In this document: positions 1-64,000 of the stretch, piece by piece
How positions within the stretch are numbered: position 1 is the stretch's first letter
Layout: each line of letters starts with the position of its first letter
DNA from: a bacterium
GTDB lineage: Bacteria > SAR324 > JACQKK01
Direction of reading: 5' to 3'
Length of the DNA stretch: 64,000 nt
Assembly (NCBI GenBank): GCA_965240465.1
Contig: OZ251219.1
Coordinates: forward strand, 416,001 to 480,000
Made by a program: the position numbers and the translations under genes
The notes under the pieces: model-generated
Database searches by the model: none
What the model saw: the letters and a program-made list of their open reading frames with translations, nothing else
What the model was told of the DNA's origin: nothing

Positions 1-1211
1 ATGCGGAAGTAATTCTGGAAGGTTACTGAAGCATAAGTTTGACTTTCTCGCTCTATTTTAACTTTTTCTTTGGCTTCAATCGCCTGATGTAAGCCATCGC
101 CAAAACGACGACCCGCCATCAATCTACCCGTGAATTCATCTACGATGACCACCTGACCACTGCGTACGACGTAATCTACATCACGTTTGAACAGATACAC
201 TGCCTTTAGGGCTTGATTCACATGATGTAGCCAGTCCATGTTTTCAAAATCAAACAATCCGCCTTGGGGCATTAGTTTTTTTTGTTTTAGTTTAAGTTCC
301 AATTTATGTGCCCCTAGTTCACTGAGGTGAATGCTGCGAGCTTTTTCATCCATGGTGTACTCGCCGGGTCGTACTACTGCTTTATCTTCCTCAAGTTTGT
401 TCCAATTTTCTGGGATTCCATGGCGTTCTGAGGCAGGCAGGTTGACTACCTCTTCCTTTCGGATCTCTCTATCTAGGCCCCTGATAATTTCATTTACTTG
501 GGGGTATTTATCGGTGGATTCTTCACTAGCACCAGAAATGATTAAAGGAGTACGGGCTTCATCCACGAGGATGCTATCCACTTCATCAATGATGGCGTAG
601 TTAAGTTCTCTTTGTACGTAGTCGGTCAGGCGAAATTTCATGTTATCGCGTAAGTAATCAAATCCATATTCATTGTTGGTGCCATATGTTATGTCGTTTT
701 GGTAGGCTTGTTGTCGTGATATATCATCCATGCCGTGCTGGATTAGTCCCACTGTTAGGCCCAAGGCCTTATAGATATCTCCCATCCATTGCTGGTCTCG
801 GCGAGCTAAGTAATCATTAGGAGTAACCAAGTGTACTCCCCTGTTACTGAGGGCATTCAAGCAAGCAGGGGCAGTGCTAGCTAGGGTTTTTCCTTCCCCA
901 GTTTTCATTTCAGCGATCATCCCCCGATGCAAAGCCATACCTCCGAGTAATTGAACATCAAAATGACGTTCGCCATTGAGACGACGACTGACTTCCCGCA
1001 CCAAGGCGAACACGGGTGCTAGTTGTTCATCCAGACTGGAGCCATTATCAATTTGGGTGCGTATTTCACCCATGCGACTGGCGAGCATTCCCTGTTCTAG
1101 GCCCTGTATTTCTTGTTCCAGGTCATTTATTTTTGAAACAAGAGGACGAAATTCCTTAAGTATCTTTTCGGTATTGGAAGAAATCTTTCCGCTTAATAAT
1201 CGCTTAAACAT
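1..1211 (-). CDS. secA: Preprotein translocase subunit SecA, N-terminal part (runs off the window edge)
   Basis: Manual translation from ATG at 1211 gives [46 protein letters not shown] and [21 protein letters not shown]. Absent from the ORF track because it is open at the edge. Confidence 0.97.
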
Positions 1212-1455
1212 TGTACTAGTTTGATATATCTTGAATGCCTCAAGTTGATACTCATAGCAGGGTACTAGAAATTTATCTTGATTGTGTATATAATCATTAT
1301 ACTATCGGTGTGCTTCCAATATGCTCAAATGTCCGCAATGATAAGGTATGGTGTGCTTAAGATCCTGTATGCTTGCGTCCATTAAAAACATATAAGCAGG
1401 CATGAAAAAGATGCCTTTCCTGCAGGTATACATATCATAATAGTATCAAGGATAC

Positions 1456-3006
1456 ATGTTGCGCCTCTGTTATCAGCCATTTTTATCATCCTGTTGCTCA
1501 GCGATTTTTAGGATAGTAATCAAATTCCCTGTGGCGATGAGTATTGTGCCTATCGGCTTATTGGTTTGTGGCATGGCAGATGTAGTTTGGGCTGGGGCTA
1601 TTGTTCATCAGGGAAATTTTGTACCTCCTATTTGGGCTTTGTTTCCATTTGCGGGGATTTTGTTATCCATCGCCATTATGCCCTTGGTCTCACCGCACAT
1701 TTGGGAGAACAATTATGGCAAGATAAGTTTCTTTTGGATGGTAGTTGGTTTTTTGGTGATGTTTGTTTCTGTGCCACCTCAGACTTTTTCAGCTAGTTAT
1801 GGTCCTCGGTTGTTTTCCATTTACGAGGAGTACATAGCCTTTATAGTTTTGCTGGGTTCTTTGTTTATCATATCGGGTGGAGTTCACATAACTAGAGATG
1901 CCTCGGCTACCCCGCTGGTGAATACTGTTACCATGCTGATTGGTTCGGTTTTGGCGAGCCTGATTGGTACTACTGGGGCTGGCATGTTGATTATTCGTCC
2001 ATTACTTCGTGCCAATGAGTTGAGGCGTCACAAGGTACATGTGGTATTATTTTTCATTTTCTTGGTTTGCAATGTGGGGGGATTATTGACTCCTATTGGA
2101 GATCCGCCCTTATTTCTAGGTTTTTTGCAAGGAATTCCCTTTACTTGGACCTTAAAACTTTTTCCGCAGTGGTTATTTGCGGTGGGTTTGATATTGGTGA
2201 TATTTTTCCTGCTGGATAGTTTGCTAGCACATCGGGAAAGTCGTTACGCTCTGCATTCTCATGAGGCTCGCACCAGTACTGGGATAGAGATGGAGTTGGA
2301 ATCAGTTGGGGGGGGGATTATTTTTCGGCCGTTGAAAGGGGTAGTTGTGGGGATTGAGGGATATTATAATCTACCATTACTTTTAGGGGTGGTAGTTGCA
2401 GTCATTCTTAGCGGAGCCGTTCACCTGCCTTATTCCTTGGATTTTTTTAATTTAGGTAGCCTGCATCTTACTTCCATATTACGAGACCTTAGCTTAGTGT
2501 TACTGGCGGTTATTTCCTTGCTGATTACTCCTAATCTCACTCGGGAACGCAACCAGTTTAACTATGAACCCATTCGGGAAGTAGCTTTGCTTTTCATCGG
2601 GATTTTCACCTGCATGACTCCAGCCCTGATGTTACTCAATGCTCGCGGTGATGAGCTGGGACTGGGATCGGCAGTTGATTACATGTGGATCACTGGAATA
2701 CTTTCTGCGTTTTTAGACAACGCCCCTACCTACCTTACCTTTTTAGCTACCGCTATGGGTTCGCTGGGGCTGAACGAGGCTATTCAACTAACCGAATCCC
2801 CGGAGGCAGAAAGCATCTTAAAGGGAATTTCCATCGGGGCAGTATTTTTTGGTGCCCTGACTTATATTGGCAATGGGCCTAATTTTATGGTGCGTTCCAT
2901 TGCTCAGAGTTCGGGAGTAAGAATGCCTAGTTTCTTTGGCTACATGCTCTGGTCTACCGTCTTTTTGCTACCGGTATTCGCCTTGGTGGGCTGGCTACTG
3001 CTTTAA
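1456..3006 (+). CDS. Ion transporter superfamily membrane protein (putative Na+/H+ antiporter, NhaD/CitMHS-like)
   Basis: Many hydrophobic segments; motifs NVGGLLTPIGDPPLFLGF, LSAFLDNAPTY and GALTYIGNGPNFMV. Start could be 1537. Confidence 0.85.
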   Translation: MLRLCYQPFLSSCCSAIFRIVIKFPVAMSIVPIGLLVCGMADVVWAGAIVHQGNFVPPIWALFPFAGILLSIAIMPLVSPHIWENNYGKISFFWMVVGFLVMFVSVPPQTFSASYGPRLFSIYEEYIAFIVLLGSLFIISGGVHITRDASATPLVNTVTMLIGSVLASLIGTTGAGMLIIRPLLRANELRRHKVHVVLFFIFLVCNVGGLLTPIGDPPLFLGFLQGIPFTWTLKLFPQWLFAVGLILVIFFLLDSLLAHRESRYALHSHEARTSTGIEMELESVGGGIIFRPLKGVVVGIEGYYNLPLLLGVVVAVILSGAVHLPYSLDFFNLGSLHLTSILRDLSLVLLAVISLLITPNLTRERNQFNYEPIREVALLFIGIFTCMTPALMLLNARGDELGLGSAVDYMWITGILSAFLDNAPTYLTFLATAMGSLGLNEAIQLTESPEAESILKGISIGAVFFGALTYIGNGPNFMVRSIAQSSGVRMPSFFGYMLWSTVFLLPVFALVGWLLL

Positions 3007-3130
3007 CGATGTGCTTAATATCGCCTAGTTACCATTCCAATATCACTTGACAATAACTCTTTCTTGTGCAATGGTGGCATAGCATATTTGGCTTGTTCAG
3101 AGAAGTGCTAAACATGCAGTGTGAGTGGAG

Positions 3131-3601
3131 ATGATAGCAGTCAAAGATACCAGTACCTTAGTGAATACCATCATAGTTGGTGCAGGGAGAGAGTCTATCC
3201 CTGTACGACCTATGAAGCTCCAAAAGCTTCTCTATTTTTTTCAAGGCTGGTATCACAACAGATATGGAGGTTGGCTACTAACCGAAGACTTTGAAGCCTG
3301 GCCTTATGGTCCCGTGATTCCTTCTGTCTACGATGAATATAAGGAACTTGGAGAAGAAATTATTTATGGTTTGTCAAAGACAAGGGATGGGGAAGAATAT
3401 GTCTATTCAGGTGATAACAAAAAAATAGGCGATATTTTACAAGACATTGTAGAGATATATGCCCCATGTACCGATTTATCCCTTTCAGACTTTTCGCATA
3501 AAAAAGGCGGGGCTTGGGATAAAACACAGCAACATGGGTGGGGTAAAACAATTGATAAAGAAGATATTGAAAATGAGTTCAAAGAAAGAATCCTCCGATA
3601 A
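3131..3601 (+). CDS. Panacea/SocA (DUF4065) family antitoxin-like protein
   Basis: MKLQKLLYF, FEAWPYGPVIPSVY and LSDFSH...W motifs; GGAG before ATG 3131; AT-rich relative to flanks. Confidence 0.88.
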   Translation: MIAVKDTSTLVNTIIVGAGRESIPVRPMKLQKLLYFFQGWYHNRYGGWLLTEDFEAWPYGPVIPSVYDEYKELGEEIIYGLSKTRDGEEYVYSGDNKKIGDILQDIVEIYAPCTDLSLSDFSHKKGGAWDKTQQHGWGKTIDKEDIENEFKERILR

Positions 3602-3914
3602 ACCCGAGACCGATGCCGAACGTGCGTCAAAAGCAAGTCGGTTGGGAACCGTAGGATATACCAAGACCGAACTTATGTCGGAAGGAAGATTACATCGCCA
3701 TGCTAGAAAAACACATCGGTTGAAAACTGCAAGATACACTGTTTGGGGTGGTGGGGTTTGTATTGTTTTTTTCGCGATTGTGATAGTAATTTCTCACGTC
3801 TTTTCTGATGATGCTGAGTGCAAATTGCTAGACTATGGAAGTGACCTTATTATAGCTTCCTTCAGTATCATAAGTATTGCACTTGGGTTTATTGCAGGAA
3901 GTTCTGTAGAATAA
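3573..3914 (+). CDS. Small two-TM membrane protein, putative partner/toxin of the Panacea gene
   Basis: Overlaps the end of the Panacea gene; charged N-terminus followed by two hydrophobic helices (VCIVFFAIVIVISHVF; LIIASFSIISIALGFIAG). Confidence 0.65.
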   Translation: MSSKKESSDKPETDAERASKASRLGTVGYTKTELMSEGRLHRHARKTHRLKTARYTVWGGGVCIVFFAIVIVISHVFSDDAECKLLDYGSDLIIASFSIISIALGFIAGSSVE

Positions 3915-4131
3915 ACACCCTGATTTCAATTCCCGCCAGAGCATGAAACTACTTATAATGGTAACATCGGTTCCTTATAATTCTTTTAGATAATTTTTCA
4001 AGTACTCCATTGGTCTTTTGCCCTTGATGGCATTGCAGCTCTGGCACAGCGATTGTAAATTTACCCTTTCATTACCACCACCGCTTATCCGCGGGATAAT
4101 GTGGTCTAGCTGTAGATTACGCATGTCAAAT

Positions 4132-5454
4132 TTAATAGCGATAATCAGCCGATTTATAAGGGCCGTTCATTGAGACCCCTAGATATTCTGCCTGCTCTGC
4201 TGAGAGTTTTTGCAGCTTGATGCCCAGCTTTTCCAAATGCAAGTGGGCGACTTGCTCATCCAGGTGGCGAGGCAAAGTGTAGACCTTATTTTCATATTTT
4301 CCCTGATTTTGAAAAAGCTCCAGCTGAGCCAGTACTTGATTGGTAAAACTGGTAGACATCACAAAGCTAGGATGCCCAGTGGCACAACCGAGATTAACCA
4401 ATCTGCCCTCTGCCAGTACGGTCAATTTTTTACCGTCAGGATAGATATACTGATCCACCTGAGGCTTGATGTTTTGCTTATTAATCTGGGGGTCTTGGTT
4501 CAGGGCTTCCACTTCCACTTCCGACTCAAAATGCCCGATGTTGCAAACGATTGCCTCGTTCTTCATGCAGTCCAGATGTTGCTTGGAAATAGCCTTGACA
4601 CAGCCCGTTGCGGTGACAAAAATATTGCCGAGCTTAGCCGCTTCGTCCATGGTTACCACCCGATTCCCCTCCATAGCCGCTTGTAGAGCACAGATGGGGT
4701 CAATCTCCACCACCAGCACATGGGCGCCCAGTCCCCCGAAGGCAGATACACAACCCTTGCCCACTTCACCATAACCTACCACCACTGCTATTTTGCCCGC
4801 TATCATCACATCCGTAGCCCGTTTGATGCCATCCAGTAGCGACTCGCGAATGCCATAAAGATTATCAAACTTGCTCTTGGTGACCGAAGCATTTACATCC
4901 AAAGCCGGAATTTTCAGTTCCCCGCGTTTTTCCATTTGCCTTAATCTCATGGATCCCGTGGTGGTCTCTTCTGATACCCCATGAATACGGCTCAACAACT
5001 GAGAAAACTTGCCATGTACCGTCGCAGTGAGGTCGCCGCCGTCATCCAATAACATATTTGGCTCATTTCCATCAGACCAACGCAGGGTTTGCTCAATGCA
5101 CCAATAATATTCTGCGTCTGTTTCTCCCTTCCAAGCAAACACCGCTACTCCCCGTTGAGCCAAGGCTGCCGCCGCATGATCCTGAGTAGAAAATATGTTG
5201 CAAGAACTCCAACGAACCTCGGCTCCTAAGTCCAGCAAGGTTTCTATCAACACCGCGGTTTGAATGGTCATGTGAATACAACCCGCTATCCTTGCCCCTT
5301 GCAAGGGTTTTTGGGAACGATACCTTTTCCGCAAAGCCATCAAGCCGGGCATTTCATTTTCGGCAATCTCTATCTCCTTGCGTCCCCATTCAGCAAGGGA
5401 GATATCAGCTATTTTGTGGTCTGGTAAGGGGGTGGGTTTTTTGTCAGCCAGCAT
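4132..5454 (-). CDS. ahcY: Adenosylhomocysteinase
   Basis: [68 protein letters not shown]. Confidence 0.98.
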
Positions 5455-5606
5455 GAAAGGCACTCATAAAAAGGTTAGAAAGATGGCATTACTTACAGAT
5501 TGCTAATATATTGCCCCCAGTAGCATTATAAAGTTAATGGAATTTAAATTCTTCTTCAAGTACTTGTAGTGATATACCGATTGGTTACCACTTTTGTAAA
5601 AAATCC

Positions 5607-8600
5607 TCAGGGAGTAAAATCCCAGCTTTCTAGGTGCTTGATAAGAGGAAAATAAAGGGCGAGTTTTAAGGGTATTGTTGGCTCTAAGCGATAGAATAAG
5701 TTAGCATAACGCTCTAATTGGGGTTTATGCTTTTCTCTTTGTTGAACTAAAAAGGATGCTAAATCTTGCTGCTGGGGAGTAGCAGTTTTGAAATCCACCA
5801 CCCAGCGAATATTATCTGCGGCTACAAAAGTGCGATCCACAATGGATTGGGATAGAGTGGAATTTTTATTCGCCAAGGCGAAATGATCCAGTCGCAATTC
5901 ACTTTCGGCAGTGGCATGCCGTTGCAATATCCAACGCCCTTGGGGGTCTTCAATGGTATTGAGCAGGGCTTGTATCACCCGTTCGGTAGCAAAATCAAGT
6001 GCCTGAGCAGTGATCTCCAACTGACAAAGATTAGCCCTCACGCACTTTTTGGCTTGCTGGATGATGCTATCCCAATCTTCACTTCGTCCCAGCACCTCCA
6101 GCCAGCGATGGATCTCCACTCCCACCCCACGAGGAACGATGGATCGCGGGTGATTACCCATCTTGGCTAAAGATTGAGATTCTAGCAGTGGCAGTTCTGG
6201 CGATGGCAGTTCTGGCGATGGGGATGCGGTAGTTTGAGATTGCTCGGGGTTGTTTTCGCTTTCATCATCTGAGCCGGGTTTGGCAGCCCCACTGAGTTGT
6301 TCTTCGGTGAGAGGTTTTCCTTGAGGACGGACGTTTTTCAGCGGAGGCGGAGCTTCCCACTGCTGCGGTAATCTCCACAACCAGCCTTCCTTTATGGAGG
6401 AAGCCTCTTCGGTAGCCTCAGGGTTTTTTTCTGTAGAGATGGTAGGGTTATCCTCTGCAGCTCCAGCGTCATGGAGCAATTTCAGCATGGTGCCTGATAT
6501 TGGATTGCCCTGTTTAGCAGTGGTGAGCAATAATCGCTGGCGAGCTCGGGTACAGCCCACATATAGTAGGCGAGCGAGTTCTTTGTCATTTTTGCCCTTA
6601 GATAATTGCTGGATGAATTTATAGACACAGCGATCTTCTTCCTCGCTGGTGACTGGGGCTGGGGCTAGCAATAGGTGTGATTCACTTTTGGTTAGGGCAG
6701 GATATTCCTCCCAGCAGAGCATGTGGTTATAATCATTGCGGCTTCTTCGTTCCAGAGCTGGCAACACGACCCAATCAAATTCCAAGCCCTTAGCTTGATG
6801 GATGCTAAGGACTGCCACCTTTCCAGTTACATTTGGAGGCAATTCCGAGGGTGGTATTTCTCCTAGGCAATCTTTCAGGCGTTCAAAGAATCCTACTGTG
6901 GTTTCCAGAGGGATTTGCCTCAGTTGTTCTAAGAATAGATTGATGTATTCCAAGCCTTTATCGGTAGTTAGGCAGGCGGGACCTCTCAGTTTTAGCCACA
7001 CTTGTTCCAGCCAATCTGTCAGTGATAGGCGTCCCTGTTGCTGCCAAGCCCATTCAAAGGCTACCTGTAGGTGCATCAAAGCCGTTTTTTCTGGGGAGCT
7101 CAGTTGCTTTTTCACGGCAGGGTCTTGCAGGATCTCCCAGATGCTATTTGCAGGCGGATGAGAGCCATTAGCTTTGGAGGGGGGGGTATCCGAGTCAATT
7201 TCAGCCGTATTTACCTCAGTGGCAGCGGATAATTTTTCTGCCAGCATAGTAAGGGTAGCCAGTGAAAAGCCACCCCAAGGAGCCCGCAGAACGCTCATCC
7301 AAGCGAGGGTATCGTGCCGCAGCAACAGAGCTCGGAGCAAAGCTAGAATATCCAGTACTTCTTGTTGTTCTAGCAGACTCGCCCGACGTTCATATTGAAA
7401 AGGTACTCCATGCTCTCGCAAGGCAGATACAATAGTTTCCACATGCTTTTTGGACCTAAACAGAATTGCTATTTGGGCTTGCTTTCCTGAAGCTTGCTTT
7501 ATCCATTCCACAATAGCTTTGGCTTCCTGAGTACTATCATCAGCTAGTTTCCATTCCACCCCTGAGTCCTCATCGGGAGGCTTCACCGCCCGAGCAAAGA
7601 CATGAGCTGCCGTTCCCTCCAGCAAATTGCTCTGCTGGGGGAACACTTTTTGAAACACCCGATTGTGCCAATCCACTAAGGCGGGGACACTGCGGAAATT
7701 AGAGCTCAGTTTGAGTACTTGTGGCTTTAGTTTTCCCAGACCGCGTTCCATCACTCTAACAAACAAGCCAGCCTCCGCCTTGCGAAAGCGATAGATAGAC
7801 TGCATGGGATCTCCCACCAAGAACAAGGTCTGCCTTCCATCCGCTTGCCAGCCCTGCACCAACAATGACAGCATGTCAAACTGAGCGATTGAGGTATCCT
7901 GAAATTCATCCACCAATAAATGGACCAATCGGGCTTGCTCCACATGATTTCCCAGCTGCAAGCAAGGCCGAGCCGATAGCATGATCTCAGTATAATCCAC
8001 TCCTCCTACGGCTTCAAATTCCTGCTTCAGAGCAAGAGATAACTGCCTAAGTACTAGCTGTAAAGTTTCCAAGCTTTCTCTTTCCCAAGGTTGTAAGTTC
8101 ACCCTGCACAAATTGCGTACCTCAGCCAATAAGTTTTCCAGCGATGCTGCCCCCGAGTTGCTAGTTCCCTGGTTATCCCAATCTTTAAGATGTCCTAATA
8201 TCTCGGTCATATCCTTTTTAGCTTCTTCGCTGGTGGTAGGGAATCCGATATTTTTATCCAGCTTCTTACGGAATGTTTCATTTGTTTTAGTTAGCAATAG
8301 TTTACCCAGGGCACGCCAGTATTCCAGTTGTTCTGGTTCTGCGGTGGGTAGCTTTGTCAGGTTAAGCAGGGGTTGGAGGGCCGCGCTATTTGGGGCATTG
8401 TGAGCTGCATGAACCACCAGATTCACCAATGACTGCGATTTTATGCCTTGCTGTAAGAGATATTTCAGGGCGAGCTGCATTTTATTTTGCAGCTGGCTCA
8501 GTTTGACCTGAATGACCTGTTGCAAGACGTTTTCCAAAGCATCCAAGAATTTTGCTGTTGTTTTCGGCGGTTTGGATTTTCCCTTATGGGCAGGGTTATC

Positions 8601-9245
8601 ACTGATGAGGGGGAGCCATTGTTCGCGTTTTTCCAGCAGTTCAACCAGTTGTTTTTCGCATTCGCGGTGGCGATTATTAGAGCGACGTACCAAGCTTTTT
8701 AGAGCCTCAGCTAAGTTAGAATTGCCATCCATTTGGGACATCAAGTTCCGAGCTGCTTGCAGGTAGATTAACTTTGGGTGGGGCAACAAATTTTCTTCTC
8801 CTGAGAGTCGGGCTGTCAGCGGAGTTTGACGCACAATATCCTTCCAGAAGGAATCCATGGTCTTAACTCTGATACTCCAAGGAGCTTTAAGCAGTTGCCA
8901 GCCGTGTTTATGATCATTTTCCAGCACCCTTAGAGCCAGCTTTCGGGTTTGCTCTTGATACCGTGAGTTGATTGGTTGTTTTTGTGCTGCGGCTTGTAAT
9001 TCTTGCCATAGGCGAGAACGCATTTCCCCAGCGGCCTTGCGAGTGAAGGTTATCGCCAACACGGCTTGGGGACGTTCAACTTCTGCCAGCAGTACGAGCA
9101 TACGCTGTACCAGTAGGCTGGTTTTGCCTGCTCCCGCAGGGGCTTGTACAATAAAGGACTGGCGAGGATCTAAGGCTCGCTGGCGGATAGCCTCATCGGG
9201 ACTGCTGGAGGGCGGGCGATTTTCTTTTGGAGAAGATTTATTCAT
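5607..9245 (-). CDS. addA: UvrD-family helicase-nuclease (AddA-like)
   Basis: QAPAGAGKT Walker A, ITFTRKAA, LVDEFQDTS, VGDPMQSIYRFR, SIHQAKGLEF, RLLYVGCTRAR and C-terminal VDR...VDFK nuclease motif. ATG 9245 overlaps the upstream stop. Confidence 0.88.
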   Translation of the reverse strand: MNKSSPKENRPPSSSPDEAIRQRALDPRQSFIVQAPAGAGKTSLLVQRMLVLLAEVERPQAVLAITFTRKAAGEMRSRLWQELQAAAQKQPINSRYQEQTRKLALRVLENDHKHGWQLLKAPWSIRVKTMDSFWKDIVRQTPLTARLSGEENLLPHPKLIYLQAARNLMSQMDGNSNLAEALKSLVRRSNNRHRECEKQLVELLEKREQWLPLISDNPAHKGKSKPPKTTAKFLDALENVLQQVIQVKLSQLQNKMQLALKYLLQQGIKSQSLVNLVVHAAHNAPNSAALQPLLNLTKLPTAEPEQLEYWRALGKLLLTKTNETFRKKLDKNIGFPTTSEEAKKDMTEILGHLKDWDNQGTSNSGAASLENLLAEVRNLCRVNLQPWERESLETLQLVLRQLSLALKQEFEAVGGVDYTEIMLSARPCLQLGNHVEQARLVHLLVDEFQDTSIAQFDMLSLLVQGWQADGRQTLFLVGDPMQSIYRFRKAEAGLFVRVMERGLGKLKPQVLKLSSNFRSVPALVDWHNRVFQKVFPQQSNLLEGTAAHVFARAVKPPDEDSGVEWKLADDSTQEAKAIVEWIKQASGKQAQIAILFRSKKHVETIVSALREHGVPFQYERRASLLEQQEVLDILALLRALLLRHDTLAWMSVLRAPWGGFSLATLTMLAEKLSAATEVNTAEIDSDTPPSKANGSHPPANSIWEILQDPAVKKQLSSPEKTALMHLQVAFEWAWQQQGRLSLTDWLEQVWLKLRGPACLTTDKGLEYINLFLEQLRQIPLETTVGFFERLKDCLGEIPPSELPPNVTGKVAVLSIHQAKGLEFDWVVLPALERRSRNDYNHMLCWEEYPALTKSESHLLLAPAPVTSEEEDRCVYKFIQQLSKGKNDKELARLLYVGCTRARQRLLLTTAKQGNPISGTMLKLLHDAGAAEDNPTISTEKNPEATEEASSIKEGWLWRLPQQWEAPPPLKNVRPQGKPLTEEQLSGAAKPGSDDESENNPEQSQTTASPSPELPSPELPLLESQSLAKMGNHPRSIVPRGVGVEIHRWLEVLGRSEDWDSIIQQAKKCVRANLCQLEITAQALDFATERVIQALLNTIEDPQGRWILQRHATAESELRLDHFALANKNSTLSQSIVDRTFVAADNIRWVVDFKTATPQQQDLASFLVQQREKHKPQLERYANLFYRLEPTIPLKLALYFPLIKHLESWDFTP
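6189..6221. repeat. 15-nt x2 in-frame repeat in addA (SPELP)
   Basis: TGGCAGTTCTGGCGA x2. Confidence 0.85.
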
Positions 9246-12072
9246 CGCTGGCAAATTCAGTTTGGGTTGGCTCAGTTTGGGTTGGCTCAGTTTGGGTTGG
9301 TTTGGCTGTGCTAGAAGCAAGGGATTTATGTTGATGGATACGACAAAACATTTGTAAGCAGCAGCGATCGCAGGCTTGCTGCTGGGGAGAGACGGTGGCT
9401 GTGCCTATGATAAATTCGGATACCAATACTCTGAGTACCGCTTGGATTTCTTCCATTTGATCAACAAAGGAAATTTTTAGAGTACTTTTACCTTGGCTGA
9501 GTATTTTTTGTGGTTGGGACTCCCAGACATCAAATTTCATTTCTTTTTCGCTGATCTTGGCAAATCCAAAGCCTGCCAGAGATTGTTTTTCAGTAAGTAG
9601 TTTTTGGGCATACAGGGGAAGCTGAGGATCTTGGGGGCGTTCACCCATCCAATGTTTGCTATTAGCAGAGCGGCCTATTTTATAATCCAGCAGTACCAGC
9701 GAGCCATCTGATAGCTTGTCCACTCTATCTATGCGACCTGTTAGTTGGAGTTCTCCGATTTTAATTTCCTGCTCTTGTTCCAGCTGCTTAATTTCAAAGG
9801 GGGCATGCTGACGACGCCTCAATTCTTCTTTTAGCCAGAGCAGCATGAGCTTTTCCAGTCTTTGTTGTTCCTGTTCTTTCAGCCATGGGGACAGATTATT
9901 AGGCCAGTCTTGCTCTAGAGCCTCTTTAATGGCATGATGAACAGCAGTTTTCAGTTGTTTTTCTGGTTCCAAGTTGGCAGAGCTTTTGGCTGTTTGCCAA
10001 AACAAATGCAACGCCCGATGCATAAATTTTCCTTGGATTTGGGAATGCAGTCCCGAGATAGCTAGGGGGTCTGACTTGATTTTCAAGCGGTGGTGGGCAA
10101 AGCCTTTGAAGGGACAAGCCGATTGATCCCGCAGTACTGAGACTCCTCCCTTGAGGTTAGTGCCAACGAATTGCGGGGCTTGGCTATCTTTGAGTACCTC
10201 CAGCTGCGGACGCTCCAAGTACATGCGATTAGGCACCCGACTTTCCGCCTTTCTTTCCATTTCTGGCGGGGCAGACCGCGATAAACGTTGCGGATGTTTT
10301 TCCACCACCGACTGCAATAACAAGCTCGGAGTAGTAGGCACTCCCTGCACCTGAGCGGGGGTGCTGAAGACCACCTTTGTAGCACTGCAACACAGACGGG
10401 CAGTGAGTCGCTGGGCGGTTCTTAGGCTGGATTTAGTACTGCTGAATGGTACTCCCCATTGTTGTTGTAGCTTGGCATCTAAGAAGGGATTTAGTTTTTC
10501 TGGCTGAGGCCAGTTTTCGCCATGCACTCCCAGCACCCACAGATAATCAAATTCTAAGCCAGCTGCTTCCTGAATATCCACCACGCTTATGGGTCCCGCT
10601 GGACTGTTAGGGAGAAATCTCTGCTCTTGTACTATTCCTTGTAAGGCTCGCCAAGCAGATTGCCAATCTAGGGATTCCCCTGATACCAGCCCTAAACTAC
10701 TAAATTTATCCAAGCATTCTTGCCAAACCTTCGAGGCTTGAGAAGTACTATTATCCCAATCCGAATCATCACCCATCCACCCCAATAGCTGCAACGATTT
10801 GTGAAATCGCAGTCCCCACTCGGCAAAGCTGGCAGTCTCAGAAATACCTTCCGCCCAGCCCTGCCACTCCTCCATCCGCTTGGAAAGCTCTTCTTTCAGC
10901 AAATAGGGCAATCTGGATACCGACACATTCTCAAAATTGTTTCTCTGTTCCAAGCGTCGCCAGTGTTCCAAGCGTCGCCAGCGTTCTATCTTCCAGCCAG
11001 CTACCTTTCTGGAAGTCAACAAACAATACCAAACCTCAGGAGATACCTTCCCCCCAGGGTGCAACTGGAGTAGCTGCATTGCCCCCCGTACCAAAGAATG
11101 CTCTCCCAGCGGATCCCCCAAAGACATATGAAAAGCCGAACCAGCCGCATCATTAGGCAATTTGCTGGGCTGCAAAACCGACCCCAATAATCGCCTTACC
11201 AAAGGCTCAGCTGGATTAGACATCGCCAAACCAATACGAGCCTCAGAATTATCCAAAGCCAAACCCCTTGCCCAGCGTACCGCTGCCAGTAACTCCTCCT
11301 CCTCATTCTCAAAGGCATCCCCCCTAATCAAAGAAACTCGCCCCCACCGACCACGAGGAATCACCCGTAATTGCACCCCGCGTTCCCGCAAGGCATTCAG
11401 CAACCCTATTTGCACTGGATATAATTGCTCGGCAAATCCTGCCAGCCACAATACCTTTATATCCTTATCTCCCAGACCCCTCCAACCATTTGCCCCCAGA
11501 TCCCTTGCCCCCAGCCCTTTTACTAGCCAGTCCCGTAATCGGTTCTCTAAGCATGCCCTATCCAGCCACCCCTGCTGGCGTAAAAGAACCTCAAAATCTC
11601 GCTTACAGCTCAGAAATAATCGCTGCTCTCTACTACCAGATCCTCCCGATCCAACCTTGCCTAGCCGCTCTTCCGAAAAACCCCAGCTCTGATATAACTT
11701 CCAAGCCTGCCAAGCTTGCCGAGCCTGACCCCCCTCCCCCAAGTTTTCTAACTCCCCAAAACTACCCCCATTCTCCCGCAATATCTGCTGCCACAACCAC
11801 TTGCTCTGAGCACTATTCAAGAGCCAATCCTCCCGAGTATTCTCACTAACAGAAAATCCATAGCAACACGACTGCCATAAATCATCTAGCCAGCCCGCCC
11901 AAGACCAAATCCGAGGAGCTCGCCAAACCCCTGCCGAACCACCCAACTGCTGATACTCACCAAATCGCTGCCGCCAAACGCGTCTAAGATCCACCGATCT
12001 CGTCAAGAGAACATTCCCCTCCGCCAATGAATCGCATACCCGCTGTACTACTTGATTCACTCCTTGCTCCAT
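9238..12072 (-). CDS. addB: AddB-like PD-(D/E)XK nuclease partner with Fe-S-type cysteines
   Basis: C-terminal ACPFK, GRIDRVD, LDYK, PQLPLY and CDRC...C; directly upstream of the AddA-like gene. Confidence 0.8.
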   Translation of the reverse strand: MEQGVNQVVQRVCDSLAEGNVLLTRSVDLRRVWRQRFGEYQQLGGSAGVWRAPRIWSWAGWLDDLWQSCCYGFSVSENTREDWLLNSAQSKWLWQQILRENGGSFGELENLGEGGQARQAWQAWKLYQSWGFSEERLGKVGSGGSGSREQRLFLSCKRDFEVLLRQQGWLDRACLENRLRDWLVKGLGARDLGANGWRGLGDKDIKVLWLAGFAEQLYPVQIGLLNALRERGVQLRVIPRGRWGRVSLIRGDAFENEEEELLAAVRWARGLALDNSEARIGLAMSNPAEPLVRRLLGSVLQPSKLPNDAAGSAFHMSLGDPLGEHSLVRGAMQLLQLHPGGKVSPEVWYCLLTSRKVAGWKIERWRRLEHWRRLEQRNNFENVSVSRLPYLLKEELSKRMEEWQGWAEGISETASFAEWGLRFHKSLQLLGWMGDDSDWDNSTSQASKVWQECLDKFSSLGLVSGESLDWQSAWRALQGIVQEQRFLPNSPAGPISVVDIQEAAGLEFDYLWVLGVHGENWPQPEKLNPFLDAKLQQQWGVPFSSTKSSLRTAQRLTARLCCSATKVVFSTPAQVQGVPTTPSLLLQSVVEKHPQRLSRSAPPEMERKAESRVPNRMYLERPQLEVLKDSQAPQFVGTNLKGGVSVLRDQSACPFKGFAHHRLKIKSDPLAISGLHSQIQGKFMHRALHLFWQTAKSSANLEPEKQLKTAVHHAIKEALEQDWPNNLSPWLKEQEQQRLEKLMLLWLKEELRRRQHAPFEIKQLEQEQEIKIGELQLTGRIDRVDKLSDGSLVLLDYKIGRSANSKHWMGERPQDPQLPLYAQKLLTEKQSLAGFGFAKISEKEMKFDVWESQPQKILSQGKSTLKISFVDQMEEIQAVLRVLVSEFIIGTATVSPQQQACDRCCLQMFCRIHQHKSLASSTAKPTQTEPTQTEPTQTEFASDE
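9257..9300. repeat. 15-nt x3 repeat at the addB 3' end (PTQTE)
   Basis: TCAGTTTGGGTTGGC x3. Confidence 0.92.
10946..10986. repeat. 18-nt x2 in-frame repeat in addB (WRRLE)
   Basis: TGTTCCAAGCGTCGCCAG x2. Confidence 0.88.
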
Positions 12073-12132
12073 CTCTTACTACATATCCAATAGCTTCGTT
12101 TCAGTATCTCTCTCCCAACCCCCTATCCTCTG

Positions 12133-13551
12133 CTAACAAGCATTCTTACGAGAAATAACCACCCCCAGAGTCTTGAATAAGATAACAAAATCAAACCATA
12201 GCGACCAGTGCTTGATGTAATATAGATCATACTCAATTCGGGTAGCAATTTTTTCTGGGTGGTCGTTATCTCCCCGATACCCATTCACTTGTGCCCAACC
12301 CGTGAGCCCTGGCTTAATGCGATGTCTGAGCATATAGTTGCTAACTTGGCGTTGATATTGATCATCAAAGGCTTCTGCATGCGGACGCGGGCCCACCAAG
12401 GACATATCCCCTTTTAGGACATTCAATAGTTGCGGCAGTTCATCCAAGCTGAAAGAGCGTAGCCATCCCCCAATGGAGGTGAAGCGTTCATCCCCTTTAT
12501 GAGCATATTTTAAGGATTGACCTTTTTTTTCCTTGTGTAACTCCATGGTGCGAAATTTATACAACCAGAAAGAACTGCCCTTCAGTCCCACCCGCTTTTG
12601 AGTGAATAATACCGGCCCCTTAGAAGTCGCCCATACCGCCAAAGACACCAACAACCATAACCACGATAATGATAACAACAACAACACCGCTAATACCTTA
12701 TCCATCAGCCACTTTAGCACGTGCTGAGTACCCTCCAAAGGCGAGTCCGATAAACATAAAACCGGCAGTCCACCTAATTCTCTCACGCTCTGAGTTAACA
12801 AATTAAGCATCCCCATCTTTGGAACCCAATGCACGCTGACATTCGCCCGTAGTAAGACTGGCATCCACTTTAAGAGCAGTCCACTTTGTGGTAGCGGCAA
12901 ATGCAAATAAACCATGTTCACTGGAAATCGCTGCAGAGTTTCTTCCAGCTGCTCGATCCCTCCCAAGCATTTCAATCCCCCCTTGCTAACCTTCACCCCC
13001 AACGATGACTTTACCTCCAAATAACCCAAGGGACGAATCCCATACCACCAATTAGCCTCCAGACGCTCAGCTACCTCAATCGCACCCGAGCTAGATGAAA
13101 TAATCAAAGCCCCCCTAAGATTGTACCCCATACGACGCATCAAGTACAAAACCAACGTGATCACATAATAATCAAGTACCTGAAACACAAATGCCATCAC
13201 CACCCAAACCGATAACGCCTGACGAGAATAAAGTGCCGTACTCTTGGTTCCCCAACCCACCAATAACAATACCCCCAATACCAATAACCAAGCCCTGAGC
13301 GTCTTCCCTACCTGATACACCAAACTTCCCAGCCGCAAGTTTTGGTACACCCCCCCCACCCGATATATCAATAACAGCAACAGAATGCTCAGTACCACCA
13401 ACGGATAATACTTCTCATGGAATTCTCCATCGCGCCAATAAACTGCCCCATACAATATCCCCATGGTGACTACCAGATCCAATAGCTGCTGCAGCCCTCC
13501 AATGGAAGGCTCGTAGCTACGCCTTAAAAATCCCTTTGTTGCTATTTTCAT
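12133..13551 (-). CDS. Undecaprenyl-phosphate glucose phosphotransferase (WcaJ-like)
   Basis: N-terminal TM helices; YKFRTM, SLDELPQLLNVLKGDMSLVGPRP, KPGLTGWAQVNG, YDLYYI..WS. Confidence 0.92.
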   Translation of the reverse strand: MKIATKGFLRRSYEPSIGGLQQLLDLVVTMGILYGAVYWRDGEFHEKYYPLVVLSILLLLLIYRVGGVYQNLRLGSLVYQVGKTLRAWLLVLGVLLLVGWGTKSTALYSRQALSVWVVMAFVFQVLDYYVITLVLYLMRRMGYNLRGALIISSSSGAIEVAERLEANWWYGIRPLGYLEVKSSLGVKVSKGGLKCLGGIEQLEETLQRFPVNMVYLHLPLPQSGLLLKWMPVLLRANVSVHWVPKMGMLNLLTQSVRELGGLPVLCLSDSPLEGTQHVLKWLMDKVLAVLLLLSLSWLWLLVSLAVWATSKGPVLFTQKRVGLKGSSFWLYKFRTMELHKEKKGQSLKYAHKGDERFTSIGGWLRSFSLDELPQLLNVLKGDMSLVGPRPHAEAFDDQYQRQVSNYMLRHRIKPGLTGWAQVNGYRGDNDHPEKIATRIEYDLYYIKHWSLWFDFVILFKTLGVVISRKNAC

Positions 13552-13684
13552 CTATCGTGCTTTAAGGAGGATTATTCTCTAAAAGTTCTAAACATTCTAC
13601 AATGATTGATGCTACTTTTTCAAAGTCCCCAAAGCTATGTTTGCTAAGCCCTCATGCAAACCGAGGTCTTGCTCTCTGCTCCCC

Positions 13685-16624
13685 TCAAAGAGAATCTAAA
13701 TCTGGCTCATCCAATTCTGCCAGCATTGCCTCACGCACCTGAGCCGAAAGTTTCACCGTGGCTTGCCAATCCTTTCCACTAGGCTGGATGCCCGTCAGCA
13801 ATTTAACTTGCAATTTGGAGAATTGTGGTTGCCAGCGTCCTAAACGGAGCATATCTCGTACCCCTTTCAGCACCACCGGGATGACTGGTACTCCTAATCG
13901 GGCGGCGGCTGAAAAAGCTCCCAGCCGAAATTGCTTCAGCCCAGGCTGACGCGTAATAGCACCTTCGGGAAATACCATTAATCCACCGCCTTCTTGCAAT
14001 ACCGAATCCAGTAAGACAGCTTGAGTACCTTTTTCCGAGTCAAGTTGTGCTACAAACACCGTCTGCAGGCGACCCAAAAACCAGCCCAAAAAAGCCGACT
14101 TAGTTAAATCTGCCTTGGCAACAAAACGCACCGACCGCGATAAAACTGCGACCAATACTAGGCTATCCAAATAACTAGTGTGATTACTTACCAGCACAAA
14201 AGCCCCCGTTTTAGGAACATTCTCCTTACCCTGCACCCGAGGAAAAACCCCTCCTAGCTTCAGCAAAATGCGTGATAACCAGCTTAAGCAAGCATAACGC
14301 CAAGAAACTCGCCCTAGTATTCCAAAGCATGCCATAGGCAAAAACAAGCACCCCCATAGCCATACATAAGACCCATAACTCCATCTCAATAACCCCGAAA
14401 AAACACGATGAACATATCGCCTTCTCGTTCCCAAAAAAGTACCCCTACTACTGCCCCCTAAGCTGCCTCTTAGGCGTCCTTGAAGATACAATTCCCGCAT
14501 AGATTGACGGCGAATCTTACCACTGGAAGTCTTTAACACTGACTTCGGCTTGAGAAACAAAACCTCATCCACTCCGCTATCCCAAACACTAAGAGCCAAA
14601 GCACTCACCTGCAACCGCAATTTATCTAGCTCTATTTCATCGGAAACCCGCGTTTCCAGGGCGGCTATCACTCGCTCGCTGCCGATGGCCGTATCTAAAA
14701 CTCCAAACACCACCACGCAACCCCTCCGTACCCCCTTTAATCTTCCCAAAGTCACCTCCAGCAAATGAGGATGTAAATTACGCCCCGCCCGTACAATAAC
14801 ATCCTTATCCCTTCCCGTGACATAAACCTCGCCCCCAGACAAATAACCCCGATCGCCAGACTGCAACCAGCCATCCTTACCATATAAACCTGCCGTCTGT
14901 TTCGGATTGAGATAATATCCCTCCGTTGCCGAAGGCCCCCGAAATTGTAACAAGCCCTCCCGCCTTTCTGCCAATTCTGCCCCCCGATAATTCACCACCC
15001 GTACCTCATGTCCTGATAAGGGCATCCCACAGCTGACTACCTCCATCGCTCCCCTCTCCAAAGGAACTTCCAAACCCCCCGCCGCTCGCAAACACGCCAA
15101 ACCCCTAGCCTCAAAAACCTCCTTATCAATCTGCTCTACCCGCACTCCCCGCTCCGCCCCAGAAAAAGCCAACCCCACCGAACACTCTGCCAAACCATAC
15201 ACCGGCATCAAAGCCCTAACTGATAAACCACTATCAGCAAAACGATGCCAAAATCGCCTCAGTGTATCCGCCAAAACAGGCTCCGCTCCGTTGAACGCAT
15301 AACGCCAACTTTTCAAGTTTAATCCAGACACCATTCTATGCTTACCCACCGTCTGGCGTAAGCATAACTCATAAGCAAAATTAGGGCCCCCAGAAATGGT
15401 ACCGCCAAAGGAACTGAGAACCTCCAGCCACCGCATCGGGCGTGTTAAAAAACTAAAGGGAGACATCAAACCCAAGGGAATGCCATGGTAAAGACTGCCT
15501 AGCCAAGCTCCAATCAATCCCATATCATGATACAAAGGCAGCCAGCTCACAAATCGGTCTGAGGGGCTAACCTGCAAAGCCTTCCCCATTGCCCGAATGT
15601 TTGCCAGCAACTGAGCATGAGTCAACATTACTCCCTTAGGATCCCCCGTACTACCAGAGGTGTACTGCAAATGTGCCAGTGAATTAGCACTCGGTTGCTT
15701 CCAATCTCCCAACTGCCACTCTCCTCGCTGACTACCGCCCCGAGATTTGCCTCCCCGAGATTTGCCTCCCCAAGATTTGCCTCCCCGAGATTTGCCTCCC
15801 CGATTTGCCTGCGTCATCAACCGCTGCGGAGTAGTCAACCTCCGTAAAAACGGACTTAAATCCTTCATGACATTTCCCAAATCCAAGTTTTCAGCTGGGG
15901 TGATCAGCATCCCGATCTTAGCCTGATGCAATATCTGACCATGCCTTTTAATGTACTCGGCTGCCTGATTAGCCCTAAAAGGAGGATACAAGGGTACTGG
16001 GACGCCCCCCGCCAGCAAAACCCCAAAAAAACAGCAGAGATATTCCCGCCCAGTCGGAAGCATAATGGCAACTGGTTCAGCATCCCGTAAGCCCTCCATC
16101 CTTAAGCCCCAAGCCAACTCAACCGCGCCATCCCACAAACCCCGATAACTCAAATCCTCTCCCGCACCATCAAAAAAACGTACATGCAAATGCTCGCCCG
16201 AATGCTCCACCCGCCACCGCAAGACCTCCACTAAGGTGCCCGCCCGATGCGGTGACTTGCTACTCCCTACCTCCAAAAATGCCCGTGTTTCTCCCGATTG
16301 CCTACCCAGCTTCCCCTGCTCTGATGGCTTCATTTGTGCCGTTCTCGCCCGTAGCCCCGAGAGCAAATCTCCCGGAGTACGGGCCTCAGCCAGAATCTCT
16401 GATGGTGGCAGAAAACCAAATTCGCCCTCTATCCTTTGCCACAACTCCACCCGACCGAGGCTATCGAGCCCTAGTTCTTCATCCAAGTGGGTCCCTAAGT
16501 CCACTGCCACTGGCAGTCGCTGAGGATGTAATTGACGCGATAATTCAGTGATCAAGCCCAGCAAAATTTCTGCCTCGGAAGCCGGATTTTTTTTATTTTT
16601 TTCGCTAGCTGAAGAATAAGCCAT
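13685..16624 (-). CDS. ACP + fatty-acyl-AMP-ligase-like adenylation domain + PlsC-type acyltransferase fusion
   Basis: LGLDSL phosphopantetheine site; [47 protein letters not shown] (HX4D) and FPEG. Confidence 0.9.
15738..15810. repeat. 15-nt x4+ in-frame repeat (RGGKS)
   Basis: CCCCGAGATTTGCCT x4 plus a partial copy. Confidence 0.93.
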
Positions 16625-16696
16625 TTAGTCTTACACAGCCACTTGATGAAATTTTAGCTAAACCCATTAAATTAAACCAATTGATAGTCCATGATA

Positions 16697-16770
16697 TCGG
16701 GGTGAGAGGATTCGAACCTCCGACCTCTTCGTCCCGAACGAAGCACGCTACCAGACTGCGCCACACCCCG
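16697..16770 (-). tRNA. tRNA-Pro(CGG)
   Basis: Reverse complement folds as a cloverleaf: CGGGGTG acceptor, CTTCG-TTCGGGA-CGAAG anticodon arm, GGTTCGAATCC T-arm. CCA is not encoded. Confidence 0.96.
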
Positions 16771-16826
16771 TAATTTGATGTAATGCTAGTAGAAAATACC
16801 GTTGGCAAGCAACCTGCAAAAACATC

Positions 16827-18260
16827 TTAATCATGTTTTAGCTTATTCTCTTCTAAAAAAGGTAGTATCTCTCCCATTAGCCAAAAAGAGCCTGTCGCCA
16901 CGAGGGGTAGCTGCGGTCTGTGAAAAGCTTCTTTCAGGGTTTCTGCAACGCTGTCAAAAGTGAGTATCGGTACTGGCAAAGACCCGAGGAATTCTTTTAA
17001 TTGGCTCGGGGATGCTATTTTATCTTGGTTTATGGGGCTAGGGAGCAGGGCTGGAAGCAGAACCCGTTCAGAATGTCGCAGCACATTGTTGAGAGAACGG
17101 CGAATAGAGCTGGTGAGACGCTCCTTAGCTAGCACCAGTAAAATTTGATTAGGGATCAGTTTCCATTGTCGTAGTTGGCGTGCTAGGGCTGCCAGTGCTT
17201 GAGGATTGTGAGCTCCATCCAGCAGAATGGATTTAAGAGGCTGGGGTGGGGGCTGAGCTGCTGGGGGCTGAGCTGCTGAGGACTGAGCTACTGGTGACCA
17301 CTCTGTCGTAGGCAAACCGAAGTTACACCTGAGGTCAAGGCGAGCGGGTAAATGTACTTGGCAGAGGGCTGGCAGCCATTTTTGTCGTTGTGAGGCATTT
17401 GCTGATTGCCACAGGCTCCAGCCTACTGCCAGAGCATTAGCCAGGGCTGCCTGCCATGGAGGGGTTTGCTGCTGAGAGAAAGCCAGCTTGCTTTTACTAA
17501 TCATGCCATCTGGCCAACGAACACTGATGCGATTTTCCTGCCTTTTTATTTGAATAAGTCGGGCTGGAATCAGGCGACATTTTTGGTGTCTTAGCTGAGT
17601 ACTCATCCAGTTTTCCAACTGAGGGTTTTGGGCTGCCAGCACCACCAAGCCATTGTGAGCAATTCCCATTTTTTGGGTGGCGATCTGTCGCAAGCTATGC
17701 CCCAAGATGGCTTGATGATCCAATCCCAAGCGGGTTATTACTGCCACTTCTTTGGGGATGGCATTGGTAGCATCGGCTACCCCTCCTAGTCCTGTTTCCA
17801 GTACTGCCCAATAAGTTTGATTATCGGTTCGGCAGTTGTCAAAAGCCACCATGGCGGTAGCAGTGAGTAAATCAAAAAACGAGCAATCGGTCTTTAACTG
17901 ACGAGCAGCTACTAACACTGGACGGGCAGCTGCCACAAAATCTGCTCGGCTGAGGCTATGACCGCCCCAAGCAATGCGTTCCCGTAATTCCATCAAATGA
18001 GGAGAAGTGAATAATCCCCCTGGGGTACCCGTGTGGACTTCCAGCAGGCGAGCAATCAGGGTGCTGGTAAGTCCCTTGCCATTGGTACCTGCCACATGGA
18101 TTATCTTAAATCCCTTCTCCGGCGAACCCAATATCTGCAATAGCTGTCGGACTACTCCCAGCCTTTGAGGACCCGCTTGCCTCACCGTCCGAGTAGAAAT
18201 TAACTCTCCCGCAAGCTGCTCATATTCTAAATCGGGCAGTCTACTCCTTCCAACGAGCAT
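16827..18260 (-). CDS. folC: Folylpolyglutamate synthase/dihydrofolate synthase
   Basis: IHVAGTNGKG, FTSPHL, LETGLGG, DATN, LDGAHNP, TGSFWL. Confidence 0.9.
   Translation of the reverse strand: MLVGRSRLPDLEYEQLAGELISTRTVRQAGPQRLGVVRQLLQILGSPEKGFKIIHVAGTNGKGLTSTLIARLLEVHTGTPGGLFTSPHLMELRERIAWGGHSLSRADFVAAARPVLVAARQLKTDCSFFDLLTATAMVAFDNCRTDNQTYWAVLETGLGGVADATNAIPKEVAVITRLGLDHQAILGHSLRQIATQKMGIAHNGLVVLAAQNPQLENWMSTQLRHQKCRLIPARLIQIKRQENRISVRWPDGMISKSKLAFSQQQTPPWQAALANALAVGWSLWQSANASQRQKWLPALCQVHLPARLDLRCNFGLPTTEWSPVAQSSAAQPPAAQPPPQPLKSILLDGAHNPQALAALARQLRQWKLIPNQILLVLAKERLTSSIRRSLNNVLRHSERVLLPALLPSPINQDKIASPSQLKEFLGSLPVPILTFDSVAETLKEAFHRPQLPLVATGSFWLMGEILPFLEENKLKHD
17248..17292. repeat. 15-nt x3 in-frame repeat in folC (AAQPP)
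   Basis: GGGGGCTGAGCTGCT x2 plus a variant. Confidence 0.85.
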
Positions 18261-19947
18261 AATAACACCTCACCCAGCCCGAACCCATCCAACCCAATAA
18301 CAACAACCAAGCAATGAGTGACAACCGCGACCACCACTGCCGATGACGAGCATAAAAAGACGCTCGCTCGGGTAGACTTAACTGAGCACGCAATACCCCT
18401 TCTGTATACACAGGCAGAATCTCAGTCACCCTCCGACCTTGGGCATCTACCACCAAACTTTCACCATTCTGCGACAATAACACCACCGGTAGACCAGTCT
18501 CAGCCGCCCGCATGCGAATGAATAACTCCATCAGGCGACTAAGACCAGTATCGCCAAACCAAGCCAGATTAGCCATCACTACTATGACATTGGCACCAGA
18601 GCCAACCATACCCATAGCTACCCCCCGATTAGTCAAGTCAAAGCAAATTATCGGAGCTACCCGTATCCTATCTGTTAGCCGAAACACGGTGTATTCCTTG
18701 CCAGCTTCAAAATTGCTAATTTCGGGTACTAATTTTTTCACCAGCTTTCCCCAAGCTGGAAAATAATCAGCAAAAGGAATGGTCTCGCCAAAGGGCATCA
18801 GGGAAATTTTGTCATAGCGTTCGCCCGTCTCCCCATTCGGCAGCACATGAACCGCTGAGCCATAATAGCGATTATCCGCCTTGGTCTTCCCCAGATCCGC
18901 GTGCATGGTACTTAAGATGATATTGATTTTCAATCGCCTTGCCAAATTCTCCATCTGCTCCCGCCCAGAACGATTGAGAAAATACCAAGGTCCAAACACA
19001 GATTCTGGCCAAACCAATAACTCTGTACTAGGTGGATTTTCTCCGCTTGCCTCTTGGCGTGTCAGCTGCACTGCTCCTTCAGAATCGGCTACCAATTCAG
19101 TCAAGTTCTGAAAGCGAGCTTGGGGAAGCAACTCTGGATTAGATGTCAAATGTGCCAAAGATAAATTAGGCTGCAAACCCACCAATTGCAGCTTGGCAGA
19201 ATCATCATGCTCTGGGGCGGTAGCAGTTCGTCTTAAGACCAGCTCGCCATCGGCTGCCAGTAAAAGCAGCACCCCCGCCAAGGCACTCCCCATGAGGACT
19301 AGCGGGAGAACTGGCGGTTTCGGGGGCGTACTTTTTTCCTTCCACCACCACCGTACCATCAAATACAACCATAACTGCCACCCCAAAAATACCGCGTCTA
19401 GTCCCTCCGTCCCCAGCCAACGCTGCGACTGCACCAACTGCGGCACAGTGTGCATTAGATAACCCGGACTCCACACGAACCACCCCGAACTCAGCTGCTG
19501 AATGCCAATCACCCAAATAGGAATCGCCCACCAAATGACCCTCCCCCGCGACCAAAATAAAGCAAATGGCAAGCCAAAATACATCCATAACTGCAAGGAC
19601 ATCAATAATCCGCCCAGACATACCACCAACTTAGCCAAGAAAAATGGTAGCCCTCCAAAAATATGAGCAGAATGTACCAACCACTCAGCATTGAAAAATA
19701 CAAAAATCATCCCCACCGGTAACATACACAGCCAAGAACGCCATAACCGTCCCCCTAGTCCCACCCATACCTCAGTCTCTTTCTGGAATACCAAATCCAA
19801 CAAGAGCCAAATAGGTAGTAAAACCACCAGCCAAACTCCCGCAATACTATACGGAGGACAAGCCAGCACCAAAAGCAACCCCGCCAACAAAATCAATAAC
19901 AAAATAACCCCAGAACGCAGGGATAGGCGGATATTCAATAACTTCAT
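18241..19947 (-). CDS. lnt: Apolipoprotein N-acyltransferase
   Basis: TM N-terminal half plus nitrilase triad motifs VWPES, YDK..LMPFGE and IICFD. Confidence 0.9.
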   Translation of the reverse strand: MKLLNIRLSLRSGVILLLILLAGLLLVLACPPYSIAGVWLVVLLPIWLLLDLVFQKETEVWVGLGGRLWRSWLCMLPVGMIFVFFNAEWLVHSAHIFGGLPFFLAKLVVCLGGLLMSLQLWMYFGLPFALFWSRGRVIWWAIPIWVIGIQQLSSGWFVWSPGYLMHTVPQLVQSQRWLGTEGLDAVFLGWQLWLYLMVRWWWKEKSTPPKPPVLPLVLMGSALAGVLLLLAADGELVLRRTATAPEHDDSAKLQLVGLQPNLSLAHLTSNPELLPQARFQNLTELVADSEGAVQLTRQEASGENPPSTELLVWPESVFGPWYFLNRSGREQMENLARRLKINIILSTMHADLGKTKADNRYYGSAVHVLPNGETGERYDKISLMPFGETIPFADYFPAWGKLVKKLVPEISNFEAGKEYTVFRLTDRIRVAPIICFDLTNRGVAMGMVGSGANVIVVMANLAWFGDTGLSRLMELFIRMRAAETGLPVVLLSQNGESLVVDAQGRRVTEILPVYTEGVLRAQLSLPERASFYARHRQWWSRLSLIAWLLLLGWMGSGWVRCYYARWKE

Positions 19948-19994
19948 ATTTGGAGATCCAAAGGAGCTAAAATCGCAAATGCCTATTAAGAATC

Positions 19995-21299
19995 TCAGGA
20001 ACGCTGCACGCGGGAGTGCACCCAGCGAAGAACACCAGCCACTACCGATGCCATCAAGCCCCCCTTCATGGGCATGTCTTTATAGGGAGTCCAGCCGCAA
20101 AGGCTATAGACTTCATCATCTCCTTGGGAGATACGCCACTTCCAGTCAGGGTCTATGAGTACCAAATCAGCATCGGCACCTGTTTCTAGGCGTCCTTTGT
20201 TTAATCCGAAATAATGGGCGGCGTTGCCGCTAGTGAGAGCCATCAATCTTTCAAGATCAAACCACCCCCGCTGCCACCAGTTGATGGCATGGGCGAAGAG
20301 ATATTCCACTCCGGGCATACCACTGGGAGCTTGGTGATAGGGGGAATTTTTTTCCATCAGGGTGTGAGGGGCGTGATCGCTGCCTAGGCATCCGTAGCAA
20401 TAGGGCAGGATTCTCAGTAGTTCCTGTTGTAAGAAGCGTTCCCGCAAGGGAGGATTAACCTTGAAGCAATTAGGGTTCACTTGGGGAATATCCTCCACGC
20501 TAAACAATAAATGATGAGGACAAAATTCCATCATTATCTGCTCCTCCATCTTTAAGGCCGCGATCCAATCCCGAGGTTCTGCACAAGTGGTATGTGCCAA
20601 ATATATTTTCACTCCCAGTTCCCGAGCCCACATCAGTACCAATTGAACCGCTCGCAGTTCCGCCCGAGCAGGACGTAGCTGGTGATGATGAAAAACACTG
20701 GGAGGAAATCCATCCCGACAAGCTTCCAGAGTCTCAGCATCTTCGGCATGCACCATGACCGGCAACTGCAACTCTGCCGCCTGACGCATATGCTCCCGAA
20801 TAGCCTCCAAGGGCAACCCCGATTCAGCGGTGGTGGCCCCCATGTATATCTTCAATGCCCGCACTTCTGGCATTTCGGCTGCTTGCTTTACCTCTGCCAG
20901 ATTATCTTCAGTAGCCCCAAAATTATAAAACATGTGGCAAGGAGTATCTTGTCCTAAGGCTATCTTTTCCTTCAGAGCCGCTACGGTAATGGTCTTCGGA
21001 ACGGTATTGGGCATATCCGCACAGGTAGTCACCCCGCCCTTCACTGCTGAAATTCCTCCTGAACGAATGGTCTCTTTATGTTCTCCCCCCGGGGTACGAA
21101 AATGCACGTGCATATCTATCGCCCCTGGTAGCAGTAGCCAGCCCCGACCATCCAGTACTTCTTCCGCGGCGGTAGCTGGCAATTCGGGAGTAGCCGCGAT
21201 TTCGGTTATCACCCCTCCTTCACAACGAACACAAGCCTGCTGCCCATCAGGTAGCCAAATGTCCCTAATTAGCAGAGGATGTTCTTGGACAAGGGACAT
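19995..21299 (-). CDS. pyrC: Dihydroorotase-family amidohydrolase
   Basis: PGAIDMHVHFRTPG, DMPNT, VHAED, KVNPPLR, SDHAPH. Confidence 0.85.
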   Translation of the reverse strand: MSLVQEHPLLIRDIWLPDGQQACVRCEGGVITEIAATPELPATAAEEVLDGRGWLLLPGAIDMHVHFRTPGGEHKETIRSGGISAVKGGVTTCADMPNTVPKTITVAALKEKIALGQDTPCHMFYNFGATEDNLAEVKQAAEMPEVRALKIYMGATTAESGLPLEAIREHMRQAAELQLPVMVHAEDAETLEACRDGFPPSVFHHHQLRPARAELRAVQLVLMWARELGVKIYLAHTTCAEPRDWIAALKMEEQIMMEFCPHHLLFSVEDIPQVNPNCFKVNPPLRERFLQQELLRILPYCYGCLGSDHAPHTLMEKNSPYHQAPSGMPGVEYLFAHAINWWQRGWFDLERLMALTSGNAAHYFGLNKGRLETGADADLVLIDPDWKWRISQGDDEVYSLCGWTPYKDMPMKGGLMASVVAGVLRWVHSRVQRS

Positions 21300-21340
21300 A
21301 ATAACCGTACATTCGGCTAGACTACAGAAATCTATACCTT

Positions 21341-21408
21341 ACACAATGCCAGTCTTAATACAATACCAGTCTTGATACAATACCAGTCTTGATACAATGC
21401 CAGTCTTA
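21341..21408. repeat. 17-nt x4 intergenic repeat
   Basis: ATACAAT(A/G)CCAGTCTT(A/G) x4. Confidence 0.93.
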
Positions 21409-21526
21409 AATTGGGGTAGCTAATTTTTTACTAGCCAGGGACACCTAAGTCCAACTATACAATTAAGCTTAAGGGAGAGCATTGCCTCATAAGATTAAGG
21501 GAGAGCATTGCGGTACTAAGGTCATT

Positions 21527-22117
21527 ATGAAATTGATATTCATAACTGTCAACGCGGGCAAATTACAAGAAGCTCGTCACTGGCTATTGCCGATCCTCCC
21601 CGAGGGCAGTCAGGTAGAAGGTAAGGTGATGAGCTTAGCAGAACCCCAGACCTTAGACCTAAATTATCTGATAGAGAAAAAAGCCGAACAAGCTGCCCAA
21701 CGAATTAAATTTCCGTTTTTGGTGGACGATACTGCCCTTTGTTTTAAGGCTTGGCAGGGTTTGCCAGGGACCTTTGTTAAATTTTTTGTAGATAAAATAG
21801 GCACTCAAGGCTTATTTGACGCCCTAGCAGCTTTTCCCAACCGAGAAGCTACCGCCATTTGTAGCTTGGGTTATCGGGATGCTCAACAGACGCATTATTT
21901 TCAGGCGGAGCTACATGGCAGAATCGTCCCTCCCAGAGGAGGAGGAGGTTTCGGCTGGGATGCCTTATTTCAGCCTGAGGGTAGCCAACAAACCCTAGCC
22001 GAGATGGACCAATCTACCCGCCGTCAATTCTCTATGCGAGCCCGTGCCTTTGAGCAATTAGCGCGTCATATCAGCTTATCCAGCCAGTTCAATAATCCTC
22101 CTCCGCCGTGTAGCTGA
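21527..22117 (+). CDS. Non-canonical purine NTP pyrophosphatase (Ham1/RdgB family)
   Basis: ITVNAGK, VDDTAL, GLPG.FVK, FGWD..F; the canonical SHR appears as SMR. Confidence 0.88.
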   Translation: MKLIFITVNAGKLQEARHWLLPILPEGSQVEGKVMSLAEPQTLDLNYLIEKKAEQAAQRIKFPFLVDDTALCFKAWQGLPGTFVKFFVDKIGTQGLFDALAAFPNREATAICSLGYRDAQQTHYFQAELHGRIVPPRGGGGFGWDALFQPEGSQQTLAEMDQSTRRQFSMRARAFEQLARHISLSSQFNNPPPPCS

Positions 22118-22740
22118 AAAAATCGCACCAGCACCCCACCCGCTCCCAAGAATAATGCAAAGGGCAACGGCGATCCCCATAATGGCTTCCGTTGCAACAA
22201 CAACCAAAATGGCCCCACCAATAATGCCAAACTACTAGACACTAACACCACCCACCAAATTCCCAAAACCCCCACATGAACCCCAATCGCAGCCAGAACC
22301 GCAGCATCGCCCTCGCCCAAACCTGCCCGTCCTCGCAACCAACGATAAAAAAAACCCACCAAAAACAATCCCCCCGCCCCCAATAACGCCCCTGTTAAGC
22401 CATCCAGCAATAATCCTAATCCCCCATCTTCCAAACCCAGCCATAGCAAACGGGATACCAACGAAATCGCTATAAGCCATGGTTCCACCTGTAGGGTCTT
22501 AAAATCCATTATTGCCAATAAATACAAGGGCAACACCATGGTCACCGCCTCAAAACGACCAGCCGGCAACACCAAAACCCACCCCAGCATTATTAGCCCC
22601 AACCCCAACGGATGTCCAAAAAGCTCCACTCTACTAAGCATCACCCCCATCCGAATCAGCCACTTACACAACCATACCCCTGCCAACCCACCGCTACTGG
22701 CATAGCAAAACACCAGAAAAAAATTCCAGCCGCTGATCAT
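22066..22740 (-). CDS. Prepilin peptidase, A24 family (short form)
   Basis: AIMD and GLGEGD catalytic Asp motifs, LPFALFL; highly hydrophobic; no N-terminal CxxC domain visible. Confidence 0.8.
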   Translation of the reverse strand: MISGWNFFLVFCYASSGGLAGVWLCKWLIRMGVMLSRVELFGHPLGLGLIMLGWVLVLPAGRFEAVTMVLPLYLLAIMDFKTLQVEPWLIAISLVSRLLWLGLEDGGLGLLLDGLTGALLGAGGLFLVGFFYRWLRGRAGLGEGDAAVLAAIGVHVGVLGIWWVVLVSSSLALLVGPFWLLLQRKPLWGSPLPFALFLGAGGVLVRFFQLHGGGGLLNWLDKLI

Positions 22741-24455
22741 TTGTTCTTCCTTGCCGATTCGGTGTTCCTAAGCCTCATTAAAATCCTCTCTTGTTGCCAC
22801 TTAAACCATCCCACTACCAGCAGTAGCAATATCATATAAAACCCCAGCAAACCCTGCAACGACCAACCTAACTGATGCTCAAACACAAAAGGTGATCCCT
22901 GCTTACGCAGAAATTGCACCAACACCAGCCAAGCATCCAATATCCACTGCAAACTCCCGAAAAGCATCCACTCCACCCAACCTCCAACCGAAATATGAAA
23001 GAGCATCAAGCCCAAACTCAGTACCATTGCCATTAAACCGACAGGCAGTACAATCAATCCCAGCAAGGGAGCAATTAGTAAATTACCCGCAAAAGCTAAT
23101 AAACTAATCCTGCCAAATACATAGCTGGTCAAAGGCCACAAACCCAAAATGATAAAAGCACTTACCCACAAATTCATGCCGATAAACCTTCTACCGCTTT
23201 TAAGCAGTTTGAGCCACCATCTCCTCGGAATGTTCTCCCTCCTGTCCCTAGGAAAACACCCTAAACCCAAAGTTAGAAAAAAATATGCCAAAAAAGAAAG
23301 CTGAAACGATAACTCATAAACCACACTGGCATCCCACCACAGCAAAAGTAAGGCAGCTACTCCCAATAAATGCAACTTAGCAATACGCAAACCCGCTAAA
23401 CCACTCCCCAATAACATACTACCCATCACCCCCGCCCGCACCGCCGGAGGAGGCCAACCAATCATGGCAATCTGAGCCCAAACCAAACCCATCGCTAACC
23501 ACCTTTGCCACATCCTTCCCGCTTCAGCATTGCTCCAAGCAGGACAAAAACGACGCACCCAGCCTAAAACAAACCAAAATACTCCAAAAAATAAACCCAC
23601 ATGCAAACCACTAATAGCCAGTAAATGTGCCACTCCCGCATCCCGAAAACCACGTAATACCTCACGACCCTCCGGCGTTTCTACCCCTCGTAGACCCAAT
23701 AACACCGGCCGATATACCGCATGAGCCCCAGCATCCAAATAATAACCCGCCCGTAAACTCAACTGCCTCTGCAAACTACCTCCCCAACCAACCGCCGCAG
23801 GCAACGGACGCCATACCGCCTCCTTAGCACTAATCACTAATCGCCCCCAACCAGAAGATATATCCAAACCCCTAACCCCCAATCCTAAGGGCAATCCCTT
23901 CCTCACCCGCCACTGCTGCCGAACATCTACCGGTAACCGAATTCGCAACTCCACCGCCCGCTGTTCGGCTTCCCCTCCCAAACTCAAACGAACCTTGCCT
24001 AGCAATACCCACGCCTCCTTCTCATTATGTATCGCCAAACTAGAACTATCACCTGCCCTCTCACTTGCTTCGTTACTTGCTTTGTCATTTGCCCTGATTT
24101 TGTCTATCCCCCGTACCACTCCCGATATCCACAGCCAATCCTTACTTCCAACAGCCTGCCGAATAAGAACCTCTGCTCCCCCATGCCACCACCACAATTG
24201 CCAAAGCAAGGGCCCTACTAATATGCTGACCCATAAACCCTGCCTGCCAAAACCACTAGCCCATAAACCCAGTGCTAAGGATAATCCTCCTACCGCTACC
24301 AAACGTAAATCTACTTCTTCCCGCACCCATAGTAACCAACAAAATATCCCTGCCAACCCCATTAAAGGCAACCACCGAACGAAATGCACCCACCGAACAA
24401 AATGCACCCACCGCATCCGAACATTTAGCGTGAATAGCACCTTTTTTAGTTCCAT
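22737..24455 (-). CDS. comEC: ComEC/Rec2 competence protein
   Basis: GVAHLLAISGLHVG, PAVRAGVM, SFQLSF; multiple TM segments. Confidence 0.9.
   Translation of the reverse strand: MELKKVLFTLNVRMRWVHFVRWVHFVRWLPLMGLAGIFCWLLWVREEVDLRLVAVGGLSLALGLWASGFGRQGLWVSILVGPLLWQLWWWHGGAEVLIRQAVGSKDWLWISGVVRGIDKIRANDKASNEASERAGDSSSLAIHNEKEAWVLLGKVRLSLGGEAEQRAVELRIRLPVDVRQQWRVRKGLPLGLGVRGLDISSGWGRLVISAKEAVWRPLPAAVGWGGSLQRQLSLRAGYYLDAGAHAVYRPVLLGLRGVETPEGREVLRGFRDAGVAHLLAISGLHVGLFFGVFWFVLGWVRRFCPAWSNAEAGRMWQRWLAMGLVWAQIAMIGWPPPAVRAGVMGSMLLGSGLAGLRIAKLHLLGVAALLLLWWDASVVYELSFQLSFLAYFFLTLGLGCFPRDRRENIPRRWWLKLLKSGRRFIGMNLWVSAFIILGLWPLTSYVFGRISLLAFAGNLLIAPLLGLIVLPVGLMAMVLSLGLMLFHISVGGWVEWMLFGSLQWILDAWLVLVQFLRKQGSPFVFEHQLGWSLQGLLGFYMILLLLVVGWFKWQQERILMRLRNTESARKNK
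24372..24413. repeat. 18-nt x2+ in-frame repeat in the comEC N-terminus (RWVHFV)
   Basis: CCACCGAAC(G/A)AAATGCAC x2. Confidence 0.87.
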
Positions 24456-24553
24456 CTCTACCTATCTACTTGCTTGAAAAAAACTTCTCACCATAAAATG
24501 ATATGCTAATGTAAATAAAATAATTCGCTGGACAAAAAACAGATAAAATCCAA

Positions 24554-25387
24554 ATGAGAACATTACTGCTAACCCTATCACTTGTATTCACTACTACTGC
24601 CATCGCCCAAGATGCAGAGATCAAACTGCTGGAAAAAATTGCCCAGCAAGGAAATGCTGCCATGCAATTTATCTTGGGACTACAGTATGAAATGGAAGCC
24701 CAAGATTATGAAAAAGCCGTTGAGTGGTATCAAAAATCTGCCGAGCAAGGCGATTCCGATGCTCAATCCAGACTGGGTAAGCTATATGCCACTGGCAGGG
24801 GAGTCCCCAGGGACTACCAAAAAGCCCTAGCTTGGCTAGAAAAAGCCGCTCGTCAAAATGATGCCGAAGCCCAGTTCAATTTGGGAGTAATGTATCAATT
24901 TGGCTTGGGGGTGCAAGAGAACTATCTTAAGGTTGAGAAATGGTGGAAAGCAGCTGCCAAACGAGGCTCTGCCAAAGCTCAATTTAATTTGGGGGTGTTG
25001 TACAGTCAGGGCGATCATTTGAAGCAGAATTATCGCCTAGCTGCCAAATTATTTAAAAAGGCAGCCCGCCAAGATGTCTCCGAAGCAGCCTTTAATTTGG
25101 GGGTGATGTACCGCAACGGTCAAGGGGTTTCCAGAAATCTTGTTCTGGCTCTAAGTTTTTTTTATATTATCCACCCAAAAGGAAGTGAATTTGCACCAGA
25201 AAACCTAGCCGAAGAAATAGGAGCAGAATCAAAGCTACGATTAAAGGAGAAACTACCAGAAATACTCCTAGCAACAGTGCTGACTGAAGTAAAACTTTTA
25301 GAAAGTGAGCTTAATCAAAAAGCAATCGCCAAAGCCAAAAAATATGCTTATAAGTTCCGTAAAAAGTATCTATTAAAAAGCACCTGA
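24554..25387 (+). CDS. Secreted Sel1-repeat protein
   Basis: Signal peptide; repeated AQFNLG.MY..G.GV.....A..W..KAA units. Confidence 0.92.
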   Translation: MRTLLLTLSLVFTTTAIAQDAEIKLLEKIAQQGNAAMQFILGLQYEMEAQDYEKAVEWYQKSAEQGDSDAQSRLGKLYATGRGVPRDYQKALAWLEKAARQNDAEAQFNLGVMYQFGLGVQENYLKVEKWWKAAAKRGSAKAQFNLGVLYSQGDHLKQNYRLAAKLFKKAARQDVSEAAFNLGVMYRNGQGVSRNLVLALSFFYIIHPKGSEFAPENLAEEIGAESKLRLKEKLPEILLATVLTEVKLLESELNQKAIAKAKKYAYKFRKKYLLKST

Positions 25388-25498
25388 TAAAGAAAACTTG
25401 AGCATACTGGCTTAAATTAGAGACCGCCCGCCCATCTGCTCCAGCTTAGTTAAATCATCCCGATCCAGCTTTTCTTAACCTTCACTGGAACGCAAAAA

Positions 25499-27040
25499 AT
25501 GTACCTCTGGTGTCATCCTGTAAAATCATCAAAAACCAGGACGCAAAAAACCAGGACGCAGAAAACCAGGACGCAAAAAACCAGGACGCAAAAAACCAGG
25601 ACGCAGAAATTCCTGCTCCAGTTCCTGCTTCCAGGAGCATTGCTAGTAACTGCAGCGGGGGTGAGAGCTCAAGATACAAAGCTTAGCTACCAAGCTAGTC
25701 AGGGTCGTGCTCAAGCTCAAGCTGATCTGGGATTCATCTACGCCACTGGTTCGGGAGTGAACCAAGATTATGTTCTAGCTCGGGAATGGTTGAAAAAAGC
25801 AGCTCAACAGGGGCATGCCGAAGCTCAATACAACCTAGGCATGTTGCATGCACAAGGTCTGGGAGTGCCACAAAGCTACTCTGAAGCCTACTATTGGTAC
25901 CAAAAGGCAGCCCAGCAAGGCCACCCCGAAGCACAGACAAGTCTAGGATTGCTGTATCAAAAAGGGCTGGGTATTACTCCTAGCTACGTACCCATGGCTA
26001 GCATTGTTGTAGCTAGTGATTACCTCCAAGCCCGCCGCTGGTACCAAAAAGCCGCCCGTCAAGGACATCCTCCAGCTCAATTTAATCTGGGATTATTGTA
26101 TGCACTCGCTCTAGGAGTGCCTCAGGACTACACCACTGCAGCCCGTCTTTTCACCCTGGCAGCCAAGCAAGGACTGCCTGATGCCCAATACAACCTCGGT
26201 CTCTTGTACGCCAAAGGTTTAGGAGTAACTGAAAATTCCCGCCGAGCAGAGACCTGGTTTAGAGCTGCTGCTAATCAAAATTTTGCTAGAGCACAGTACA
26301 ACCTAGGATTATTGTTAAGCCCAGGATTAGGAACCTCCCCAAATAGAGTGAAAGCTGCTACCTGGATCATCCAAGCAGCCCAACAAGGATATCCCCCTGC
26401 CCAGCACCGCCTTGGCATTCTATACCTCAGAGGACTCGGAGTACCCCAAAATCGTCCGCTAGCAATCCAATGGATTGAAAAATCCGCCCAGGGAGGCTTC
26501 CCCGAAGCCCAATATGATTTCGGAGTGCTTTATCAAAAGGGCCTAGGCGTACCTGAAAATTTATCCCAGCTCCGTAAATGGCACCAAAAAGCAGCTCAAC
26601 AAGGGTACGACAAAGCCCAATACAGCTTGGGACGACTACTCCAAAAAGGCCAAGGAGGATTGAAAAACGTCCCCCGATCTGCCAAATGGTACCAAAAGGC
26701 CGCCCAACAAAAACATCCCAAAGCCCAATACCAGCTGGGTCTACTGTATGAGCTCGGCCATGGCGTACCCAAAGATGAAAAAAAGGCTACCCAGTTATTC
26801 AACGCCGCAGCCCGACAAGGAGATCGCAACGCCCAATACAAACTCGGCTTGCTTAGCTACATAGATAAAAACCAACCTGATAATGAATCTCAGGCCTTAA
26901 GCTTCTTTTATCTGGCTGAAGAACAAGGCAACCCTCAGGCAAAAAAAGGAGTCACCATACTGGAAAATAAACTGGACTATCAAAAAATCCTCCAAGCTCA
27001 ACGATTGTCTGCCAAATTCCAAACTCATTACCTAAAATAA
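25499..27040 (+). CDS. Secreted Sel1-repeat protein (about 11 repeats) with KTRTQ x5 in the N-region
   Basis: 36-aa Sel1 repeats; signal-peptide-like segment ending VRA. Confidence 0.92.
   Translation: MYLWCHPVKSSKTRTQKTRTQKTRTQKTRTQKTRTQKFLLQFLLPGALLVTAAGVRAQDTKLSYQASQGRAQAQADLGFIYATGSGVNQDYVLAREWLKKAAQQGHAEAQYNLGMLHAQGLGVPQSYSEAYYWYQKAAQQGHPEAQTSLGLLYQKGLGITPSYVPMASIVVASDYLQARRWYQKAARQGHPPAQFNLGLLYALALGVPQDYTTAARLFTLAAKQGLPDAQYNLGLLYAKGLGVTENSRRAETWFRAAANQNFARAQYNLGLLLSPGLGTSPNRVKAATWIIQAAQQGYPPAQHRLGILYLRGLGVPQNRPLAIQWIEKSAQGGFPEAQYDFGVLYQKGLGVPENLSQLRKWHQKAAQQGYDKAQYSLGRLLQKGQGGLKNVPRSAKWYQKAAQQKHPKAQYQLGLLYELGHGVPKDEKKATQLFNAAARQGDRNAQYKLGLLSYIDKNQPDNESQALSFFYLAEEQGNPQAKKGVTILENKLDYQKILQAQRLSAKFQTHYLK
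25531..25609. repeat. 15-nt x5 in-frame repeat (KTRTQ)
   Basis: (A/G)AAAACCAGGACGCA x5. Confidence 0.95.
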
Positions 27041-27103
27041 CCACCAGCAAAATACTCCCTCTAGCACCTCCTCCCAAATAAAATACATTAAGTAAAATAC
27101 ATC

Positions 27104-28168
27104 ATGAAATTATTGCTGTTCTTCATCCCCCTAGCCTGCTTCGCCCTAGGAGCATTCGCCCAAGATATTGAACTCGTTAAAAAAGCCGCCGCCGGAGATG
27201 CCAAATCTCAGTACTTTCTGGGAACCGTCTATCATCAAGGTCAGGAAGTACCTTGGAATCACACCAAAGCCGCCGAATGGTACCTAAAAGCAGCCCAGCA
27301 AGGACACGCAAAAGCCCAGTACAACTTGGCATTACTTTATGAAACAGGTATTGGAGTACCCCAAAATTATTCCCAGGCCGCTAAGTGGTACCAAGCATCA
27401 GCCAAAAGAAAATATGCCCCCGCCCAATACAACCTAGGACGATTCTATTTGCAAGGGCTCGGAGTAAGAAAAAATGCTAAATTAGCCCTCAGGTGGCTGA
27501 AAAAAGCTGCCAAACAGGGACATATTAAGGCTCAAGCTACCTTGGGTAATTTATATTCCGAAGGGCAAGACGTTAAGCAAAGTGATAAAAAAGCTGCCAA
27601 ATTCATGGAGAAAGCTGCCAAACAAGGCGATGCCGATACTCTGTTTAAGCTAGGAACAATCCATGAGTTCTCCCCTGATGAAGATAACCGAGCTCGCGAA
27701 TTGTACCAAAAAGCTGCCGAACAAGGACACGCCGATGCCCAATTCTACTTAGGAAGATTATATGCTCAAGGATCCCGAGTGCCTAAAAATATCCGAGTGG
27801 CCCGCATCTGGTACAAAAGAGCTGCTAATCAAGGTCACGCAGAAGCCCAACTTAACCTAGCCCTGCTGTATCTGGTAGGAAAAGACGTACTGAAAAACGA
27901 TTCCCAAGCCGCCAAATTGTTTGAAAAAGCAGCCCGTCAAGGTTTGTCTACCGCCCAATACAACCTGGGATTGCTCTACAGCCAAGGTCGGGGGCTTAGA
28001 AAAAGTAATGTCCGCGCCCTGAGTTTCTTTTACTTAGCTCAACTCCAAGGACATAACAATGCCAAAAATGCCGTCCTAGAACTGGAGGCTAAACTAGAAA
28101 ACCGATATATTATTAAAGCACAAAAAAAAGCCAACTCTTTTCAAAAAAAATACCTGAAAAGGAGATAA
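27104..28168 (+). CDS. Secreted Sel1-repeat protein
   Basis: Signal peptide ending AFA; multiple Sel1 repeats. Confidence 0.93.
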   Translation: MKLLLFFIPLACFALGAFAQDIELVKKAAAGDAKSQYFLGTVYHQGQEVPWNHTKAAEWYLKAAQQGHAKAQYNLALLYETGIGVPQNYSQAAKWYQASAKRKYAPAQYNLGRFYLQGLGVRKNAKLALRWLKKAAKQGHIKAQATLGNLYSEGQDVKQSDKKAAKFMEKAAKQGDADTLFKLGTIHEFSPDEDNRARELYQKAAEQGHADAQFYLGRLYAQGSRVPKNIRVARIWYKRAANQGHAEAQLNLALLYLVGKDVLKNDSQAAKLFEKAARQGLSTAQYNLGLLYSQGRGLRKSNVRALSFFYLAQLQGHNNAKNAVLELEAKLENRYIIKAQKKANSFQKKYLKRR

Positions 28169-28207
28169 ACACCATAAATCCTCTCCCCTTAGCCCAATTC
28201 CCCCTTC

Positions 28208-28813
28208 ATGACCCGCCACCACCATAATAACTACACCAACGACCTCTACTCCAACCAAGCTAAACTAATGGGATATGCCGCTCGCTCGGCTTTCAAACTA
28301 ATAGAAGCTAACCAGAAGCATCGCTTGCTAAAATTAGGCATGCACGTGCTAGACCTAGGTTGTGCCCCAGGATCCTGGTGCCAATACGCCGCCCAACAAG
28401 TCGGCTCCCAAGGACAAATTATCGGCATTGACCTCAATCCAATAACCACTAAAATGCCTCCCCAAGTCACCTGCTACCAAGCCGACATCACCACCGATAT
28501 AACACCCCTGCTACATCCTCACGCCCCCTTTGATGTTATCCTCAGCGACCTCGCCCCCAATACCAGCGGAATACCAAAAGCTGATGCCGACCGCTCCCAC
28601 AAACTAGTGGAAACCGTACTGGAACTGACCGCCCTCTGGCTAAAACCACAAGGAACACTATTCGCCAAAGTATTTCAAGGCTCACATATGCCCGCACTCT
28701 ATGCTAAAATTCGGCAATGCTTCCAAAAAACTCGCACCCTCAAACCCAAATCATCACGCCCCCAAAGTGTGGAAATCTTCCTGCTGGGACTAAAATGGCA
28801 GGGGAAACTATAA
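28208..28813 (+). CDS. rlmE: 23S rRNA Um2552 2'-O-methyltransferase
   Basis: ARSAFKL, VLDLGCAPGSW, SDLAPNTSG, KPKSSR..S.E. Confidence 0.95.
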   Translation: MTRHHHNNYTNDLYSNQAKLMGYAARSAFKLIEANQKHRLLKLGMHVLDLGCAPGSWCQYAAQQVGSQGQIIGIDLNPITTKMPPQVTCYQADITTDITPLLHPHAPFDVILSDLAPNTSGIPKADADRSHKLVETVLELTALWLKPQGTLFAKVFQGSHMPALYAKIRQCFQKTRTLKPKSSRPQSVEIFLLGLKWQGKL

Positions 28814-30066
28814 CCTCCCTGCTCCTTGAACCACTGGGCGGCATCGCTGGCGATATGACCATCGCAGCTATTTTGCAGCTGGGAGTTGATCCCCATCGGC
28901 TAAAAACAGCCCTGGCAAGCCTGAAAATTAAAGGACTGGATTTCGAAACCAAGCTTGAATCCAGGCATGGCATCCAAGGATTACACTTCCGTCCATTACT
29001 AAAACAAAAATCAGGGCCGTCTAAGCCCAAACCCGATGCCACTAATCATCAGGGAAGAGCCGCGGCAGAACTATTGGAGGTGCTTGACCAATCTCAGCTG
29101 GAAAAGACTATCAAACAGCAGTCTCGGGCGGTTTTACAAAAATTAGCTGCCGCAGAAGGACGGGTGCATGGTATTTCTCCTGAAAAGGTGATCTTCCACG
29201 AGCTGGGAGGTTGGGATACGCTGGTAGATATTGTTTCGGTTTGTGTTGGCTTGGCAGCTCTTAAGGTAAGTCAGGTATACTGTGCTACCGTTCCTCTTGG
29301 ATCGGGTTGGGTGAATACTGCCCACGGTCGCATGCCCATCCCTGCCCCAGCTACCTTAGAACTAATGCAAGGATTTCTTGTGAGCAAGGGCGGTCCTGAA
29401 ATGGAACGCACTACCCCCACTGGAGCCGCCATCTTAGCAGCTCTAGCCCGACCAATTCCTCAGCCCTTTGTATTTACTCCCATCAAAATCGGCTGGGGAG
29501 TGGGAAGTACTCATCACCCCGATTTTCCCAATGTGCTACGAGCAATCCTTTGTCAGTCCCAGCAACCCGCCCCCTCAATCCCTCAACCCGCCCTCTCAAC
29601 CCCTCAACCCGCCCCAGACTGGCAGGAGGAAACCATCACTTGTGCCCAAACCAACCTAGACAATGCCAACCCCGAATGGCTAGGATGGCTCATGGAAAAA
29701 CTTTTTCAGGCGGGTGCTTTGGATGTCACCTACAGCCCCCTGCAAATGAAAAAAAACCGCCCCGGAACCTTGCTCCAAATTTGGTATCCCCCTCAAAAGC
29801 AACAGGAAATACTGGCTATCGTATTCACTGAATCCTCCACCCTAGGTATACGATACCAACATTGCCAGCGAGCCTTCCTCAACCGAACTTCCCTCACCCT
29901 GAATACCAAACTAGGAAAAATTAAAGGCAAACTCATCCACTGGCAAGGACAAAACCGCTTTACACCAGAATTTGAAGCTTGCCGACAACTGGCTCTAACC
30001 CACCAACTGCCCCTGCCCGAAATCTACGCTCAGGCACAACAAGCCTTTCTGAAACAACAAAAATAA
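28795..30066 (+). CDS. larC: Nickel pincer cofactor biosynthesis protein LarC
   Basis: GIAGDM, AEGRVHG, FHELG..D, AHG.MPIPAPAT, TPTGAA, MKKNRPG, STLGIR, PEFE.C. Confidence 0.92.
   Translation: MAGETITSLLLEPLGGIAGDMTIAAILQLGVDPHRLKTALASLKIKGLDFETKLESRHGIQGLHFRPLLKQKSGPSKPKPDATNHQGRAAAELLEVLDQSQLEKTIKQQSRAVLQKLAAAEGRVHGISPEKVIFHELGGWDTLVDIVSVCVGLAALKVSQVYCATVPLGSGWVNTAHGRMPIPAPATLELMQGFLVSKGGPEMERTTPTGAAILAALARPIPQPFVFTPIKIGWGVGSTHHPDFPNVLRAILCQSQQPAPSIPQPALSTPQPAPDWQEETITCAQTNLDNANPEWLGWLMEKLFQAGALDVTYSPLQMKKNRPGTLLQIWYPPQKQQEILAIVFTESSTLGIRYQHCQRAFLNRTSLTLNTKLGKIKGKLIHWQGQNRFTPEFEACRQLALTHQLPLPEIYAQAQQAFLKQQK
29563..29615. repeat. 21-nt x2.5 in-frame repeat in the larC linker (QPAPSIP)
   Basis: CAACCCGCCC(C/T)CTCAA(T/C)CCCT. 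Confidence 0.85.
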
Positions 30067-30087
30067 GTCCCCGCTAAGCCTAAATAC

Positions 30088-31779
30088 ATGACCCATCAAA
30101 AAAAATCTGACCGCAAACTGCTCCTAGCTAAGACCTCCGTCTTCCTGCTAGTACTACTGCTAGGATGGAAAACACAGCTCCAGGGACAGCAATTAGAAAA
30201 ATCACCCAAAAAAACCTTGCCCGTCCAAACCTTGTCCGTCCAAACCTTGTCCGTCCAAACCTTGTCCGTCCAAACCTTGTCCGTCCAAGACTTGTATCAG
30301 CAGGGCTACCGATTGCAGCAACAGCATCAAACAAAAGCTGCCATCAAGCTATACCTGCAAGCCCTGAAAAAAAATCCCCTACACCCACTCACTCACTATG
30401 AAATAGGATGGAGCTACTGGGTACTGGAAAATTGGAAATCCGCTGCCCAACATTGGAAAATAGCCCTGAAACTGAAAGCCCCTCACCCAGGACTGCCCGA
30501 TTATATTAAACGTGCCCTAGAAAATGATAATTCTGAAAAACTCAAGCGTCCCAGCATCAATACCAAAGTCAGTAAAAATGGAGTCTCCCTCCAACTCACT
30601 GCCCGACTCCAGCATCACACTCCCCAGCCCGAAAACCCCCTAGACCACTTTGATCCCCACCTGTTCTCACCTAAATCGGTGCAAATTCACCCCTCCAAAA
30701 AGAAAATCTACGTCCAAGCCCTAGAGGCTCAAGCTACCTTAGTCTACAACTCACACACCTTGGCTAAACTTAAGGTCATCAAACACCATTTTGGCAAAAA
30801 AGATGCCTCCCTATTTGATAACTCCGAAAATACTCAACTTTGGCAACGACTCCAAAAAGATGCTCCCCCTAATCTCAACCACTTCTCTGCTAAACCAGTA
30901 GAGGGAGTCTTTTCTCACCAGGGGCGTTATCTGTGGGTCTCACTCTATCGCCGTGACTATGATATCCAAGCTGCCCTGCCCTCGGCAGTTAGTATCATTG
31001 ATACTCGCACCGATAGCATAGTTAGAGTAATGGCTACCGCAGCCATCCCCAAGGCACTAGCAGTATCTCCCGATGGACTCCAACTCGCCATCGTACATTG
31101 GGGAGAAAATACCGTCGGGCTGGTGGACATCAGCCATAGCAACCCCCAACAATTCAAATACACAGCCATGATCGCAGTGGAAAAACCCTTCCGAGTTAGC
31201 ACCCAAGGTAAAAAACTCAACCGAGATCGCCACTGCGGACTCTGCCTCAGAGGAACAGTCTACAGCCCCGACGGTCGGTACTTGCTGGTATCGCAGATGA
31301 AAACAGGGGGAATCGCCATCTTGGACTTAAAAACCAAGCGATTAGTAAGTCAGGTCATCGGCATGCCCCATGCCCCAAGGCACTTGGTGCTTTCTCCCGA
31401 TGGTCAGTGGTTATTCATAGCTGCCAGCCGTAGCGGCACCATCAGCAAGTATAGATTGTCATCCTTGCTGGAAAACACCGCTCAAAAGCAGCAAAAACTA
31501 AAACCATGGGCTAATCTATACCTAGGATTGGGTATACGCACTCTTTGCATCACTACTGATGGCCGTTGGCTCTTGGCTGCGGTGAACCAAGAAAAACGCC
31601 TAGCGGTCATCAGTGCTACTCGTCTGGAACACCTGCTAAACATTGATGCCGACCCCTATCCTGTAGGGCTAGCAATCTCCCCAGATAATTCCCAAATATG
31701 GGCTACCGCCCAAGGACGAAATCTAAAAGGAGGAAACTCGGTGATGCGTTATCAGCTTACCATCCCCGACAGTCCTTAA
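30088..31779 (+). CDS. Exported TPR + YncE/YVTN-like beta-propeller protein
   Basis: Signal/TM segment, TPR-like helices, repeated SPDG/YSPDG/TTDG blade motifs. Confidence 0.8.
   Translation: MTHQKKSDRKLLLAKTSVFLLVLLLGWKTQLQGQQLEKSPKKTLPVQTLSVQTLSVQTLSVQTLSVQDLYQQGYRLQQQHQTKAAIKLYLQALKKNPLHPLTHYEIGWSYWVLENWKSAAQHWKIALKLKAPHPGLPDYIKRALENDNSEKLKRPSINTKVSKNGVSLQLTARLQHHTPQPENPLDHFDPHLFSPKSVQIHPSKKKIYVQALEAQATLVYNSHTLAKLKVIKHHFGKKDASLFDNSENTQLWQRLQKDAPPNLNHFSAKPVEGVFSHQGRYLWVSLYRRDYDIQAALPSAVSIIDTRTDSIVRVMATAAIPKALAVSPDGLQLAIVHWGENTVGLVDISHSNPQQFKYTAMIAVEKPFRVSTQGKKLNRDRHCGLCLRGTVYSPDGRYLLVSQMKTGGIAILDLKTKRLVSQVIGMPHAPRHLVLSPDGQWLFIAASRSGTISKYRLSSLLENTAQKQQKLKPWANLYLGLGIRTLCITTDGRWLLAAVNQEKRLAVISATRLEHLLNIDADPYPVGLAISPDNSQIWATAQGRNLKGGNSVMRYQLTIPDSP
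30212..30295. repeat. 15-nt x5 in-frame repeat (VQTLS)
   Basis: AAACCTTGTCCGTCC x5. Confidence 0.95.
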
Positions 31780-31926
31780 TCACTCCCGCCTTAATCACTT
31801 CTGCCCTAATCACTCCTCCCTAATCACTTCTGCCCTAATCACTCCTCCCTAATCACTTCTGCCCTAATCACTCCTCCCTAATCACTTCTGCCCTAATCAC
31901 TCCCGCCCTAATCACTCCCGCCCTAA
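31774..31926. repeat. 14/15-nt x10 repeat starting at a stop codon, with 29-nt higher-order period
   Basis: CC(C/T)TAATCACT followed by CCCG, TCTG or CCT. Confidence 0.95.
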
Positions 31927-31984
31927 GTCAATTGATCCCTGATTGTTTCCTTTCAGGCGACCGATGATTTGTTTTTGGGGATTG

Positions 31985-32302
31985 CTATCCTTTTCTGGAA
32001 AATAAATACACAGCTACGATCAACAAAAAACTAAATACTGATGTTGTTGTTGGAACAGTTAAAAATACAACTTGATTATTAAGAAGTCCATCCTCACTAG
32101 CATAGATTTGAAAAGTTGCGATTACAATAATGAAGATAACTCACACTATAACAAGTGTAATAGCAAAATTAACAAGTTTCTTGCGGTCTGCTATAGTTTG
32201 CAGAGCTTCTTTTCCACGAAGGCCATAAATCTTTTCTTCTAAGGCTGCTTTCTCAACGGAAGGTTCTCGTTCTTCAGAAATGGGACGGGATTTTTTACCC
32301 AT
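31985..32302 (-). pseudogene. Two-TM protein downstream of Panacea gene 2, interrupted by an in-frame TGA at codon 54
   Basis: Manual translation: MGKKSRPISEEREPSVEKAALEEKIYGLRGKEALQTIADRKKLVNFAITLVIV*VIFIIVIATFQIYASEDGLLNNQVVFLTVPTTTSVFSFLLIVAVYLFSRKG. TGA at 32143-32141; start overlaps the Panacea stop. Confidence 0.75.
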
Positions 32303-32756
32303 CTTTTGATCTCTTTTTGAGCAATCCCAAATAATGTTCTTTTATGAGTTTTCTTTCAATCGGTATATACGAAACCCCTTTCTTATATACTTTGTGCCAT
32401 GGAGTACCCTCATCGTGTGTAATCATTGACAACTCAATCCCTGAGAAATCTTTATACTCATCATAAACGGTTTTTATAAAATCAGATGTTTCCTCTTCAA
32501 TTTTAGTATTTTTTTCTATGACACCACAAGGGATCGGACTGCGTCCATAAAACTTTATCTCATGATAGATGCGAGGGATGACAGGACCGTAGTCCCAGGC
32601 TTCTATCTTTTCGTCAAACAAGGATTTATTTTCCAAAGCCAGACTCCATCCCTCCGAAATATAACACAGTTTTACAAGCTCTAATGGAGTAACATCCTTG
32701 CCTTGTCTATCTGCAATTCGTAAAATCGTTTCCCCAACCGTCAAAACTGAATCCAT
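32295..32756 (-). CDS. Panacea/SocA (DUF4065) family antitoxin-like protein
   Basis: TPLELVKLCY, IEAWDYGPVIPRIY, LSMITH..GTPW; AGGAG upstream; AT-rich. Confidence 0.9.
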   Translation of the reverse strand: MDSVLTVGETILRIADRQGKDVTPLELVKLCYISEGWSLALENKSLFDEKIEAWDYGPVIPRIYHEIKFYGRSPIPCGVIEKNTKIEEETSDFIKTVYDEYKDFSGIELSMITHDEGTPWHKVYKKGVSYIPIERKLIKEHYLGLLKKRSKDG

Positions 32757-32969
32757 AATGTACTCCTATTCATTATGTCAACTGCCTAACAAAAACACTG
32801 CTAAGCACTACTGCCCTCACGCTACCATCACTCAGCCTAAAAGTAAATTCATCTACAATATCTGTAAATGATTTGTTTTGATTAAGTATTTTCCCCATGG
32901 ATTACTTGATTTAGGAGGGCATTCATAGTAAATTATTAGTGAAGGACTGTTAGCTAGGTCGGAAAATAC

Positions 32970-34577
32970 ATGAAAAAGCTATCCTCCTTATTTATTTTAG
33001 TGGCTTGGGGAACAATTGCGGTAGCCCAAAATCAATCACTGATTGACAGTGCCAAAGAGGGTAATCCTCGGGCACAATTCCAGCTGGCACAGGTCTATGA
33101 AACTAGATATCCCCAGAACATCCAAGAAGCTGCCCGGTGGTACCGAAAAGCTGCCAATCGGGGTTTGGTAGATGCTCAGTACCAGCTGGGTATCTATTAT
33201 AGTGGTAACCATTATTGGGATTTGCCCCAAGCAGCAGAGTGGCTACAAAAAGCCTCTCGTCAGAATCACCCCGAAGCACAATACTTATTGGGGCATCTGT
33301 ATGAGGTCAGCGGCGGGGTAGCTCAAGACTATAGCAGGGCCAGTAAATGGTACCGAAAAGCAGCTCGGCATGGCATTCCTCAAGCACAGGCTAACTTAGG
33401 GTGGTTATACAAAACCGGGCAGGGAGTTAATAAAAATTCCCGAATAGCGAGTAAATTGTGGAAACAAGCTGCAACTAAAGGACATGTGGAATCGCAGTAC
33501 AATCTGGGTTGGTTGTACCAAACTGGTCAAGGAGTGAGGCAAAATTCAGACAAAGCCCGACAATGGTGGCAACAAGCCGCCGCCAAAGATCATCCTAAGG
33601 CACAAATCCTACTGGGACTGATATATCACCAAGGACGTGATGTCCCTAGGGATGAGAACAAGATCATCAAATACTTGGTTAAAGTTTTAGAGCAAAAACC
33701 TTCCCGCAAAGCAGGAAAAAAAGCACATGACTGGGGAATAGAAGTCAAAAACCGGGCAGAATTTCAGCTAGATAAACAGATGGTATCACACTACCAAGCG
33801 TCTGCTCAGGCAGGCGATCCCCAAATGCAATACTATATGGGATGGCTTTATTTCGCTGGGCTGGGGGTACCTCAGGATGATCAAAAAGTAATTAAATGGT
33901 TCCAAAAATCAGCTCGCCAAGAATTTGTTGATGCCAACTACGCTCTGGGGCTGCTATATGCCCATGGGCGTGGTGCACCTAGGGATTATGTAAAAGCTAG
34001 AAGATTGTTTAAAAAAGCTGCCCAAAAAAACCATCCCGAATCGCAGTTTATTTCAGGTCAGTTTTACTATTTTGGGGTGCTATCACCAGTAAAATACTCA
34101 CCAGCCCAGAAATGGTGGAAAAAAGCAGCCGAACAAGGACATGCCGAAGCCCAATATCAGCTGGGACTATTGCATTATCAGGGTCTGGCAAGATCCAAAG
34201 ACTTTGTCCAGGCAAGAAAATGGTGGAAAAAAGCAGCCGAACAAGGACACGCCGATGCCCAATACCAGCTGGGATTATTATACTATCACGGACAGGGAGT
34301 TCCTCAGAACATGATCACGGCTACTGCTTGGTGGCAGCAATCTGCCAAGCTAAATGGTACCAATGCCCAAAAAATCCTAGGCAAGCTATACACTAAAGGT
34401 CAAGGAGTACCCAAAAATTACATCCAAGCTTTGAGCTTCTATTACCTAGCCCAAGAAGCAGGCGATGAAATAGCTCGTGATGGAATAACCGTATTAGAAA
34501 TTCAATTGAGCAGTGATGAAATCTCTACAGCTCAGCAATTAGCACAACACTTTACTGAGAAATATCTTACCAAATAG
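32970..34577 (+). CDS. Secreted Sel1-repeat protein
   Basis: Signal peptide; two blocks of Sel1 repeats separated by a linker. Confidence 0.93.
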   Translation: MKKLSSLFILVAWGTIAVAQNQSLIDSAKEGNPRAQFQLAQVYETRYPQNIQEAARWYRKAANRGLVDAQYQLGIYYSGNHYWDLPQAAEWLQKASRQNHPEAQYLLGHLYEVSGGVAQDYSRASKWYRKAARHGIPQAQANLGWLYKTGQGVNKNSRIASKLWKQAATKGHVESQYNLGWLYQTGQGVRQNSDKARQWWQQAAAKDHPKAQILLGLIYHQGRDVPRDENKIIKYLVKVLEQKPSRKAGKKAHDWGIEVKNRAEFQLDKQMVSHYQASAQAGDPQMQYYMGWLYFAGLGVPQDDQKVIKWFQKSARQEFVDANYALGLLYAHGRGAPRDYVKARRLFKKAAQKNHPESQFISGQFYYFGVLSPVKYSPAQKWWKKAAEQGHAEAQYQLGLLHYQGLARSKDFVQARKWWKKAAEQGHADAQYQLGLLYYHGQGVPQNMITATAWWQQSAKLNGTNAQKILGKLYTKGQGVPKNYIQALSFYYLAQEAGDEIARDGITVLEIQLSSDEISTAQQLAQHFTEKYLTK

Positions 34578-34738
34578 CATTGGACTACAGAACATTGACA
34601 GAGCAACTAAACCTAGTCCTAAATCTTATTTAATTACTAGTTATTTTTGGGAAATACCGCTTATAAAAAACATCACTATTATGCCTGTTAATTAATAATA
34701 AATAAAATTATCCTTGCCTCAAACATATAATAATAACT

Positions 34739-35374
34739 ATGAAACTATTGACATTTTATATTAGTTTTCTTCTGGTTGGTTGTACCGGAAACATAGATGG
34801 AAAACTCTTTGTCAGAGCTGGAACCGGCCATGCTAAATCCCAGTACAAATTGGGATTACTCTATGAAGAAGGAAAAAGTGTACCCCAAGATTATGCCCAA
34901 GCCAAGAAATGGCTTAAAAAATCGGCTAGAAAAAACTATCCCCAAGCCCAAAACAGCCTAGGAATGATATATCAAAAAGGACTCGGAGTAGAAAAAAACA
35001 GTAAGCTCGCTAAAAAATGGTACCTAAAAGCGGCTGAACAAGGCTTTATGGAGGCTCAATACAATTTGGGATCGCTTTATGAAAAAGGACACGGTGCCCC
35101 AAAAAGCTACTTCAAAGCCCGAGAATGGTACGGAAAAGCCGCCCAACAGGGACATGTCCGAGCTCAGTTCAATTTGGGATTGATCTATCACCGAGGATTA
35201 GGCGTAACCAGAAGCGACTCCAAAGCCCTGAACTTCTTCTATCTAGCCCAAGCAGGAGGCTCTGAAACTGCCAAAAAAATGGTGCTAATCTTAGAAAAAC
35301 GTTTGGACAATATACAAATTTTCCGAGCTCAAAAACTAGCCTCCGTTTTTTACACTCAGTTTCTAGAAAAATAA
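34739..35374 (+). CDS. Sel1-repeat lipoprotein
   Basis: Lipobox LVGC followed by about 4 Sel1 repeats. Confidence 0.9.
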   Translation: MKLLTFYISFLLVGCTGNIDGKLFVRAGTGHAKSQYKLGLLYEEGKSVPQDYAQAKKWLKKSARKNYPQAQNSLGMIYQKGLGVEKNSKLAKKWYLKAAEQGFMEAQYNLGSLYEKGHGAPKSYFKAREWYGKAAQQGHVRAQFNLGLIYHRGLGVTRSDSKALNFFYLAQAGGSETAKKMVLILEKRLDNIQIFRAQKLASVFYTQFLEK

Positions 35375-35447
35375 TAAACCCCCCTCGGATTGACTTGCAC
35401 CAGTAACCTTGGCTTATCCCTCTAATATACTGACTAACCCAAAAGAA

Positions 35448-36206
35448 ATGATGAAAACCAAATCTAAAAAGCTTTCTTACTCCCTAAAGAACTCAATAAC
35501 TTCAATGTTGTGCTTGCCTGTTTTTGTACTGGTTGGCTGCACTATTTTACCTGAAGGCTCCTTGCTGGTAAATGCCAAATCTGGCAATCCCCAAGCACAA
35601 TATGAACTGGGATTAATATACCAGCTAGGTCAGTCAGTACCTCAAAACCATGCCATCGCCAAAAAATGGTACCAAAAAGCAGCCCTCGCAGGACAACCCA
35701 AGGCGCAAACCCAGCTGGGAATCCTATATAAACAAGGACTAGGAACCCCACTAGATACTCTCAAAGCCAGAAAATGGCTGGAAAGAGCCGTCATCCAAAA
35801 TGATCCCTTAGCCCAATATCATTTAGGTTTGCTTTATAAATCAGGAAACAGCACTCCTAGAAATTACACTAAAGCCCGAAAACTATACCTAGTGGCAGCC
35901 CAGCAAGGACTCGCTGCCGCACACTATGAACTGGGAATGATGTATAGCACCGGCAAAGGAGTCACCAAATCTAATGTCAGAGCCTTGAGCTTCTTTTATC
36001 TCGCTAAAGCAAACGAAGATCCTAAGGGAGACATTGGGATAGAAATTATTGAACTTCAATTGACAAACCAGCAAATTAATCAAGCCCAACAGATAGCCAC
36101 AAACTTTCATAGAAAATACCTAGCCGCAAAACCATTCCCGATCACCAATAATCCGTCTAACAGAAAATTGTACACCACCAAGACCAACTTAGTACCAAAA
36201 AATTAA
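35448..36206 (+). CDS. Sel1-repeat lipoprotein
   Basis: Lipobox LVGC followed by about 4 Sel1 repeats; start uncertain. Confidence 0.88.
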   Translation: MMKTKSKKLSYSLKNSITSMLCLPVFVLVGCTILPEGSLLVNAKSGNPQAQYELGLIYQLGQSVPQNHAIAKKWYQKAALAGQPKAQTQLGILYKQGLGTPLDTLKARKWLERAVIQNDPLAQYHLGLLYKSGNSTPRNYTKARKLYLVAAQQGLAAAHYELGMMYSTGKGVTKSNVRALSFFYLAKANEDPKGDIGIEIIELQLTNQQINQAQQIATNFHRKYLAAKPFPITNNPSNRKLYTTKTNLVPKN

Positions 36207-36231
36207 TGTGGATTCGCAAGTATTTTCAGTT

Positions 36232-36290
36232 CTATTTTCTACGCCTATTTTCTACGCCTATTTTCTACGCCTATTTTCCACGCCTATTCT
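36232..36290. repeat. 13-nt x4 repeat spanning the mltB stop codon
   Basis: CTATTTTCTACGC x3 plus CTATTTTCCACGC. Confidence 0.93.
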
Positions 36291-37200
36291 TTAGTAGTCT
36301 GCTGATCTCTAGGACGGTTTCCACATAATCGGCAGAGTGATTGTACGCCCATACTGCTTTCCATTTCTGCTCAGAGTTGGCATTGGATTTCCAGCCGTGT
36401 TTATTCAAATACCGGGCAACGCTGGAAATGGCGTCTTGGATCTGATCTAAATCAATAACGCCATCTTGATTGCCATCCACTGCCCACTGTAGCTGGCTAG
36501 TAGGTATGAACTGGGGAATACCCAGTGCTCCTGCATAAGAACTGCGAATCCTTCTCACCGCCCCTGGGGTATCCCGATTGAGCTTCAGAAGAGCTACTAG
36601 CTGCTCATATCCGAAACGGGATTTCTTTTTTAATCGTGACCGCAACCATGGTCGTTTAAGCTCGGGATGCTGGCGACGAAAGTCTTGCCAATAGGACGCA
36701 GTATCTATTCGGGGATTAATTACCGCTAGGGAAGCAAATACGCTAAGGGCATAGTAAGGTCGGGGAGTGCGTCCAAAAGCAGTTTCCACCAGCAATATGG
36801 CAGTGGTTGTTTCTGCGGGGACTTGATAAAGTGTGGCAGCTGCCTCCAATTGCCGACGTTGCTTCCGCAAAAATTTGCGTGCCAGACGCAAAGAATAAGC
36901 CTCGGTGAACTGGCTATAATAAGAATCGGGCTGAGGGTGAAGTATGTTAAAACGAACTGCCCTTCTGGTATCACACAACCGAGCCCCTACAAATACTTTT
37001 TGCAACCAACTCTTAGTGAAACCTTCATCCTCCAGACGCTTTTGTAACTTTATCACCCGTGCCACCGGAATTAAATCTGGACATCCCAAAGCCACGGCAT
37101 ACCCAGCTGAACTCAACAGTAGCCCAGTTAAGAAAAGTACTCTGAGCAATATCCTCGTTTTTGAGCATGTACTAGCAGGATAAATGGTGTTTAAGAACAT
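36271..37200 (-). CDS. Lytic murein transglycosylase (MltB family)
   Basis: AILLVETAFG, SYAGALGIPQFIPT, VDGNQDG.IDL, AISSVARYL, YNHS..YV. Confidence 0.9.
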   Translation of the reverse strand: MFLNTIYPASTCSKTRILLRVLFLTGLLLSSAGYAVALGCPDLIPVARVIKLQKRLEDEGFTKSWLQKVFVGARLCDTRRAVRFNILHPQPDSYYSQFTEAYSLRLARKFLRKQRRQLEAAATLYQVPAETTTAILLVETAFGRTPRPYYALSVFASLAVINPRIDTASYWQDFRRQHPELKRPWLRSRLKKKSRFGYEQLVALLKLNRDTPGAVRRIRSSYAGALGIPQFIPTSQLQWAVDGNQDGVIDLDQIQDAISSVARYLNKHGWKSNANSEQKWKAVWAYNHSADYVETVLEISRLLKNRRGK

Positions 37201-37279
37201 ATATCAATTAACTATAATTTGTCTGCTATTACTAGAAAAACTGCCGGCAGTCTTATCATAATCTTTGTGAAAATACTCA

Positions 37280-38014
37280 ATGAAGCTGTGGGCACTCTCA
37301 GATTTACACCTCTCCTTTAATGATGCTATCGGTAGCGAAGCCGCCAAACCAATGCACATCTTTGGAGAACATTGGCGGAAACACTGGTTAAAAATTGCCG
37401 CAAACTGGGAAAAAATCATCCAACCCCAAGACGTTGTCCTGCTACCCGGAGACATATCTTGGGCTAACAACATGAACCATGCTTATCACGATCTTTTTTG
37501 GGTCTCCCAATTAACTGGAGCCTTAAAAATAATCGTCCCCGGCAATCATGACCGCTGGTGGCCACCAGAAAATCAATTTAAGCATCAGCCACACTCCTTA
37601 AAATTGCTACGCGGTACGGCTATACTCCATCAAGGGCTGGCTTTCTGCGGTACTTGTGGCTGGCTCGCCCCCCAAGACCCCTATTCCCAAACTGATGATA
37701 AACAAATCTTCCAACAAGAACTAGACCTGCTGAAACAATCACTGCAAGCCGCGGTAAAACTTCAACCCCCTGATGGCATCCATGTGTTGCTTCATTTTCC
37801 TCCTTGGGATTCACAAGGAAAACCCACTCCCCTAGATAACCTCATCCGCCAATACCCAGTCCGTTCCATCACCTACGGGCACTTCCATTTTCTCCCAGAA
37901 TGGGAACGCGCCCCCAAGGGATGGCATCAGGAAATTTTCTACACGCTGGCCTCGGCAGATTTCTTAGACTTTACCCCTGCCCAGCTTCCATTTTCGGTCT
38001 CCGTTCATCAATAG
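37280..38014 (+). CDS. Metallophosphoesterase
   Basis: SDLH, PGDISWA, GNHD, HFPP, YGHFH. Confidence 0.9.
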   Translation: MKLWALSDLHLSFNDAIGSEAAKPMHIFGEHWRKHWLKIAANWEKIIQPQDVVLLPGDISWANNMNHAYHDLFWVSQLTGALKIIVPGNHDRWWPPENQFKHQPHSLKLLRGTAILHQGLAFCGTCGWLAPQDPYSQTDDKQIFQQELDLLKQSLQAAVKLQPPDGIHVLLHFPPWDSQGKPTPLDNLIRQYPVRSITYGHFHFLPEWERAPKGWHQEIFYTLASADFLDFTPAQLPFSVSVHQ

Positions 38015-38030
38015 GAAACAGAAAAAGATT

Positions 38031-39017
38031 CTAGCTGAGCGGCTTAATTAAAGATATTTTCTTATATTTCATTAAATACCAAAGGATAATCCCTCCCCCA
38101 GCAATCGTGGTGGTTAACCACTGAACCAACCAGAAGATCACACTGGCAGCAATTGCTTGTTCATTAGAAGTGCCCAACCAGACCAGAGCCACGCTAAAGG
38201 CGATCTGAGTAACCCCGATAAATCCCGGCAAACTAGGGGCACTAGAGAGAAACGCCATGGCACTAAGAGCCAGAATGGCTTGCTGAAAAGGGACTGGTCT
38301 TCCTACTGCGATCAAGGAAAAATAAACCATAAGTCCCCCTGCCAGCCATTTAAGCAGGGAAAGAAACACTATCCAGCTCAATTTTATAGGCGAACGCAGA
38401 GCTTCCATGCCTATAACTAGTTGCTCCAGCAATTTATCTCCTTGGTGGGATATCTTATCAGGGAGCCAGCGGCTAGCTTTATTCCAAATCGCAAAGGATA
38501 ATTGCGGTCGCCAAACAAATAAAAACATGATGATAACCGTTCCTAAGGCTAATAACACCAAAATCTGAGAACCCAAATTTAGGACTTTGGGCAAGGGAGG
38601 TAAAAACGGCAACACTGCTAAGGAAAGCCACACCACCGCCAGTACATCCAACAAGCGATCAGCGATTACCGTCGCGGTCACCCCCGTTAAAGATAATTTA
38701 TGAGAGCGACTCAATACTACCACCCGCAACACTTCGCCCAAACGAAAGGGTAGTAAATTATTGCCCGCAAATCCAGCCATCAAGGCAGGAGCACTATCCC
38801 TCCAACGCAGCTTAAGCTGAGGAGCCAGTAGCACATTCCAACGAACTCCAGTCAACCAAACAAACACCCCCATACTCAAAAATAAGGGCAGTATCCAAAA
38901 CAGATCCATTTGTTTCAAGATCACCCATAGCCCATTCCAATCTAAACCACGCAGTGCTAAATATAAAAATAACCCACTAAATAAAACTGCCAGTACTAAT
39001 CCAAACCAACCCTTCAT
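38031..39017 (-). CDS. Lysylphosphatidylglycerol-synthase TM / flippase-like membrane protein
   Basis: RW..LL, NNLLPFRLGE.LR, DRLLD, PSLPG.IG; many TM segments. Confidence 0.85.
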   Translation of the reverse strand: MKGWFGLVLAVLFSGLFLYLALRGLDWNGLWVILKQMDLFWILPLFLSMGVFVWLTGVRWNVLLAPQLKLRWRDSAPALMAGFAGNNLLPFRLGEVLRVVVLSRSHKLSLTGVTATVIADRLLDVLAVVWLSLAVLPFLPPLPKVLNLGSQILVLLALGTVIIMFLFVWRPQLSFAIWNKASRWLPDKISHQGDKLLEQLVIGMEALRSPIKLSWIVFLSLLKWLAGGLMVYFSLIAVGRPVPFQQAILALSAMAFLSSAPSLPGFIGVTQIAFSVALVWLGTSNEQAIAASVIFWLVQWLTTTIAGGGIILWYLMKYKKISLIKPLS

Positions 39018-39494
39018 CTAAGTATATCTTTCCTTGAACAAACTTGACCTTGACTGATTTTTACCCAAATTTCGCTACTAATAACAATAATTCCAACTGA
39101 ATAATAACTCTGTCTTAGGCGGCAATCAAAATAAACTCTCCTCCTATGCTCTTACAAAAACTCCTCCAAAGCGAGAATATATTTTTCGCCAGCTATTAAA
39201 TCATTTGATTGCTCTTTGGATATATCAGCATAGCTAGATTCTCAGGATAAAAACAGAAAAAACTTGACACACTAGCTGAAAAAATATACAATTCCCTACT
39301 CTCGTTTATACCGATTGCCATTAGTAGCCTAGTAATAGATATGGGATATTAAATGAAACCTCAATTAGACTGGTAGTACTACTTTCATTTGCTAGTAGCT
39401 GAATAATTGGTTGTACACAGGTTTTTGATGCCGAAGCTTTGCTTGATATTATTGGGGAATTCTTTAAGCTGCAGATTATAAAAAGGACAAAGCC

Positions 39495-41303
39495 TTGAAC
39501 AAAAAAATACTGGCTATATTTTGGTTAATTTCCATGCTGATGCCTACCTCAGCTTTAGCACGAGATGTGTTTACCGACCGATCATCATTGTTAAGCATCA
39601 TAGAGTTTGGGGTGGTGTTCTTGGCAGCGTATCAGCTGGCATTTTATTTTTTCGTAAAAAATCAACTCCAAGTTCTATTAGAATTACATTTTATCGGTTG
39701 GGGATTGTACTTGTTTGGCATTTTATCACCTCTGTCAAAGAGTGTTAGTGATCTTGCCCTTAACTTTGACAATGAGTACTGGAATTTTGTAATAGGAGCT
39801 TTTGGAGTTGCGTTATTAATGTATGTAGCCAAACAGAACCCTACTCCTATCAACCGTTATGTTAAGCCTTTTCAACTGGGGATGATCGGCTTTTTTGGCT
39901 TTAGTGTAGTCATAGGTTTAGGACGAGCTGATATTGCTCTTACCTTGATTGCCAGCCCTATTCCTCATATTATTTTAGCTTGGCTGATAGCTGCTTCTTG
40001 GCTGAGCAATTCTTATATCCACTATAAATATCAGAAACATGAAAAACACCCCCATAAAATTAATTGGCTACCAGAACTATTCCTAGGATGCGGTTGGGGA
40101 CTTACCCTACTAGCCATCTTGTTGGGGAGCTGGGGAACAAATCGCTGGTTGCCCGTTGGTACGGAATTTTATCTGGTGAACATTATCTTTATGGTCTGCA
40201 GTCCTATCTTAATTATTCAGCTAGGAGGTTTCTTAAGGAATGTTCAACAGCAACGGTCCGAAGCCATGGATGATGTGCTTTTGGAAAAAGACAAGGTACT
40301 TTTAGAAAAAGACAAGGTCCGTCGTATAACAGACACCGCCGATAAATTCATTCCCAAACAGTTTTTGGAACTGCTAAGCAAGAAGGAAGTCACCGAAATA
40401 CACAATGGAGAAGCCGTCGAGCGGAATCTGACTGTACTGTTTTCTGATATTTGTACTTTTACTCGCTTGTCGGCTAACATGAGCCCTGAGGAAAATTTTG
40501 AATTTCTGAACAATTATTTCAATGGGATGGGAAATATCGTCTATCGTCATAGTGGCTTCATAGATAAATTCATTGGCGATGCTATTATGGCTATTTTTGG
40601 CCGCCAGCCAGAAGATGCTATTGAATGTGCCATTTTACTCCAAAGATGGTTACGCTTGTACAACCTTCTTCGTAAAGATAAAAACTCAAATCCCATTATT
40701 ACCGGAATAGGCATTAACTCCGGACCCACCATGATTGGAGTACTAGGCACCAACAATCGCTTAGATAGCACTGTCATCGGCGATACCGTTAATTCAGCTT
40801 TTCATGTGGAAGCCCTCACCCGTTTTTACGATGCTAAGATACTGATTACCGAAAACACCTACCAAGGACTTAAAAACCCTGCTCAATTCCCTGTTAGGAA
40901 TCTGGGTAGCACCCACATAAAGGGACACAATGATACCCTAAATATCTACGAAGTGCTGGCAGGCGACCCCCCTGATATTCGTAATAAAAAAATCTCTCTC
41001 ACTCCCTATTATGAAACTGCCATTGTTCGTATCAAGGAAAACAAATACGAAGACGCCCTCGCCCTTCTTAAAAAATGCCTAGTATGTTACCCACAAGATA
41101 AACCCTCCTGCTTGCAAATTGACCGTTGTATTAAAGGCATTCAAGAACAAAAAACTGCTTCGCATTATAAAATTTCCACCTCTCTACCAATCGAAACCAC
41201 CGCAGAATACCCCCATACAAAAATCACGGGGGTGACCTCCGATGTGAATAAACCAGAATCTCTCTCCGATGAAGAACAAATGAGGACCATCCTCCCTAAC
41301 TGA
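39495..41303 (+). CDS. Membrane-bound class III adenylate/guanylate cyclase domain protein
   Basis: About 7 TM segments, then LFSDI..FT, IDKFIGDAIMA, GIGINSG, TVIGDTVN and IKG. Confidence 0.9.
   Translation: MNKKILAIFWLISMLMPTSALARDVFTDRSSLLSIIEFGVVFLAAYQLAFYFFVKNQLQVLLELHFIGWGLYLFGILSPLSKSVSDLALNFDNEYWNFVIGAFGVALLMYVAKQNPTPINRYVKPFQLGMIGFFGFSVVIGLGRADIALTLIASPIPHIILAWLIAASWLSNSYIHYKYQKHEKHPHKINWLPELFLGCGWGLTLLAILLGSWGTNRWLPVGTEFYLVNIIFMVCSPILIIQLGGFLRNVQQQRSEAMDDVLLEKDKVLLEKDKVRRITDTADKFIPKQFLELLSKKEVTEIHNGEAVERNLTVLFSDICTFTRLSANMSPEENFEFLNNYFNGMGNIVYRHSGFIDKFIGDAIMAIFGRQPEDAIECAILLQRWLRLYNLLRKDKNSNPIITGIGINSGPTMIGVLGTNNRLDSTVIGDTVNSAFHVEALTRFYDAKILITENTYQGLKNPAQFPVRNLGSTHIKGHNDTLNIYEVLAGDPPDIRNKKISLTPYYETAIVRIKENKYEDALALLKKCLVCYPQDKPSCLQIDRCIKGIQEQKTASHYKISTSLPIETTAEYPHTKITGVTSDVNKPESLSDEEQMRTILPN
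40275..40318. repeat. 21-nt x2 in-frame repeat in the cyclase linker (VLLEKDK)
   Basis: GT(G/A)CTTTT(G/A)GAAAAAGACAAG x2. Confidence 0.85.
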
Positions 41304-41405
41304 TAACTAACTACTGGTGAGAATCCTTACCCAAATCATCGCACAAATCCTTGCCAAAACTCCACCGAATAAACTGATACTCCCCACCCCTCCTCTCGCA
41401 CTACT

Positions 41406-41444
41406 GCAGACACTCTTATCGCAGGCACTCTTATCGCAGGCACT
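41406..41444. repeat. 15-nt x2+ repeat spanning a stop codon
   Basis: CACTCTTATCGCAGG x2. Confidence 0.87.
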
Positions 41445-42369
41445 TCTCAAAAAAAGCAATCGTAGGCACTAACCCCTCCCGCAAACCAACCTTAGGCTTC
41501 CAACCTAACTGACGCTCTGCTAATCCAATGTCGGGACATCTCTGCCTGGGCTCATCTTCGCGAGCTGGCAGATATTTTATGTCCGAGCGTGAATTGGTCA
41601 ACTCTCTTATTGTATCTGCCAACTCCAACATATTTATCTCGGTCGGATTACCCAAATTCACAGGCCCCACTAATCCCTCCTTGTTCATCATCAAATGCAT
41701 CCCTTCTACCAAATCGGAAACATAACAAAATGAACGCGTCTGAAGTCCAGACCCATAAAGGGTCAAAGGCTTATTTCGCAACGCCTGACAAATAAAATTG
41801 CTCACCACCCGTCCATCGTCTGGTTGCATAAAGGGCCCGTAAGTATTGAAAATACGTACCAAACACACATCCACCCCATATTGCCGATAATAATCCATCA
41901 GCAACGATTCAGAAGCTCGCTTGCCTTCGTCATAGCAAGAGCGTACCCCCAATGGATTAACATTCCCCCAATAATCCTCAGTCTGAGGATGCTGCTGAGG
42001 ATCCCCATACACCTCTGAAGTAGAAGCAAATAACAACCGAGTTCCTTTTCCTCTGTCTCTCAGAGCCTCTAGTACCCGCAACATCCCCAAAACGCATGTA
42101 CGCCAAGTACCTACCGCATCCCGTTGATAATGCACCGGAGACGCAGGACACGCCAAATGATACACCGCTACCATCTCACTCAAATCCACCCCATCACACA
42201 CATTTCCCTCCCGAACCCGAAAATCCTTTCCCAATAAAGAACTCACATTCCCCTTACTGCCAGTATAAAAATTATCCATACAGCACACCCGATGACCCGC
42301 CTCCAACTCCATCCGACATACATGGCTGCCTATAAAACCCGCACCCCCAGTTATCAACACATTCTTCAT
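41431..42369 (-). CDS. UDP-glucuronic acid decarboxylase family SDR
   Basis: TGGAGFIGSH, HLACPASP.HYQ, STSEVYGDP, RSCYDEGKR, RIFNTYGP, DGRVVSNF. Confidence 0.93.
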   Translation of the reverse strand: MKNVLITGGAGFIGSHVCRMELEAGHRVCCMDNFYTGSKGNVSSLLGKDFRVREGNVCDGVDLSEMVAVYHLACPASPVHYQRDAVGTWRTCVLGMLRVLEALRDRGKGTRLLFASTSEVYGDPQQHPQTEDYWGNVNPLGVRSCYDEGKRASESLLMDYYRQYGVDVCLVRIFNTYGPFMQPDDGRVVSNFICQALRNKPLTLYGSGLQTRSFCYVSDLVEGMHLMMNKEGLVGPVNLGNPTEINMLELADTIRELTNSRSDIKYLPAREDEPRQRCPDIGLAERQLGWKPKVGLREGLVPTIAFFEKCLR

Positions 42370-42617
42370 CCACTGCTTTCCGTAAAAAATCTACCCAAAT
42401 ACCGATATGCCTAGTACCTCTGCTGGCAATTCATGATCAACCCCTTTAATTCCCCTATTATCCTGTCTGCGATATGGTAGCAAGTTTTATAATAAATTCT
42501 AAATATGTAAGCAGAGTAAAAATAGTACTCATTTACACCAGTAGCCTGCCAAAGTGGTTTGAAATATGAGAGGATAACAAGAGCAATTATTTGGCTTGTT
42601 GTTGATGGAGAAATCAA

Positions 42618-44351
42618 GTGGGAGAGTGTAAAGGATTAGCTCAGCGTTTACGTCCGAAGCTATTTAAGGAGTTACTAGGTCAAGAGTTAACCGCAGAGGC
42701 TTTAAGTACAGCCGTGAGTAGTGGTCGTTTGGCACAGGCATTTTTGTTTAGTGGCCCTAGGGGTGTAGGCAAGACCAGTGCAGCTCGCATTTTGGCTCGG
42801 GCGTTGTTGTGTGAGCATCGTGGTGAGGGAGGAGAGCCGTGCAATAATTGTGATATTTGTGAGTCCATTCTCAGGAATGCCTGTGTGGACGTGCAAGAAA
42901 TGGATGCTGCTTCTAATCGGGGGATAGACAGTATTCGGGAGTTGCGTAAGAACGCCAAGTATGTTCCTTCTCGGGCATCTCGTAAGGTGTACATTATGGA
43001 TGAGGTGCATATGCTGACGATGGAGTCCTTCAATGCCTTATTGAAGATATTGGAAGAACCTCCCCCGCATGTGACCTTTATTTTTGCTACCACAGAATCC
43101 CAGAAAATACCTAGTACGGTGCTTTCCCGATGTCAGCGTTTTCAATTTGCTAGATTATCAGGAGAACAGATAGCCAAGCATTTAGGGGAGGTTGCCCGAC
43201 AAGAGGGAGCTGAGTTATCAGAACGCAGCTTATCAGCCTTATCTCAGCATGCCCATGGTAGCATGCGGGATGCCCTAATGGGCTTAGATCAAATATGGGC
43301 ATTCGCAGGTAAAAAAGCCCAAGCTGGCAAGATCCTGGAAATGCTGGGCTTGCTGGAAGCAAATGCAGTCTGGCAAGTGCTAGAAGCTGTGCTAGAACAA
43401 CAACCAGCTAAGGCTCTGGTAGCCCTAGATGAAGTCTATCAGCAAGGAGGATCCCTAGGCACACTCCTAGGACAATTGATAGAAGAAGTCAGCGGACTGA
43501 GCATGCTACTAGCTTTGCAGTCAAATTCGCCCGAGCTTAAAAATAATTCAGAGATCCTCTCAGCCGCCCGTATCTCGGTAGAAGCCCGAGATTTTCTAGC
43601 CCGAGCAGAGCTCTCAACCGATGTTCTACAGCAGCTGTTTTATGTCTTGCTGGAGGCAGAACAGCACATGCGCCAAAGCAGATTTGAAAAAATGTGCCTA
43701 GAAATGGCGATACTAAAGGGTTGCCAGCTAAAATCACTAGCAGGAATAGGGTTTCTACTAGAAGAAGCCCGCCACGCCGTCCAAAGCGATAAAATAGAAC
43801 GGGATAAAATAGAGCATGGTAAAATAGAGCGGGATGCCACAGAACAGGGTACCGCAGGGCAGAATAATACTCATGATAAGCTACCCTCTGTCTCTAATAC
43901 TGAAAACTCCCCCAAACCCACAAACCAGCCCCCAGCTCAGACCGTAGAACAGGCAGAACCCCAGCAAGCCAGCTCGGCAGAAACAAGCAATCCCGTCCTC
44001 ACCGATCCCGTCCTCACCGATCCCGTCCTCACCGATCCCGTCCTCACCGATCCCGTCCTCACCGATCCCGTCCTCACCGATCCCGTCCTCACCGATCCCG
44101 TCCTCACCGATCCCGTCCTCACCACCCCACCAGTCCAACCCTCCCCTTACACCCCCCACAATACCGCACCAACTAAGGCAAATAATCCCAGCTATACCCC
44201 CGCAGAACTTGAAACCCTCCAACACCCCGCGGTTCAGCAAATTAAAAACTCGTTTCCATCCCATGAAATCCTAAAAGTGAAATTAAAAAAACCTCCCAAC
44301 CTCCCTACCCCCCTCACCCCCCACATCTCCTCCCCTCCTGATCCCGCCTGA
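42618..44351 (+). CDS. dnaX: DNA polymerase III subunit gamma/tau
   Basis: GPRGVGKT, zinc-binding cysteines, EMDAASNRG, DEVHML, NALLK.LEEPP, SRCQRF. Confidence 0.96.
   Translation: MGECKGLAQRLRPKLFKELLGQELTAEALSTAVSSGRLAQAFLFSGPRGVGKTSAARILARALLCEHRGEGGEPCNNCDICESILRNACVDVQEMDAASNRGIDSIRELRKNAKYVPSRASRKVYIMDEVHMLTMESFNALLKILEEPPPHVTFIFATTESQKIPSTVLSRCQRFQFARLSGEQIAKHLGEVARQEGAELSERSLSALSQHAHGSMRDALMGLDQIWAFAGKKAQAGKILEMLGLLEANAVWQVLEAVLEQQPAKALVALDEVYQQGGSLGTLLGQLIEEVSGLSMLLALQSNSPELKNNSEILSAARISVEARDFLARAELSTDVLQQLFYVLLEAEQHMRQSRFEKMCLEMAILKGCQLKSLAGIGFLLEEARHAVQSDKIERDKIEHGKIERDATEQGTAGQNNTHDKLPSVSNTENSPKPTNQPPAQTVEQAEPQQASSAETSNPVLTDPVLTDPVLTDPVLTDPVLTDPVLTDPVLTDPVLTDPVLTTPPVQPSPYTPHNTAPTKANNPSYTPAELETLQHPAVQQIKNSFPSHEILKVKLKKPPNLPTPLTPHISSPPDPA
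43990..44123. repeat. Perfect 15-nt x9 in-frame repeat in dnaX (PVLTD)
   Basis: ATCCCGTCCTCACCG x9 (last copy lacks the final base). Confidence 0.97.
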
Positions 44352-45004
44352 TGAGCGTCCCACTCTCCCTAGAAAAACTGGTGACCGCCCTAGCAAGACT
44401 CCCCGGCGTTGGACAAAAAACCGCCCAACGACTAGCCTTCTCACTACTACGCGATCAATCAGGGCTGTCCGACCAACTCGCTACCGCAATTAGCAACGCC
44501 CGCCGCGAAATCCATTTCTGTGAACGCTGCTTCAGCTACGCCGAAAACCCTCTCTGCCCCATCTGCCAAGACCCTCGCCGCGACCACTCCAGCATCTGCG
44601 TGGTGGAACAACCCGTGGATATCTACGTGATTGAACGCAGCAGAGTCTTTGATGGGGTCTATCATGTGCTGATGGGTAGCATCTCACCCCTAGATGGCAT
44701 CGGCCCCCAACAACTTAAAATAGCAGAGCTCCTACAACGAATAACCCAAGCCAACCAAACCCCTCAACCAATCCAAGAAATCATCATGGCTACCAATCCC
44801 TCCATGAACGGAGAAGCCACTGCCCTGCACCTCGCCAATCTCTTGAAGGAACATGACCTACGCCTAACTCGGCTCGCACGGGGCATCCCCGTAGGAGGTA
44901 GCTTGGAATATGCCGATGACATAACCTTAGACCAAGCCTTCCAAGGACGACAAAACCTCAGCCCTAGCACCGCCAAACCCTCTACCGCAACACCCAGAAA
45001 TTAG
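44351..45004 (+). CDS. recR: Recombination mediator RecR
   Basis: LPGVG.KTAQRLAF, C4 zinc finger, ICVVE, YHVL, GEATA, RLARGIP.G. Confidence 0.97.
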   Translation: MSVPLSLEKLVTALARLPGVGQKTAQRLAFSLLRDQSGLSDQLATAISNARREIHFCERCFSYAENPLCPICQDPRRDHSSICVVEQPVDIYVIERSRVFDGVYHVLMGSISPLDGIGPQQLKIAELLQRITQANQTPQPIQEIIMATNPSMNGEATALHLANLLKEHDLRLTRLARGIPVGGSLEYADDITLDQAFQGRQNLSPSTAKPSTATPRN

Positions 45005-45008
45005 ATAA

Positions 45009-48000
45009 ATGCGAAGGATAGAAATATTCACCAAGTCATCCTACCCAGATCCCCTCGGGGAGAAATTAAAGCAACGCATCAATAAAGAAAGCAAATTCAC
45101 TCTAAAAAACCTAAGAACTGCTAATATCTACAAGATGGCTGATGATTTTCTGCCCTCCCAGTCACCTGAAAATCTACGCCAACTAGGTCAGGAATTATTT
45201 GCCGATCCAGTGCTTTCCCAGTGCTGTGTCAATGGCGAGCTGCTAAGAGAACCAGACTTTGACTGGTATGTAGAGGTAGGTTTCAAGCGTGGGGTAACCG
45301 ACAGCCTCGGACGCACCGCTCAAGAAAATCTCTGCTGGCGTTGCAACATCCCCACCCCCCCCATTCAATCGGTGTTCAGTACCCAGGGTTATTTCCTATT
45401 CCTAAGCAATGAATTAGACAAAGATGAAATCCTCTACCTAGCTGAAAACTGGATGGCTAATCCGCTGGTGCATGATGTAGACCCTTTGTCTAAGCAGGAG
45501 ATAGAGTTCATCAATGATTATTTGGCAAAAACAGAATACAAGAACATAACTCATGATAAAATATTCGTTGATCTGCCATCACAATTTTTCTCCTTACCCC
45601 AAGTAGAATTAAGTGCTCCGTCCATTAAATTACACCTACTTGATGTCACCAACCCACAACCGCTGTCTGAGGATATATTGCTATTCTTGTCTAGGGATAG
45701 AACGCTAGCCTTGTCTGAAGAGGAACTCAAAGCCTTGGTGAACCATTTCATTAGCCCAAAAATCCAAGAGCAGCGAAAAAAAATAGGCTCGGAGGAATTC
45801 TTTACTAATGTGAAGCTGGAAGAATGCATTACCGATGTGGAGCTAGAAGTACTGGCACAAACTTGGAGTGAACACTGCCTGCATAAGATATTCAAGGCTC
45901 GCATTCACTATCAAGAGGGATCTGAAAAACCCAGCTGTATTAATTCCCTATTTGATACTTATATTAAAGGAGCGACCCAAGCGATCCGCAAAAAACTAGG
46001 CCAGCGAGACCACTGCTTATCGGTATTTGTGGATAATGCGGGAGTTATGCTTTTGGATGATAATTGGGGCTTGGCAGTTAAGGTGGAAACTCATAATACG
46101 CCTTCGGCACTGGATCCCTATGGGGGAGCTTTAACGGGCATTTTAGGGGTTAATCGGGATGCCTTTGGAACTGGCAGAGGGGGTAAGTTAATATTCAATA
46201 CCGATGTATTTTGCCTAGCTCCGCCTGATGATGATCCACCGATCGGTAGTGATTTATTAGCCCCTAGTCGTATCATGGAGGGGGTCATTCGGGGGGTGGA
46301 GCATGGAGGAAATGTATCTGGCGTACCTACGGTAAATGGCTCCCTGTGTTTTGATGCCCGCTTTATGGCTAAGCCGCTAGTTTTCTGTGGCAGCGGAGCC
46401 TTGATTCCTCGCCAGTTGGGGGGTCGTCCAGGGCATGAGAAATGGGTCGCAGTCGGAGATTTAGTTGTCATGTGCGGGGGACGCATTGGTCGGGATGGCA
46501 TCCATGGGGCAACTATTTCCTCGCAGGAACTCAAGCGGGACATTCCCTTAGGGGTGGTGCAAATTGGGGATCCCATCACCCAAAAGAAGCTGTTTGATTT
46601 CCTCCTCCTAGCCCGCGATCGGGGCTTATTTAATGCCATCACCGATAATGGTGCGGGGGGATTATCTTCTTCGGTAGGAGAAATGGCGATCATGAGCGGA
46701 GGGGCAAAATTGCACTTAGAGCGTGCTCCCTTAAAATACAAGGGCTTGCAGCCTTGGGAGATTTTGCTTTCTGAATCCCAAGAACGCATGACTCTGGCAG
46801 TTCCTCCGGCCCAAGAAAAAGAGCTTTTGCAGCTGGCAGCAGAAATGCAGGTAGAGTGTACCGTACTAGGTGAATTTACTGACTCGGGGCAATTTGTCAT
46901 TTATCATAAGGGAAAAATAGCAGGCTACTTGGATATGGATTTCCTCCATCACGGCACACCCCAGATGGAACTGAAAGCCGAATGGAAGGCCCCAGTTTAT
47001 CATCCTGAGTTTTCATCAAAGCCTGCCCCCGCTGGTGACCTAACCGCTTGGCTACTACGAGTGCTAGGACGCTTAAATGTGTGTAGTAAGGAGAGCATTG
47101 TGCGTCAATACGATCATGAAGTACAAGGATGCTCGGTGATAAAGCCTCTTTGCGGTGAAGGTCAAGATGGTCCCAGTGATGCTGCCGTACTGAGGACAAG
47201 CCCCGATAGCCCTGCTGGCATTGCGATAGCCCATGGCATTTGCCCTCGCTACGCCGATTGGGACACCTACAACATGGCTGCCTGTGCTATGGATGAGGCA
47301 GTACGCTCCTTGGTGGCAGTGGGTGCTGATCCCAGTCACGCGGCGGCTTTGGATAATTTCTGTTGGTGCGACCCTTTACCGTCTGCCAGCAATCCTGATG
47401 CCAGCTATAAAACGGCTCAATTAGTACGGGCCGCCCGAGCTCTTTATGACACCGCTTGTGCCTACCAAATTCCCTTTATCTCGGGCAAGGACAGCATGAA
47501 AAACGACTTTGTGATGGGTAATTTCCGCCTATCCATTCCTCCCACCGTGCTGGTCACTGCCGTTGCCGTTGTCCCCGAGGTACAAAGAGCGATTTCCATG
47601 GACGTCAAAAAACCCGGCGATTTGGTTTATATCATCGGACGCAGCAGGGGAGAAATGGGTGGCTCTGAGTTCCTAGCCGAATTCTTGCCAGCAAAACATA
47701 CCGAAAAGAACCTATCCTCCGCTGATTCCCATCCTCCCAAACTTTACGGACATCCCCCGAAAACTTATCCTGAGGAACATCTGAAAATATATCAAAAGAT
47801 GTATAACGCCATCCAAAAGGGTTGGATTTGCTCTGCTCATGATTGCTCCGATGGCGGTGCTGCCGTTGCTTTGGCAGAGAGTGCCTTCGCGGGAGGCTAT
47901 GGCATGCGGCTCCAGCTAAAAGCTTGGATAAAGAAGGAAAAACTCCCTCTGGCACAACTGCTTTTTTCGGAAAGCCCCGGGCGTTTGATTGTAACCATTA

Positions 48001-48179
48001 GACCACAGCACCAAAAATCCTTTGAAGAAAAATTCGCAGAGACCTCCTATTGCTTGCTAGGCAAGGTTACCGAAGACCAAAATTTCACTGCCTTAAACGA
48101 AAAATCCACCAGCCTGAATACTACTTTAGAAACCCTTAAAAAAACTTGGCAAGAACCCCTTAAGCACTCCCCCCCTTAA
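45009..48179 (+). CDS. purL: Phosphoribosylformylglycinamidine synthase subunit PurL
   Basis: QTWSEHC.HK, VETHN.PS, GRDGIHGA, DNGAGG, SESQERM, QYDHEVQ, SGKDSM, HDCSDGG. Confidence 0.95.
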   Translation: MRRIEIFTKSSYPDPLGEKLKQRINKESKFTLKNLRTANIYKMADDFLPSQSPENLRQLGQELFADPVLSQCCVNGELLREPDFDWYVEVGFKRGVTDSLGRTAQENLCWRCNIPTPPIQSVFSTQGYFLFLSNELDKDEILYLAENWMANPLVHDVDPLSKQEIEFINDYLAKTEYKNITHDKIFVDLPSQFFSLPQVELSAPSIKLHLLDVTNPQPLSEDILLFLSRDRTLALSEEELKALVNHFISPKIQEQRKKIGSEEFFTNVKLEECITDVELEVLAQTWSEHCLHKIFKARIHYQEGSEKPSCINSLFDTYIKGATQAIRKKLGQRDHCLSVFVDNAGVMLLDDNWGLAVKVETHNTPSALDPYGGALTGILGVNRDAFGTGRGGKLIFNTDVFCLAPPDDDPPIGSDLLAPSRIMEGVIRGVEHGGNVSGVPTVNGSLCFDARFMAKPLVFCGSGALIPRQLGGRPGHEKWVAVGDLVVMCGGRIGRDGIHGATISSQELKRDIPLGVVQIGDPITQKKLFDFLLLARDRGLFNAITDNGAGGLSSSVGEMAIMSGGAKLHLERAPLKYKGLQPWEILLSESQERMTLAVPPAQEKELLQLAAEMQVECTVLGEFTDSGQFVIYHKGKIAGYLDMDFLHHGTPQMELKAEWKAPVYHPEFSSKPAPAGDLTAWLLRVLGRLNVCSKESIVRQYDHEVQGCSVIKPLCGEGQDGPSDAAVLRTSPDSPAGIAIAHGICPRYADWDTYNMAACAMDEAVRSLVAVGADPSHAAALDNFCWCDPLPSASNPDASYKTAQLVRAARALYDTACAYQIPFISGKDSMKNDFVMGNFRLSIPPTVLVTAVAVVPEVQRAISMDVKKPGDLVYIIGRSRGEMGGSEFLAEFLPAKHTEKNLSSADSHPPKLYGHPPKTYPEEHLKIYQKMYNAIQKGWICSAHDCSDGGAAVALAESAFAGGYGMRLQLKAWIKKEKLPLAQLLFSESPGRLIVTIRPQHQKSFEEKFAETSYCLLGKVTEDQNFTALNEKSTSLNTTLETLKKTWQEPLKHSPP

Positions 48180-48205
48180 GCACTCCCGCCCCTTAAGCAC
48201 TCCCC
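48156..48205. repeat. 16/17-nt x3 repeat spanning the purL stop codon
   Basis: CCCTTAAGCACTCCC(C/G) x3. Confidence 0.9.
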
Positions 48206-48240
48206 ACCCGCAACCACTCATACTCTAAGTACCCCCCACC

Positions 48241-49065
48241 ATGAGCATTGACACCGCCATCATCACCGGATTGGGCATCAACTGTGAAACAGAAACCCAG
48301 CAAGCCTGCTATCAGGCGGGGTTCGGGGTGTCCCTGATTCCCCTGACCAGCCTTTATCGCCACGGCACCAGCCAACTGGAAAAAACCCGACTGATAATCT
48401 TCCCCGGCGGCTTCCTAGATGGTGATGACCTCGGCTGTGCCCAAGCTTGCGTCAATCGTTTCCGATATTGCCCCCTTCCCGATGGAAAAAATTTCCTAGA
48501 ATACCTGCTGAATTTTATCCAAGGGGGGGGCTTAATCTTAGGCATCTGCAATGGCTTTCAGCTACTGGTCAAACTCGGACTACTGCCAGAGCCAAGCTCC
48601 CAAACACTATCAACACCTAGCACCCCTCTACCCAAATTTACGCTCACCCACAATGCCCACGGACGTTTTGAAAATCGCTGGGTGGAGCTTCTTGTTAATC
48701 AGAAATCTCCCTGTATCTTCACCAAAGATCTCACTAGAATCAGCCTCCCCATTCGCCATGGCCAAGGACAACTGCTGTCCGACCGCCCAGACCAGTTAAA
48801 AAATAACCCGACATTCTGCCCTCTCTACTATTGCGACCCCCAAGGGAAACCCACCGAAGAATATCCTCATAATCCTAATCACTCGCCACACGGCATGGCG
48901 GCACTCTGCGACCCCAGTGGACGCATCCTCGGACTAATGCCACATCCCGAAGCTGCTTGCCAAATCACTCAACACCCCTCCTGGACACGCTCCCCATCTA
49001 AACCAGCAGGACTATCCATCTTCCAAAACGCTTATCGTTTTCTAGAACAAAATAAACAGCCTTAA
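48241..49065 (+). CDS. purQ: FGAM synthase glutaminase subunit PurQ
   Basis: GINCE.ET, PGGFLDGD, GICNGFQ, GLMPHPE. Confidence 0.93.
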   Translation: MSIDTAIITGLGINCETETQQACYQAGFGVSLIPLTSLYRHGTSQLEKTRLIIFPGGFLDGDDLGCAQACVNRFRYCPLPDGKNFLEYLLNFIQGGGLILGICNGFQLLVKLGLLPEPSSQTLSTPSTPLPKFTLTHNAHGRFENRWVELLVNQKSPCIFTKDLTRISLPIRHGQGQLLSDRPDQLKNNPTFCPLYYCDPQGKPTEEYPHNPNHSPHGMAALCDPSGRILGLMPHPEAACQITQHPSWTRSPSKPAGLSIFQNAYRFLEQNKQP

Positions 49066-49254
49066 ATAAATTAAGGTGACCGTCTTACTTGCACCAGATA
49101 GGAGGTACCGATTATCGGCATTATTTTTCTGCCCAGCTAAAACTATACCCCGACAACTTCCCGATTAAATAGCGTTTGGCTACTCTGTGGTATTTTTAGC
49201 ACAATTTAATTAATTAGCCTAAATGTAAATTCATTCCCTTAAAGGCAGTAATAA

Positions 49255-50634
49255 TTACTTGCCGATGCAAAATCTAGCAAAGATTTTGTCTAGGATATCA
49301 TCGGTGGTGGTGCTACCGACTATGTCGCTGAGGTCTTGGAGTGCTTGGTTGATGTCTTCGGCGAGCCAGGCTTGGTGTTGGGGTTGGGTGATGGTTTGCA
49401 AGGCTTGATTGATATTTTTAAGGGCTTTTTGGGCTGATTGGAGTTGTCGGGCATTGGTGATCAGGGCGTGTTCGTAGTGGGGTTTGGTTTCGCTGAGGGC
49501 TAGTTGTTGGAGTTTTTGTTGGAGTTGTGTAAGTCCGTCGCGGTGGAGAGCAGAGATGTTAATGCAGTTCCAGTTTTCAAGCTGTGTTTGCCAGAGGGGA
49601 TTTGGAGTGAGGTCTTTTTTATTGATGACGATCAGGGTTTGGGCGGGGTTGAGATCTTTGAGCAGTTTTTGGCTGTGGGAGGGGATTTTGGTAGATCCAT
49701 CCAGTACTAGTAGGGTGATGTCCGCCAGTTGGATGGCTTGGTGGGTACGTTTTATGCCTGCTTGTTCAATTTGGTTTTTGGCATTGCGGAGTCCGGCGGT
49801 ATCGGTGAGGGTGAATGCCAGTCCTGCGATTATGATTGTTCCTTCAATGGTATCTCTGGTGGTGCCTGGTTGCTGAGTAACAATGGCACGTTCTTCAGCG
49901 AGGAACAGGTTGAGCAAGCTGGACTTACCCACATTGGTAGCTCCGACAATGGCTACGGTTAAGCCTTGGAGCATCATTCGCCCTTTGGGAGCATCTTTGA
50001 CCATGGTTAGTAAATTTGTTTGGGCTTGCTGCAAACGTTGCTGGATTTCTTTCTTGCTGGAGAAATTGACATCGGACTCATCAGAGAAATCAATGCTGGC
50101 AGCCAGATAAGCAGCCGCTTCTTGCAATAGTTCCTTCAGGGCTTGGATGCTCTGCTGCAGTCGTCCGCGTAGCTGGTTGATAGAGACGTCCAAGGCTTGA
50201 GGAGAGCGAGCCGTGATCAGCTCCCCTACCGCTTCTGCTTGGGTGAGATCCAATATACCATTGACAAAGGCACGTCTAGTGAACTCCCCTGGCTGTGCCA
50301 ATCTGGCACCAGCCTCCAAGAGGGCTTCCAGCACCAATTGCAGCAGTAATGGCCCTCCATGACAATGCAATTCCACCACTTCCTCACCCGTATAAGAGCG
50401 GGGAGCAGGCATCACAACAGCTAGGGCTTGGTCTAGCATCTTTCCCCGATGCCGTAAATATCCCAATCCCAAGTGACGCTCCTTGAAGCTACTCAAGGGT
50501 TTATCATTCTTAGCAATAAACAACTGCTGAGCAATAGCTACCGCTTCATTCCCACTCAGGCGTACGATCCCCACTGCACCCATTCCAGTAGCAGTAGCAA
50601 TGGCTACAATAGTATCCTGGCTGGTGAGTTGCAT
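49255..50634 (-). CDS. mnmE: tRNA modification GTPase MnmE
   Basis: DTIVAIAT, SYTGE, GEFTRRAF, NVGKSSL, PGTTRD, DTAG, NKKD, C-terminal FCIGK. Confidence 0.97.
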   Translation of the reverse strand: MQLTSQDTIVAIATATGMGAVGIVRLSGNEAVAIAQQLFIAKNDKPLSSFKERHLGLGYLRHRGKMLDQALAVVMPAPRSYTGEEVVELHCHGGPLLLQLVLEALLEAGARLAQPGEFTRRAFVNGILDLTQAEAVGELITARSPQALDVSINQLRGRLQQSIQALKELLQEAAAYLAASIDFSDESDVNFSSKKEIQQRLQQAQTNLLTMVKDAPKGRMMLQGLTVAIVGATNVGKSSLLNLFLAEERAIVTQQPGTTRDTIEGTIIIAGLAFTLTDTAGLRNAKNQIEQAGIKRTHQAIQLADITLLVLDGSTKIPSHSQKLLKDLNPAQTLIVINKKDLTPNPLWQTQLENWNCINISALHRDGLTQLQQKLQQLALSETKPHYEHALITNARQLQSAQKALKNINQALQTITQPQHQAWLAEDINQALQDLSDIVGSTTTDDILDKIFARFCIGK

Positions 50635-50732
50635 ACCATCCTACCTTATGAGCAACTTATAGGGTGCTCGGCTTTGACCAGTTCAGGTCAGACTTGCTCT
50701 ATTATTTCCTTTAATGGATTTTTTCACTACCT

Positions 50733-50836
50733 TTCTTCTTTATGCATTCTTCTTTATGTGTCCTTCTTCGTGTGTTCTTCTTTATGTTGTCTCACTAGTA
50801 CTTTCTTATCTGCACATTCTTCTTTATGTTGTCTCA
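50733..50836. repeat. 14-nt degenerate intergenic repeat
   Basis: TTCTTCTTTATG.. x4, plus a second TTCTTCTTTATGTTGTCTCA copy. Confidence 0.8.
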
Positions 50837-50897
50837 TAGATGATCAATTCAACCAAGTACCTGCCAGAATATCCTAAACCACTCAATAGACATCGCC

Positions 50898-52445
50898 ATG
50901 AACCTCCAAGCAACTAAAAAAGACCCGCCCCAGATCCAAGGATTAACCGTCCTCAACAATATACAACCACATCTGTTGGTAATTTTCGGTGCCTCTGGTG
51001 ATTTAACCAAACGCAAGTTGATTCCAGCTCTTTATAGTTTGCACTGCAAGAAGCTATTGCCCGAGAAGTTTGCTGTGTTAGGGGCCTCTCGCTCACCTTT
51101 ATCTAGGGAAGAATTTATTCAGTCCGTGCGTACAGAGTGTCAAACGTCCCTTGATTCACCTTCTTTTACTGGCGAGGAGTGGAATTCATTTGCCCGCCGG
51201 TTGGAATATCAATGCCTGCAATACGAGGAATTCGCTAGCTATCAAGAATTGGCTACCACCATCAAGCAATTGGACCAGCGTTACGATTTGCAGTGCAATC
51301 GGTTATTTTATCTAGCTACCCCGCCTTCTGTATTTCCCAAAGTGGTGGCACAGCTGGAGCAATCATCTTTGATCAGTCGGGTTGCCGAGCCTTGGTTTCG
51401 CTTAATTGTGGAAAAGCCATTTGGGAGAGACTTAGCTTCGGCACACCAGCTAAACAACATTTTGCTAAGTACTCTGTCTGAGTCGCAGATTTATCGTATT
51501 GATCATTATTTGGGAAAAGAAACAGTCCAGAATTTGCTTAGTTTTAGGTTTGCCAATGGGATATTTGAACCGCTTTGGAATCATCGTTATGTAGATTGCG
51601 TGCAGATTACCTCAGCTGAAACAGTAGGGATGGAAGGACGCGGTCGTTATTTTGAGGAAGCTGGCATTTTGCGTGACATGGTACAGAACCATTTATTTCA
51701 GGTACTATGTTTATTTGGCATGGAGCCTCCTGCCTCACTGGAGGCGGATGCGATTCGGGATGAGAAGGTGAAGTTATTGCGTTGTTTGCGTCCTATTCCA
51801 GAGGAGAAAATGGATGACCATGTCGTGCGGGCTCAGTATTCCAAAGGGAATATCGGGGGAGGGTCTGTCTGCGGCTATTTGGAAGAAGCCGATGTCCGTC
51901 CTGATTCTACCACCGAGACATACATAGCCATGTGCTTGTATGCCGATAATTGGCGTTGGAGTAAGGTTCCCTTTTTGCTAAGAGCTGCCAAACGCATGCC
52001 GTTCAAATTCACCGAGATTAACATTCATTTTCGTCAGGTTCCTCACTGGCTATTTAGTCAGACTAGCTTACCCCCCAACCAGCTTAACATCCATATCCAG
52101 CCTAATGAGGGAATTTCCCTTCAATTCGGCTGTAAGAAACCCGGCTCGCAGCTGCACATTTCACCTGTTAAAATGGAGTTTAATTATGGCTCCTCCTTTG
52201 GCGGAAATACTCCCGAAGCCTATGAAAGACTCATCCAAGACGCCATGCTTGGCGATAGTACCCTCTTCATCCGCAACGATGAAAATGAAGCCGCTTGGTC
52301 TTTCATAAGCCGTATCCATCAGGCTTGGCAGCAGCAGCAATGCCGCCGACTACCCACCTATGCCGCGGGAGATTGGGGACCTAAGGAAGCCGAGCAACTA
52401 GCCGCCCGCCATAAAATTAACTGGGAAAAGTACTCCCGCGGTTGA
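50898..52445 (+). CDS. zwf: Glucose-6-phosphate 1-dehydrogenase
   Basis: GASGDL..RKL.PAL, EKPFG, YRIDHYLGKE, RDMVQNH. Confidence 0.97.
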   Translation: MNLQATKKDPPQIQGLTVLNNIQPHLLVIFGASGDLTKRKLIPALYSLHCKKLLPEKFAVLGASRSPLSREEFIQSVRTECQTSLDSPSFTGEEWNSFARRLEYQCLQYEEFASYQELATTIKQLDQRYDLQCNRLFYLATPPSVFPKVVAQLEQSSLISRVAEPWFRLIVEKPFGRDLASAHQLNNILLSTLSESQIYRIDHYLGKETVQNLLSFRFANGIFEPLWNHRYVDCVQITSAETVGMEGRGRYFEEAGILRDMVQNHLFQVLCLFGMEPPASLEADAIRDEKVKLLRCLRPIPEEKMDDHVVRAQYSKGNIGGGSVCGYLEEADVRPDSTTETYIAMCLYADNWRWSKVPFLLRAAKRMPFKFTEINIHFRQVPHWLFSQTSLPPNQLNIHIQPNEGISLQFGCKKPGSQLHISPVKMEFNYGSSFGGNTPEAYERLIQDAMLGDSTLFIRNDENEAAWSFISRIHQAWQQQQCRRLPTYAAGDWGPKEAEQLAARHKINWEKYSRG

Positions 52446-52483
52446 TGGCAGTCTGGCTTAAAGATCTAAGTCTCAGATATTTT

Positions 52484-52706
52484 CCTAACCGAGTTACTGC
52501 CTAACTGATTTGCTACCTACCCGAGTTACTGCCTACCCGAATTACTACCTACCCGAGTTACTGCCTACCCGAATTACTGCCTAACTGATTTGCTACCTAC
52601 CCGAGTTACTGCCTACCCGAATTACTGCCTAACTGATTTGCTACCTACCCGAGTTACCACCTACCCGAGTTACCTACCCGAATTACTACCTACCCGAATT
52701 ACTGCC
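52484..52706. repeat. 16-nt x14 intergenic repeat with 48-nt higher-order structure
   Basis: CCTACCCGA(G/A)TTACT(G/A) units interleaved with CCTAACTGATTTGCTA. Confidence 0.95.
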
Positions 52707-52750
52707 CCACCAAGATACCGCCCTGCTGGGCTTAGCAATTATTTATAGGC

Positions 52751-53482
52751 ATGCCCCCCATGGATATTTCGCCTGCTCCCACACTGCATGTTAATTCCCA
52801 AGCTTCCACCCTGATAGCCCAATGTGCGGCTCTGCTGGACCAGATTGCCCAAGAGGCTATTCAGCAACGCGGTCGTTGTACCATTTCTCTTTGCGGTGGG
52901 AGTAGTCCTCAGCCTCTTTTTTCTTATTGGGCGCGTTCTAGTGGTATTTCTTGGTCGCAGGTATGGCTGTTTTGGGGAGATGAACGCTGTGTACCTCCTA
53001 ATGAACCCGAATCCAATTATCGCCTAGTAGCAGAACACTTGCTAGCCAATCTTTCTGGCACCAAAAGACCACAGATTTTCCGCATTCATGGCGAAAGACC
53101 CACTCCCTCAGTCGCAGCTACTTACTACCACAAACTGCTCCTAAAACTGCTCGGTCGCCAAGGACAACTAGACCTTGCCCTACTAGGCATTGGAACTGAT
53201 GGACATACCGCTTCAATTTTTCCTCAGCAAGCATCAATCATCAACGAACAAAAACTTTGGTGTAAAGCCACTCCTCATCCCACTAGCTTCATCCCTCGCA
53301 TTACCCTCACCTACCCTCCCCTGACCCAAGCTAGAAATCGCATCTTCTTTGTTCCCGACCAAAAAAAATCACCCATCCTAAAACAAATGCTCTCCCAGAA
53401 ACTCCAACCCCTTAAATGGCCCGCTCAGACCCTCTTATTGCTTCCCAATACCCACCTATTTGCATATCCACTCGGAAGCTGA
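52751..53482 (+). CDS. pgl: 6-phosphogluconolactonase
   Basis: LCGGSSP, FWGDERCVP, ESNY, LLGIG.DGHTAS, RITLT; follows zwf. Confidence 0.92.
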   Translation: MPPMDISPAPTLHVNSQASTLIAQCAALLDQIAQEAIQQRGRCTISLCGGSSPQPLFSYWARSSGISWSQVWLFWGDERCVPPNEPESNYRLVAEHLLANLSGTKRPQIFRIHGERPTPSVAATYYHKLLLKLLGRQGQLDLALLGIGTDGHTASIFPQQASIINEQKLWCKATPHPTSFIPRITLTYPPLTQARNRIFFVPDQKKSPILKQMLSQKLQPLKWPAQTLLLLPNTHLFAYPLGS

Positions 53483-53546
53483 ATAAATATCGCCCGACCG
53501 ACTGTCCTTACAAACCTCCTGTAGCTCCTCTGTTTTCCTCCAGAAA

Positions 53547-53951
53547 TTAAGGACAAAACTTGTTCCAGATGGAATAAATTTGCTGGGTTAGTGTTTTTGG
53601 ATCAAATGGTTTGCTGATCACCGCTTGGACACCCAGTTTTTGCAGTTTTTCTACTTCATCATGCTGAGTTTTGGCAGTGATGAAAACGATTGGCAAATCT
53701 TTGCAAGCTGGTTTTTTGCGTAGCTCTTTAAGGGTGGTTGGGCCATCCATACCGGGCATCATTACATCTAGCAATATCATTTGAGGCTTGAGTTCTTCCA
53801 CCGCTTGCAGGGCTTCTTTTCCGCTGGCATAGGCTTTTATTTGGAAGCCCCCCAATTTTTCCAATACTTGGCAGACTACAAAGCGAATGTCTGGATCATC
53901 TTCTACCAGCATTAATCTTTCTAGGAGTAACACTTCCTTTTTCATGGTCAT
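53547..53951 (-). CDS. Single-domain response regulator
   Basis: VEDD, LLDVMMPGMDG, FITA, KPF; start chosen after GAGG. Confidence 0.92.
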   Translation of the reverse strand: MTMKKEVLLLERLMLVEDDPDIRFVVCQVLEKLGGFQIKAYASGKEALQAVEELKPQMILLDVMMPGMDGPTTLKELRKKPACKDLPIVFITAKTQHDEVEKLQKLGVQAVISKPFDPKTLTQQIYSIWNKFCP

Positions 53952-53985
53952 TTTGCCTCTATTTTGAGCTGTCTTTTTACGGAAA

Positions 53986-55626
53986 TTAGTTTTCAATATG
54001 GAGCATATTCACCGTAGGAACGTAATTGGATAAAGATTCCGTGGAGATGACTTGGTGCTTATTTTTCTTGGTGCGATCAGGTGGATCACCTGAAACCAAG
54101 GGTAAGTGGAAGTAAAATTCTGCCCCTCCCCCTTGGCGAGACTTAAAATGTATCCCGCCGCCGCTATGCTCAATAATTTGCTTGGAGATACTTAATCCTA
54201 GCCCGCTACCCCCCTTATGCTGAACATTTTCCATTTGAAAGAAAGGAATAAATACTTGGTTGGAATTTTTCGCTGGAATGCCAGGCCCGCGATCACAAAC
54301 TCGTACGGAGACGTATTCTGTTTCTGTCTTAAGATAGATATCAACGGTTTTTCCGCGGGGTGAAAATTTGGTGGCATTGGATATTAAATTAGTCAGCACC
54401 TGCAAGATACGGTCAGCATCGGCATATATTAAGCAGGGCTGCTTATGGGAGCGGCGAATTTGCAACTTAACTTGGAATTTTTCTCCATAGGCACGCATTT
54501 CTTCTGTGGCTCTATCCAGCAGGGCTACGAGGTCTACATTACTTTTGTGAAATTGCATGTGACCACTTTGTAGCCGTGAAGTATCCAATATATCGTCGGT
54601 GAGGCGAATTAAACGCTCGCAATTTTGGTGGGCGATCCGCAGTAGTTCTTGAGATCCATCATCGAAATTACTACTGGCTGATTCCACCAGCAAGCCTAAG
54701 GATCCCGCGATGGAGGTCAAGGGAGTACGTAGCTCGTGGCTAACCATGGAAACAAAATGACGTACCATTTGCTCCATACGCTTGCGTTCACTGATGTCTC
54801 TGAGAGCCATTACTACTACTGGACGTCCCTCATATTCTTGGAAGCGAGTGAGTACCTCTACTGGGATCAGATCGCCATTTTTACGTTTTAAGCAGCCTTG
54901 ATAGTGTTTATCTTTTAGTTCGGTCAGATCTCCCATTAATTTTGTGCCTGTTTCCCCATAGCCTTCGGGAAATAAGAAAGAACTCAATTTCACGCCCATC
55001 ATTTCTTCCACCGGATAATTCATGAGCTGCCCAAAGGCTTCATTGGCCGCGATTAAGCGTCGGTCGGACAACACCACCAAGCCTTCAAATGTGGCTTCAA
55101 ACAGGTCTCGGTAGCGGGTTTCACTTTCCTGAAGACACTTTTCTGCTTGATGTCGCTTAGTAATATCCTCAGCGTAGGTCAGCAAGCCTTGTAACTGCCC
55201 ACTAGGCTTAAACAGCGGCAATTTGACCAGCTTAAATATTTTTTTGTTATTAGGTTCGCCAAATTCTATTTCATGTTCCAGCTTTTTCCCGCTTTTGAGC
55301 CTTCGCCGTTCATTAGCACTAATGTCGGCGAAATGAATTCCAAACCGCTTTTGGATTTCCCTCAAATTTAGATGTTTAATGTCTTGTCCCGAAGCCCCTA
55401 GTGCTTTCAGAAATTGCATGTTGAGAACTTGAAGTTCGTGTTGAGCATTCTCCAGGTAGATCCAAAATGGTAAATTATCAACCACGGTCTGCAACAATTG
55501 CTGCTGAGCCTGTATTTTTTGCTCAGTCTTTTTGCGATGTATTTTATAATTTTTATCCCACGTAAATTTAATAAATCTTATACCAAACATCAGCTTGCGG
55601 CACTTTATCGGCTTTCTCAGCTTCAC
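53986..55626 (-). CDS. Cytoplasmic PAS-domain sensor histidine kinase
   Basis: Two PAS domains (EDITKR, RDISERK); H-box SHELRTPLTSI; NLISNA.KF, D.GPGI and GSGLGL boxes. Start uncertain (alternative ATG 55590). Confidence 0.92.
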   Translation of the reverse strand: MKLRKPIKCRKLMFGIRFIKFTWDKNYKIHRKKTEQKIQAQQQLLQTVVDNLPFWIYLENAQHELQVLNMQFLKALGASGQDIKHLNLREIQKRFGIHFADISANERRRLKSGKKLEHEIEFGEPNNKKIFKLVKLPLFKPSGQLQGLLTYAEDITKRHQAEKCLQESETRYRDLFEATFEGLVVLSDRRLIAANEAFGQLMNYPVEEMMGVKLSSFLFPEGYGETGTKLMGDLTELKDKHYQGCLKRKNGDLIPVEVLTRFQEYEGRPVVVMALRDISERKRMEQMVRHFVSMVSHELRTPLTSIAGSLGLLVESASSNFDDGSQELLRIAHQNCERLIRLTDDILDTSRLQSGHMQFHKSNVDLVALLDRATEEMRAYGEKFQVKLQIRRSHKQPCLIYADADRILQVLTNLISNATKFSPRGKTVDIYLKTETEYVSVRVCDRGPGIPAKNSNQVFIPFFQMENVQHKGGSGLGLSISKQIIEHSGGGIHFKSRQGGGAEFYFHLPLVSGDPPDRTKKNKHQVISTESLSNYVPTVNMLHIEN

Positions 55627-55693
55627 AATTTTAGCTAACCAAAACTAGTCAACTTTGGAGCAAGTCACCCCTCAGCACACACTTTAACAAGCA

Positions 55694-55779
55694 ATTGTGA
55701 GATAAATGTGAAGATATTGTGAGAGAAATGTGAAGATATTGTGAGAGAAATGCGAAGATATTGTGAGAGAAATGCGAAG
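55694..55779. repeat. 22-nt x4 intergenic repeat
   Basis: ATTGTGAGA(T/G)AAATG(T/C)GAAGAT x4. Confidence 0.94.
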
Positions 55780-55874
55780 TCACCTAAGCTAAAAAGCGGG
55801 GATCTACCAAAATTTAAGGTGCTTTCCTCTGATGTTGCTCATATCCAGCTAAGCATCCGACCTTTATTGACTGA

Positions 55875-55948
55875 TCGGGACGAGAGGATTTGAACCTCCG
55901 ACCTCACCCACCCCAAGGGTGCGCGCTACCAGGCTGCGCCACGCCCCG
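55875..55948 (-). tRNA. tRNA-Pro(GGG)
   Basis: Reverse complement cloverleaf: CGGGGCG acceptor, CACCC-TTGGGGT-GGGTG anticodon arm, GGTTCAAATCC T-arm. CCA is not encoded. Confidence 0.95.
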
Positions 55949-56293
55949 CTCAGTACTTCTACTATTTCTTTTTCTTTATTGCACTCTATCTATTTTGTTT
56001 GCATCTATTTTATTTGCCTTTATTTTGTTTGCTCCCTTTTATCTGTTTGACATTTTCTGCTTCCTGTGTTCTCTGGTTAATAAAGTCAGGGCTACTTTGC
56101 AGATTAGTATTTTAGAGTGTCATCAGCAAGCACTCCCGCACAGTAGCCGAACCTAGGGGGCAGTTTTCATCATTTTATCTGGCAGTTTTCCTTTAGTTCC
56201 ATGGCAACCAATTACTTGTCAAGACTTTGTTCACGTCATATATTCAATTTAGACCTGGTGATACTGGCTTAAATATCCCTATTAAGAGTCCCT

Positions 56294-57289
56294 ATGAAGA
56301 ATCTGCGTACCCTTTCTGGTATTAAGCCTAGCGGGACCGTGCACCTGGGTAATTACCTGGGCATGATTAAACCCGCTTTAGCTATGTATGAGGATTATCA
56401 GACTTATTATTTCATTGCCGATTACCATGCCCTTACTACTGTTCGTGATGCTAAGGCACTTAAAAATGACTCCCTGCAGATAGCCGCCATATTTGCAGCT
56501 TCGGGCATGGATTTTGAGCGGGATGTATTTTTTCGTCAATCTGATGTTCCCGAGGTCACCGAGCTAGCGTGGTTGCTTAGTTGCATCACTCCCCAAGGAT
56601 TGCTGGAAAGGGCTCATGCTTACAAGGATGCCATTGCCAAAGGAGGTAGGGATTTTCTAGTCAGCGGAGTATTTTTTTATCCTGTTCTGATGGCAGCAGA
56701 TATTTTAATTTATGATGCCCATAAAGTTCCAGTGGGCAAAGATCAACAGCAGCACCTAGAGATGGCCAGAGACATTGCCCGGGGTTTTAATCATAACTTT
56801 GGAGAAACTTTTATCATTCCCCAAGCACACATTATCTCTGAGGTAGCCACCATTTTGGGCATTGATGGTCAGAAAATGAGCAAGTCCCATAATAATGAAC
56901 TGCCTTTATTCTCTTCTGAGGAAGAATTAAAAAAGCGGGTGTTCCAAATTAAGACCGACTCAGCTGCTTTGGAAGATAAGAAAGATCCGGATACCTGTCT
57001 AGTGTTCCAAATTTTCAAACACTTCGCTTCCCCCGAAGAACAAACCCACTGGAAAGCTCGCTATCGTGAAGGAAACATGGGCTATGGCGAGATCAAACAA
57101 GCTACCTTTGAAGCCATTAACAACTCCCTAAGCCAAAAGCGTAAAAAGTACTTCGCCTTATTGGAAGATCCTCAGCAATTAGAAACCATCTTAGCTAAAG
57201 GAGCTACCAAAGCACGTGCCACCGCCCAGCAAGTCATTGCTCGGGCCCGAAAAGCAATGGGACTCCCTCCCAAACCTGCTTCCTCTTAG
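56294..57289 (+). CDS. trpS: Tryptophan--tRNA ligase
   Basis: SGIKPSG..HLGNY, YPVLMAADIL, VPVGKDQ.QH.E, KMSKS. Confidence 0.97.
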   Translation: MKNLRTLSGIKPSGTVHLGNYLGMIKPALAMYEDYQTYYFIADYHALTTVRDAKALKNDSLQIAAIFAASGMDFERDVFFRQSDVPEVTELAWLLSCITPQGLLERAHAYKDAIAKGGRDFLVSGVFFYPVLMAADILIYDAHKVPVGKDQQQHLEMARDIARGFNHNFGETFIIPQAHIISEVATILGIDGQKMSKSHNNELPLFSSEEELKKRVFQIKTDSAALEDKKDPDTCLVFQIFKHFASPEEQTHWKARYREGNMGYGEIKQATFEAINNSLSQKRKKYFALLEDPQQLETILAKGATKARATAQQVIARARKAMGLPPKPASS

Positions 57290-57292
57290 CCT

Positions 57293-58246
57293 ATGAGTCG
57301 CTATCCACCCCTGGACCTGAGCGATGTCAAACGCTTCCCTTTTGAGGAGCTACCCACCAAAGTAGATACCAGCATGTTGGGTAAATGCACCCTAGGTGAA
57401 AGCAGCTTTGCTGCTTTTTTCCACGGATTGCCAAACATACTCGCTGCCAGCCAACTGAAAACCGCCGTCCATCTAACTGCCGAAGCCATCTCTAAGAAAC
57501 GCTTGGTACTGGTAATGATGGGTGCCCATCTGGTGAAAACGGGACTTTCACCCCTGTTCTCAGAATTGCTCCGTCATAAGGCAATCGGTTGCCTCAGCAT
57601 GAACGGAGCAGGTGTTATCCACGATTTTGAACTAGCAATGTTCGGACGTACCTCAGAAAATGTGTCTGACAATCTAGACCAAGGACGCTTCGGATACGTG
57701 CAAGAAACCAGTGCCTGGATACACGAAGCGATTAAGCTCGGAGCTCAAAAAGGCTGGGGTTATGGAGAATCAGTCGCTCGCAAAATAGAAAGCCTAAAAC
57801 CTTCCCACCCCGAACTAAGCCTGGTCCTGAACGCTTGGCAAAACGGCATCCCCCTGACAGTTCATCCTGCCATCGGCACCGAAACCCCCCACCAACACCC
57901 CGAAACAGATGGAGCTGCCATTGGTCAAACCAGTTATCTGGACTTTCGTATTCTCTGCCAGCAACTCACTAAGCTGGAAGGAGGAGTATCTCTGCTATTT
58001 GGCTCTGCGGTTATTATGCCTGAGATCTTCTTAAAAGCTCTCACGGTAGTGCGAAACCTCGGACATCGGTCTCACCGCTTTCTAGCCGTAAATTTTGATA
58101 TGCTCAAGCATTATCGCTCACAAGAAAACGTGGTCCTAAGACCTACCCAAGCTGGCGGACAAGGCTACACCATCCTAGGTCACCACGAAATAATGATACC
58201 CTTGTTCTGGCAAGCGGTATTTCTGCTCCTCAAAGAAAAGGCTTAA
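57293..58246 (+). CDS. Conserved protein, deoxyhypusine-synthase-like fold (function unknown)
   Basis: MGAH.VK.GLS, NGAG.IHD.E.A, GSAVIMPE.FLKAL and GHHEIM.P motifs, recognised from memory. Confidence 0.6.
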   Translation: MSRYPPLDLSDVKRFPFEELPTKVDTSMLGKCTLGESSFAAFFHGLPNILAASQLKTAVHLTAEAISKKRLVLVMMGAHLVKTGLSPLFSELLRHKAIGCLSMNGAGVIHDFELAMFGRTSENVSDNLDQGRFGYVQETSAWIHEAIKLGAQKGWGYGESVARKIESLKPSHPELSLVLNAWQNGIPLTVHPAIGTETPHQHPETDGAAIGQTSYLDFRILCQQLTKLEGGVSLLFGSAVIMPEIFLKALTVVRNLGHRSHRFLAVNFDMLKHYRSQENVVLRPTQAGGQGYTILGHHEIMIPLFWQAVFLLLKEKA

Positions 58247-58422
58247 AAACTCACGGCTGAATTAAAAAATTTGCCCTTTCATTTTATTCCTTAATTTCAT
58301 GTTATTGCATTGTTATCATTATAATAGTATATAGGGGGTGAAGAGTTATTTTCGCTTATCTTGTACCTGAAATTATCTGATGTGATTTTTATGCAATTAT
58401 TTCTTATGCAAAGGGATTAACC

Positions 58423-58716
58423 GTGAACAAATCTCAGCTTACGGCACAGTTGTCACGCAAGCACAATCGGAAGATCATCAGTCAGTCAGTCAATTTGTTT
58501 TTTGAGAACATCAAGTCGGCTCTAAAGAACGGAGAGAGAGTAGAGATACGGGGATTTGGGGTGTTCTATTTGAAGTCCTATGGTTCTTACCTAGGACGCA
58601 ACCCTAAGACTGGTGAATCTGTGATGGTGGCCCCTAAGAGATTGCCTATCTTTAAGCCGGGAAAAGACATGCGTTCCCGAGCAGATGGCTCTAACGGTCT
58701 TCAAAAGAATTCTTAA
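58423..58716 (+). CDS. ihfB: Integration host factor subunit beta / HU family
   Basis: MNKS.L, RVEIRGFG.F, GRNPKTGE, FKPGK. Confidence 0.88.
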   Translation: MNKSQLTAQLSRKHNRKIISQSVNLFFENIKSALKNGERVEIRGFGVFYLKSYGSYLGRNPKTGESVMVAPKRLPIFKPGKDMRSRADGSNGLQKNS

Positions 58717-58734
58717 TGCCGTCCCTGCTACGTT

Positions 58735-58802
58735 CCGATTGCTGGGGGTTGCCGATTGCTGGGGATTGTCAATTATTGGGACTTGCTAATTGCTGGGGAT
58801 TG
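58735..58802. repeat. 17-nt x4 degenerate intergenic repeat
   Basis: CCGATTGCTGGGG(G/A)TTG and variants. Confidence 0.85.
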
Positions 58803-58872
58803 CAATCCCTACCTAAAAGATAGACTGATAAAATAAATCATTCATTCAAGTTCACAGTTGGTATTTTTTGCT

Positions 58873-59679
58873 ATGTTTTCTCCTCACACGGTTCAGACCG
58901 CCCGAGATTGGTACAATAGGGGAGTTACTTGGGTTTATAAGCAAAGTACTCACAGCGGGATAACCTATCTGGACAAAGCCCTAGCAGTGTTTGAGGAAAA
59001 TGGCGACCTGCGTATGAGTGCACTTACTCGCCATCACAAATTATTTGCCTTTTGCTTAGACCAAATGCCTGAAGAGGTGGAAAACCTGTTTCCTCAGGTG
59101 ATGCAAGAATACGTCCTCCTAGACGAAAAGTACGGGCAAGCCTTGTTGTTATGTCATTTGGCAGACAGTCTAAGGAATGAATTCCAGTGGCCGAGAGCGA
59201 TAGGTCATTATCACAGTGCGGTTGATTTAGCTACTCAGAATAAGTTTCGGATGCTGCAAGCTTATGTAACCTTGCGTCAAGCTAGTCTATTCAGGGAAAG
59301 AGATAATCTCTCTAGCGCCATTGACCTCTTGCAACAAACAAGACAATTGATCATTGATAACCCTCACAGTGCCATTTATTCCAACTCCCTGCTCATGTTA
59401 GCCCAATGCTTGATCAAGCTGGGAGAATCTTCTGAGGCTGTTCCTCTGCTGGAAGAATTACAAAATTCGCTTTCTAAGCAGGATCGCCTCCAAGAAGCTC
59501 TGGAGCCACTAGGGATGCTCTCCCGTTTATATGAGCAATCCAGCATGCAACAGGACAAACTTCGGGTGTCTGAGAAACTCCATTTATGCGGTCAGCGAGT
59601 ACTCAACACTACCCAAAAACACCTTGCCGATTCGCTGGGACCCTTCATTGATAGAAGTTTCTATCCGCCAGCTAATTAA
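58873..59679 (+). CDS. TPR-like all-helical hypothetical protein
   Basis: Long ORF abutting the NAD kinase gene; TPR-like A/L spacing. Confidence 0.6.
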   Translation: MFSPHTVQTARDWYNRGVTWVYKQSTHSGITYLDKALAVFEENGDLRMSALTRHHKLFAFCLDQMPEEVENLFPQVMQEYVLLDEKYGQALLLCHLADSLRNEFQWPRAIGHYHSAVDLATQNKFRMLQAYVTLRQASLFRERDNLSSAIDLLQQTRQLIIDNPHSAIYSNSLLMLAQCLIKLGESSEAVPLLEELQNSLSKQDRLQEALEPLGMLSRLYEQSSMQQDKLRVSEKLHLCGQRVLNTTQKHLADSLGPFIDRSFYPPAN

Positions 59680-59681
59680 AC

Positions 59682-60518
59682 ATGGCTCGTTCCAAGCTGA
59701 AATTTAATCGGGTCGGGATCATATCTCGTACTCCCAGTACCTCCCAGAAAACTAACTTCCGTCAAGAAAAGCTGCTGGCATCCTTGCGATATGTAAAACA
59801 ACGTTTGGAACAGGAAAACATCTCCACCTTCTTATTGGAGAATTCCTCAGTAATCCCAGACTTGGATTTAATGATCGTGCTGGGCGGGGACGGTAGCGTC
59901 TTAAATGCTTTGGCTCAACGACCATATTGTCCGCTGCTGGCAATTAATTATGGAGAAGTAGGGTTTTTAACCGCCGCAGAAAGTGCCGATCTAGAATCTT
60001 CCCTAGAAAAGCTTTTACGAGGAGATTATGTGATCAGTGAGCGTTTGCTATTGCAGTGCGAATATGGATCGAGCCAGGCCTTGGTGGTTAACGAGGTTGC
60101 CTTGCGTAGTTCTGGTAAAATGCTGGGTTTGGAAGTGTTTGTGAATCAAGCTCGTATCCGTAACATTCGCGGGGATGGAGTAATTGTAGGTACTCCCACT
60201 GGTAGCACTGCTTATTTGCTCTCCTGCGGTAGCCCAATTGTAATGCCCAATGCCCAATGCATGGTGCTGTGTGGAATCAATGAGTACAATTTTAGCTCGC
60301 GACCGCTGATACTGCCTGCCTCAGCTGTCGTTAATATAAAGATAAACCGCTTGCTGGAAAACCAAGACGCTTGCTTGTCCGTTAATGGCCGACACCAAAC
60401 TAACCTGCGAGAAGGAGATACTATCACCCTGAAAGCCGCTCTTAGACCAGCTACCCTTATCTTTTTTGATCCTGATTTCTTCTTTAATAATTTATCCACC
60501 CGTTTATCTTGGCATTAA
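59682..60518 (+). CDS. nadK: NAD(+) kinase
   Basis: LGGDGS, IN.G.VGFL, NE, GDG.IV.TPTGSTAY.LS.G. Confidence 0.93.
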   Translation: MARSKLKFNRVGIISRTPSTSQKTNFRQEKLLASLRYVKQRLEQENISTFLLENSSVIPDLDLMIVLGGDGSVLNALAQRPYCPLLAINYGEVGFLTAAESADLESSLEKLLRGDYVISERLLLQCEYGSSQALVVNEVALRSSGKMLGLEVFVNQARIRNIRGDGVIVGTPTGSTAYLLSCGSPIVMPNAQCMVLCGINEYNFSSRPLILPASAVVNIKINRLLENQDACLSVNGRHQTNLREGDTITLKAALRPATLIFFDPDFFFNNLSTRLSWH

Positions 60519-60690
60519 ATTGTTTCCGAATCGTTTCTGATTTGACAATTGCCATTAATTTGACTACCCTTTGTCCACCTGAGTTCAAACTTGATCCTTA
60601 GAGTTTGACCAAGGATGGTCGGCTATTTCCATTGCTTTGGGAATATTTTTGCGGGATGTTTTTGCGGGATGCTGTAAGCGACTCATCGGT

Positions 60691-60760
60691 GGGATTCGGA
60701 TACACACTGCGGGATTCGGATATGCTGTGAGATTCGGATATGCTGTGAGATTCGGATACA
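60691..60760. repeat. 18-nt x4 repeat upstream of recA
   Basis: G(G/A)GATTCGGATATGCTGT and variants. Confidence 0.9.
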
Positions 60761-60842
60761 AAAAGAGCCTCCCCCCGCGTACCCGCATAGGTTTTTCACA
60801 CCGCCTGGATGCCGCAAGTTCAACCTCAAATAGGATATTAAG

Positions 60843-61946
60843 ATGGCTAGTACCAAGAAGGAAACAGAACAAAAACAACAATCTATTAGCATAGCTATGT
60901 CCCAGATAGAACGCCTTTATGGCAAGGGAGCTATCATGCACATGGGAACTGACAAGGTGGTAGATGTAGACGTGATCTCCAGCGGCAACATTGGTTTGGA
61001 CATTGCCTTAGGGGTAGGAGGATTTCCCAGGGGACGCATTATTGAGATTTATGGTCCTGAGGCTTCTGGCAAAACCACCTTAGCCTTGCATGCGGTAGCC
61101 GAGGTACAAAAGAACGGTGGAATAGCTGCCTACATAGATGCCGAACACGCACTAGATATGCGTTATGCTCGTTTGATTGGAGTGCAAAGCAAGGAGTTGT
61201 TATTGTCTCAGCCTGATTATGGAGAGCAAGCTTTAGAGATAGTGGAAATATTGGTGAGGAGCGGTGCCGTTGATATAGTAGTGGTGGACTCGGTAGCTGC
61301 CTTAGTACCTAAGAATGAATTAGAGGGAAATATGGGTGACGCCCATATGGCTCAGCAAGCCCGTTTGATGTCTCAGGCTTTGCGTAAGTTAACCGCGGTG
61401 ATCTCCAAATCTAAGACCATGGTGGTTTTCATCAACCAGTTGAGAATGAAGGTGGGAGTAGTATTTGGTAATCCAGAAACTACTACTGGAGGAAATGCCT
61501 TGAAATTTTATTCCACCATGCGTTTGGATGTGCGTAAGATCAGTGCCATCAAGGAGGGCGATTTAATAGTCGGGGCCCGTATTAGAATTAAGGTGGTAAA
61601 GAATAAGGTAGCCCCACCGTTCCGCCAAGTAGAATGCGACATCATGCACACTGAGGGCATCTCTTATAGCGGTTCCTTGCTGGATATGTCTCTGGAGGCA
61701 GAAGTTATCCAAAAATCGGGTACTTGGTTTTCATTTGACGGCCAGAGGATCGGTCAAGGACGAGAGAATGCCAAGCAATTTTTGGTGGCTCAGCCTGCCA
61801 TCCGTGAGAAGCTGGAAAAATTAGTGCGTGAGAAATACAAACTCAACAAAAATGCCCCCCTTAATGACCCTCCAGCTGAACAGGCAGTTGAGGTCAAGGC
61901 TTCAGAGCCAGATGTCAAAGACGACCGCAAGGTGGTGGGAGGCTGA
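60843..61946 (+). CDS. recA: Recombinase RecA
   Basis: [54 protein letters not shown]. Confidence 0.99.
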
Positions 61947-61980
61947 AAGTGGGCAAGCAAAAAAGACGTGAGACAGGTTA

Positions 61981-62100
61981 AAAACGGGCAAAGACAGGCA
62001 GATACGGGCAAAGACAGGCAGATACGGGCAAAGACAGGCAAAGACTGGCAGATACGGGCAAAGACTGGCAGATACGGGCAAAGACAGGCAGATACGGGTA
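61981..62100. repeat. 10-nt x12 repeat (20-nt period) between recA and selU
   Basis: AAGAC(A/T)GGCA alternating with GATACGGGCA. Confidence 0.94.
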
Positions 62101-62122
62101 ATTAGGGCGTAGGAGGCGAACG

Positions 62123-63184
62123 GTGAAAACGGTCTCTGCCTCTAATATCGTTGCCCATTTGCAGCACAGTGCAGTGGTAGACGTACGCACTGATGCCGAA
62201 TTTCAGCGAGGTCATATTCCTTTAGCGGTCAATCGCCCCTTGCTTTCCAACTCAGAAAGAGCTTCTGTGGGCTGGCTCTACAAACATGCGGGTAGACCAG
62301 CGGCTCTTAACCGAGGCTGGGCGATGGTAATGCCTAAGTTGGAAGCGTTTTTACAGTCATTTGAGGCTTGGCGTCCGCAATCGGTGTTGGTCTACTGTGC
62401 CAGAGGAGGAATGCGTTCTGAGTCGGTCTGTAAGGTACTCCAGCAAAGGGGGTTCTTTGCTATCCAGCTCCAGGGAGGATACAAGGCATTTCGGCAATGG
62501 ATCCTACAACGAATCCCCCAACTAATCCCCAACCAAGTGCTCGTCCTGCAAGGACTTACTGGAGTAGGCAAAACTCGCCTCCTACAAAGGCTTAACAACC
62601 ATCTTGACTTAGAAGCTTGTGCTCAGCATCGGGGTTCCCTGTTCGGTGCAGTAGGTCTGCAACCCCACACCCAACAGCAATTTGAGGCCCGCTTATGGCT
62701 CGCCCTAGAAAAACTAGACCTCACCCAACTGATGTGGATAGAAGCCGAAAGCTCAAAAATCGGCTCAGTCCTGCTACCGAACACCTTGCACCTAACCATC
62801 CGCAACAACCCCAAAATATTGATTACTGCCCCTCTGAAATCCCGCCTTGAACGCATCATTGCCGATTACGGCTTGTTAACCAACCAAGGAAAACAACAAT
62901 TAGAAAAAGCCATCCAAAGCCTAAAATCCTTACTCGGTAAAAAATGTACCCAACAATTATCCCAATGGTTGCACCAAAACCAACTGGAAAATATCGTCCG
63001 CTTGCTACTGAAAAATTACTACGACCCCCGCTATCGTCGCTCCATGGGACCACCCAACTGGGCTACCATAATTGATAATCAAAACCTACCCCAAGCAACT
63101 CAACAACTAGCAGATTTCGGCAAGCTAAAAACCAAGCCCGATGTATCGTCTATTAGCAGGCAGGAAGCACATCTGCCTTTATAA
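62123..63184 (+). CDS. selU: tRNA 2-selenouridine synthase
   Basis: Rhodanese DVRT..EF..GHIP and YCARGGMRS, GGYK, Walker A GLTGVGKT, HRGS.FG, YYDP.Y; AGGAGG upstream. Confidence 0.93.
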   Translation: MKTVSASNIVAHLQHSAVVDVRTDAEFQRGHIPLAVNRPLLSNSERASVGWLYKHAGRPAALNRGWAMVMPKLEAFLQSFEAWRPQSVLVYCARGGMRSESVCKVLQQRGFFAIQLQGGYKAFRQWILQRIPQLIPNQVLVLQGLTGVGKTRLLQRLNNHLDLEACAQHRGSLFGAVGLQPHTQQQFEARLWLALEKLDLTQLMWIEAESSKIGSVLLPNTLHLTIRNNPKILITAPLKSRLERIIADYGLLTNQGKQQLEKAIQSLKSLLGKKCTQQLSQWLHQNQLENIVRLLLKNYYDPRYRRSMGPPNWATIIDNQNLPQATQQLADFGKLKTKPDVSSISRQEAHLPL

Positions 63185-63215
63185 AAAATGGGACTAAGCA
63201 AAATATTGTGGCATA

Positions 63216-63249
63216 TTACGCCATGGTTCATACTTACGCCATGGTTCAT
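63216..63249. repeat. 18-nt x2 intergenic repeat
   Basis: TTACGCCATGGTTCAT(AC) x2. Confidence 0.82.
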
Positions 63250-63312
63250 CGGGAAACATTCTATGACAATCTTATTAAAGTTTATAAAATTTTACCTGCA
63301 TGGATGTGATAA

Positions 63313-64000
63313 ATGCTAGAAGCAAAATTAAAAAGCACCGTACCAACCAGTTCTCCCTTTGGTAATTTGATAGCTGGATTAGCTGGTTCTAACCAAGGAA
63401 TATCTATACTAGATACGGCAAGGTTTCAGTATCAAAAATCACCTTTAAGATATCCTGGTGGTAAAAGTAGGGCTGTAAAGGGTATTCTGTCCGTTTTTCC
63501 TGAAAATATAGAAAGAATGTGTTCTCCCTTTTTAGGAGGCGGCTCAATAGAGCTAGCTTGTTCTTCTTTAGGTATAAAGGTTTATGGTTATGATATATTC
63601 TCGCCACTTATTGATTTTTGGCAGGAGGTACTAAGTAATCCCGAAGAAATAGCAGAAAGAGCTCGGGAGTACTTACCATTATCTAGGTCCGAGTTTTACA
63701 ATTTACAAAAAGCCTATACTAGTTTTAAGGATAAAAAAGAAAGAGCCACTGTATTTTTTGTATTAAATCGTAGCTCTTTTTCAGGCACTACTTTATCAGG
63801 AGGCATGTCTCCTGGTCATAAGAGGTTTAATAATTCTGCCATTGAAAGGCTAGAAAAATTTAGGGATGATAATCTTAATGTGAGCTGTGAATCTTTCCGA
63901 GAAAGCTTATCCAGGCATGAAAATGATTTTTTATATCTTGATCCTCCTTATGCAAATGGGCAAGCTATTTACGGCGATAGAGGGGATACACATAAAGACT
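63313..64000 (+). CDS. DNA adenine methyltransferase, Dam/D12 family (partial, runs off the window edge)
   Basis: Manual translation from ATG 63313 gives KSPLRYPGGKSRAV, SPFLGGGSIE and FLYLDPPY; AT-rich; true start uncertain. Confidence 0.9.
   Translation, partial: MLEAKLKSTVPTSSPFGNLIAGLAGSNQGISILDTARFQYQKSPLRYPGGKSRAVKGILSVFPENIERMCSPFLGGGSIELACSSLGIKVYGYDIFSPLIDFWQEVLSNPEEIAERAREYLPLSRSEFYNLQKAYTSFKDKKERATVFFVLNRSSFSGTTLSGGMSPGHKRFNNSAIERLEKFRDDNLNVSCESFRESLSRHENDFLYLDPPYANGQAIYGDRGDTHKD

Follow-up and report, generated by a model that had tools for sequence, protein, structure and literature searches.

The window, a 64-kb stretch of DNA from a bacterium of the SAR324 lineage, is rich in short tandem arrays that lie both in genes and between them. 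About 30 such loci had been listed in a first-pass annotation, and for 27 of these 30 Tandem Repeats Finder (TRF, score of at least 30) gave a row no more than about 22 nt from the listed start (13 of the 14 described as in-frame and 14 of the 16 described as intergenic or stop-spanning). The other three, read directly, are close direct repeats of fewer than two copies (10-17 nt, spaced by 14-26 nt, about 1.7 copies each) rather than full arrays: a 10-nt repeat at 15-nt spacing without a TRF row (11490..11524), a 17-nt repeat with a 9-nt spacer (21465..21507; period 26, about 1.65 copies), and a 10-nt repeat at 14-nt spacing upstream of a Sel1 gene (27076..27100). TRF also detected arrays at 1093, 13255 and 45791, which were absent from that list.

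Many of the arrays lie inside genes, several of which were identified by Pfam. On the minus strand, the AddA/UvrD-type helicase gene (5607-9320; Pfam) contains two perfect arrays of 15 nt, one with 2.2 copies (6189..6221) and one with 2.9 copies at its N-terminal end (9257..9300), and the PD-(D/E)XK nuclease (AddB-like) gene (9238-12072; Pfam) contains 2.3 copies of 18 nt (10946..10986). Also on the minus strand, units of 15 nt are found in a sugar-transferase gene (12133-13551; 2.3 copies, 13255..13290), an AMP-binding/acyltransferase gene (13685-16624; Pfam; 4.4 copies, 15738..15803) and a gene with no Pfam match (16827-18260; 3.2 copies, 17247..17294). The ComEC-type competence gene (22737-24455, minus strand; Pfam) carries 2.7 copies of 12 nt (24061..24092; TRF score 43) and 2.8 copies of 18 nt (24364..24413). 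On the plus strand, 5.3 copies of 15 nt close to the N-terminal end of a Sel1-repeat protein (25531..25609; Pfam) encode KTRTQ five times, and 5.1 copies of 15 nt in a beta-propeller protein, following its hydrophobic N-terminal segment (30212..30288), encode QTLSV five times. Units of 21 nt occur, likewise on the plus strand, in a nickel-insertion (PF01969) gene (28717-30066; Pfam; 2.5 copies, 29563..29615) and an adenylate/guanylate cyclase gene (39495-41303; Pfam; 2.0 copies, 40278..40318). The plus-strand dnaX gene holds 3.2 copies of 15 nt encoding DKIER-type repeats (43788..43835), an insertion relative to the orthologue of the sister species (G001), and 8.9 perfect copies of 15 nt encoding DPVLT nine times (43990..44123); the latter unit is the only one in the window with a partner array elsewhere. 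The purL-type gene (45009-48179) contains 2.2 copies of 27 nt (45791..45849), and 3.1 copies of 16 nt run across its stop codon (48156..48205).

The remaining arrays are intergenic or touch gene ends. A 29-nt higher-order unit (15+14) repeated 5.1 times (31777..31926) spans the stop codon of 30088-31779, 4.4 copies of 13 nt (36232..36288) lie at the 3' end of 36271-37200 (minus strand), and 2.6 copies of 15 nt (41406..41444) run across the 3' end of 41431-42369 (minus strand). The intergenic arrays comprise 3.9 copies of 17 nt (21343..21409; TRF and direct reading), 3.9 copies of 14 nt (50733..50787), 14 copies of 16 nt that form the longest array of the window (52484..52706; higher-order 48 nt, 4.7 copies), 3.9 copies of 22 nt, itself 2 x 11 nt (55694..55779), 3.0 copies of 15 nt (55988..56032), 3.9 degenerate copies of 17 nt with 73% matches (58738..58803), two perfect copies (2.0) of 13 nt (60646..60671) and 2.2 copies of 18 nt, for which the TRF consensus unit is 17 nt (63212..63249). 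Upstream of recA (Pfam) are 2.6 perfect copies of 18 nt (60713..60758), and between recA and a rhodanese-domain gene are 6.2 copies of 20 nt (61980..62098; higher-order 50 nt, 2.2 copies). At a TRF score of at least 50 the window contains 29 merged arrays. With genes taken from our own ORF-based calls, the unit is divisible by 3 in 15/15 genic and 5/14 non-genic arrays (Fisher p = 2e-4), as the first-pass annotation had proposed. The window also contains 26 exact tandem duplications (at least two copies, units of 10-60 nt).

Contigs assembled from two public short-read runs of one sample, probably the source sample, hold the short arrays in their interior and end precisely where the long arrays lie (44013-44120, 48175, 52540-52628, 58735-58768). 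This is how k-mer assembly behaves at real tandem repeats. We give hardly any credence to the idea that assembly, polishing or strain mosaicism produced the arrays, or the poor and rich domains described below, as artefacts. Such an origin could be suspected because the genome was assembled from a metagenome as one contig and because that sample holds a second, lower-depth variant, about 10% different, at 41017-41099; it sits badly with these independent contigs, with the obedience of genic arrays to the reading frame and with the separately assembled genome of G001, which has an equal unit spectrum, frame rule and GC-linked domains and a clean, single-peaked cumulative GC skew.

Across the whole 1.6-Mb genome (G000), TRF detected 648 arrays (0.41/kb). 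Exact tandem duplications, defined as in the window, number 567, against 4 in a second-order Markov genome of equal size, so the arrays are real and non-random and chance is excluded. Their units are locus-unique: among 456 arrays with units of 12-30 nt, 432 have no circular 12-mer in common with another, and we found 12 unit-sharing pairs where about 7 are expected by chance. No common motif was seen, by eye, in the flanks of 26 young non-genic duplications. Both results agree with the sequence-independent duplication proposed earlier, as does its estimate of about 15 nt with the unit lengths of exact arrays, which peak at 13-14 nt in non-coding DNA (12 nt, 22 arrays; 13 nt, 46; 14 nt, 48; 15 nt, 18; 17 nt, 7) and at 12 and 15 nt in coding DNA. 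Array formation is ongoing, as judged from the 109 perfect arrays among 531 with short units, the 121 isolated perfect two-copy duplications and a range of matches from 100% to about 73%; most arrays are degenerate.

The frame rule extends to the whole genome, with units divisible by 3 in 231/245 genic and 87/286 non-genic arrays (Fisher p = 4e-57), which upholds the proposed selection for frame-preserving copies. The non-genic figure breaks down into 62/202 intergenic arrays, the chance rate, and 25/84 boundary arrays. Coding density is 87%, and 245 of the 531 short-unit arrays lie inside genes, at 0.175/kb of coding DNA compared with 1.0-1.4/kb of non-coding DNA (6-8 times denser).

Exact duplications reach 0.355 per kb in G000, 0.22 in G001, 0.061 in G008 and 0.010-0.026 in five other relatives, and none was found in 50 kb of E. 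coli. Arrays are 6-35 times fewer in the seven larger relatives than in G000. Similar densities in related genomes would have spoken against an unusual local process, and they were absent from seven of the eight relatives sampled; the eighth, the sister species, shares the trait. Its units show the same length spectrum, peaking at 12-15 nt, and are divisible by 3 in 159/182 genic and 102/252 non-genic arrays. The trait is therefore restricted to this lineage and belongs to the genus, whose genomes measure 1.6-1.7 Mb, compared with 2.3-5.3 Mb in the relatives.

Arrays occur throughout the chromosome, as the first-pass annotation had envisaged for a genome-wide process, but not uniformly: about a third of it carries 5-fold fewer. 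Between poor and rich domains of hundreds of kb, genic density changes from 0.048 to 0.242/kb and non-genic density from 0.358 to 1.92/kb, while perfect fraction, period and percent match are equal. Since the drop is about 5-fold both within and outside genes, the difference is mutational and not selective. Array density follows silent-site GC, and the supply of microhomology varies by a factor of only 1.06-1.43 between domains in which arrays differ 5.4-fold. Of 79 axes compared in G000, the one at 1400/600 kb gives array density its strongest mirror symmetry (rho 0.66 and 0.51), and dnaA lies at 605 kb, at the minimum of the cumulative GC skew. In G001, array density is low around the origin and terminus and high mid-way along both arms; the repeat-poor domains of the two species do not correspond. 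The polarity of mismatches against fork direction is significant in G000 (p = 0.009) and absent in G001 (p = 0.99). The low-density domains, their tracking of silent-site GC and their origin-terminus mirror symmetry are new here.

Of 1206 genes, 184 contain the 231 in-frame arrays. P (2.2x), E, T, K and S are over-represented in what these arrays encode, and 48 arrays fall in the first tenth of the protein. Such arrays might be kept or driven by positive selection, the genic ones as disordered linkers or surface segments and the intergenic ones as regulatory RNAs or contingency switches, so that density would reflect benefit and not an unusual mutation rate. The residue bias and the N-terminal positions suit this reading; the authors of a Borg study argue that amino-acid repeats are strongly selected (PMC9879509), and the abundance of Sel1-repeat genes suggests life with a host, where variable surfaces could be an advantage. 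We nevertheless regard it as unlikely, since non-genic arrays are far denser, intergenic units are divisible by 3 at chance, units share nothing between loci, and arrays decay to 73-80% matches. Arrays also sit in housekeeping genes (dnaX, addA, purL, comEC), and the equal 5-fold fall of genic and non-genic arrays occurs in domains that do not correspond between the two species.

Concerning the birth of arrays, a flanking partial repeat of at least 3 nt accompanies 56 of the 121 isolated duplications (7.7 expected), but flanking microhomology is wholly absent in 39 (about a third), so that a purely microhomology-mediated birth does not cover these 39. Long GC-rich microhomologies are reported to duplicate far more often (PMC8639346), and the GC-favoured composition of the non-genic arrays (47.0% against a background of 41.8%) fits that report. 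Adenine is not enriched (29.7% in genic arrays and 28.0% across all genes). Published slippage and microhomology duplications vary more widely in length, for example 55-92 bp (PMC8639346). Simple slippage does not predict the narrow range of units seen here.

The usual safeguards of replication and repair are encoded: Pol I with its 5' nuclease, MutS, MutL, RecJ, exonuclease VII, RNase HI, RecA, RecR and AddAB, and the Pol I frames are open with an intact 5'-3' exonuclease domain (986 aa in G000, 948 aa in G001). An RVT_1 reverse transcriptase was not found in any of the five genomes searched, and a search for Ku and ATP-dependent ligase found neither; no foreign machinery was thus found. Loss of a DnaQ-family exonuclease was rejected as a sufficient cause, as 15 of the 29 relatives from other genera, the repeat-poor G027 among them, lack it too. 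The arrays could instead be footprints or targets of mobile elements or recombinases, left as target-site duplications upon excision or by reverse-transcriptase/integrase-like insertion. This is very unlikely: narrow unit lengths do resemble target-site duplication, and some duplications have no microhomology, but there is the negative reverse-transcriptase search, no common flank motif was seen by eye, arrays reach 14 copies, and 56/121 duplications have flanking partial repeats of varied length.

Another possibility, which we find doubtful, is an enzyme that sets the unit length by making two nicks or incisions at a fixed distance of 12-14 nt. The gap would be filled in or the strand displaced, the displaced piece would be ligated back, and slippage would then expand the array. 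The UvrABC excinuclease releases a 12-13-nt oligomer and would provide a concrete version: with no canonical UvrD/PcrA helicase, the oligomer would be displaced and ligated behind the repair patch, yielding a tandem repeat whose unit is exactly as long as the patch. We know of no published case of such patch duplication. In favour are the narrow peaks of non-coding units (13-14 nt in G000, 12-15 nt in G001), the 39 young duplications with no microhomology, and the presence of UvrB and UvrC in both G000 and G001. These two complete genomes of the genus keep only a divergent PcrA/UvrD paralogue; the canonical one, which 26 of the 29 relatives from other genera possess, was not found in them. However, 56 of the births do have microhomology, the 13-14-nt mode lies about one base above the UvrABC patch, and versions relying on end joining lack Ku and ATP-dependent ligase. 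The canonical paralogue was also not detected in the fragmented assemblies of G018 and G005 (one genus) and G012, and the small 38-kb sample of G018 holds no exact duplication, for which reason loss of the paralogue was rejected as a sufficient cause. No gene loss tested explains the array density.

The arrays are probably locally born minisatellites, produced by short-range misalignment during replication or repair, expanded by slippage and filtered by selection. While arrays, their statistics, frame filter, lineage restriction and domains are observations, we infer the molecular steps and why the rate is raised. The cell's own enzymes of replication or repair would copy a stretch of mostly 12-16 nt head to tail when a DNA end misaligns or switches template over a short range, with a few bases of microhomology used in part of the births. 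From two copies on, slipped-strand mispairing would gain and lose whole units, and point mutation would gradually degrade them. Selection would purge nearly all frame-shifting arrays and roughly half of the in-frame ones, and the survivors in genes would encode short P-, T-, S-, E- and K-rich repeats, most of them placed in linkers and close to N-termini. New arrays would arise at a raised rate in this genus of reduced genomes, and the rate would depend on where a site lies between replication origin and terminus. If so, the repeats show ordinary copying error and selection continually adding new flexible segments to proteins.

Several known systems resemble this one in part. Contingency loci have units of 1-9 nt and switch genes on and off, and MIRU-type minisatellites have units of 40-100 nt in families with a shared consensus. 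Like the arrays of G000, these and other VNTR loci vary in copy number via slipped-strand mispairing and are tolerated if the frame is kept; the units of G000 differ in being 12-16 nt long and mutually unrelated, at hundreds of loci. Flap-endonuclease defects (yeast rad27; E. coli polA 5'-nuclease mutants) cause a duplication mutator phenotype, in which short tandem duplications flanked by 3-12-bp repeats arise from Okazaki-fragment processing. Such a defect is not evident in G000 or G001, because the 5'-3' exonuclease domain of Pol I is intact and RNase HI is encoded. The approximately 1.5-Mb chromosome of E. ruminantium, as Frutos et al. in 2006 and a 2005 paper are said to have described, carries a high load of expanding and contracting tandem repeats, and is thus likewise a small bacterial chromosome with unusually many of them. 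Its coding ratio of about 64% is reported to be the lowest among known bacteria, and its process to be aimed at non-coding regions (PMC10710844), whereas G000 is 87% coding with 245/531 arrays in genes.

Microhomology-mediated tandem duplication has been mapped in Schizosaccharomyces pombe (PMC8639346). The likeness lies in head-to-tail local duplication bounded by a short repeat, a preference for GC-rich microhomology, enrichment of in-frame duplications in essential genes and expected reversion; the examples given there are 55-92 bp (PMC8639346), as opposed to 12-16 nt in G000, where 39/121 young duplications have no microhomology. In E. coli, such duplications were detected at 1/20 of the fission-yeast frequency (PMC8639346), compared with 0.36 fixed duplications per kb in G000.

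The closest parallel is found in the Borg elements of Methanoperedens, which have pervasive tandem repeats (Schoelmerich et al., 2023; PMC9879509). The likeness to Borgs suggested in the first-pass annotation holds for density and rules, but not for unit length or base composition. Borg arrays are linear archaeal elements' own, and those of G000 belong to a bacterial chromosome; Black Borg units are mostly 15-35 nt among the rows compared, while those of G000 have a mode of 15 nt under the Borg criterion (at least 50 nt, at least three units, no mismatch; PMC9879509) and of 13-14 nt in non-coding DNA. Unlike those of Borgs, the arrays of G000 show no adenine enrichment, are GC-enriched outside genes and are mostly degenerate, and GC-linked domains symmetric about a replication axis are not described for Borgs in the available text of that paper. 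Both share locus-unique units, arrays in genes and spacers, flanking partial repeats, disorder-promoting residues in the amino-acid repeats and related genomes with few arrays. Units are divisible by 3 in all Borg ORF arrays and 14-38% of intergenic ones, and in 94% and 31% in G000. Under the Borg criterion, Black Borg has 56 regions covering 0.68% of 0.90 Mb and G000 has 122 covering 0.66% of 1.60 Mb, and a small bacterial chromosome is thus as dense in locus-unique 12-16-base repeats as the archaeal Borg elements.

The tandem loci listed for the window in the first-pass annotation are real, 27 of the 30 being recovered by TRF, and the finding extends beyond the window itself. The loci at 11490, 21465 and 27076 are only direct repeats of 10-17 nt, spaced 14-26 nt apart, with about 1.7 copies each. 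At a TRF score of at least 30 the window contains 61 rows, and at a score of at least 50 it contains 29 merged arrays. All 15 arrays that lie inside genes have a period of 15, 18, 21 or 27 nt, versus a unit divisible by 3 in five of the 14 non-genic ones. The window (G000:C1:416001-480000) is ordinary chromosome. It belongs to a single-contig genome (G000) of 1,599,138 bp, with 45.4% GC and a marker completeness of 83.6%, which carries a 16S rRNA gene outside the window. Pfam matches within the window include secA, S-adenosylhomocysteinase, an AddA/AddB-type helicase-nuclease pair, comEC, dnaX, recR and purL, as well as mnmE, zwf, pgl, trpS, NAD kinase, recA and a run of Sel1-repeat genes. Contigs from two short-read runs of one sample cover this region at about 60-150-fold depth; the short arrays sit inside these contigs, and the long arrays are where the contigs break. 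A further run, X3, contained nothing of the region, which is not evidence either way. In one run (X2), a second contig of lower depth (13-23 vs about 70-86) is present at window positions 41017-41099 and 45374-45389 and differs from the main one at several positions over about 80 nt, pointing to a related strain in the same sample.

Several window arrays encode short peptide repeats. A Sel1 protein has five KTRTQ copies near its N-terminus, a beta-propeller protein has five QTLSV copies following its N-terminal hydrophobic stretch, and DnaX has two repeats, DKIER (three copies) and DPVLT (nine copies). A search for related loci with DnaX matched distant relatives only, at no more than 44% identity, and yielded neither a taxonomic placement nor orthologues. 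In dnaX (window 42618-44351), the perfect DPVLT array aligns with a conserved C-terminal stretch that starts with DPRW in the orthologues of the sister species (G001) and of two further relatives (G009, G011); judging from this alignment, some of the tau C-terminus may have been replaced by the repeat. Compared with G001, the DKIER array is inserted sequence. The six Sel1-repeat genes are close together (window 24554-36206), with three other genes between them, and two genes with a SocA/Panacea antitoxin domain lie among the regions 3125-3601, 24554-36206 and 32295-32756. The presence of eukaryote-like repeat proteins in a genome half as large as those of related bacteria is a hint of a host-associated lifestyle. 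A gene for a D12-class N6-adenine DNA methyltransferase (Dam-type) occupies positions 63313-63999 and runs off the window end.

Across the whole genome, 648 merged arrays were detected at a TRF score of at least 50 (0.405 per kb), 531 of them with units of up to 60 nt. There are 567 exact duplications (at least two perfect tandem copies) of units 10-60 nt long, versus four in a Markov-random genome. Duplications of 7 and 8 nt are close to random expectation (110 vs 91 and 47 vs 32, respectively). Using a crude ORF-based gene set of 1206 genes (87.4% coding), we found units divisible by 3 in 231 of 245 genic arrays, as against 62 of 202 intergenic arrays and 25 of 84 that span a gene boundary, so that the in-frame enrichment first noted in the window holds genome-wide; the 14 genic exceptions depend on these crude gene calls. 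In non-coding DNA, where array density per kb is 6-8 times higher, unit length has its maximum at 13 nt (46 arrays) and 14 nt (48), with a steep drop on either side. Units in genes are dominated by 12 nt (85) and 15 nt (69), as expected from a single spectrum filtered for frame. Contingency-locus microsatellites, with their frame-shifting units of 1-9 nt, do not fit units of 12-21 nt that keep the frame in genes. The uniqueness of each locus was also borne out, since 432 of 456 arrays have no circular 12-mer in common with another array, and the 12 pairs found compare with about seven by chance. REP, MITE and CRISPR-type repeats can be set aside, because the loci have no common consensus and the copies lie head to tail without spacers.

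The genic arrays are spread over 184 of the 1206 genes, among them dnaX, addA and comEC, and their peptides make visible one way in which disordered protein segments arise de novo in bacteria. These peptides are enriched in P, E, T, K, S, A and G and depleted in hydrophobic residues, and the first tenth of the protein is over-represented (48 of 231 in-frame arrays). The genome also contains 117 arrays of longer period (61-479 nt), which together take up 65.8 kb (4%); genes of 500-2600 aa contain the majority of the 25 longest, and one of the arrays, at 536375-537157, is a perfect 194-nt unit in four copies. At G000:C1:255696-271494, outside the window, a full rnhA precedes four C-terminal RNase H fragments, each about 40 aa long and with its own stop codon. 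The first gap measures about 5 kb and the later ones about 3.0-3.5 kb, and giant repeat-protein genes lie alongside; the series looks like a kb-scale tandem segmental duplication.

Comparison with relatives places the trait in the genus. Exact duplications reach 0.355 per kb in this genome, and only G001, of the same genus (1.72 Mb, 16S 94% identical), comes near, at 0.22 per kb in a 400-kb sample. The larger relatives, whose genomes are about twice the size of those in the genus, have 0.010-0.061 per kb: 0.061 (G008), 0.017 (G009) and 0.011 (G004) within the family, and 0.010 (G019), 0.026 (G021) and 0.010 (G027) within the order. The E. coli control had none in 50 kb. In all, nine relatives were sampled, one of them over 38 kb. 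The complete G001 contig carries 458 TRF arrays (0.266 per kb), with a unit spectrum like that of G000 (12 nt, 74; 13 nt, 53; 14 nt, 49; 15 nt, 108) and units divisible by 3 in 159 of 182 genic versus 102 of 252 non-genic arrays. Because these two genomes are rich and the other relatives poor, the trait belongs to the genus.

Among the 395 exact two-copy runs of G000, 121 are isolated from degenerate arrays and represent young duplications. These are flanked by a partial repeat of 0 nt in 39 cases, 1-2 nt in 26 and at least 3 nt in 56, against null expectations of 64.5, 48.9 and 7.7, which indicates that births are partly, but not wholly, associated with microhomology. Inspecting by eye the flanks of 26 of these duplications, all non-genic, we saw no common motif.

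Array density is uneven along the chromosome, ranging from 0-4 to 15-31 per 32 kb. Three poor domains (32-256, 992-1152 and 1344-1504 kb; 544 kb in total), picked from the array counts themselves, have 0.085 arrays per kb versus 0.46 in the rest of the genome. The drop is about five-fold for genic and non-genic arrays alike, and the perfect fraction, period and percent match are equal in poor and rich domains. What sets the domains apart is therefore how fast arrays are gained or lost, not what kind of array they contain or how well it is tolerated, and a drop shared equally by genes and spacers argues for mutation input over selection. When GC is computed on sequence with the arrays masked, density rises with third-position GC (rho 0.63, p = 1e-6) and intergenic GC (rho 0.52), and shows no correlation with first- and second-position GC (rho 0.09). 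The relation is step-like, with 0.11 arrays per kb in the lowest quartile of regional GC and about 0.40 in the other three. In G001, density follows GC3 (rho 0.79, 20 samples) and masked GC (rho 0.73, 86 bins). Homologous regions have opposite status in the two genomes (for example, 22 arrays at 1300-1320 kb of G001, one in the matching G000 bin at 1060 kb), which speaks against gene content as what shapes the domains. Microhomology supply was rejected as their cause as well, differing only 1.06-1.43-fold between them.

The layout of the domains does match replication geometry. The dnaA gene of G000 is at 605 kb, where cumulative GC skew reaches its minimum, and the density map has its highest mirror symmetry at the 1400/600-kb axis (the best of 79 tried). 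In G001, skew puts the origin close to 0 and the terminus at around 900 kb; few arrays lie within about 250-300 kb of either point, and the middle of each arm is densely populated. The GC of this genome is two-lobed, at about 0.46-0.47 near origin and terminus and 0.51-0.55 mid-arm. One possibility is a position-dependent recombination or repair regime that would lift both silent-site GC and duplication. Neither genome has a leading-strand gene bias (co-directional vs head-on coding DNA, 740/660 kb in G000 and 747/763 kb in G001), and gene orientation does not account for array density, head-on and co-directional genes having 0.191 vs 0.161 per kb in G000 (p = 0.18) and 0.134 vs 0.107 in G001 (p = 0.14). 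Mismatch polarity relative to fork direction gave p = 0.009 in G000 and p = 0.99 in G001. Strand composition was rejected, the GC skew of the units (0.42) being only slightly over that of random k-mers (0.36) and weakly correlated with local skew (r = 0.22).

An inventory of repair genes, a check proposed in the first-pass annotation, found some present and others lost, and none of the losses explains the trait alone where tested. Pol I with its 5' nuclease, MutS, MutL, RecJ, exonuclease VII, RNase HI, UvrB and UvrC are all encoded in G000, excluding their loss as a cause, as are RecA, RecR and AddAB. Foreign machinery is also disfavored, since G000 and G001 proved negative for a reverse transcriptase, for Ku and for an ATP-dependent ligase. 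Searches of these two genomes gave no MutS2, RecQ, Y-family polymerase or DnaQ-family exonuclease. MutS2, absent from the genus, is present in three larger relatives. The DnaQ family (PF00929) was not found in G008 either, nor in 15 of the 29 relatives from other genera, one of which is the repeat-poor G027 (0.010 per kb), so its loss is not a sufficient cause. Loss of RecQ is unspecific, as G008 also gave no match and G009 a weak one, and Y-family polymerases are missing from G009 as well as from the genus. Of the two UvrD-type helicases of the family, the genus retains only the divergent one, which scores 439-440 bits with the pcrA model where the canonical PcrA/UvrD paralogue scores 612-662. 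Outside the genus, 26 of 29 relatives encode the canonical form, which was not found in the genus or in G005, G012 and G018. Its loss alone is probably insufficient, given that G018, with no detectable canonical copy, has no exact duplication in 38 kb, a small sample from a fragmented assembly.

These results uphold in substance the initial interpretation of local duplication combined with a frame filter. The likeliest mechanism, which we favor with some confidence, is endogenous: a short-range misalignment during replication or repair would start an array, slippage would then extend it, and selection would filter it for frame. Generic slippage does not predict the 13-14-nt ruler, the microhomology-free births or the replication-symmetric, GC-linked domains, and a more specific process is therefore possible. 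In its full form, which we consider rather unlikely, the genus would possess a distinct length-ruled process that copies 12-16 nt independently of sequence and is linked to a particular step in replication or excision repair instead of to generic slippage, and that may also operate in Borgs and in other uncultured bacteria with locus-unique arrays of 14-16 bp. Its rate would be set by position relative to origin and terminus, producing megabase-scale compartments rich in repeats and GC, and it would be a standing source of disordered segments in about 15% of proteins. Three properties constrain the mechanism: the narrow ruler, the regional modulation, and the link of array density to silent-site GC and to the origin-terminus axis.

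The closest known parallel is found in the Borgs, extrachromosomal elements of the archaeon Methanoperedens, for which pervasive, locus-unique tandem repeats were presented as a hallmark of unknown mechanism (PMC9879509). No description of this lineage's repeats was found in the literature searched, subscription journals lying outside its reach, and a search for a divisible-by-three rule in bacterial genomes led first to the Borg papers. The Borg criterion of that paper is a perfect array of at least 50 nt and at least three units with no mismatch, and the Black Borg has 56 such regions covering 0.68% of 0.90 Mb (PMC9879509). Under this criterion G000 has 122 regions (10,619 bp, 0.66% of the genome), so that the two systems are alike in their near-equal density of perfect arrays, as well as in unique units and the frame rule. 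The rarity of such arrays in the Borg host genome has its counterpart in the larger relatives of G000. For the partial repeats described at Borg arrays (PMC9879509) the picture here is mixed, 56 of the 121 isolated duplications having 3 nt or more and 39 having none. Unlike those of the Borgs, the units of G000 are shorter, as far as the part of the Black Borg unit list compared here goes (PMC9879509). Adenine enrichment, reported as a Borg feature (PMC9879509), is not seen in the G000 arrays: A content is 29.7% in genic arrays vs 28.0% in all genes, and 25.6% in non-genic arrays, which are GC-richer than background, vs 29.1% in that background. Narrow unit length, regional modulation and a link with GC, origin and terminus are not described for Borgs in the accessible text of PMC9879509. 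The carriers also differ, the Borg being a linear archaeal extrachromosomal element and the present one a bacterial chromosome with a 16S rRNA gene, dnaA, recA and dnaX. Since two of the genomes are complete, relatives with few repeats are at hand and the replication origins are known, the mechanism becomes open to ordinary comparative genomics, in a bacterial chromosome and a sister species that match the density and rules of the Borgs.

What the first reader, a model, noticed from the sequence alone, without database searches (positions are those of the whole stretch)
39400..53500. Kilobase-scale G/T-to-C/A strand-skew sawtooth that ignores gene orientation
Seen: on the + strand, composition repeatedly starts G/T-rich just right of an AT-rich intergenic region, drifts to C/A-rich, then resets abruptly. 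Hand counts: 42181-42240 has 25 C and 3 G; 42781-42840 has 25 G and 11 C; 44281-44340 has 33 C and 1 G; 48961-49020 has 26 C and 6 G; 49501-49560 has 23 G and 5 C. Resets occur at a divergent junction (about 42500) and at a convergent junction (purQ/mnmE, about 49150), so sense-strand bias alone does not explain them. The same trend is visible by eye at 5600-12100, 16800-19950, 21500-24450 and 60850-63150. Known: bacterial GC skew normally switches only at origin and terminus, and a C-rich to G-rich switch is the origin-type polarity. Inference: a strand-asymmetric mutational process spreads bidirectionally from many intergenic sites (dispersed replication or repair initiation, or pervasive bidirectional transcription). 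It may share a cause with the tandem repeats.
Basis: partly seen in the sequence, partly recalled or inferred. Interest (0 to 1): 0.82.

Follow-up and report, generated by a model that had tools for sequence, protein, structure and literature searches.

The report
Gene-anchored G-to-C skew sawtooth
In this small-genome uncultured bacterium and its sister species, most genes start G-rich and end C-rich on their own coding strand, even at silent codon positions, which draws a sawtooth in strand composition whose cause is still unknown.

Summary
The sawtooth is real. All five hand counts are exact, and 300-bp GC skew in 39.4-53.5 kb has SD 0.245 against 0.083 in shuffles. It is genome-wide. It is anchored to genes, not blind to them. 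On the sense strand, silent-site GC skew falls 5'->3' (4-fold sites -0.05 to -0.34; 773 of 1,106 genes; p=8e-58). Such a gradient is reverse-complement symmetric, so + and - genes draw the same + strand sawtooth. It reaches non-coding flanks and amino-acid-coding positions. It is not made by tandem repeats. It rides on an ordinary replication skew with one dnaA-linked origin.

The sister species shares it, and the local landscape is conserved (r=0.64 over 754 segments). Samples of 25 other genomes of the phylum lack it, including four small genomes.

Dispersed replication origins are not supported. The slope is fixed, the skew reaches a plateau, resets weaken inside operons, and no motif marks the resets. 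The cause is open. I favour a transcription-linked strand-asymmetric mutation pressure over selection on the transcript.

The closest published case is in yeasts, with the opposite polarity (PMC3315797). This scan has already noted gene-anchored skew sawtooths in other genomes.

The parts
39018..39494 (.). Reset 1: AT-rich divergent intergenic region (GC 0.34) where + strand skew jumps from -0.49 to +0.13
   Evidence: jump +0.59 at 39319
39495..41303 (+). Unit 1a: 602-aa gene with no family hit. Sense GC3 skew falls +0.15 -> -0.56
   Evidence: The G001 orthologue runs +0.24 -> -0.54
41431..42369 (-). Unit 1b: NAD-dependent sugar epimerase/dehydratase gene. Sense strand G-rich throughout (GC3 +0.80, +0.51, +0.58), so the + strand stays C-rich up to reset 2. 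There is no reset at the convergent junction 41303/41431
   Evidence: G001 gives +0.78, +0.46, +0.57
42370..42617 (.). Reset 2: divergent intergenic region, the strongest jump in the window (+0.91 at 42552)
42618..44351 (+). Unit 2a: dnaX. Codon choice drifts from GAG/AAG/TTR/CGT at the start to GAA/CAA/CTA/CTC at the end. GC3 skew runs +0.44 -> -0.86
43990..44123 (+). 15-bp tandem repeat (8.9 copies) inside the C-rich tail of dnaX. It is part of the local extreme but not the cause of the gradient
   Evidence: masking repeats leaves mean d = 0.180
44351..45004 (+). Unit 2b: recR. Its start overlaps the dnaX stop. There is no reset, and it stays C-rich (GC3 -0.61, -0.65)
45009..48179 (+). Unit 3a: purL, with an extra N-terminal part of about 270 aa. 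Skew restarts inside the gene near 45.9 kb (about -0.2 -> +0.23) and then falls to about -0.3. The hump is kept in G001
48241..49065 (+). Unit 3b: purQ, C-rich throughout (GC3 -0.47, -0.54), with no reset after purL
49066..49254 (.). Reset 3: convergent purQ/mnmE junction, jump +0.79 at 49263. Both genes end C-rich on their own sense strands
49255..50634 (-). Unit 4: mnmE. Sense GC3 skew runs +0.38 -> -0.78, which reads as + strand +0.55 -> -0.25 from left to right
   Evidence: The profile is kept in G001, where the mnmE-zwf-pgl block is inverted
50898..52445 (+). Unit 5a: zwf, hump-shaped (GC3 +0.04, +0.22, +0.44, -0.15, -0.32). The same shape occurs in G001
52751..53482 (+). Unit 5b: pgl, GC3 -0.06 -> -0.63. 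The next reset lies at the convergent junction near 53.5 kb

Best explanation
Shown. This is a gene-anchored compositional gradient. On each gene's own sense strand G exceeds C near the 5' end, starting about 200 nt upstream of the start codon. The excess falls by about 0.26 skew units per kb, reaches a C-rich plateau after about 1.5 kb, and resets within about 100 nt after the stop codon. Because this shape is unchanged by reverse complementation, genes on both strands draw one and the same + strand sawtooth. It is strongest at silent sites, drags amino-acid-coding positions along at about a fifth of that strength, and is added to a normal leading/lagging skew from a single dnaA-linked origin. 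It is a stable trait of this genus. Inferred. The cause is most likely a strand-asymmetric mutation pressure tied to transcription. The non-template strand would be most exposed or least protected near the start of each transcription unit or cistron, for instance where nascent RNA is not yet covered by the lead ribosome and can form RNA-DNA hybrids. That effect would fade with distance, leaving a C-over-G baseline on the sense strand. The lesion or repair step involved is not identified.
For: Gradient at pos3 (+0.10 -> -0.16) and at 4-fold sites (-0.05 -> -0.34), seen in each of the 8 four-fold codon families. First third exceeds last third in 773 of 1,106 genes, p=8e-58, with equal size on both strands and in both replichores. 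Fixed slope and plateau in absolute distance. Non-coding flanks: sense skew is +0.05 to +0.11 at -200..0, and the flip comes 50-100 nt after the stop. Amino-acid-coding positions follow: r=0.56 (549 segments, slope 0.21) between GC4 skew and the shift of pos1+2 skew relative to outgroup orthologues, while the control against the outgroup's own pos1+2 skew gives r=-0.01. The 5'-versus-3' change at 4-fold sites points the same way in composition space as the leading-versus-lagging change in this genome (cosine 0.98), as expected if one kind of strand exposure underlies both. Resets grow with the gap between co-directional genes: about 0.07 below 15 nt, 0.11 at 15-39 nt, 0.16 at 40-149 nt and 0.20 at 150 nt or more. 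Start values fall with gene rank in tight runs: +0.19, +0.12, +0.06, -0.03. Lineage-specific: G001 has it (p=9e-19), and samples of 25 other genomes of the phylum do not. The trait comes with a drop in G+C from 51-70% in the family's other sampled genera to 45-49%, and with a load of tandem repeats covering 6% of the genome. This suggests altered DNA metabolism.
Against: At 4-fold sites only G and C move (C .229->.301, G .220->.158) and A and T stay flat. Simple cytosine deamination does not predict that. Purine content at these sites drops, although recent changes in tandem arrays are 75% transitions (236 of 316) and G<->C transversions are only 13 of 316. The one direct test of mutation bias was inconclusive. 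On the G-rich strand the C->T rate is 1.31 times the G->A rate (95% CI 0.82-2.11), whereas equilibrium mutation bias needs about 2.07 and pure selection 1.0. The highly expressed str operon and ribosomal-protein operons show only mild skew and no gradient. Hump-shaped profiles (zwf, purL) are kept in both species. The 42 genes over 3 kb are flat at about -0.27. Silent-site skew correlates with protein hydrophobicity, and the outgroup's hydrophobicity predicts it, which could equally point to selection on the transcript. None of the candidate genes tested separates the genus from its kin.
Confidence: 0.45

Rival explanations
1. Selection on the transcript or on transcription itself. G is favoured and C avoided early in each message, and the reverse later. 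Possible reasons are control of elongation or nucleotide supply (the adaptive idea of McLean and Tirosh, with the sign reversed), keeping RNA locally unable to fold, or shaping Rho loading towards 3' ends.
For: Only G and C move at 4-fold sites, while 2-fold sites shift G->A and T->C. That is what a 'more C, less G' preference would give in every codon family. The local landscape is kept gene by gene between two species whose silent sites are close to saturation (r=0.64 over 754 segments; 4-fold identity .362 against .255 expected), including non-monotonic shapes. It correlates with a property of the product, hydrophobicity. Rho is present and intrinsic terminators are rare (0.7-3.4% of genes). 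In yeasts the same A/T-flat signature was seen and an adaptive reading was left open (PMC3315797, sections 4 and 9 read).
Against: The pressure changes protein sequences and matches the replication-linked composition vector (cosine 0.98), which selection on RNA does not predict. Relatives also have Rho, NusG and CTP synthase and also have few intrinsic terminators, yet they have no gradient. The effect is weakest in the most expressed genes examined, where selection on transcripts should be strongest. The skew starts upstream of the start codon, but my data cannot say whether that DNA is transcribed.
Confidence: 0.3
2. One reading: many intergenic sites act as small bidirectional starts of replication or repair synthesis, giving origin-type skew jumps with diffuse termination between them, like the N-domains of mammalian genomes at a thousandth of the scale.
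For: The jumps have origin polarity (C-rich to G-rich) at all junction classes. The 4-fold composition change equals the leading/lagging change.
Against: There is one ordinary skew minimum beside dnaA and one maximum. The decline has a fixed slope and a plateau and is not stretched between neighbouring sites. 42 long genes are flat. Resets shrink inside tight operons and persist at convergent junctions with gaps under 50 nt, where there is hardly any intergenic DNA. No enriched 8-mer marks the reset regions: the best has 13 against 4 occurrences.
Confidence: 0.05
3. Fixed lagging-strand priming sites at gene borders. Within each Okazaki unit the template part exposed first stays single-stranded longest, which would give a sawtooth of the observed shape in both replichores.
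For: The shape and its independence of gene strand fit. By thirds of genes, + strand skew runs about +0.17 -> 0 in the G-rich replichore and about 0 -> -0.2 in the C-rich one, as this model predicts.
Against: The model allows only one sign per replichore. Yet the window, in the C-rich replichore, reaches +0.55, and 150-nt bins span +0.19 to -0.20 averaged over both replichores. Resets depend on operon structure. No motif marks the borders. The per-gene profiles are kept in a block that is inverted between the two species.
Confidence: 0.04
4. It is a by-product with no process of its own: amino-acid content, codon-family make-up, tandem repeats, imported DNA, or faulty gene calls.
For: GC3 skew does depend partly on amino-acid content. 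Leu and Val four-fold families prefer G, and hydrophobic genes are G-richer.
Against: The gradient is present in each of the 8 four-fold families. It survives standardisation by family and masking of repeats. It is not predicted by the outgroup's pos1+2 skew (r=-0.01). The same pipeline finds none of it in relatives. The gene-free test (150 rises against 77 falls) needs no gene calls. It is shared by two species, so it is not recent import.
Confidence: 0.02

Closest known systems
[quoted passage not shown]
   Same: The skew changes sign along the coding strand of most genes. It is seen at four-fold sites, shifts amino-acid usage, and extends into flanking non-coding DNA. G and C move while A and T stay nearly flat. 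Strength varies between related lineages. The cause is unresolved between mutation and selection.
   Different: The polarity is reversed: here G-rich 5' and C-rich 3', in fungi C-rich 5' and G-rich 3'. This is a bacterium with operons and coupled translation, so the RNA polymerase II co-factor idea cannot apply. Here the effect at four-fold sites is about five times that at coding positions, whereas in fungi the two were similar. Here there is a fixed slope with a plateau, whereas the paper describes three regimes.
Replication-linked skew: the origin/terminus switch of bacterial chromosomes, and the N-shaped skew domains of mammalian genomes (Touchon et al. 2005, seen only in the reference list of PMC10030826; the content is recalled)
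   Same: The upward jump has origin polarity and is followed by a gradual decline. The composition change is the same as between leading and lagging genes of this genome (cosine 0.98).
   Different: The scale is 1-3 kb. The pattern is anchored to genes and operon structure, has a fixed slope with a plateau, and is superimposed on a normal single-origin skew.
Transcription-associated strand asymmetry: excess C-to-T changes on the non-transcribed strand in E. coli (Beletskii and Bhagwat 1996, seen only as a reference in PMC10030826), and promoter-proximal positive GC skew with R-loops in human genes (Ginno et al. 2013, PMC3787257, search listing and start of the abstract only)
   Same: The sense strand is G-rich just downstream of the gene start, with a length scale of about a kilobase.
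   Different: In bacteria this asymmetry is described as uniform along a gene, not as a gradient that changes sign. Here the T-over-A component is missing at four-fold sites. A link to expression could not be tested.
Earlier notes of this scan on other genomes (e1-5666717, giant-virus-like, same polarity; e1-3893603 Planctomycetota, e1-4912818 CPR bacterium, e1-5650632 and e1-5848586 phages, opposite polarity)
   Same: Gene-anchored sawtooth at silent sites, lineage-specific, cause unknown.
   Different: They concern other organisms. I did not re-examine them. They are AI notes, not independent evidence.

Membership tests
Origin-type skew switch (oriC or N-domain model) | C-rich to G-rich jump on the + strand at the site | tested here: met
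   Jumps of +0.59, +0.91 and +0.79 at 39319, 42552 and 49263. The mean jump is positive in all four junction classes.
Origin-type skew switch (oriC or N-domain model) | The sites are replication starts (initiator gene, shared sequence element) | tested here: not met
   There is one dnaA, at 605,074-606,393, beside the single cumulative-skew minimum at 607,845. No enriched 8-mer occurs in the 201 intergenic regions with the highest jumps when compared with the 403 lowest. Replication itself was not measured.
Origin-type skew switch (oriC or N-domain model) | The decline is stretched linearly between neighbouring sites, whatever their distance | tested here: not met
   The slope is about -0.26 per kb in all length classes, with a plateau near -0.2 after about 1.5 kb. 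42 genes over 3 kb are flat.
Origin-type skew switch (oriC or N-domain model) | Independent of gene and operon structure | tested here: not met
   124 of 150 sharp rises lie at gene borders. Reset size grows with the intercistronic gap.
Gene-anchored opposite GC skews (McLean and Tirosh 2011) | [quoted passage not shown] | tested here: met
   GC3 skew runs +0.10 -> -0.16 by deciles. 773 of 1,106 genes have first third above last third.
Gene-anchored opposite GC skews (McLean and Tirosh 2011) | Present at four-fold degenerate sites and in flanking non-coding DNA | tested here: met
Gene-anchored opposite GC skews (McLean and Tirosh 2011) | Alters amino-acid usage along genes | tested here: met
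   Pos1 skew runs 0.27 -> 0.10 and pos2 -0.05 -> -0.16. The shift relative to outgroup orthologues gives r=0.56.
Gene-anchored opposite GC skews (McLean and Tirosh 2011) | A and T nearly constant along genes | tested here: inconclusive
   They are flat at four-fold sites. Over all positions, however, GC skew and TA skew co-vary (r=0.36 genome-wide, 0.68 in the region).
Gene-anchored opposite GC skews (McLean and Tirosh 2011) | Polarity: C-biased at the 5' end, G-biased at the 3' end | tested here: not met
   The polarity is reversed here. It works like that pattern but is not the same state.
Uniform transcription-coupled strand asymmetry of bacteria | Sense strand G>C and T>A along the whole transcribed gene, scaling with expression | tested here: not met
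   The skew changes sign within genes. The str operon and ribosomal-protein operons show only mild skew. Expression itself could not be measured: no RNA run holds the stretch.
Rho-loading (rut-like) C-rich, G-poor 3' regions | C>G tracts towards 3' ends together with Rho, and this explains the lineage difference | tested here: inconclusive
   C>G at 3' ends is met and Rho is present. But relatives without the gradient also have Rho and as few intrinsic terminators.

The most novel reading that the evidence does not exclude
A so far undescribed bacterial mutational process is anchored to cistron starts. The stretch of DNA behind RNA polymerase whose transcript is not yet covered by the lead ribosome would form RNA-DNA hybrids or stay unwound, so the non-template strand takes strand-specific damage that fades as translation catches up. 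If so, the degree of coupling between transcription and translation would be written into silent sites and could be read from a genome sequence alone. The opposite-polarity sawtooths seen in other lineages would be variants of one phenomenon. This reading fits four observations: weaker resets at translationally coupled junctions, stronger G-skew in membrane-protein genes, the weak effect in ribosomal operons, and the match with the replication-linked composition change.
Probability: 0.25. Interest if true: 0.85.

Novelty: new variant of a known kind. Interest (0 to 1): 0.7.

Why it matters
Bacterial strand skew is usually taught as a two-state signal that flips only at origin and terminus, with a uniform gene-strand term added. 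Here a third, position-within-gene term is larger than either. Silent-site skew per 100 codons has SD 0.41, against 0.20-0.25 in relatives. This term reshapes protein sequences and has been held in place over a long divergence (median 64% amino-acid identity). If mutational, it marks an unknown strand-specific lesion or repair process linked to gene expression in bacteria, and it offers a natural system with a close negative control (the family's other genera). If selective, it shows strong nucleotide-level selection along messages in a small-genome organism, where selection is expected to be weak. There are practical consequences either way. Skew-based origin finders, codon-usage measures and detection of foreign DNA will all misfire on such genomes.

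Tried and rejected
1. Candidate gene losses. rho, mfd, RNase HI, mutS, mutL, topA, uvrA, RNase HII (PF01351), pyrG and nusG are present in both G000 and G001. Family-1 ung was found in none of 5 genomes. The recG model hit only mfd in all 10 genomes. mutY is missing in G000 but present in G001, which also has the gradient. A first miss of RNase HII with TIGR00729 was a model and threshold artefact, corrected.

2. A motif at the resets: none.

3. Tandem repeats as the cause: rejected. Sharp rises are only modestly nearer to repeats (median 252 nt, against 700 nt for all intergenic midpoints).

4. Intrinsic terminators: not enriched in the region (18 found, 17.7 expected) and rare in all six genomes, so they do not discriminate.

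5. Polarised singletons in tandem arrays as a proxy for new mutations: 316 events, too few to decide.

6. Dependence on context, using rearrangements between the species. The 5' skew correlates at r=0.80 with a conserved upstream neighbour (n=116) and r=0.63 with a changed one (n=74). This does not decide.

7. RNA evidence: no RNA holder is listed for the stretch.

8. Genome reduction as a sufficient cause: rejected. Four other small genomes of the class lack the gradient.

9. Literature. Seven full-text searches found no description of an intragenic GC-skew gradient in a bacterium in the held library. Subscription journals are mostly not covered.

Full report
**What was checked first.** In 39400-53500 the GC skew of 300-bp windows has SD 0.245, against 0.083 (maximum 0.108) in 500 shuffles. 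Overlapping windows swing from +0.55 to -0.62. Three sharp rises lie at 39319, 42552 and 49263, that is at two divergent junctions and one convergent one. The genes are ordinary housekeeping genes: a 602-aa gene with no family hit, a sugar epimerase/dehydratase, dnaX, recR, purL, purQ, mnmE, zwf and pgl.

**What the pattern is.** I called 1,106 ORFs of at least 100 aa (85% of the genome) with a crude codon-score method. On the sense strand, GC skew falls steadily from the 5' to the 3' end:
- pos3: +0.10 to -0.16
- four-fold sites: -0.05 to -0.34
- pos1: 0.27 to 0.10
- pos2: -0.05 to -0.16

The first third exceeds the last third in 773 of 1,106 genes (Wilcoxon p=8e-58). The size is the same for + and - genes and in both replichores. 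A sense-strand profile that is G-rich at 5' and C-rich at 3' is unchanged by reverse complementation. A gene on the - strand therefore draws the same left-to-right fall on the + strand as a gene on the + strand. This is why the sawtooth seems to ignore gene orientation, and why convergent, divergent and tandem junctions all show a rise.

Without any gene calls, sharp rises outnumber sharp falls 150 to 77 (p=1.4e-6). 124 of the 150 rises lie in intergenic DNA or within 100 nt of a gene end, while 65 of the 77 falls lie inside genes.

**Anatomy.** In absolute distance, GC3 skew starts at +0.15 to +0.19, falls by about 0.26 per kb, and levels off near -0.2 after about 1.5 kb. The 42 genes longer than 3 kb are flat at about -0.27. 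The sense strand is already G-rich 200 nt upstream of start codons, and the flip comes 50-100 nt after stop codons. So codon choice for translation cannot be the whole story.

At four-fold sites only G and C change (C .229->.301, G .220->.158), while A and T stay at .245 and .30. This holds in each of the eight codon families. At two-fold sites G gives way to A and T to C, and Leu shifts from TTR to CTN. The change has the same direction in composition space as the difference between leading and lagging genes of this genome (cosine 0.98).

Resets are graded by the gap between co-directional genes: about 0.07 for gaps under 15 nt, 0.11 for 15-39 nt, 0.16 for 40-149 nt and 0.20 for 150 nt or more. 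In runs of tightly spaced genes the start value falls with gene rank: +0.19, +0.12, +0.06, -0.03. In the finding's own region, recR (whose start overlaps the dnaX stop) and purQ do not reset. purL restarts inside the gene near 45.9 kb, and zwf is hump-shaped.

**It is not a by-product.** Masking all 770 tandem-repeat arrays (6% of the genome) leaves the gradient at 0.180. Standardising by codon family keeps it. The outgroup's own pos1+2 skew does not predict G000's silent-site skew (r=-0.01). By contrast, the shift of G000's pos1+2 skew away from the outgroup does (r=0.56, 549 segments, slope 0.21). The pressure therefore acts on nucleotides and has altered the proteins.

**Replication.** The genome has an ordinary cumulative-skew minimum at 607,845 and a maximum at 1,562,156. 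dnaA lies at 605,074-606,393 (206.8 bits, under the family cut-off). Leading and lagging genes differ by about 0.2 in GC3 skew. The sawtooth is added on top of this.

The dispersed-origin reading fails on four counts: the fixed slope and plateau, the graded resets within operons, the resets at convergent pairs with gaps under 50 nt, and the lack of any motif.

A model with fixed lagging-strand priming sites gives the right shape. It allows only one sign per replichore, however, and that is not what is seen.

**Relatives.** The same pipeline finds the gradient in the one other species of the genus. This is G001, a closed 1.72-Mb genome with 48.6% G+C, of which I sampled 400 kb. Its deciles run +0.21 -> -0.09 (p=9e-19), and it has 108 sharp rises against 35 falls per Mb.

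The gradient is not found in any of the following samples:
- two other genera of the family and five genomes of the order (40-200 kb each; mean difference -0.046 to +0.013, all p>0.3; 0-10 sharp jumps per Mb);
- nine further genera of the family and two more genomes of the order (9-40 kb each; pooled +0.016, n=146 ORFs, p=0.22), although G011 alone gave +0.125 with 22 ORFs;
- seven more genomes of the order and class, including four small ones of 1.5-2.4 Mb.

Genome reduction alone is therefore not the cause.

Between G000 and G001 (median 64% amino-acid identity; identity at shared four-fold sites .362, against .255 expected by chance) the local silent-site skew per 100 codons correlates at r=0.64 (754 segments, 226 orthologues). 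Against outgroups the correlation is -0.16 to 0.22. In the finding's region the profiles match gene by gene (r=0.79, 42 segments). This includes the block mnmE-zwf-pgl, which is inverted in G001 relative to dnaX-purQ.

**Leads on the mechanism.** None of the hand-picked genes separates the genus from its kin. Intrinsic terminators are rare in all six genomes tested. The str operon and the ribosomal-protein operons show only mild skew and no gradient.

Hydrophobic proteins have G-richer silent sites: Spearman 0.33 after standardising by family (p=7e-29), 0.24 in G001 and 0.05-0.19 in outgroups. The outgroup's hydrophobicity predicts G000's skew (r=0.21), so this is a property of the gene and not a consequence of the pressure.

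A proxy for new mutations, singleton differences among copies of indel-free tandem arrays, gave 316 events. 75% are transitions and 13 are G<->C transversions. On the G-rich strand the C->T rate is 1.31 times the G->A rate (CI 0.82-2.11). This excludes neither mutation bias (about 2.07 needed) nor selection (1.0). No RNA run holds the stretch.

**Reading.** I take four things as shown:
- the sawtooth is a gene-anchored G-to-C gradient at the nucleotide level;
- it is partly tied to transcription-unit structure;
- it is specific to this genus;
- it has been stably maintained.

I infer, with moderate confidence, that a transcription-linked strand-asymmetric mutation pressure causes it. This pressure would be strongest near cistron starts. 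An attractive but untested form is exposure of the non-template strand where nascent RNA is not yet covered by ribosomes. That would fit the graded resets, the membrane-protein effect and the weak effect in ribosomal operons. Selection on transcript composition remains a serious rival. It is favoured by the flat A and T, by the conserved non-monotonic profiles and by the link to the product's hydrophobicity.

**Known parallels.** The closest published pattern is that of unicellular fungi (PMC3315797; abstract and sections 4 and 9 read). There the skews at the two gene ends are also opposite, are seen at four-fold sites, in amino-acid usage and in flanking DNA, and leave A and T nearly flat. 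The polarity is the reverse, and the cause was left open between mutation and selection.

A review of strand asymmetries (PMC10030826; passages read) mentions no such gradient in prokaryotes. My seven full-text searches found none either. The library lacks most subscription journals, so this is not proof of absence.

Earlier notes of this scan report gene-anchored sawtooths in other genomes, of either polarity. They gave me the lead to the fungal paper. I did not re-test them. My TRF run agrees on the repeats. I did not test the taxonomy.

Noticed in passing
G000:C1:255696-271494 (outside the window): Downstream of the intact RNase HI gene (255696-256100), four fragments matching only the last ~40 residues of RNase HI recur every 3.1-3.5 kb (261288, 264802, 267855, 271375), each with a stop inside. 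This looks like a large tandem duplication series that starts within rnhA.
   Followed up: no
G000 whole genome versus G001: The mutY model finds only an Nth-like hit in G000 (59.7 bits) but a full MutY in G001 and in three relatives. G000 seems to have lost mutY. This cannot explain the gradient, because G001 has the gradient too.
   Followed up: partly
G000:C1:605074-606393 (outside the window): The only DnaA match scores 206.8 bits, well under the family cut-off of 343.9. The initiator is therefore divergent, though it sits at the skew minimum.
   Followed up: no
G000:C1:562934-568432 (outside the window): An open frame of 1,867 aa holds two UvrA-like halves in tandem. The same double-length frame occurs in G001 and in several genomes of the order.
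   Followed up: no
window 49255-53482 versus L141-L142 (G001): The block mnmE-zwf-pgl is inverted in G001 relative to the conserved run from the flippase-like gene to purQ. The per-gene skew profiles are nevertheless kept.
   Followed up: yes
window 45009-45830: purL carries an extra N-terminal part of about 270 residues ahead of the region matched by the PurL models (the match starts at residue 275). This part has lower G+C (0.39-0.43), and the skew restarts at about its end.
   Followed up: partly
window 24554-36206: A cluster of six genes for Sel1/TPR-type repeat proteins (they match AlgK-like, MerG-like and MotX-like repeat models, all below cut-off). Two SocA-like antitoxin-family genes lie at 3125-3601 and 32295-32756.
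   Followed up: no
whole genome G000: Genes for hydrophobic (multi-pass membrane) proteins have much G-richer silent sites than genes for soluble proteins: GC4 skew +0.16 against -0.11 among leading genes, and +0.02 against -0.31 among lagging genes. The effect survives standardisation by codon family.
   Followed up: partly
G028 (L173-L175): Another small genome of the class has very uneven local skew (SD 0.204, against 0.097 expected) but no gene-anchored gradient. Its cause was not examined.
   Followed up: no
ten genomes of the family and order: The RecG model matched only the Mfd gene in every genome searched, so a separate recG was not found in this group.
   Followed up: no
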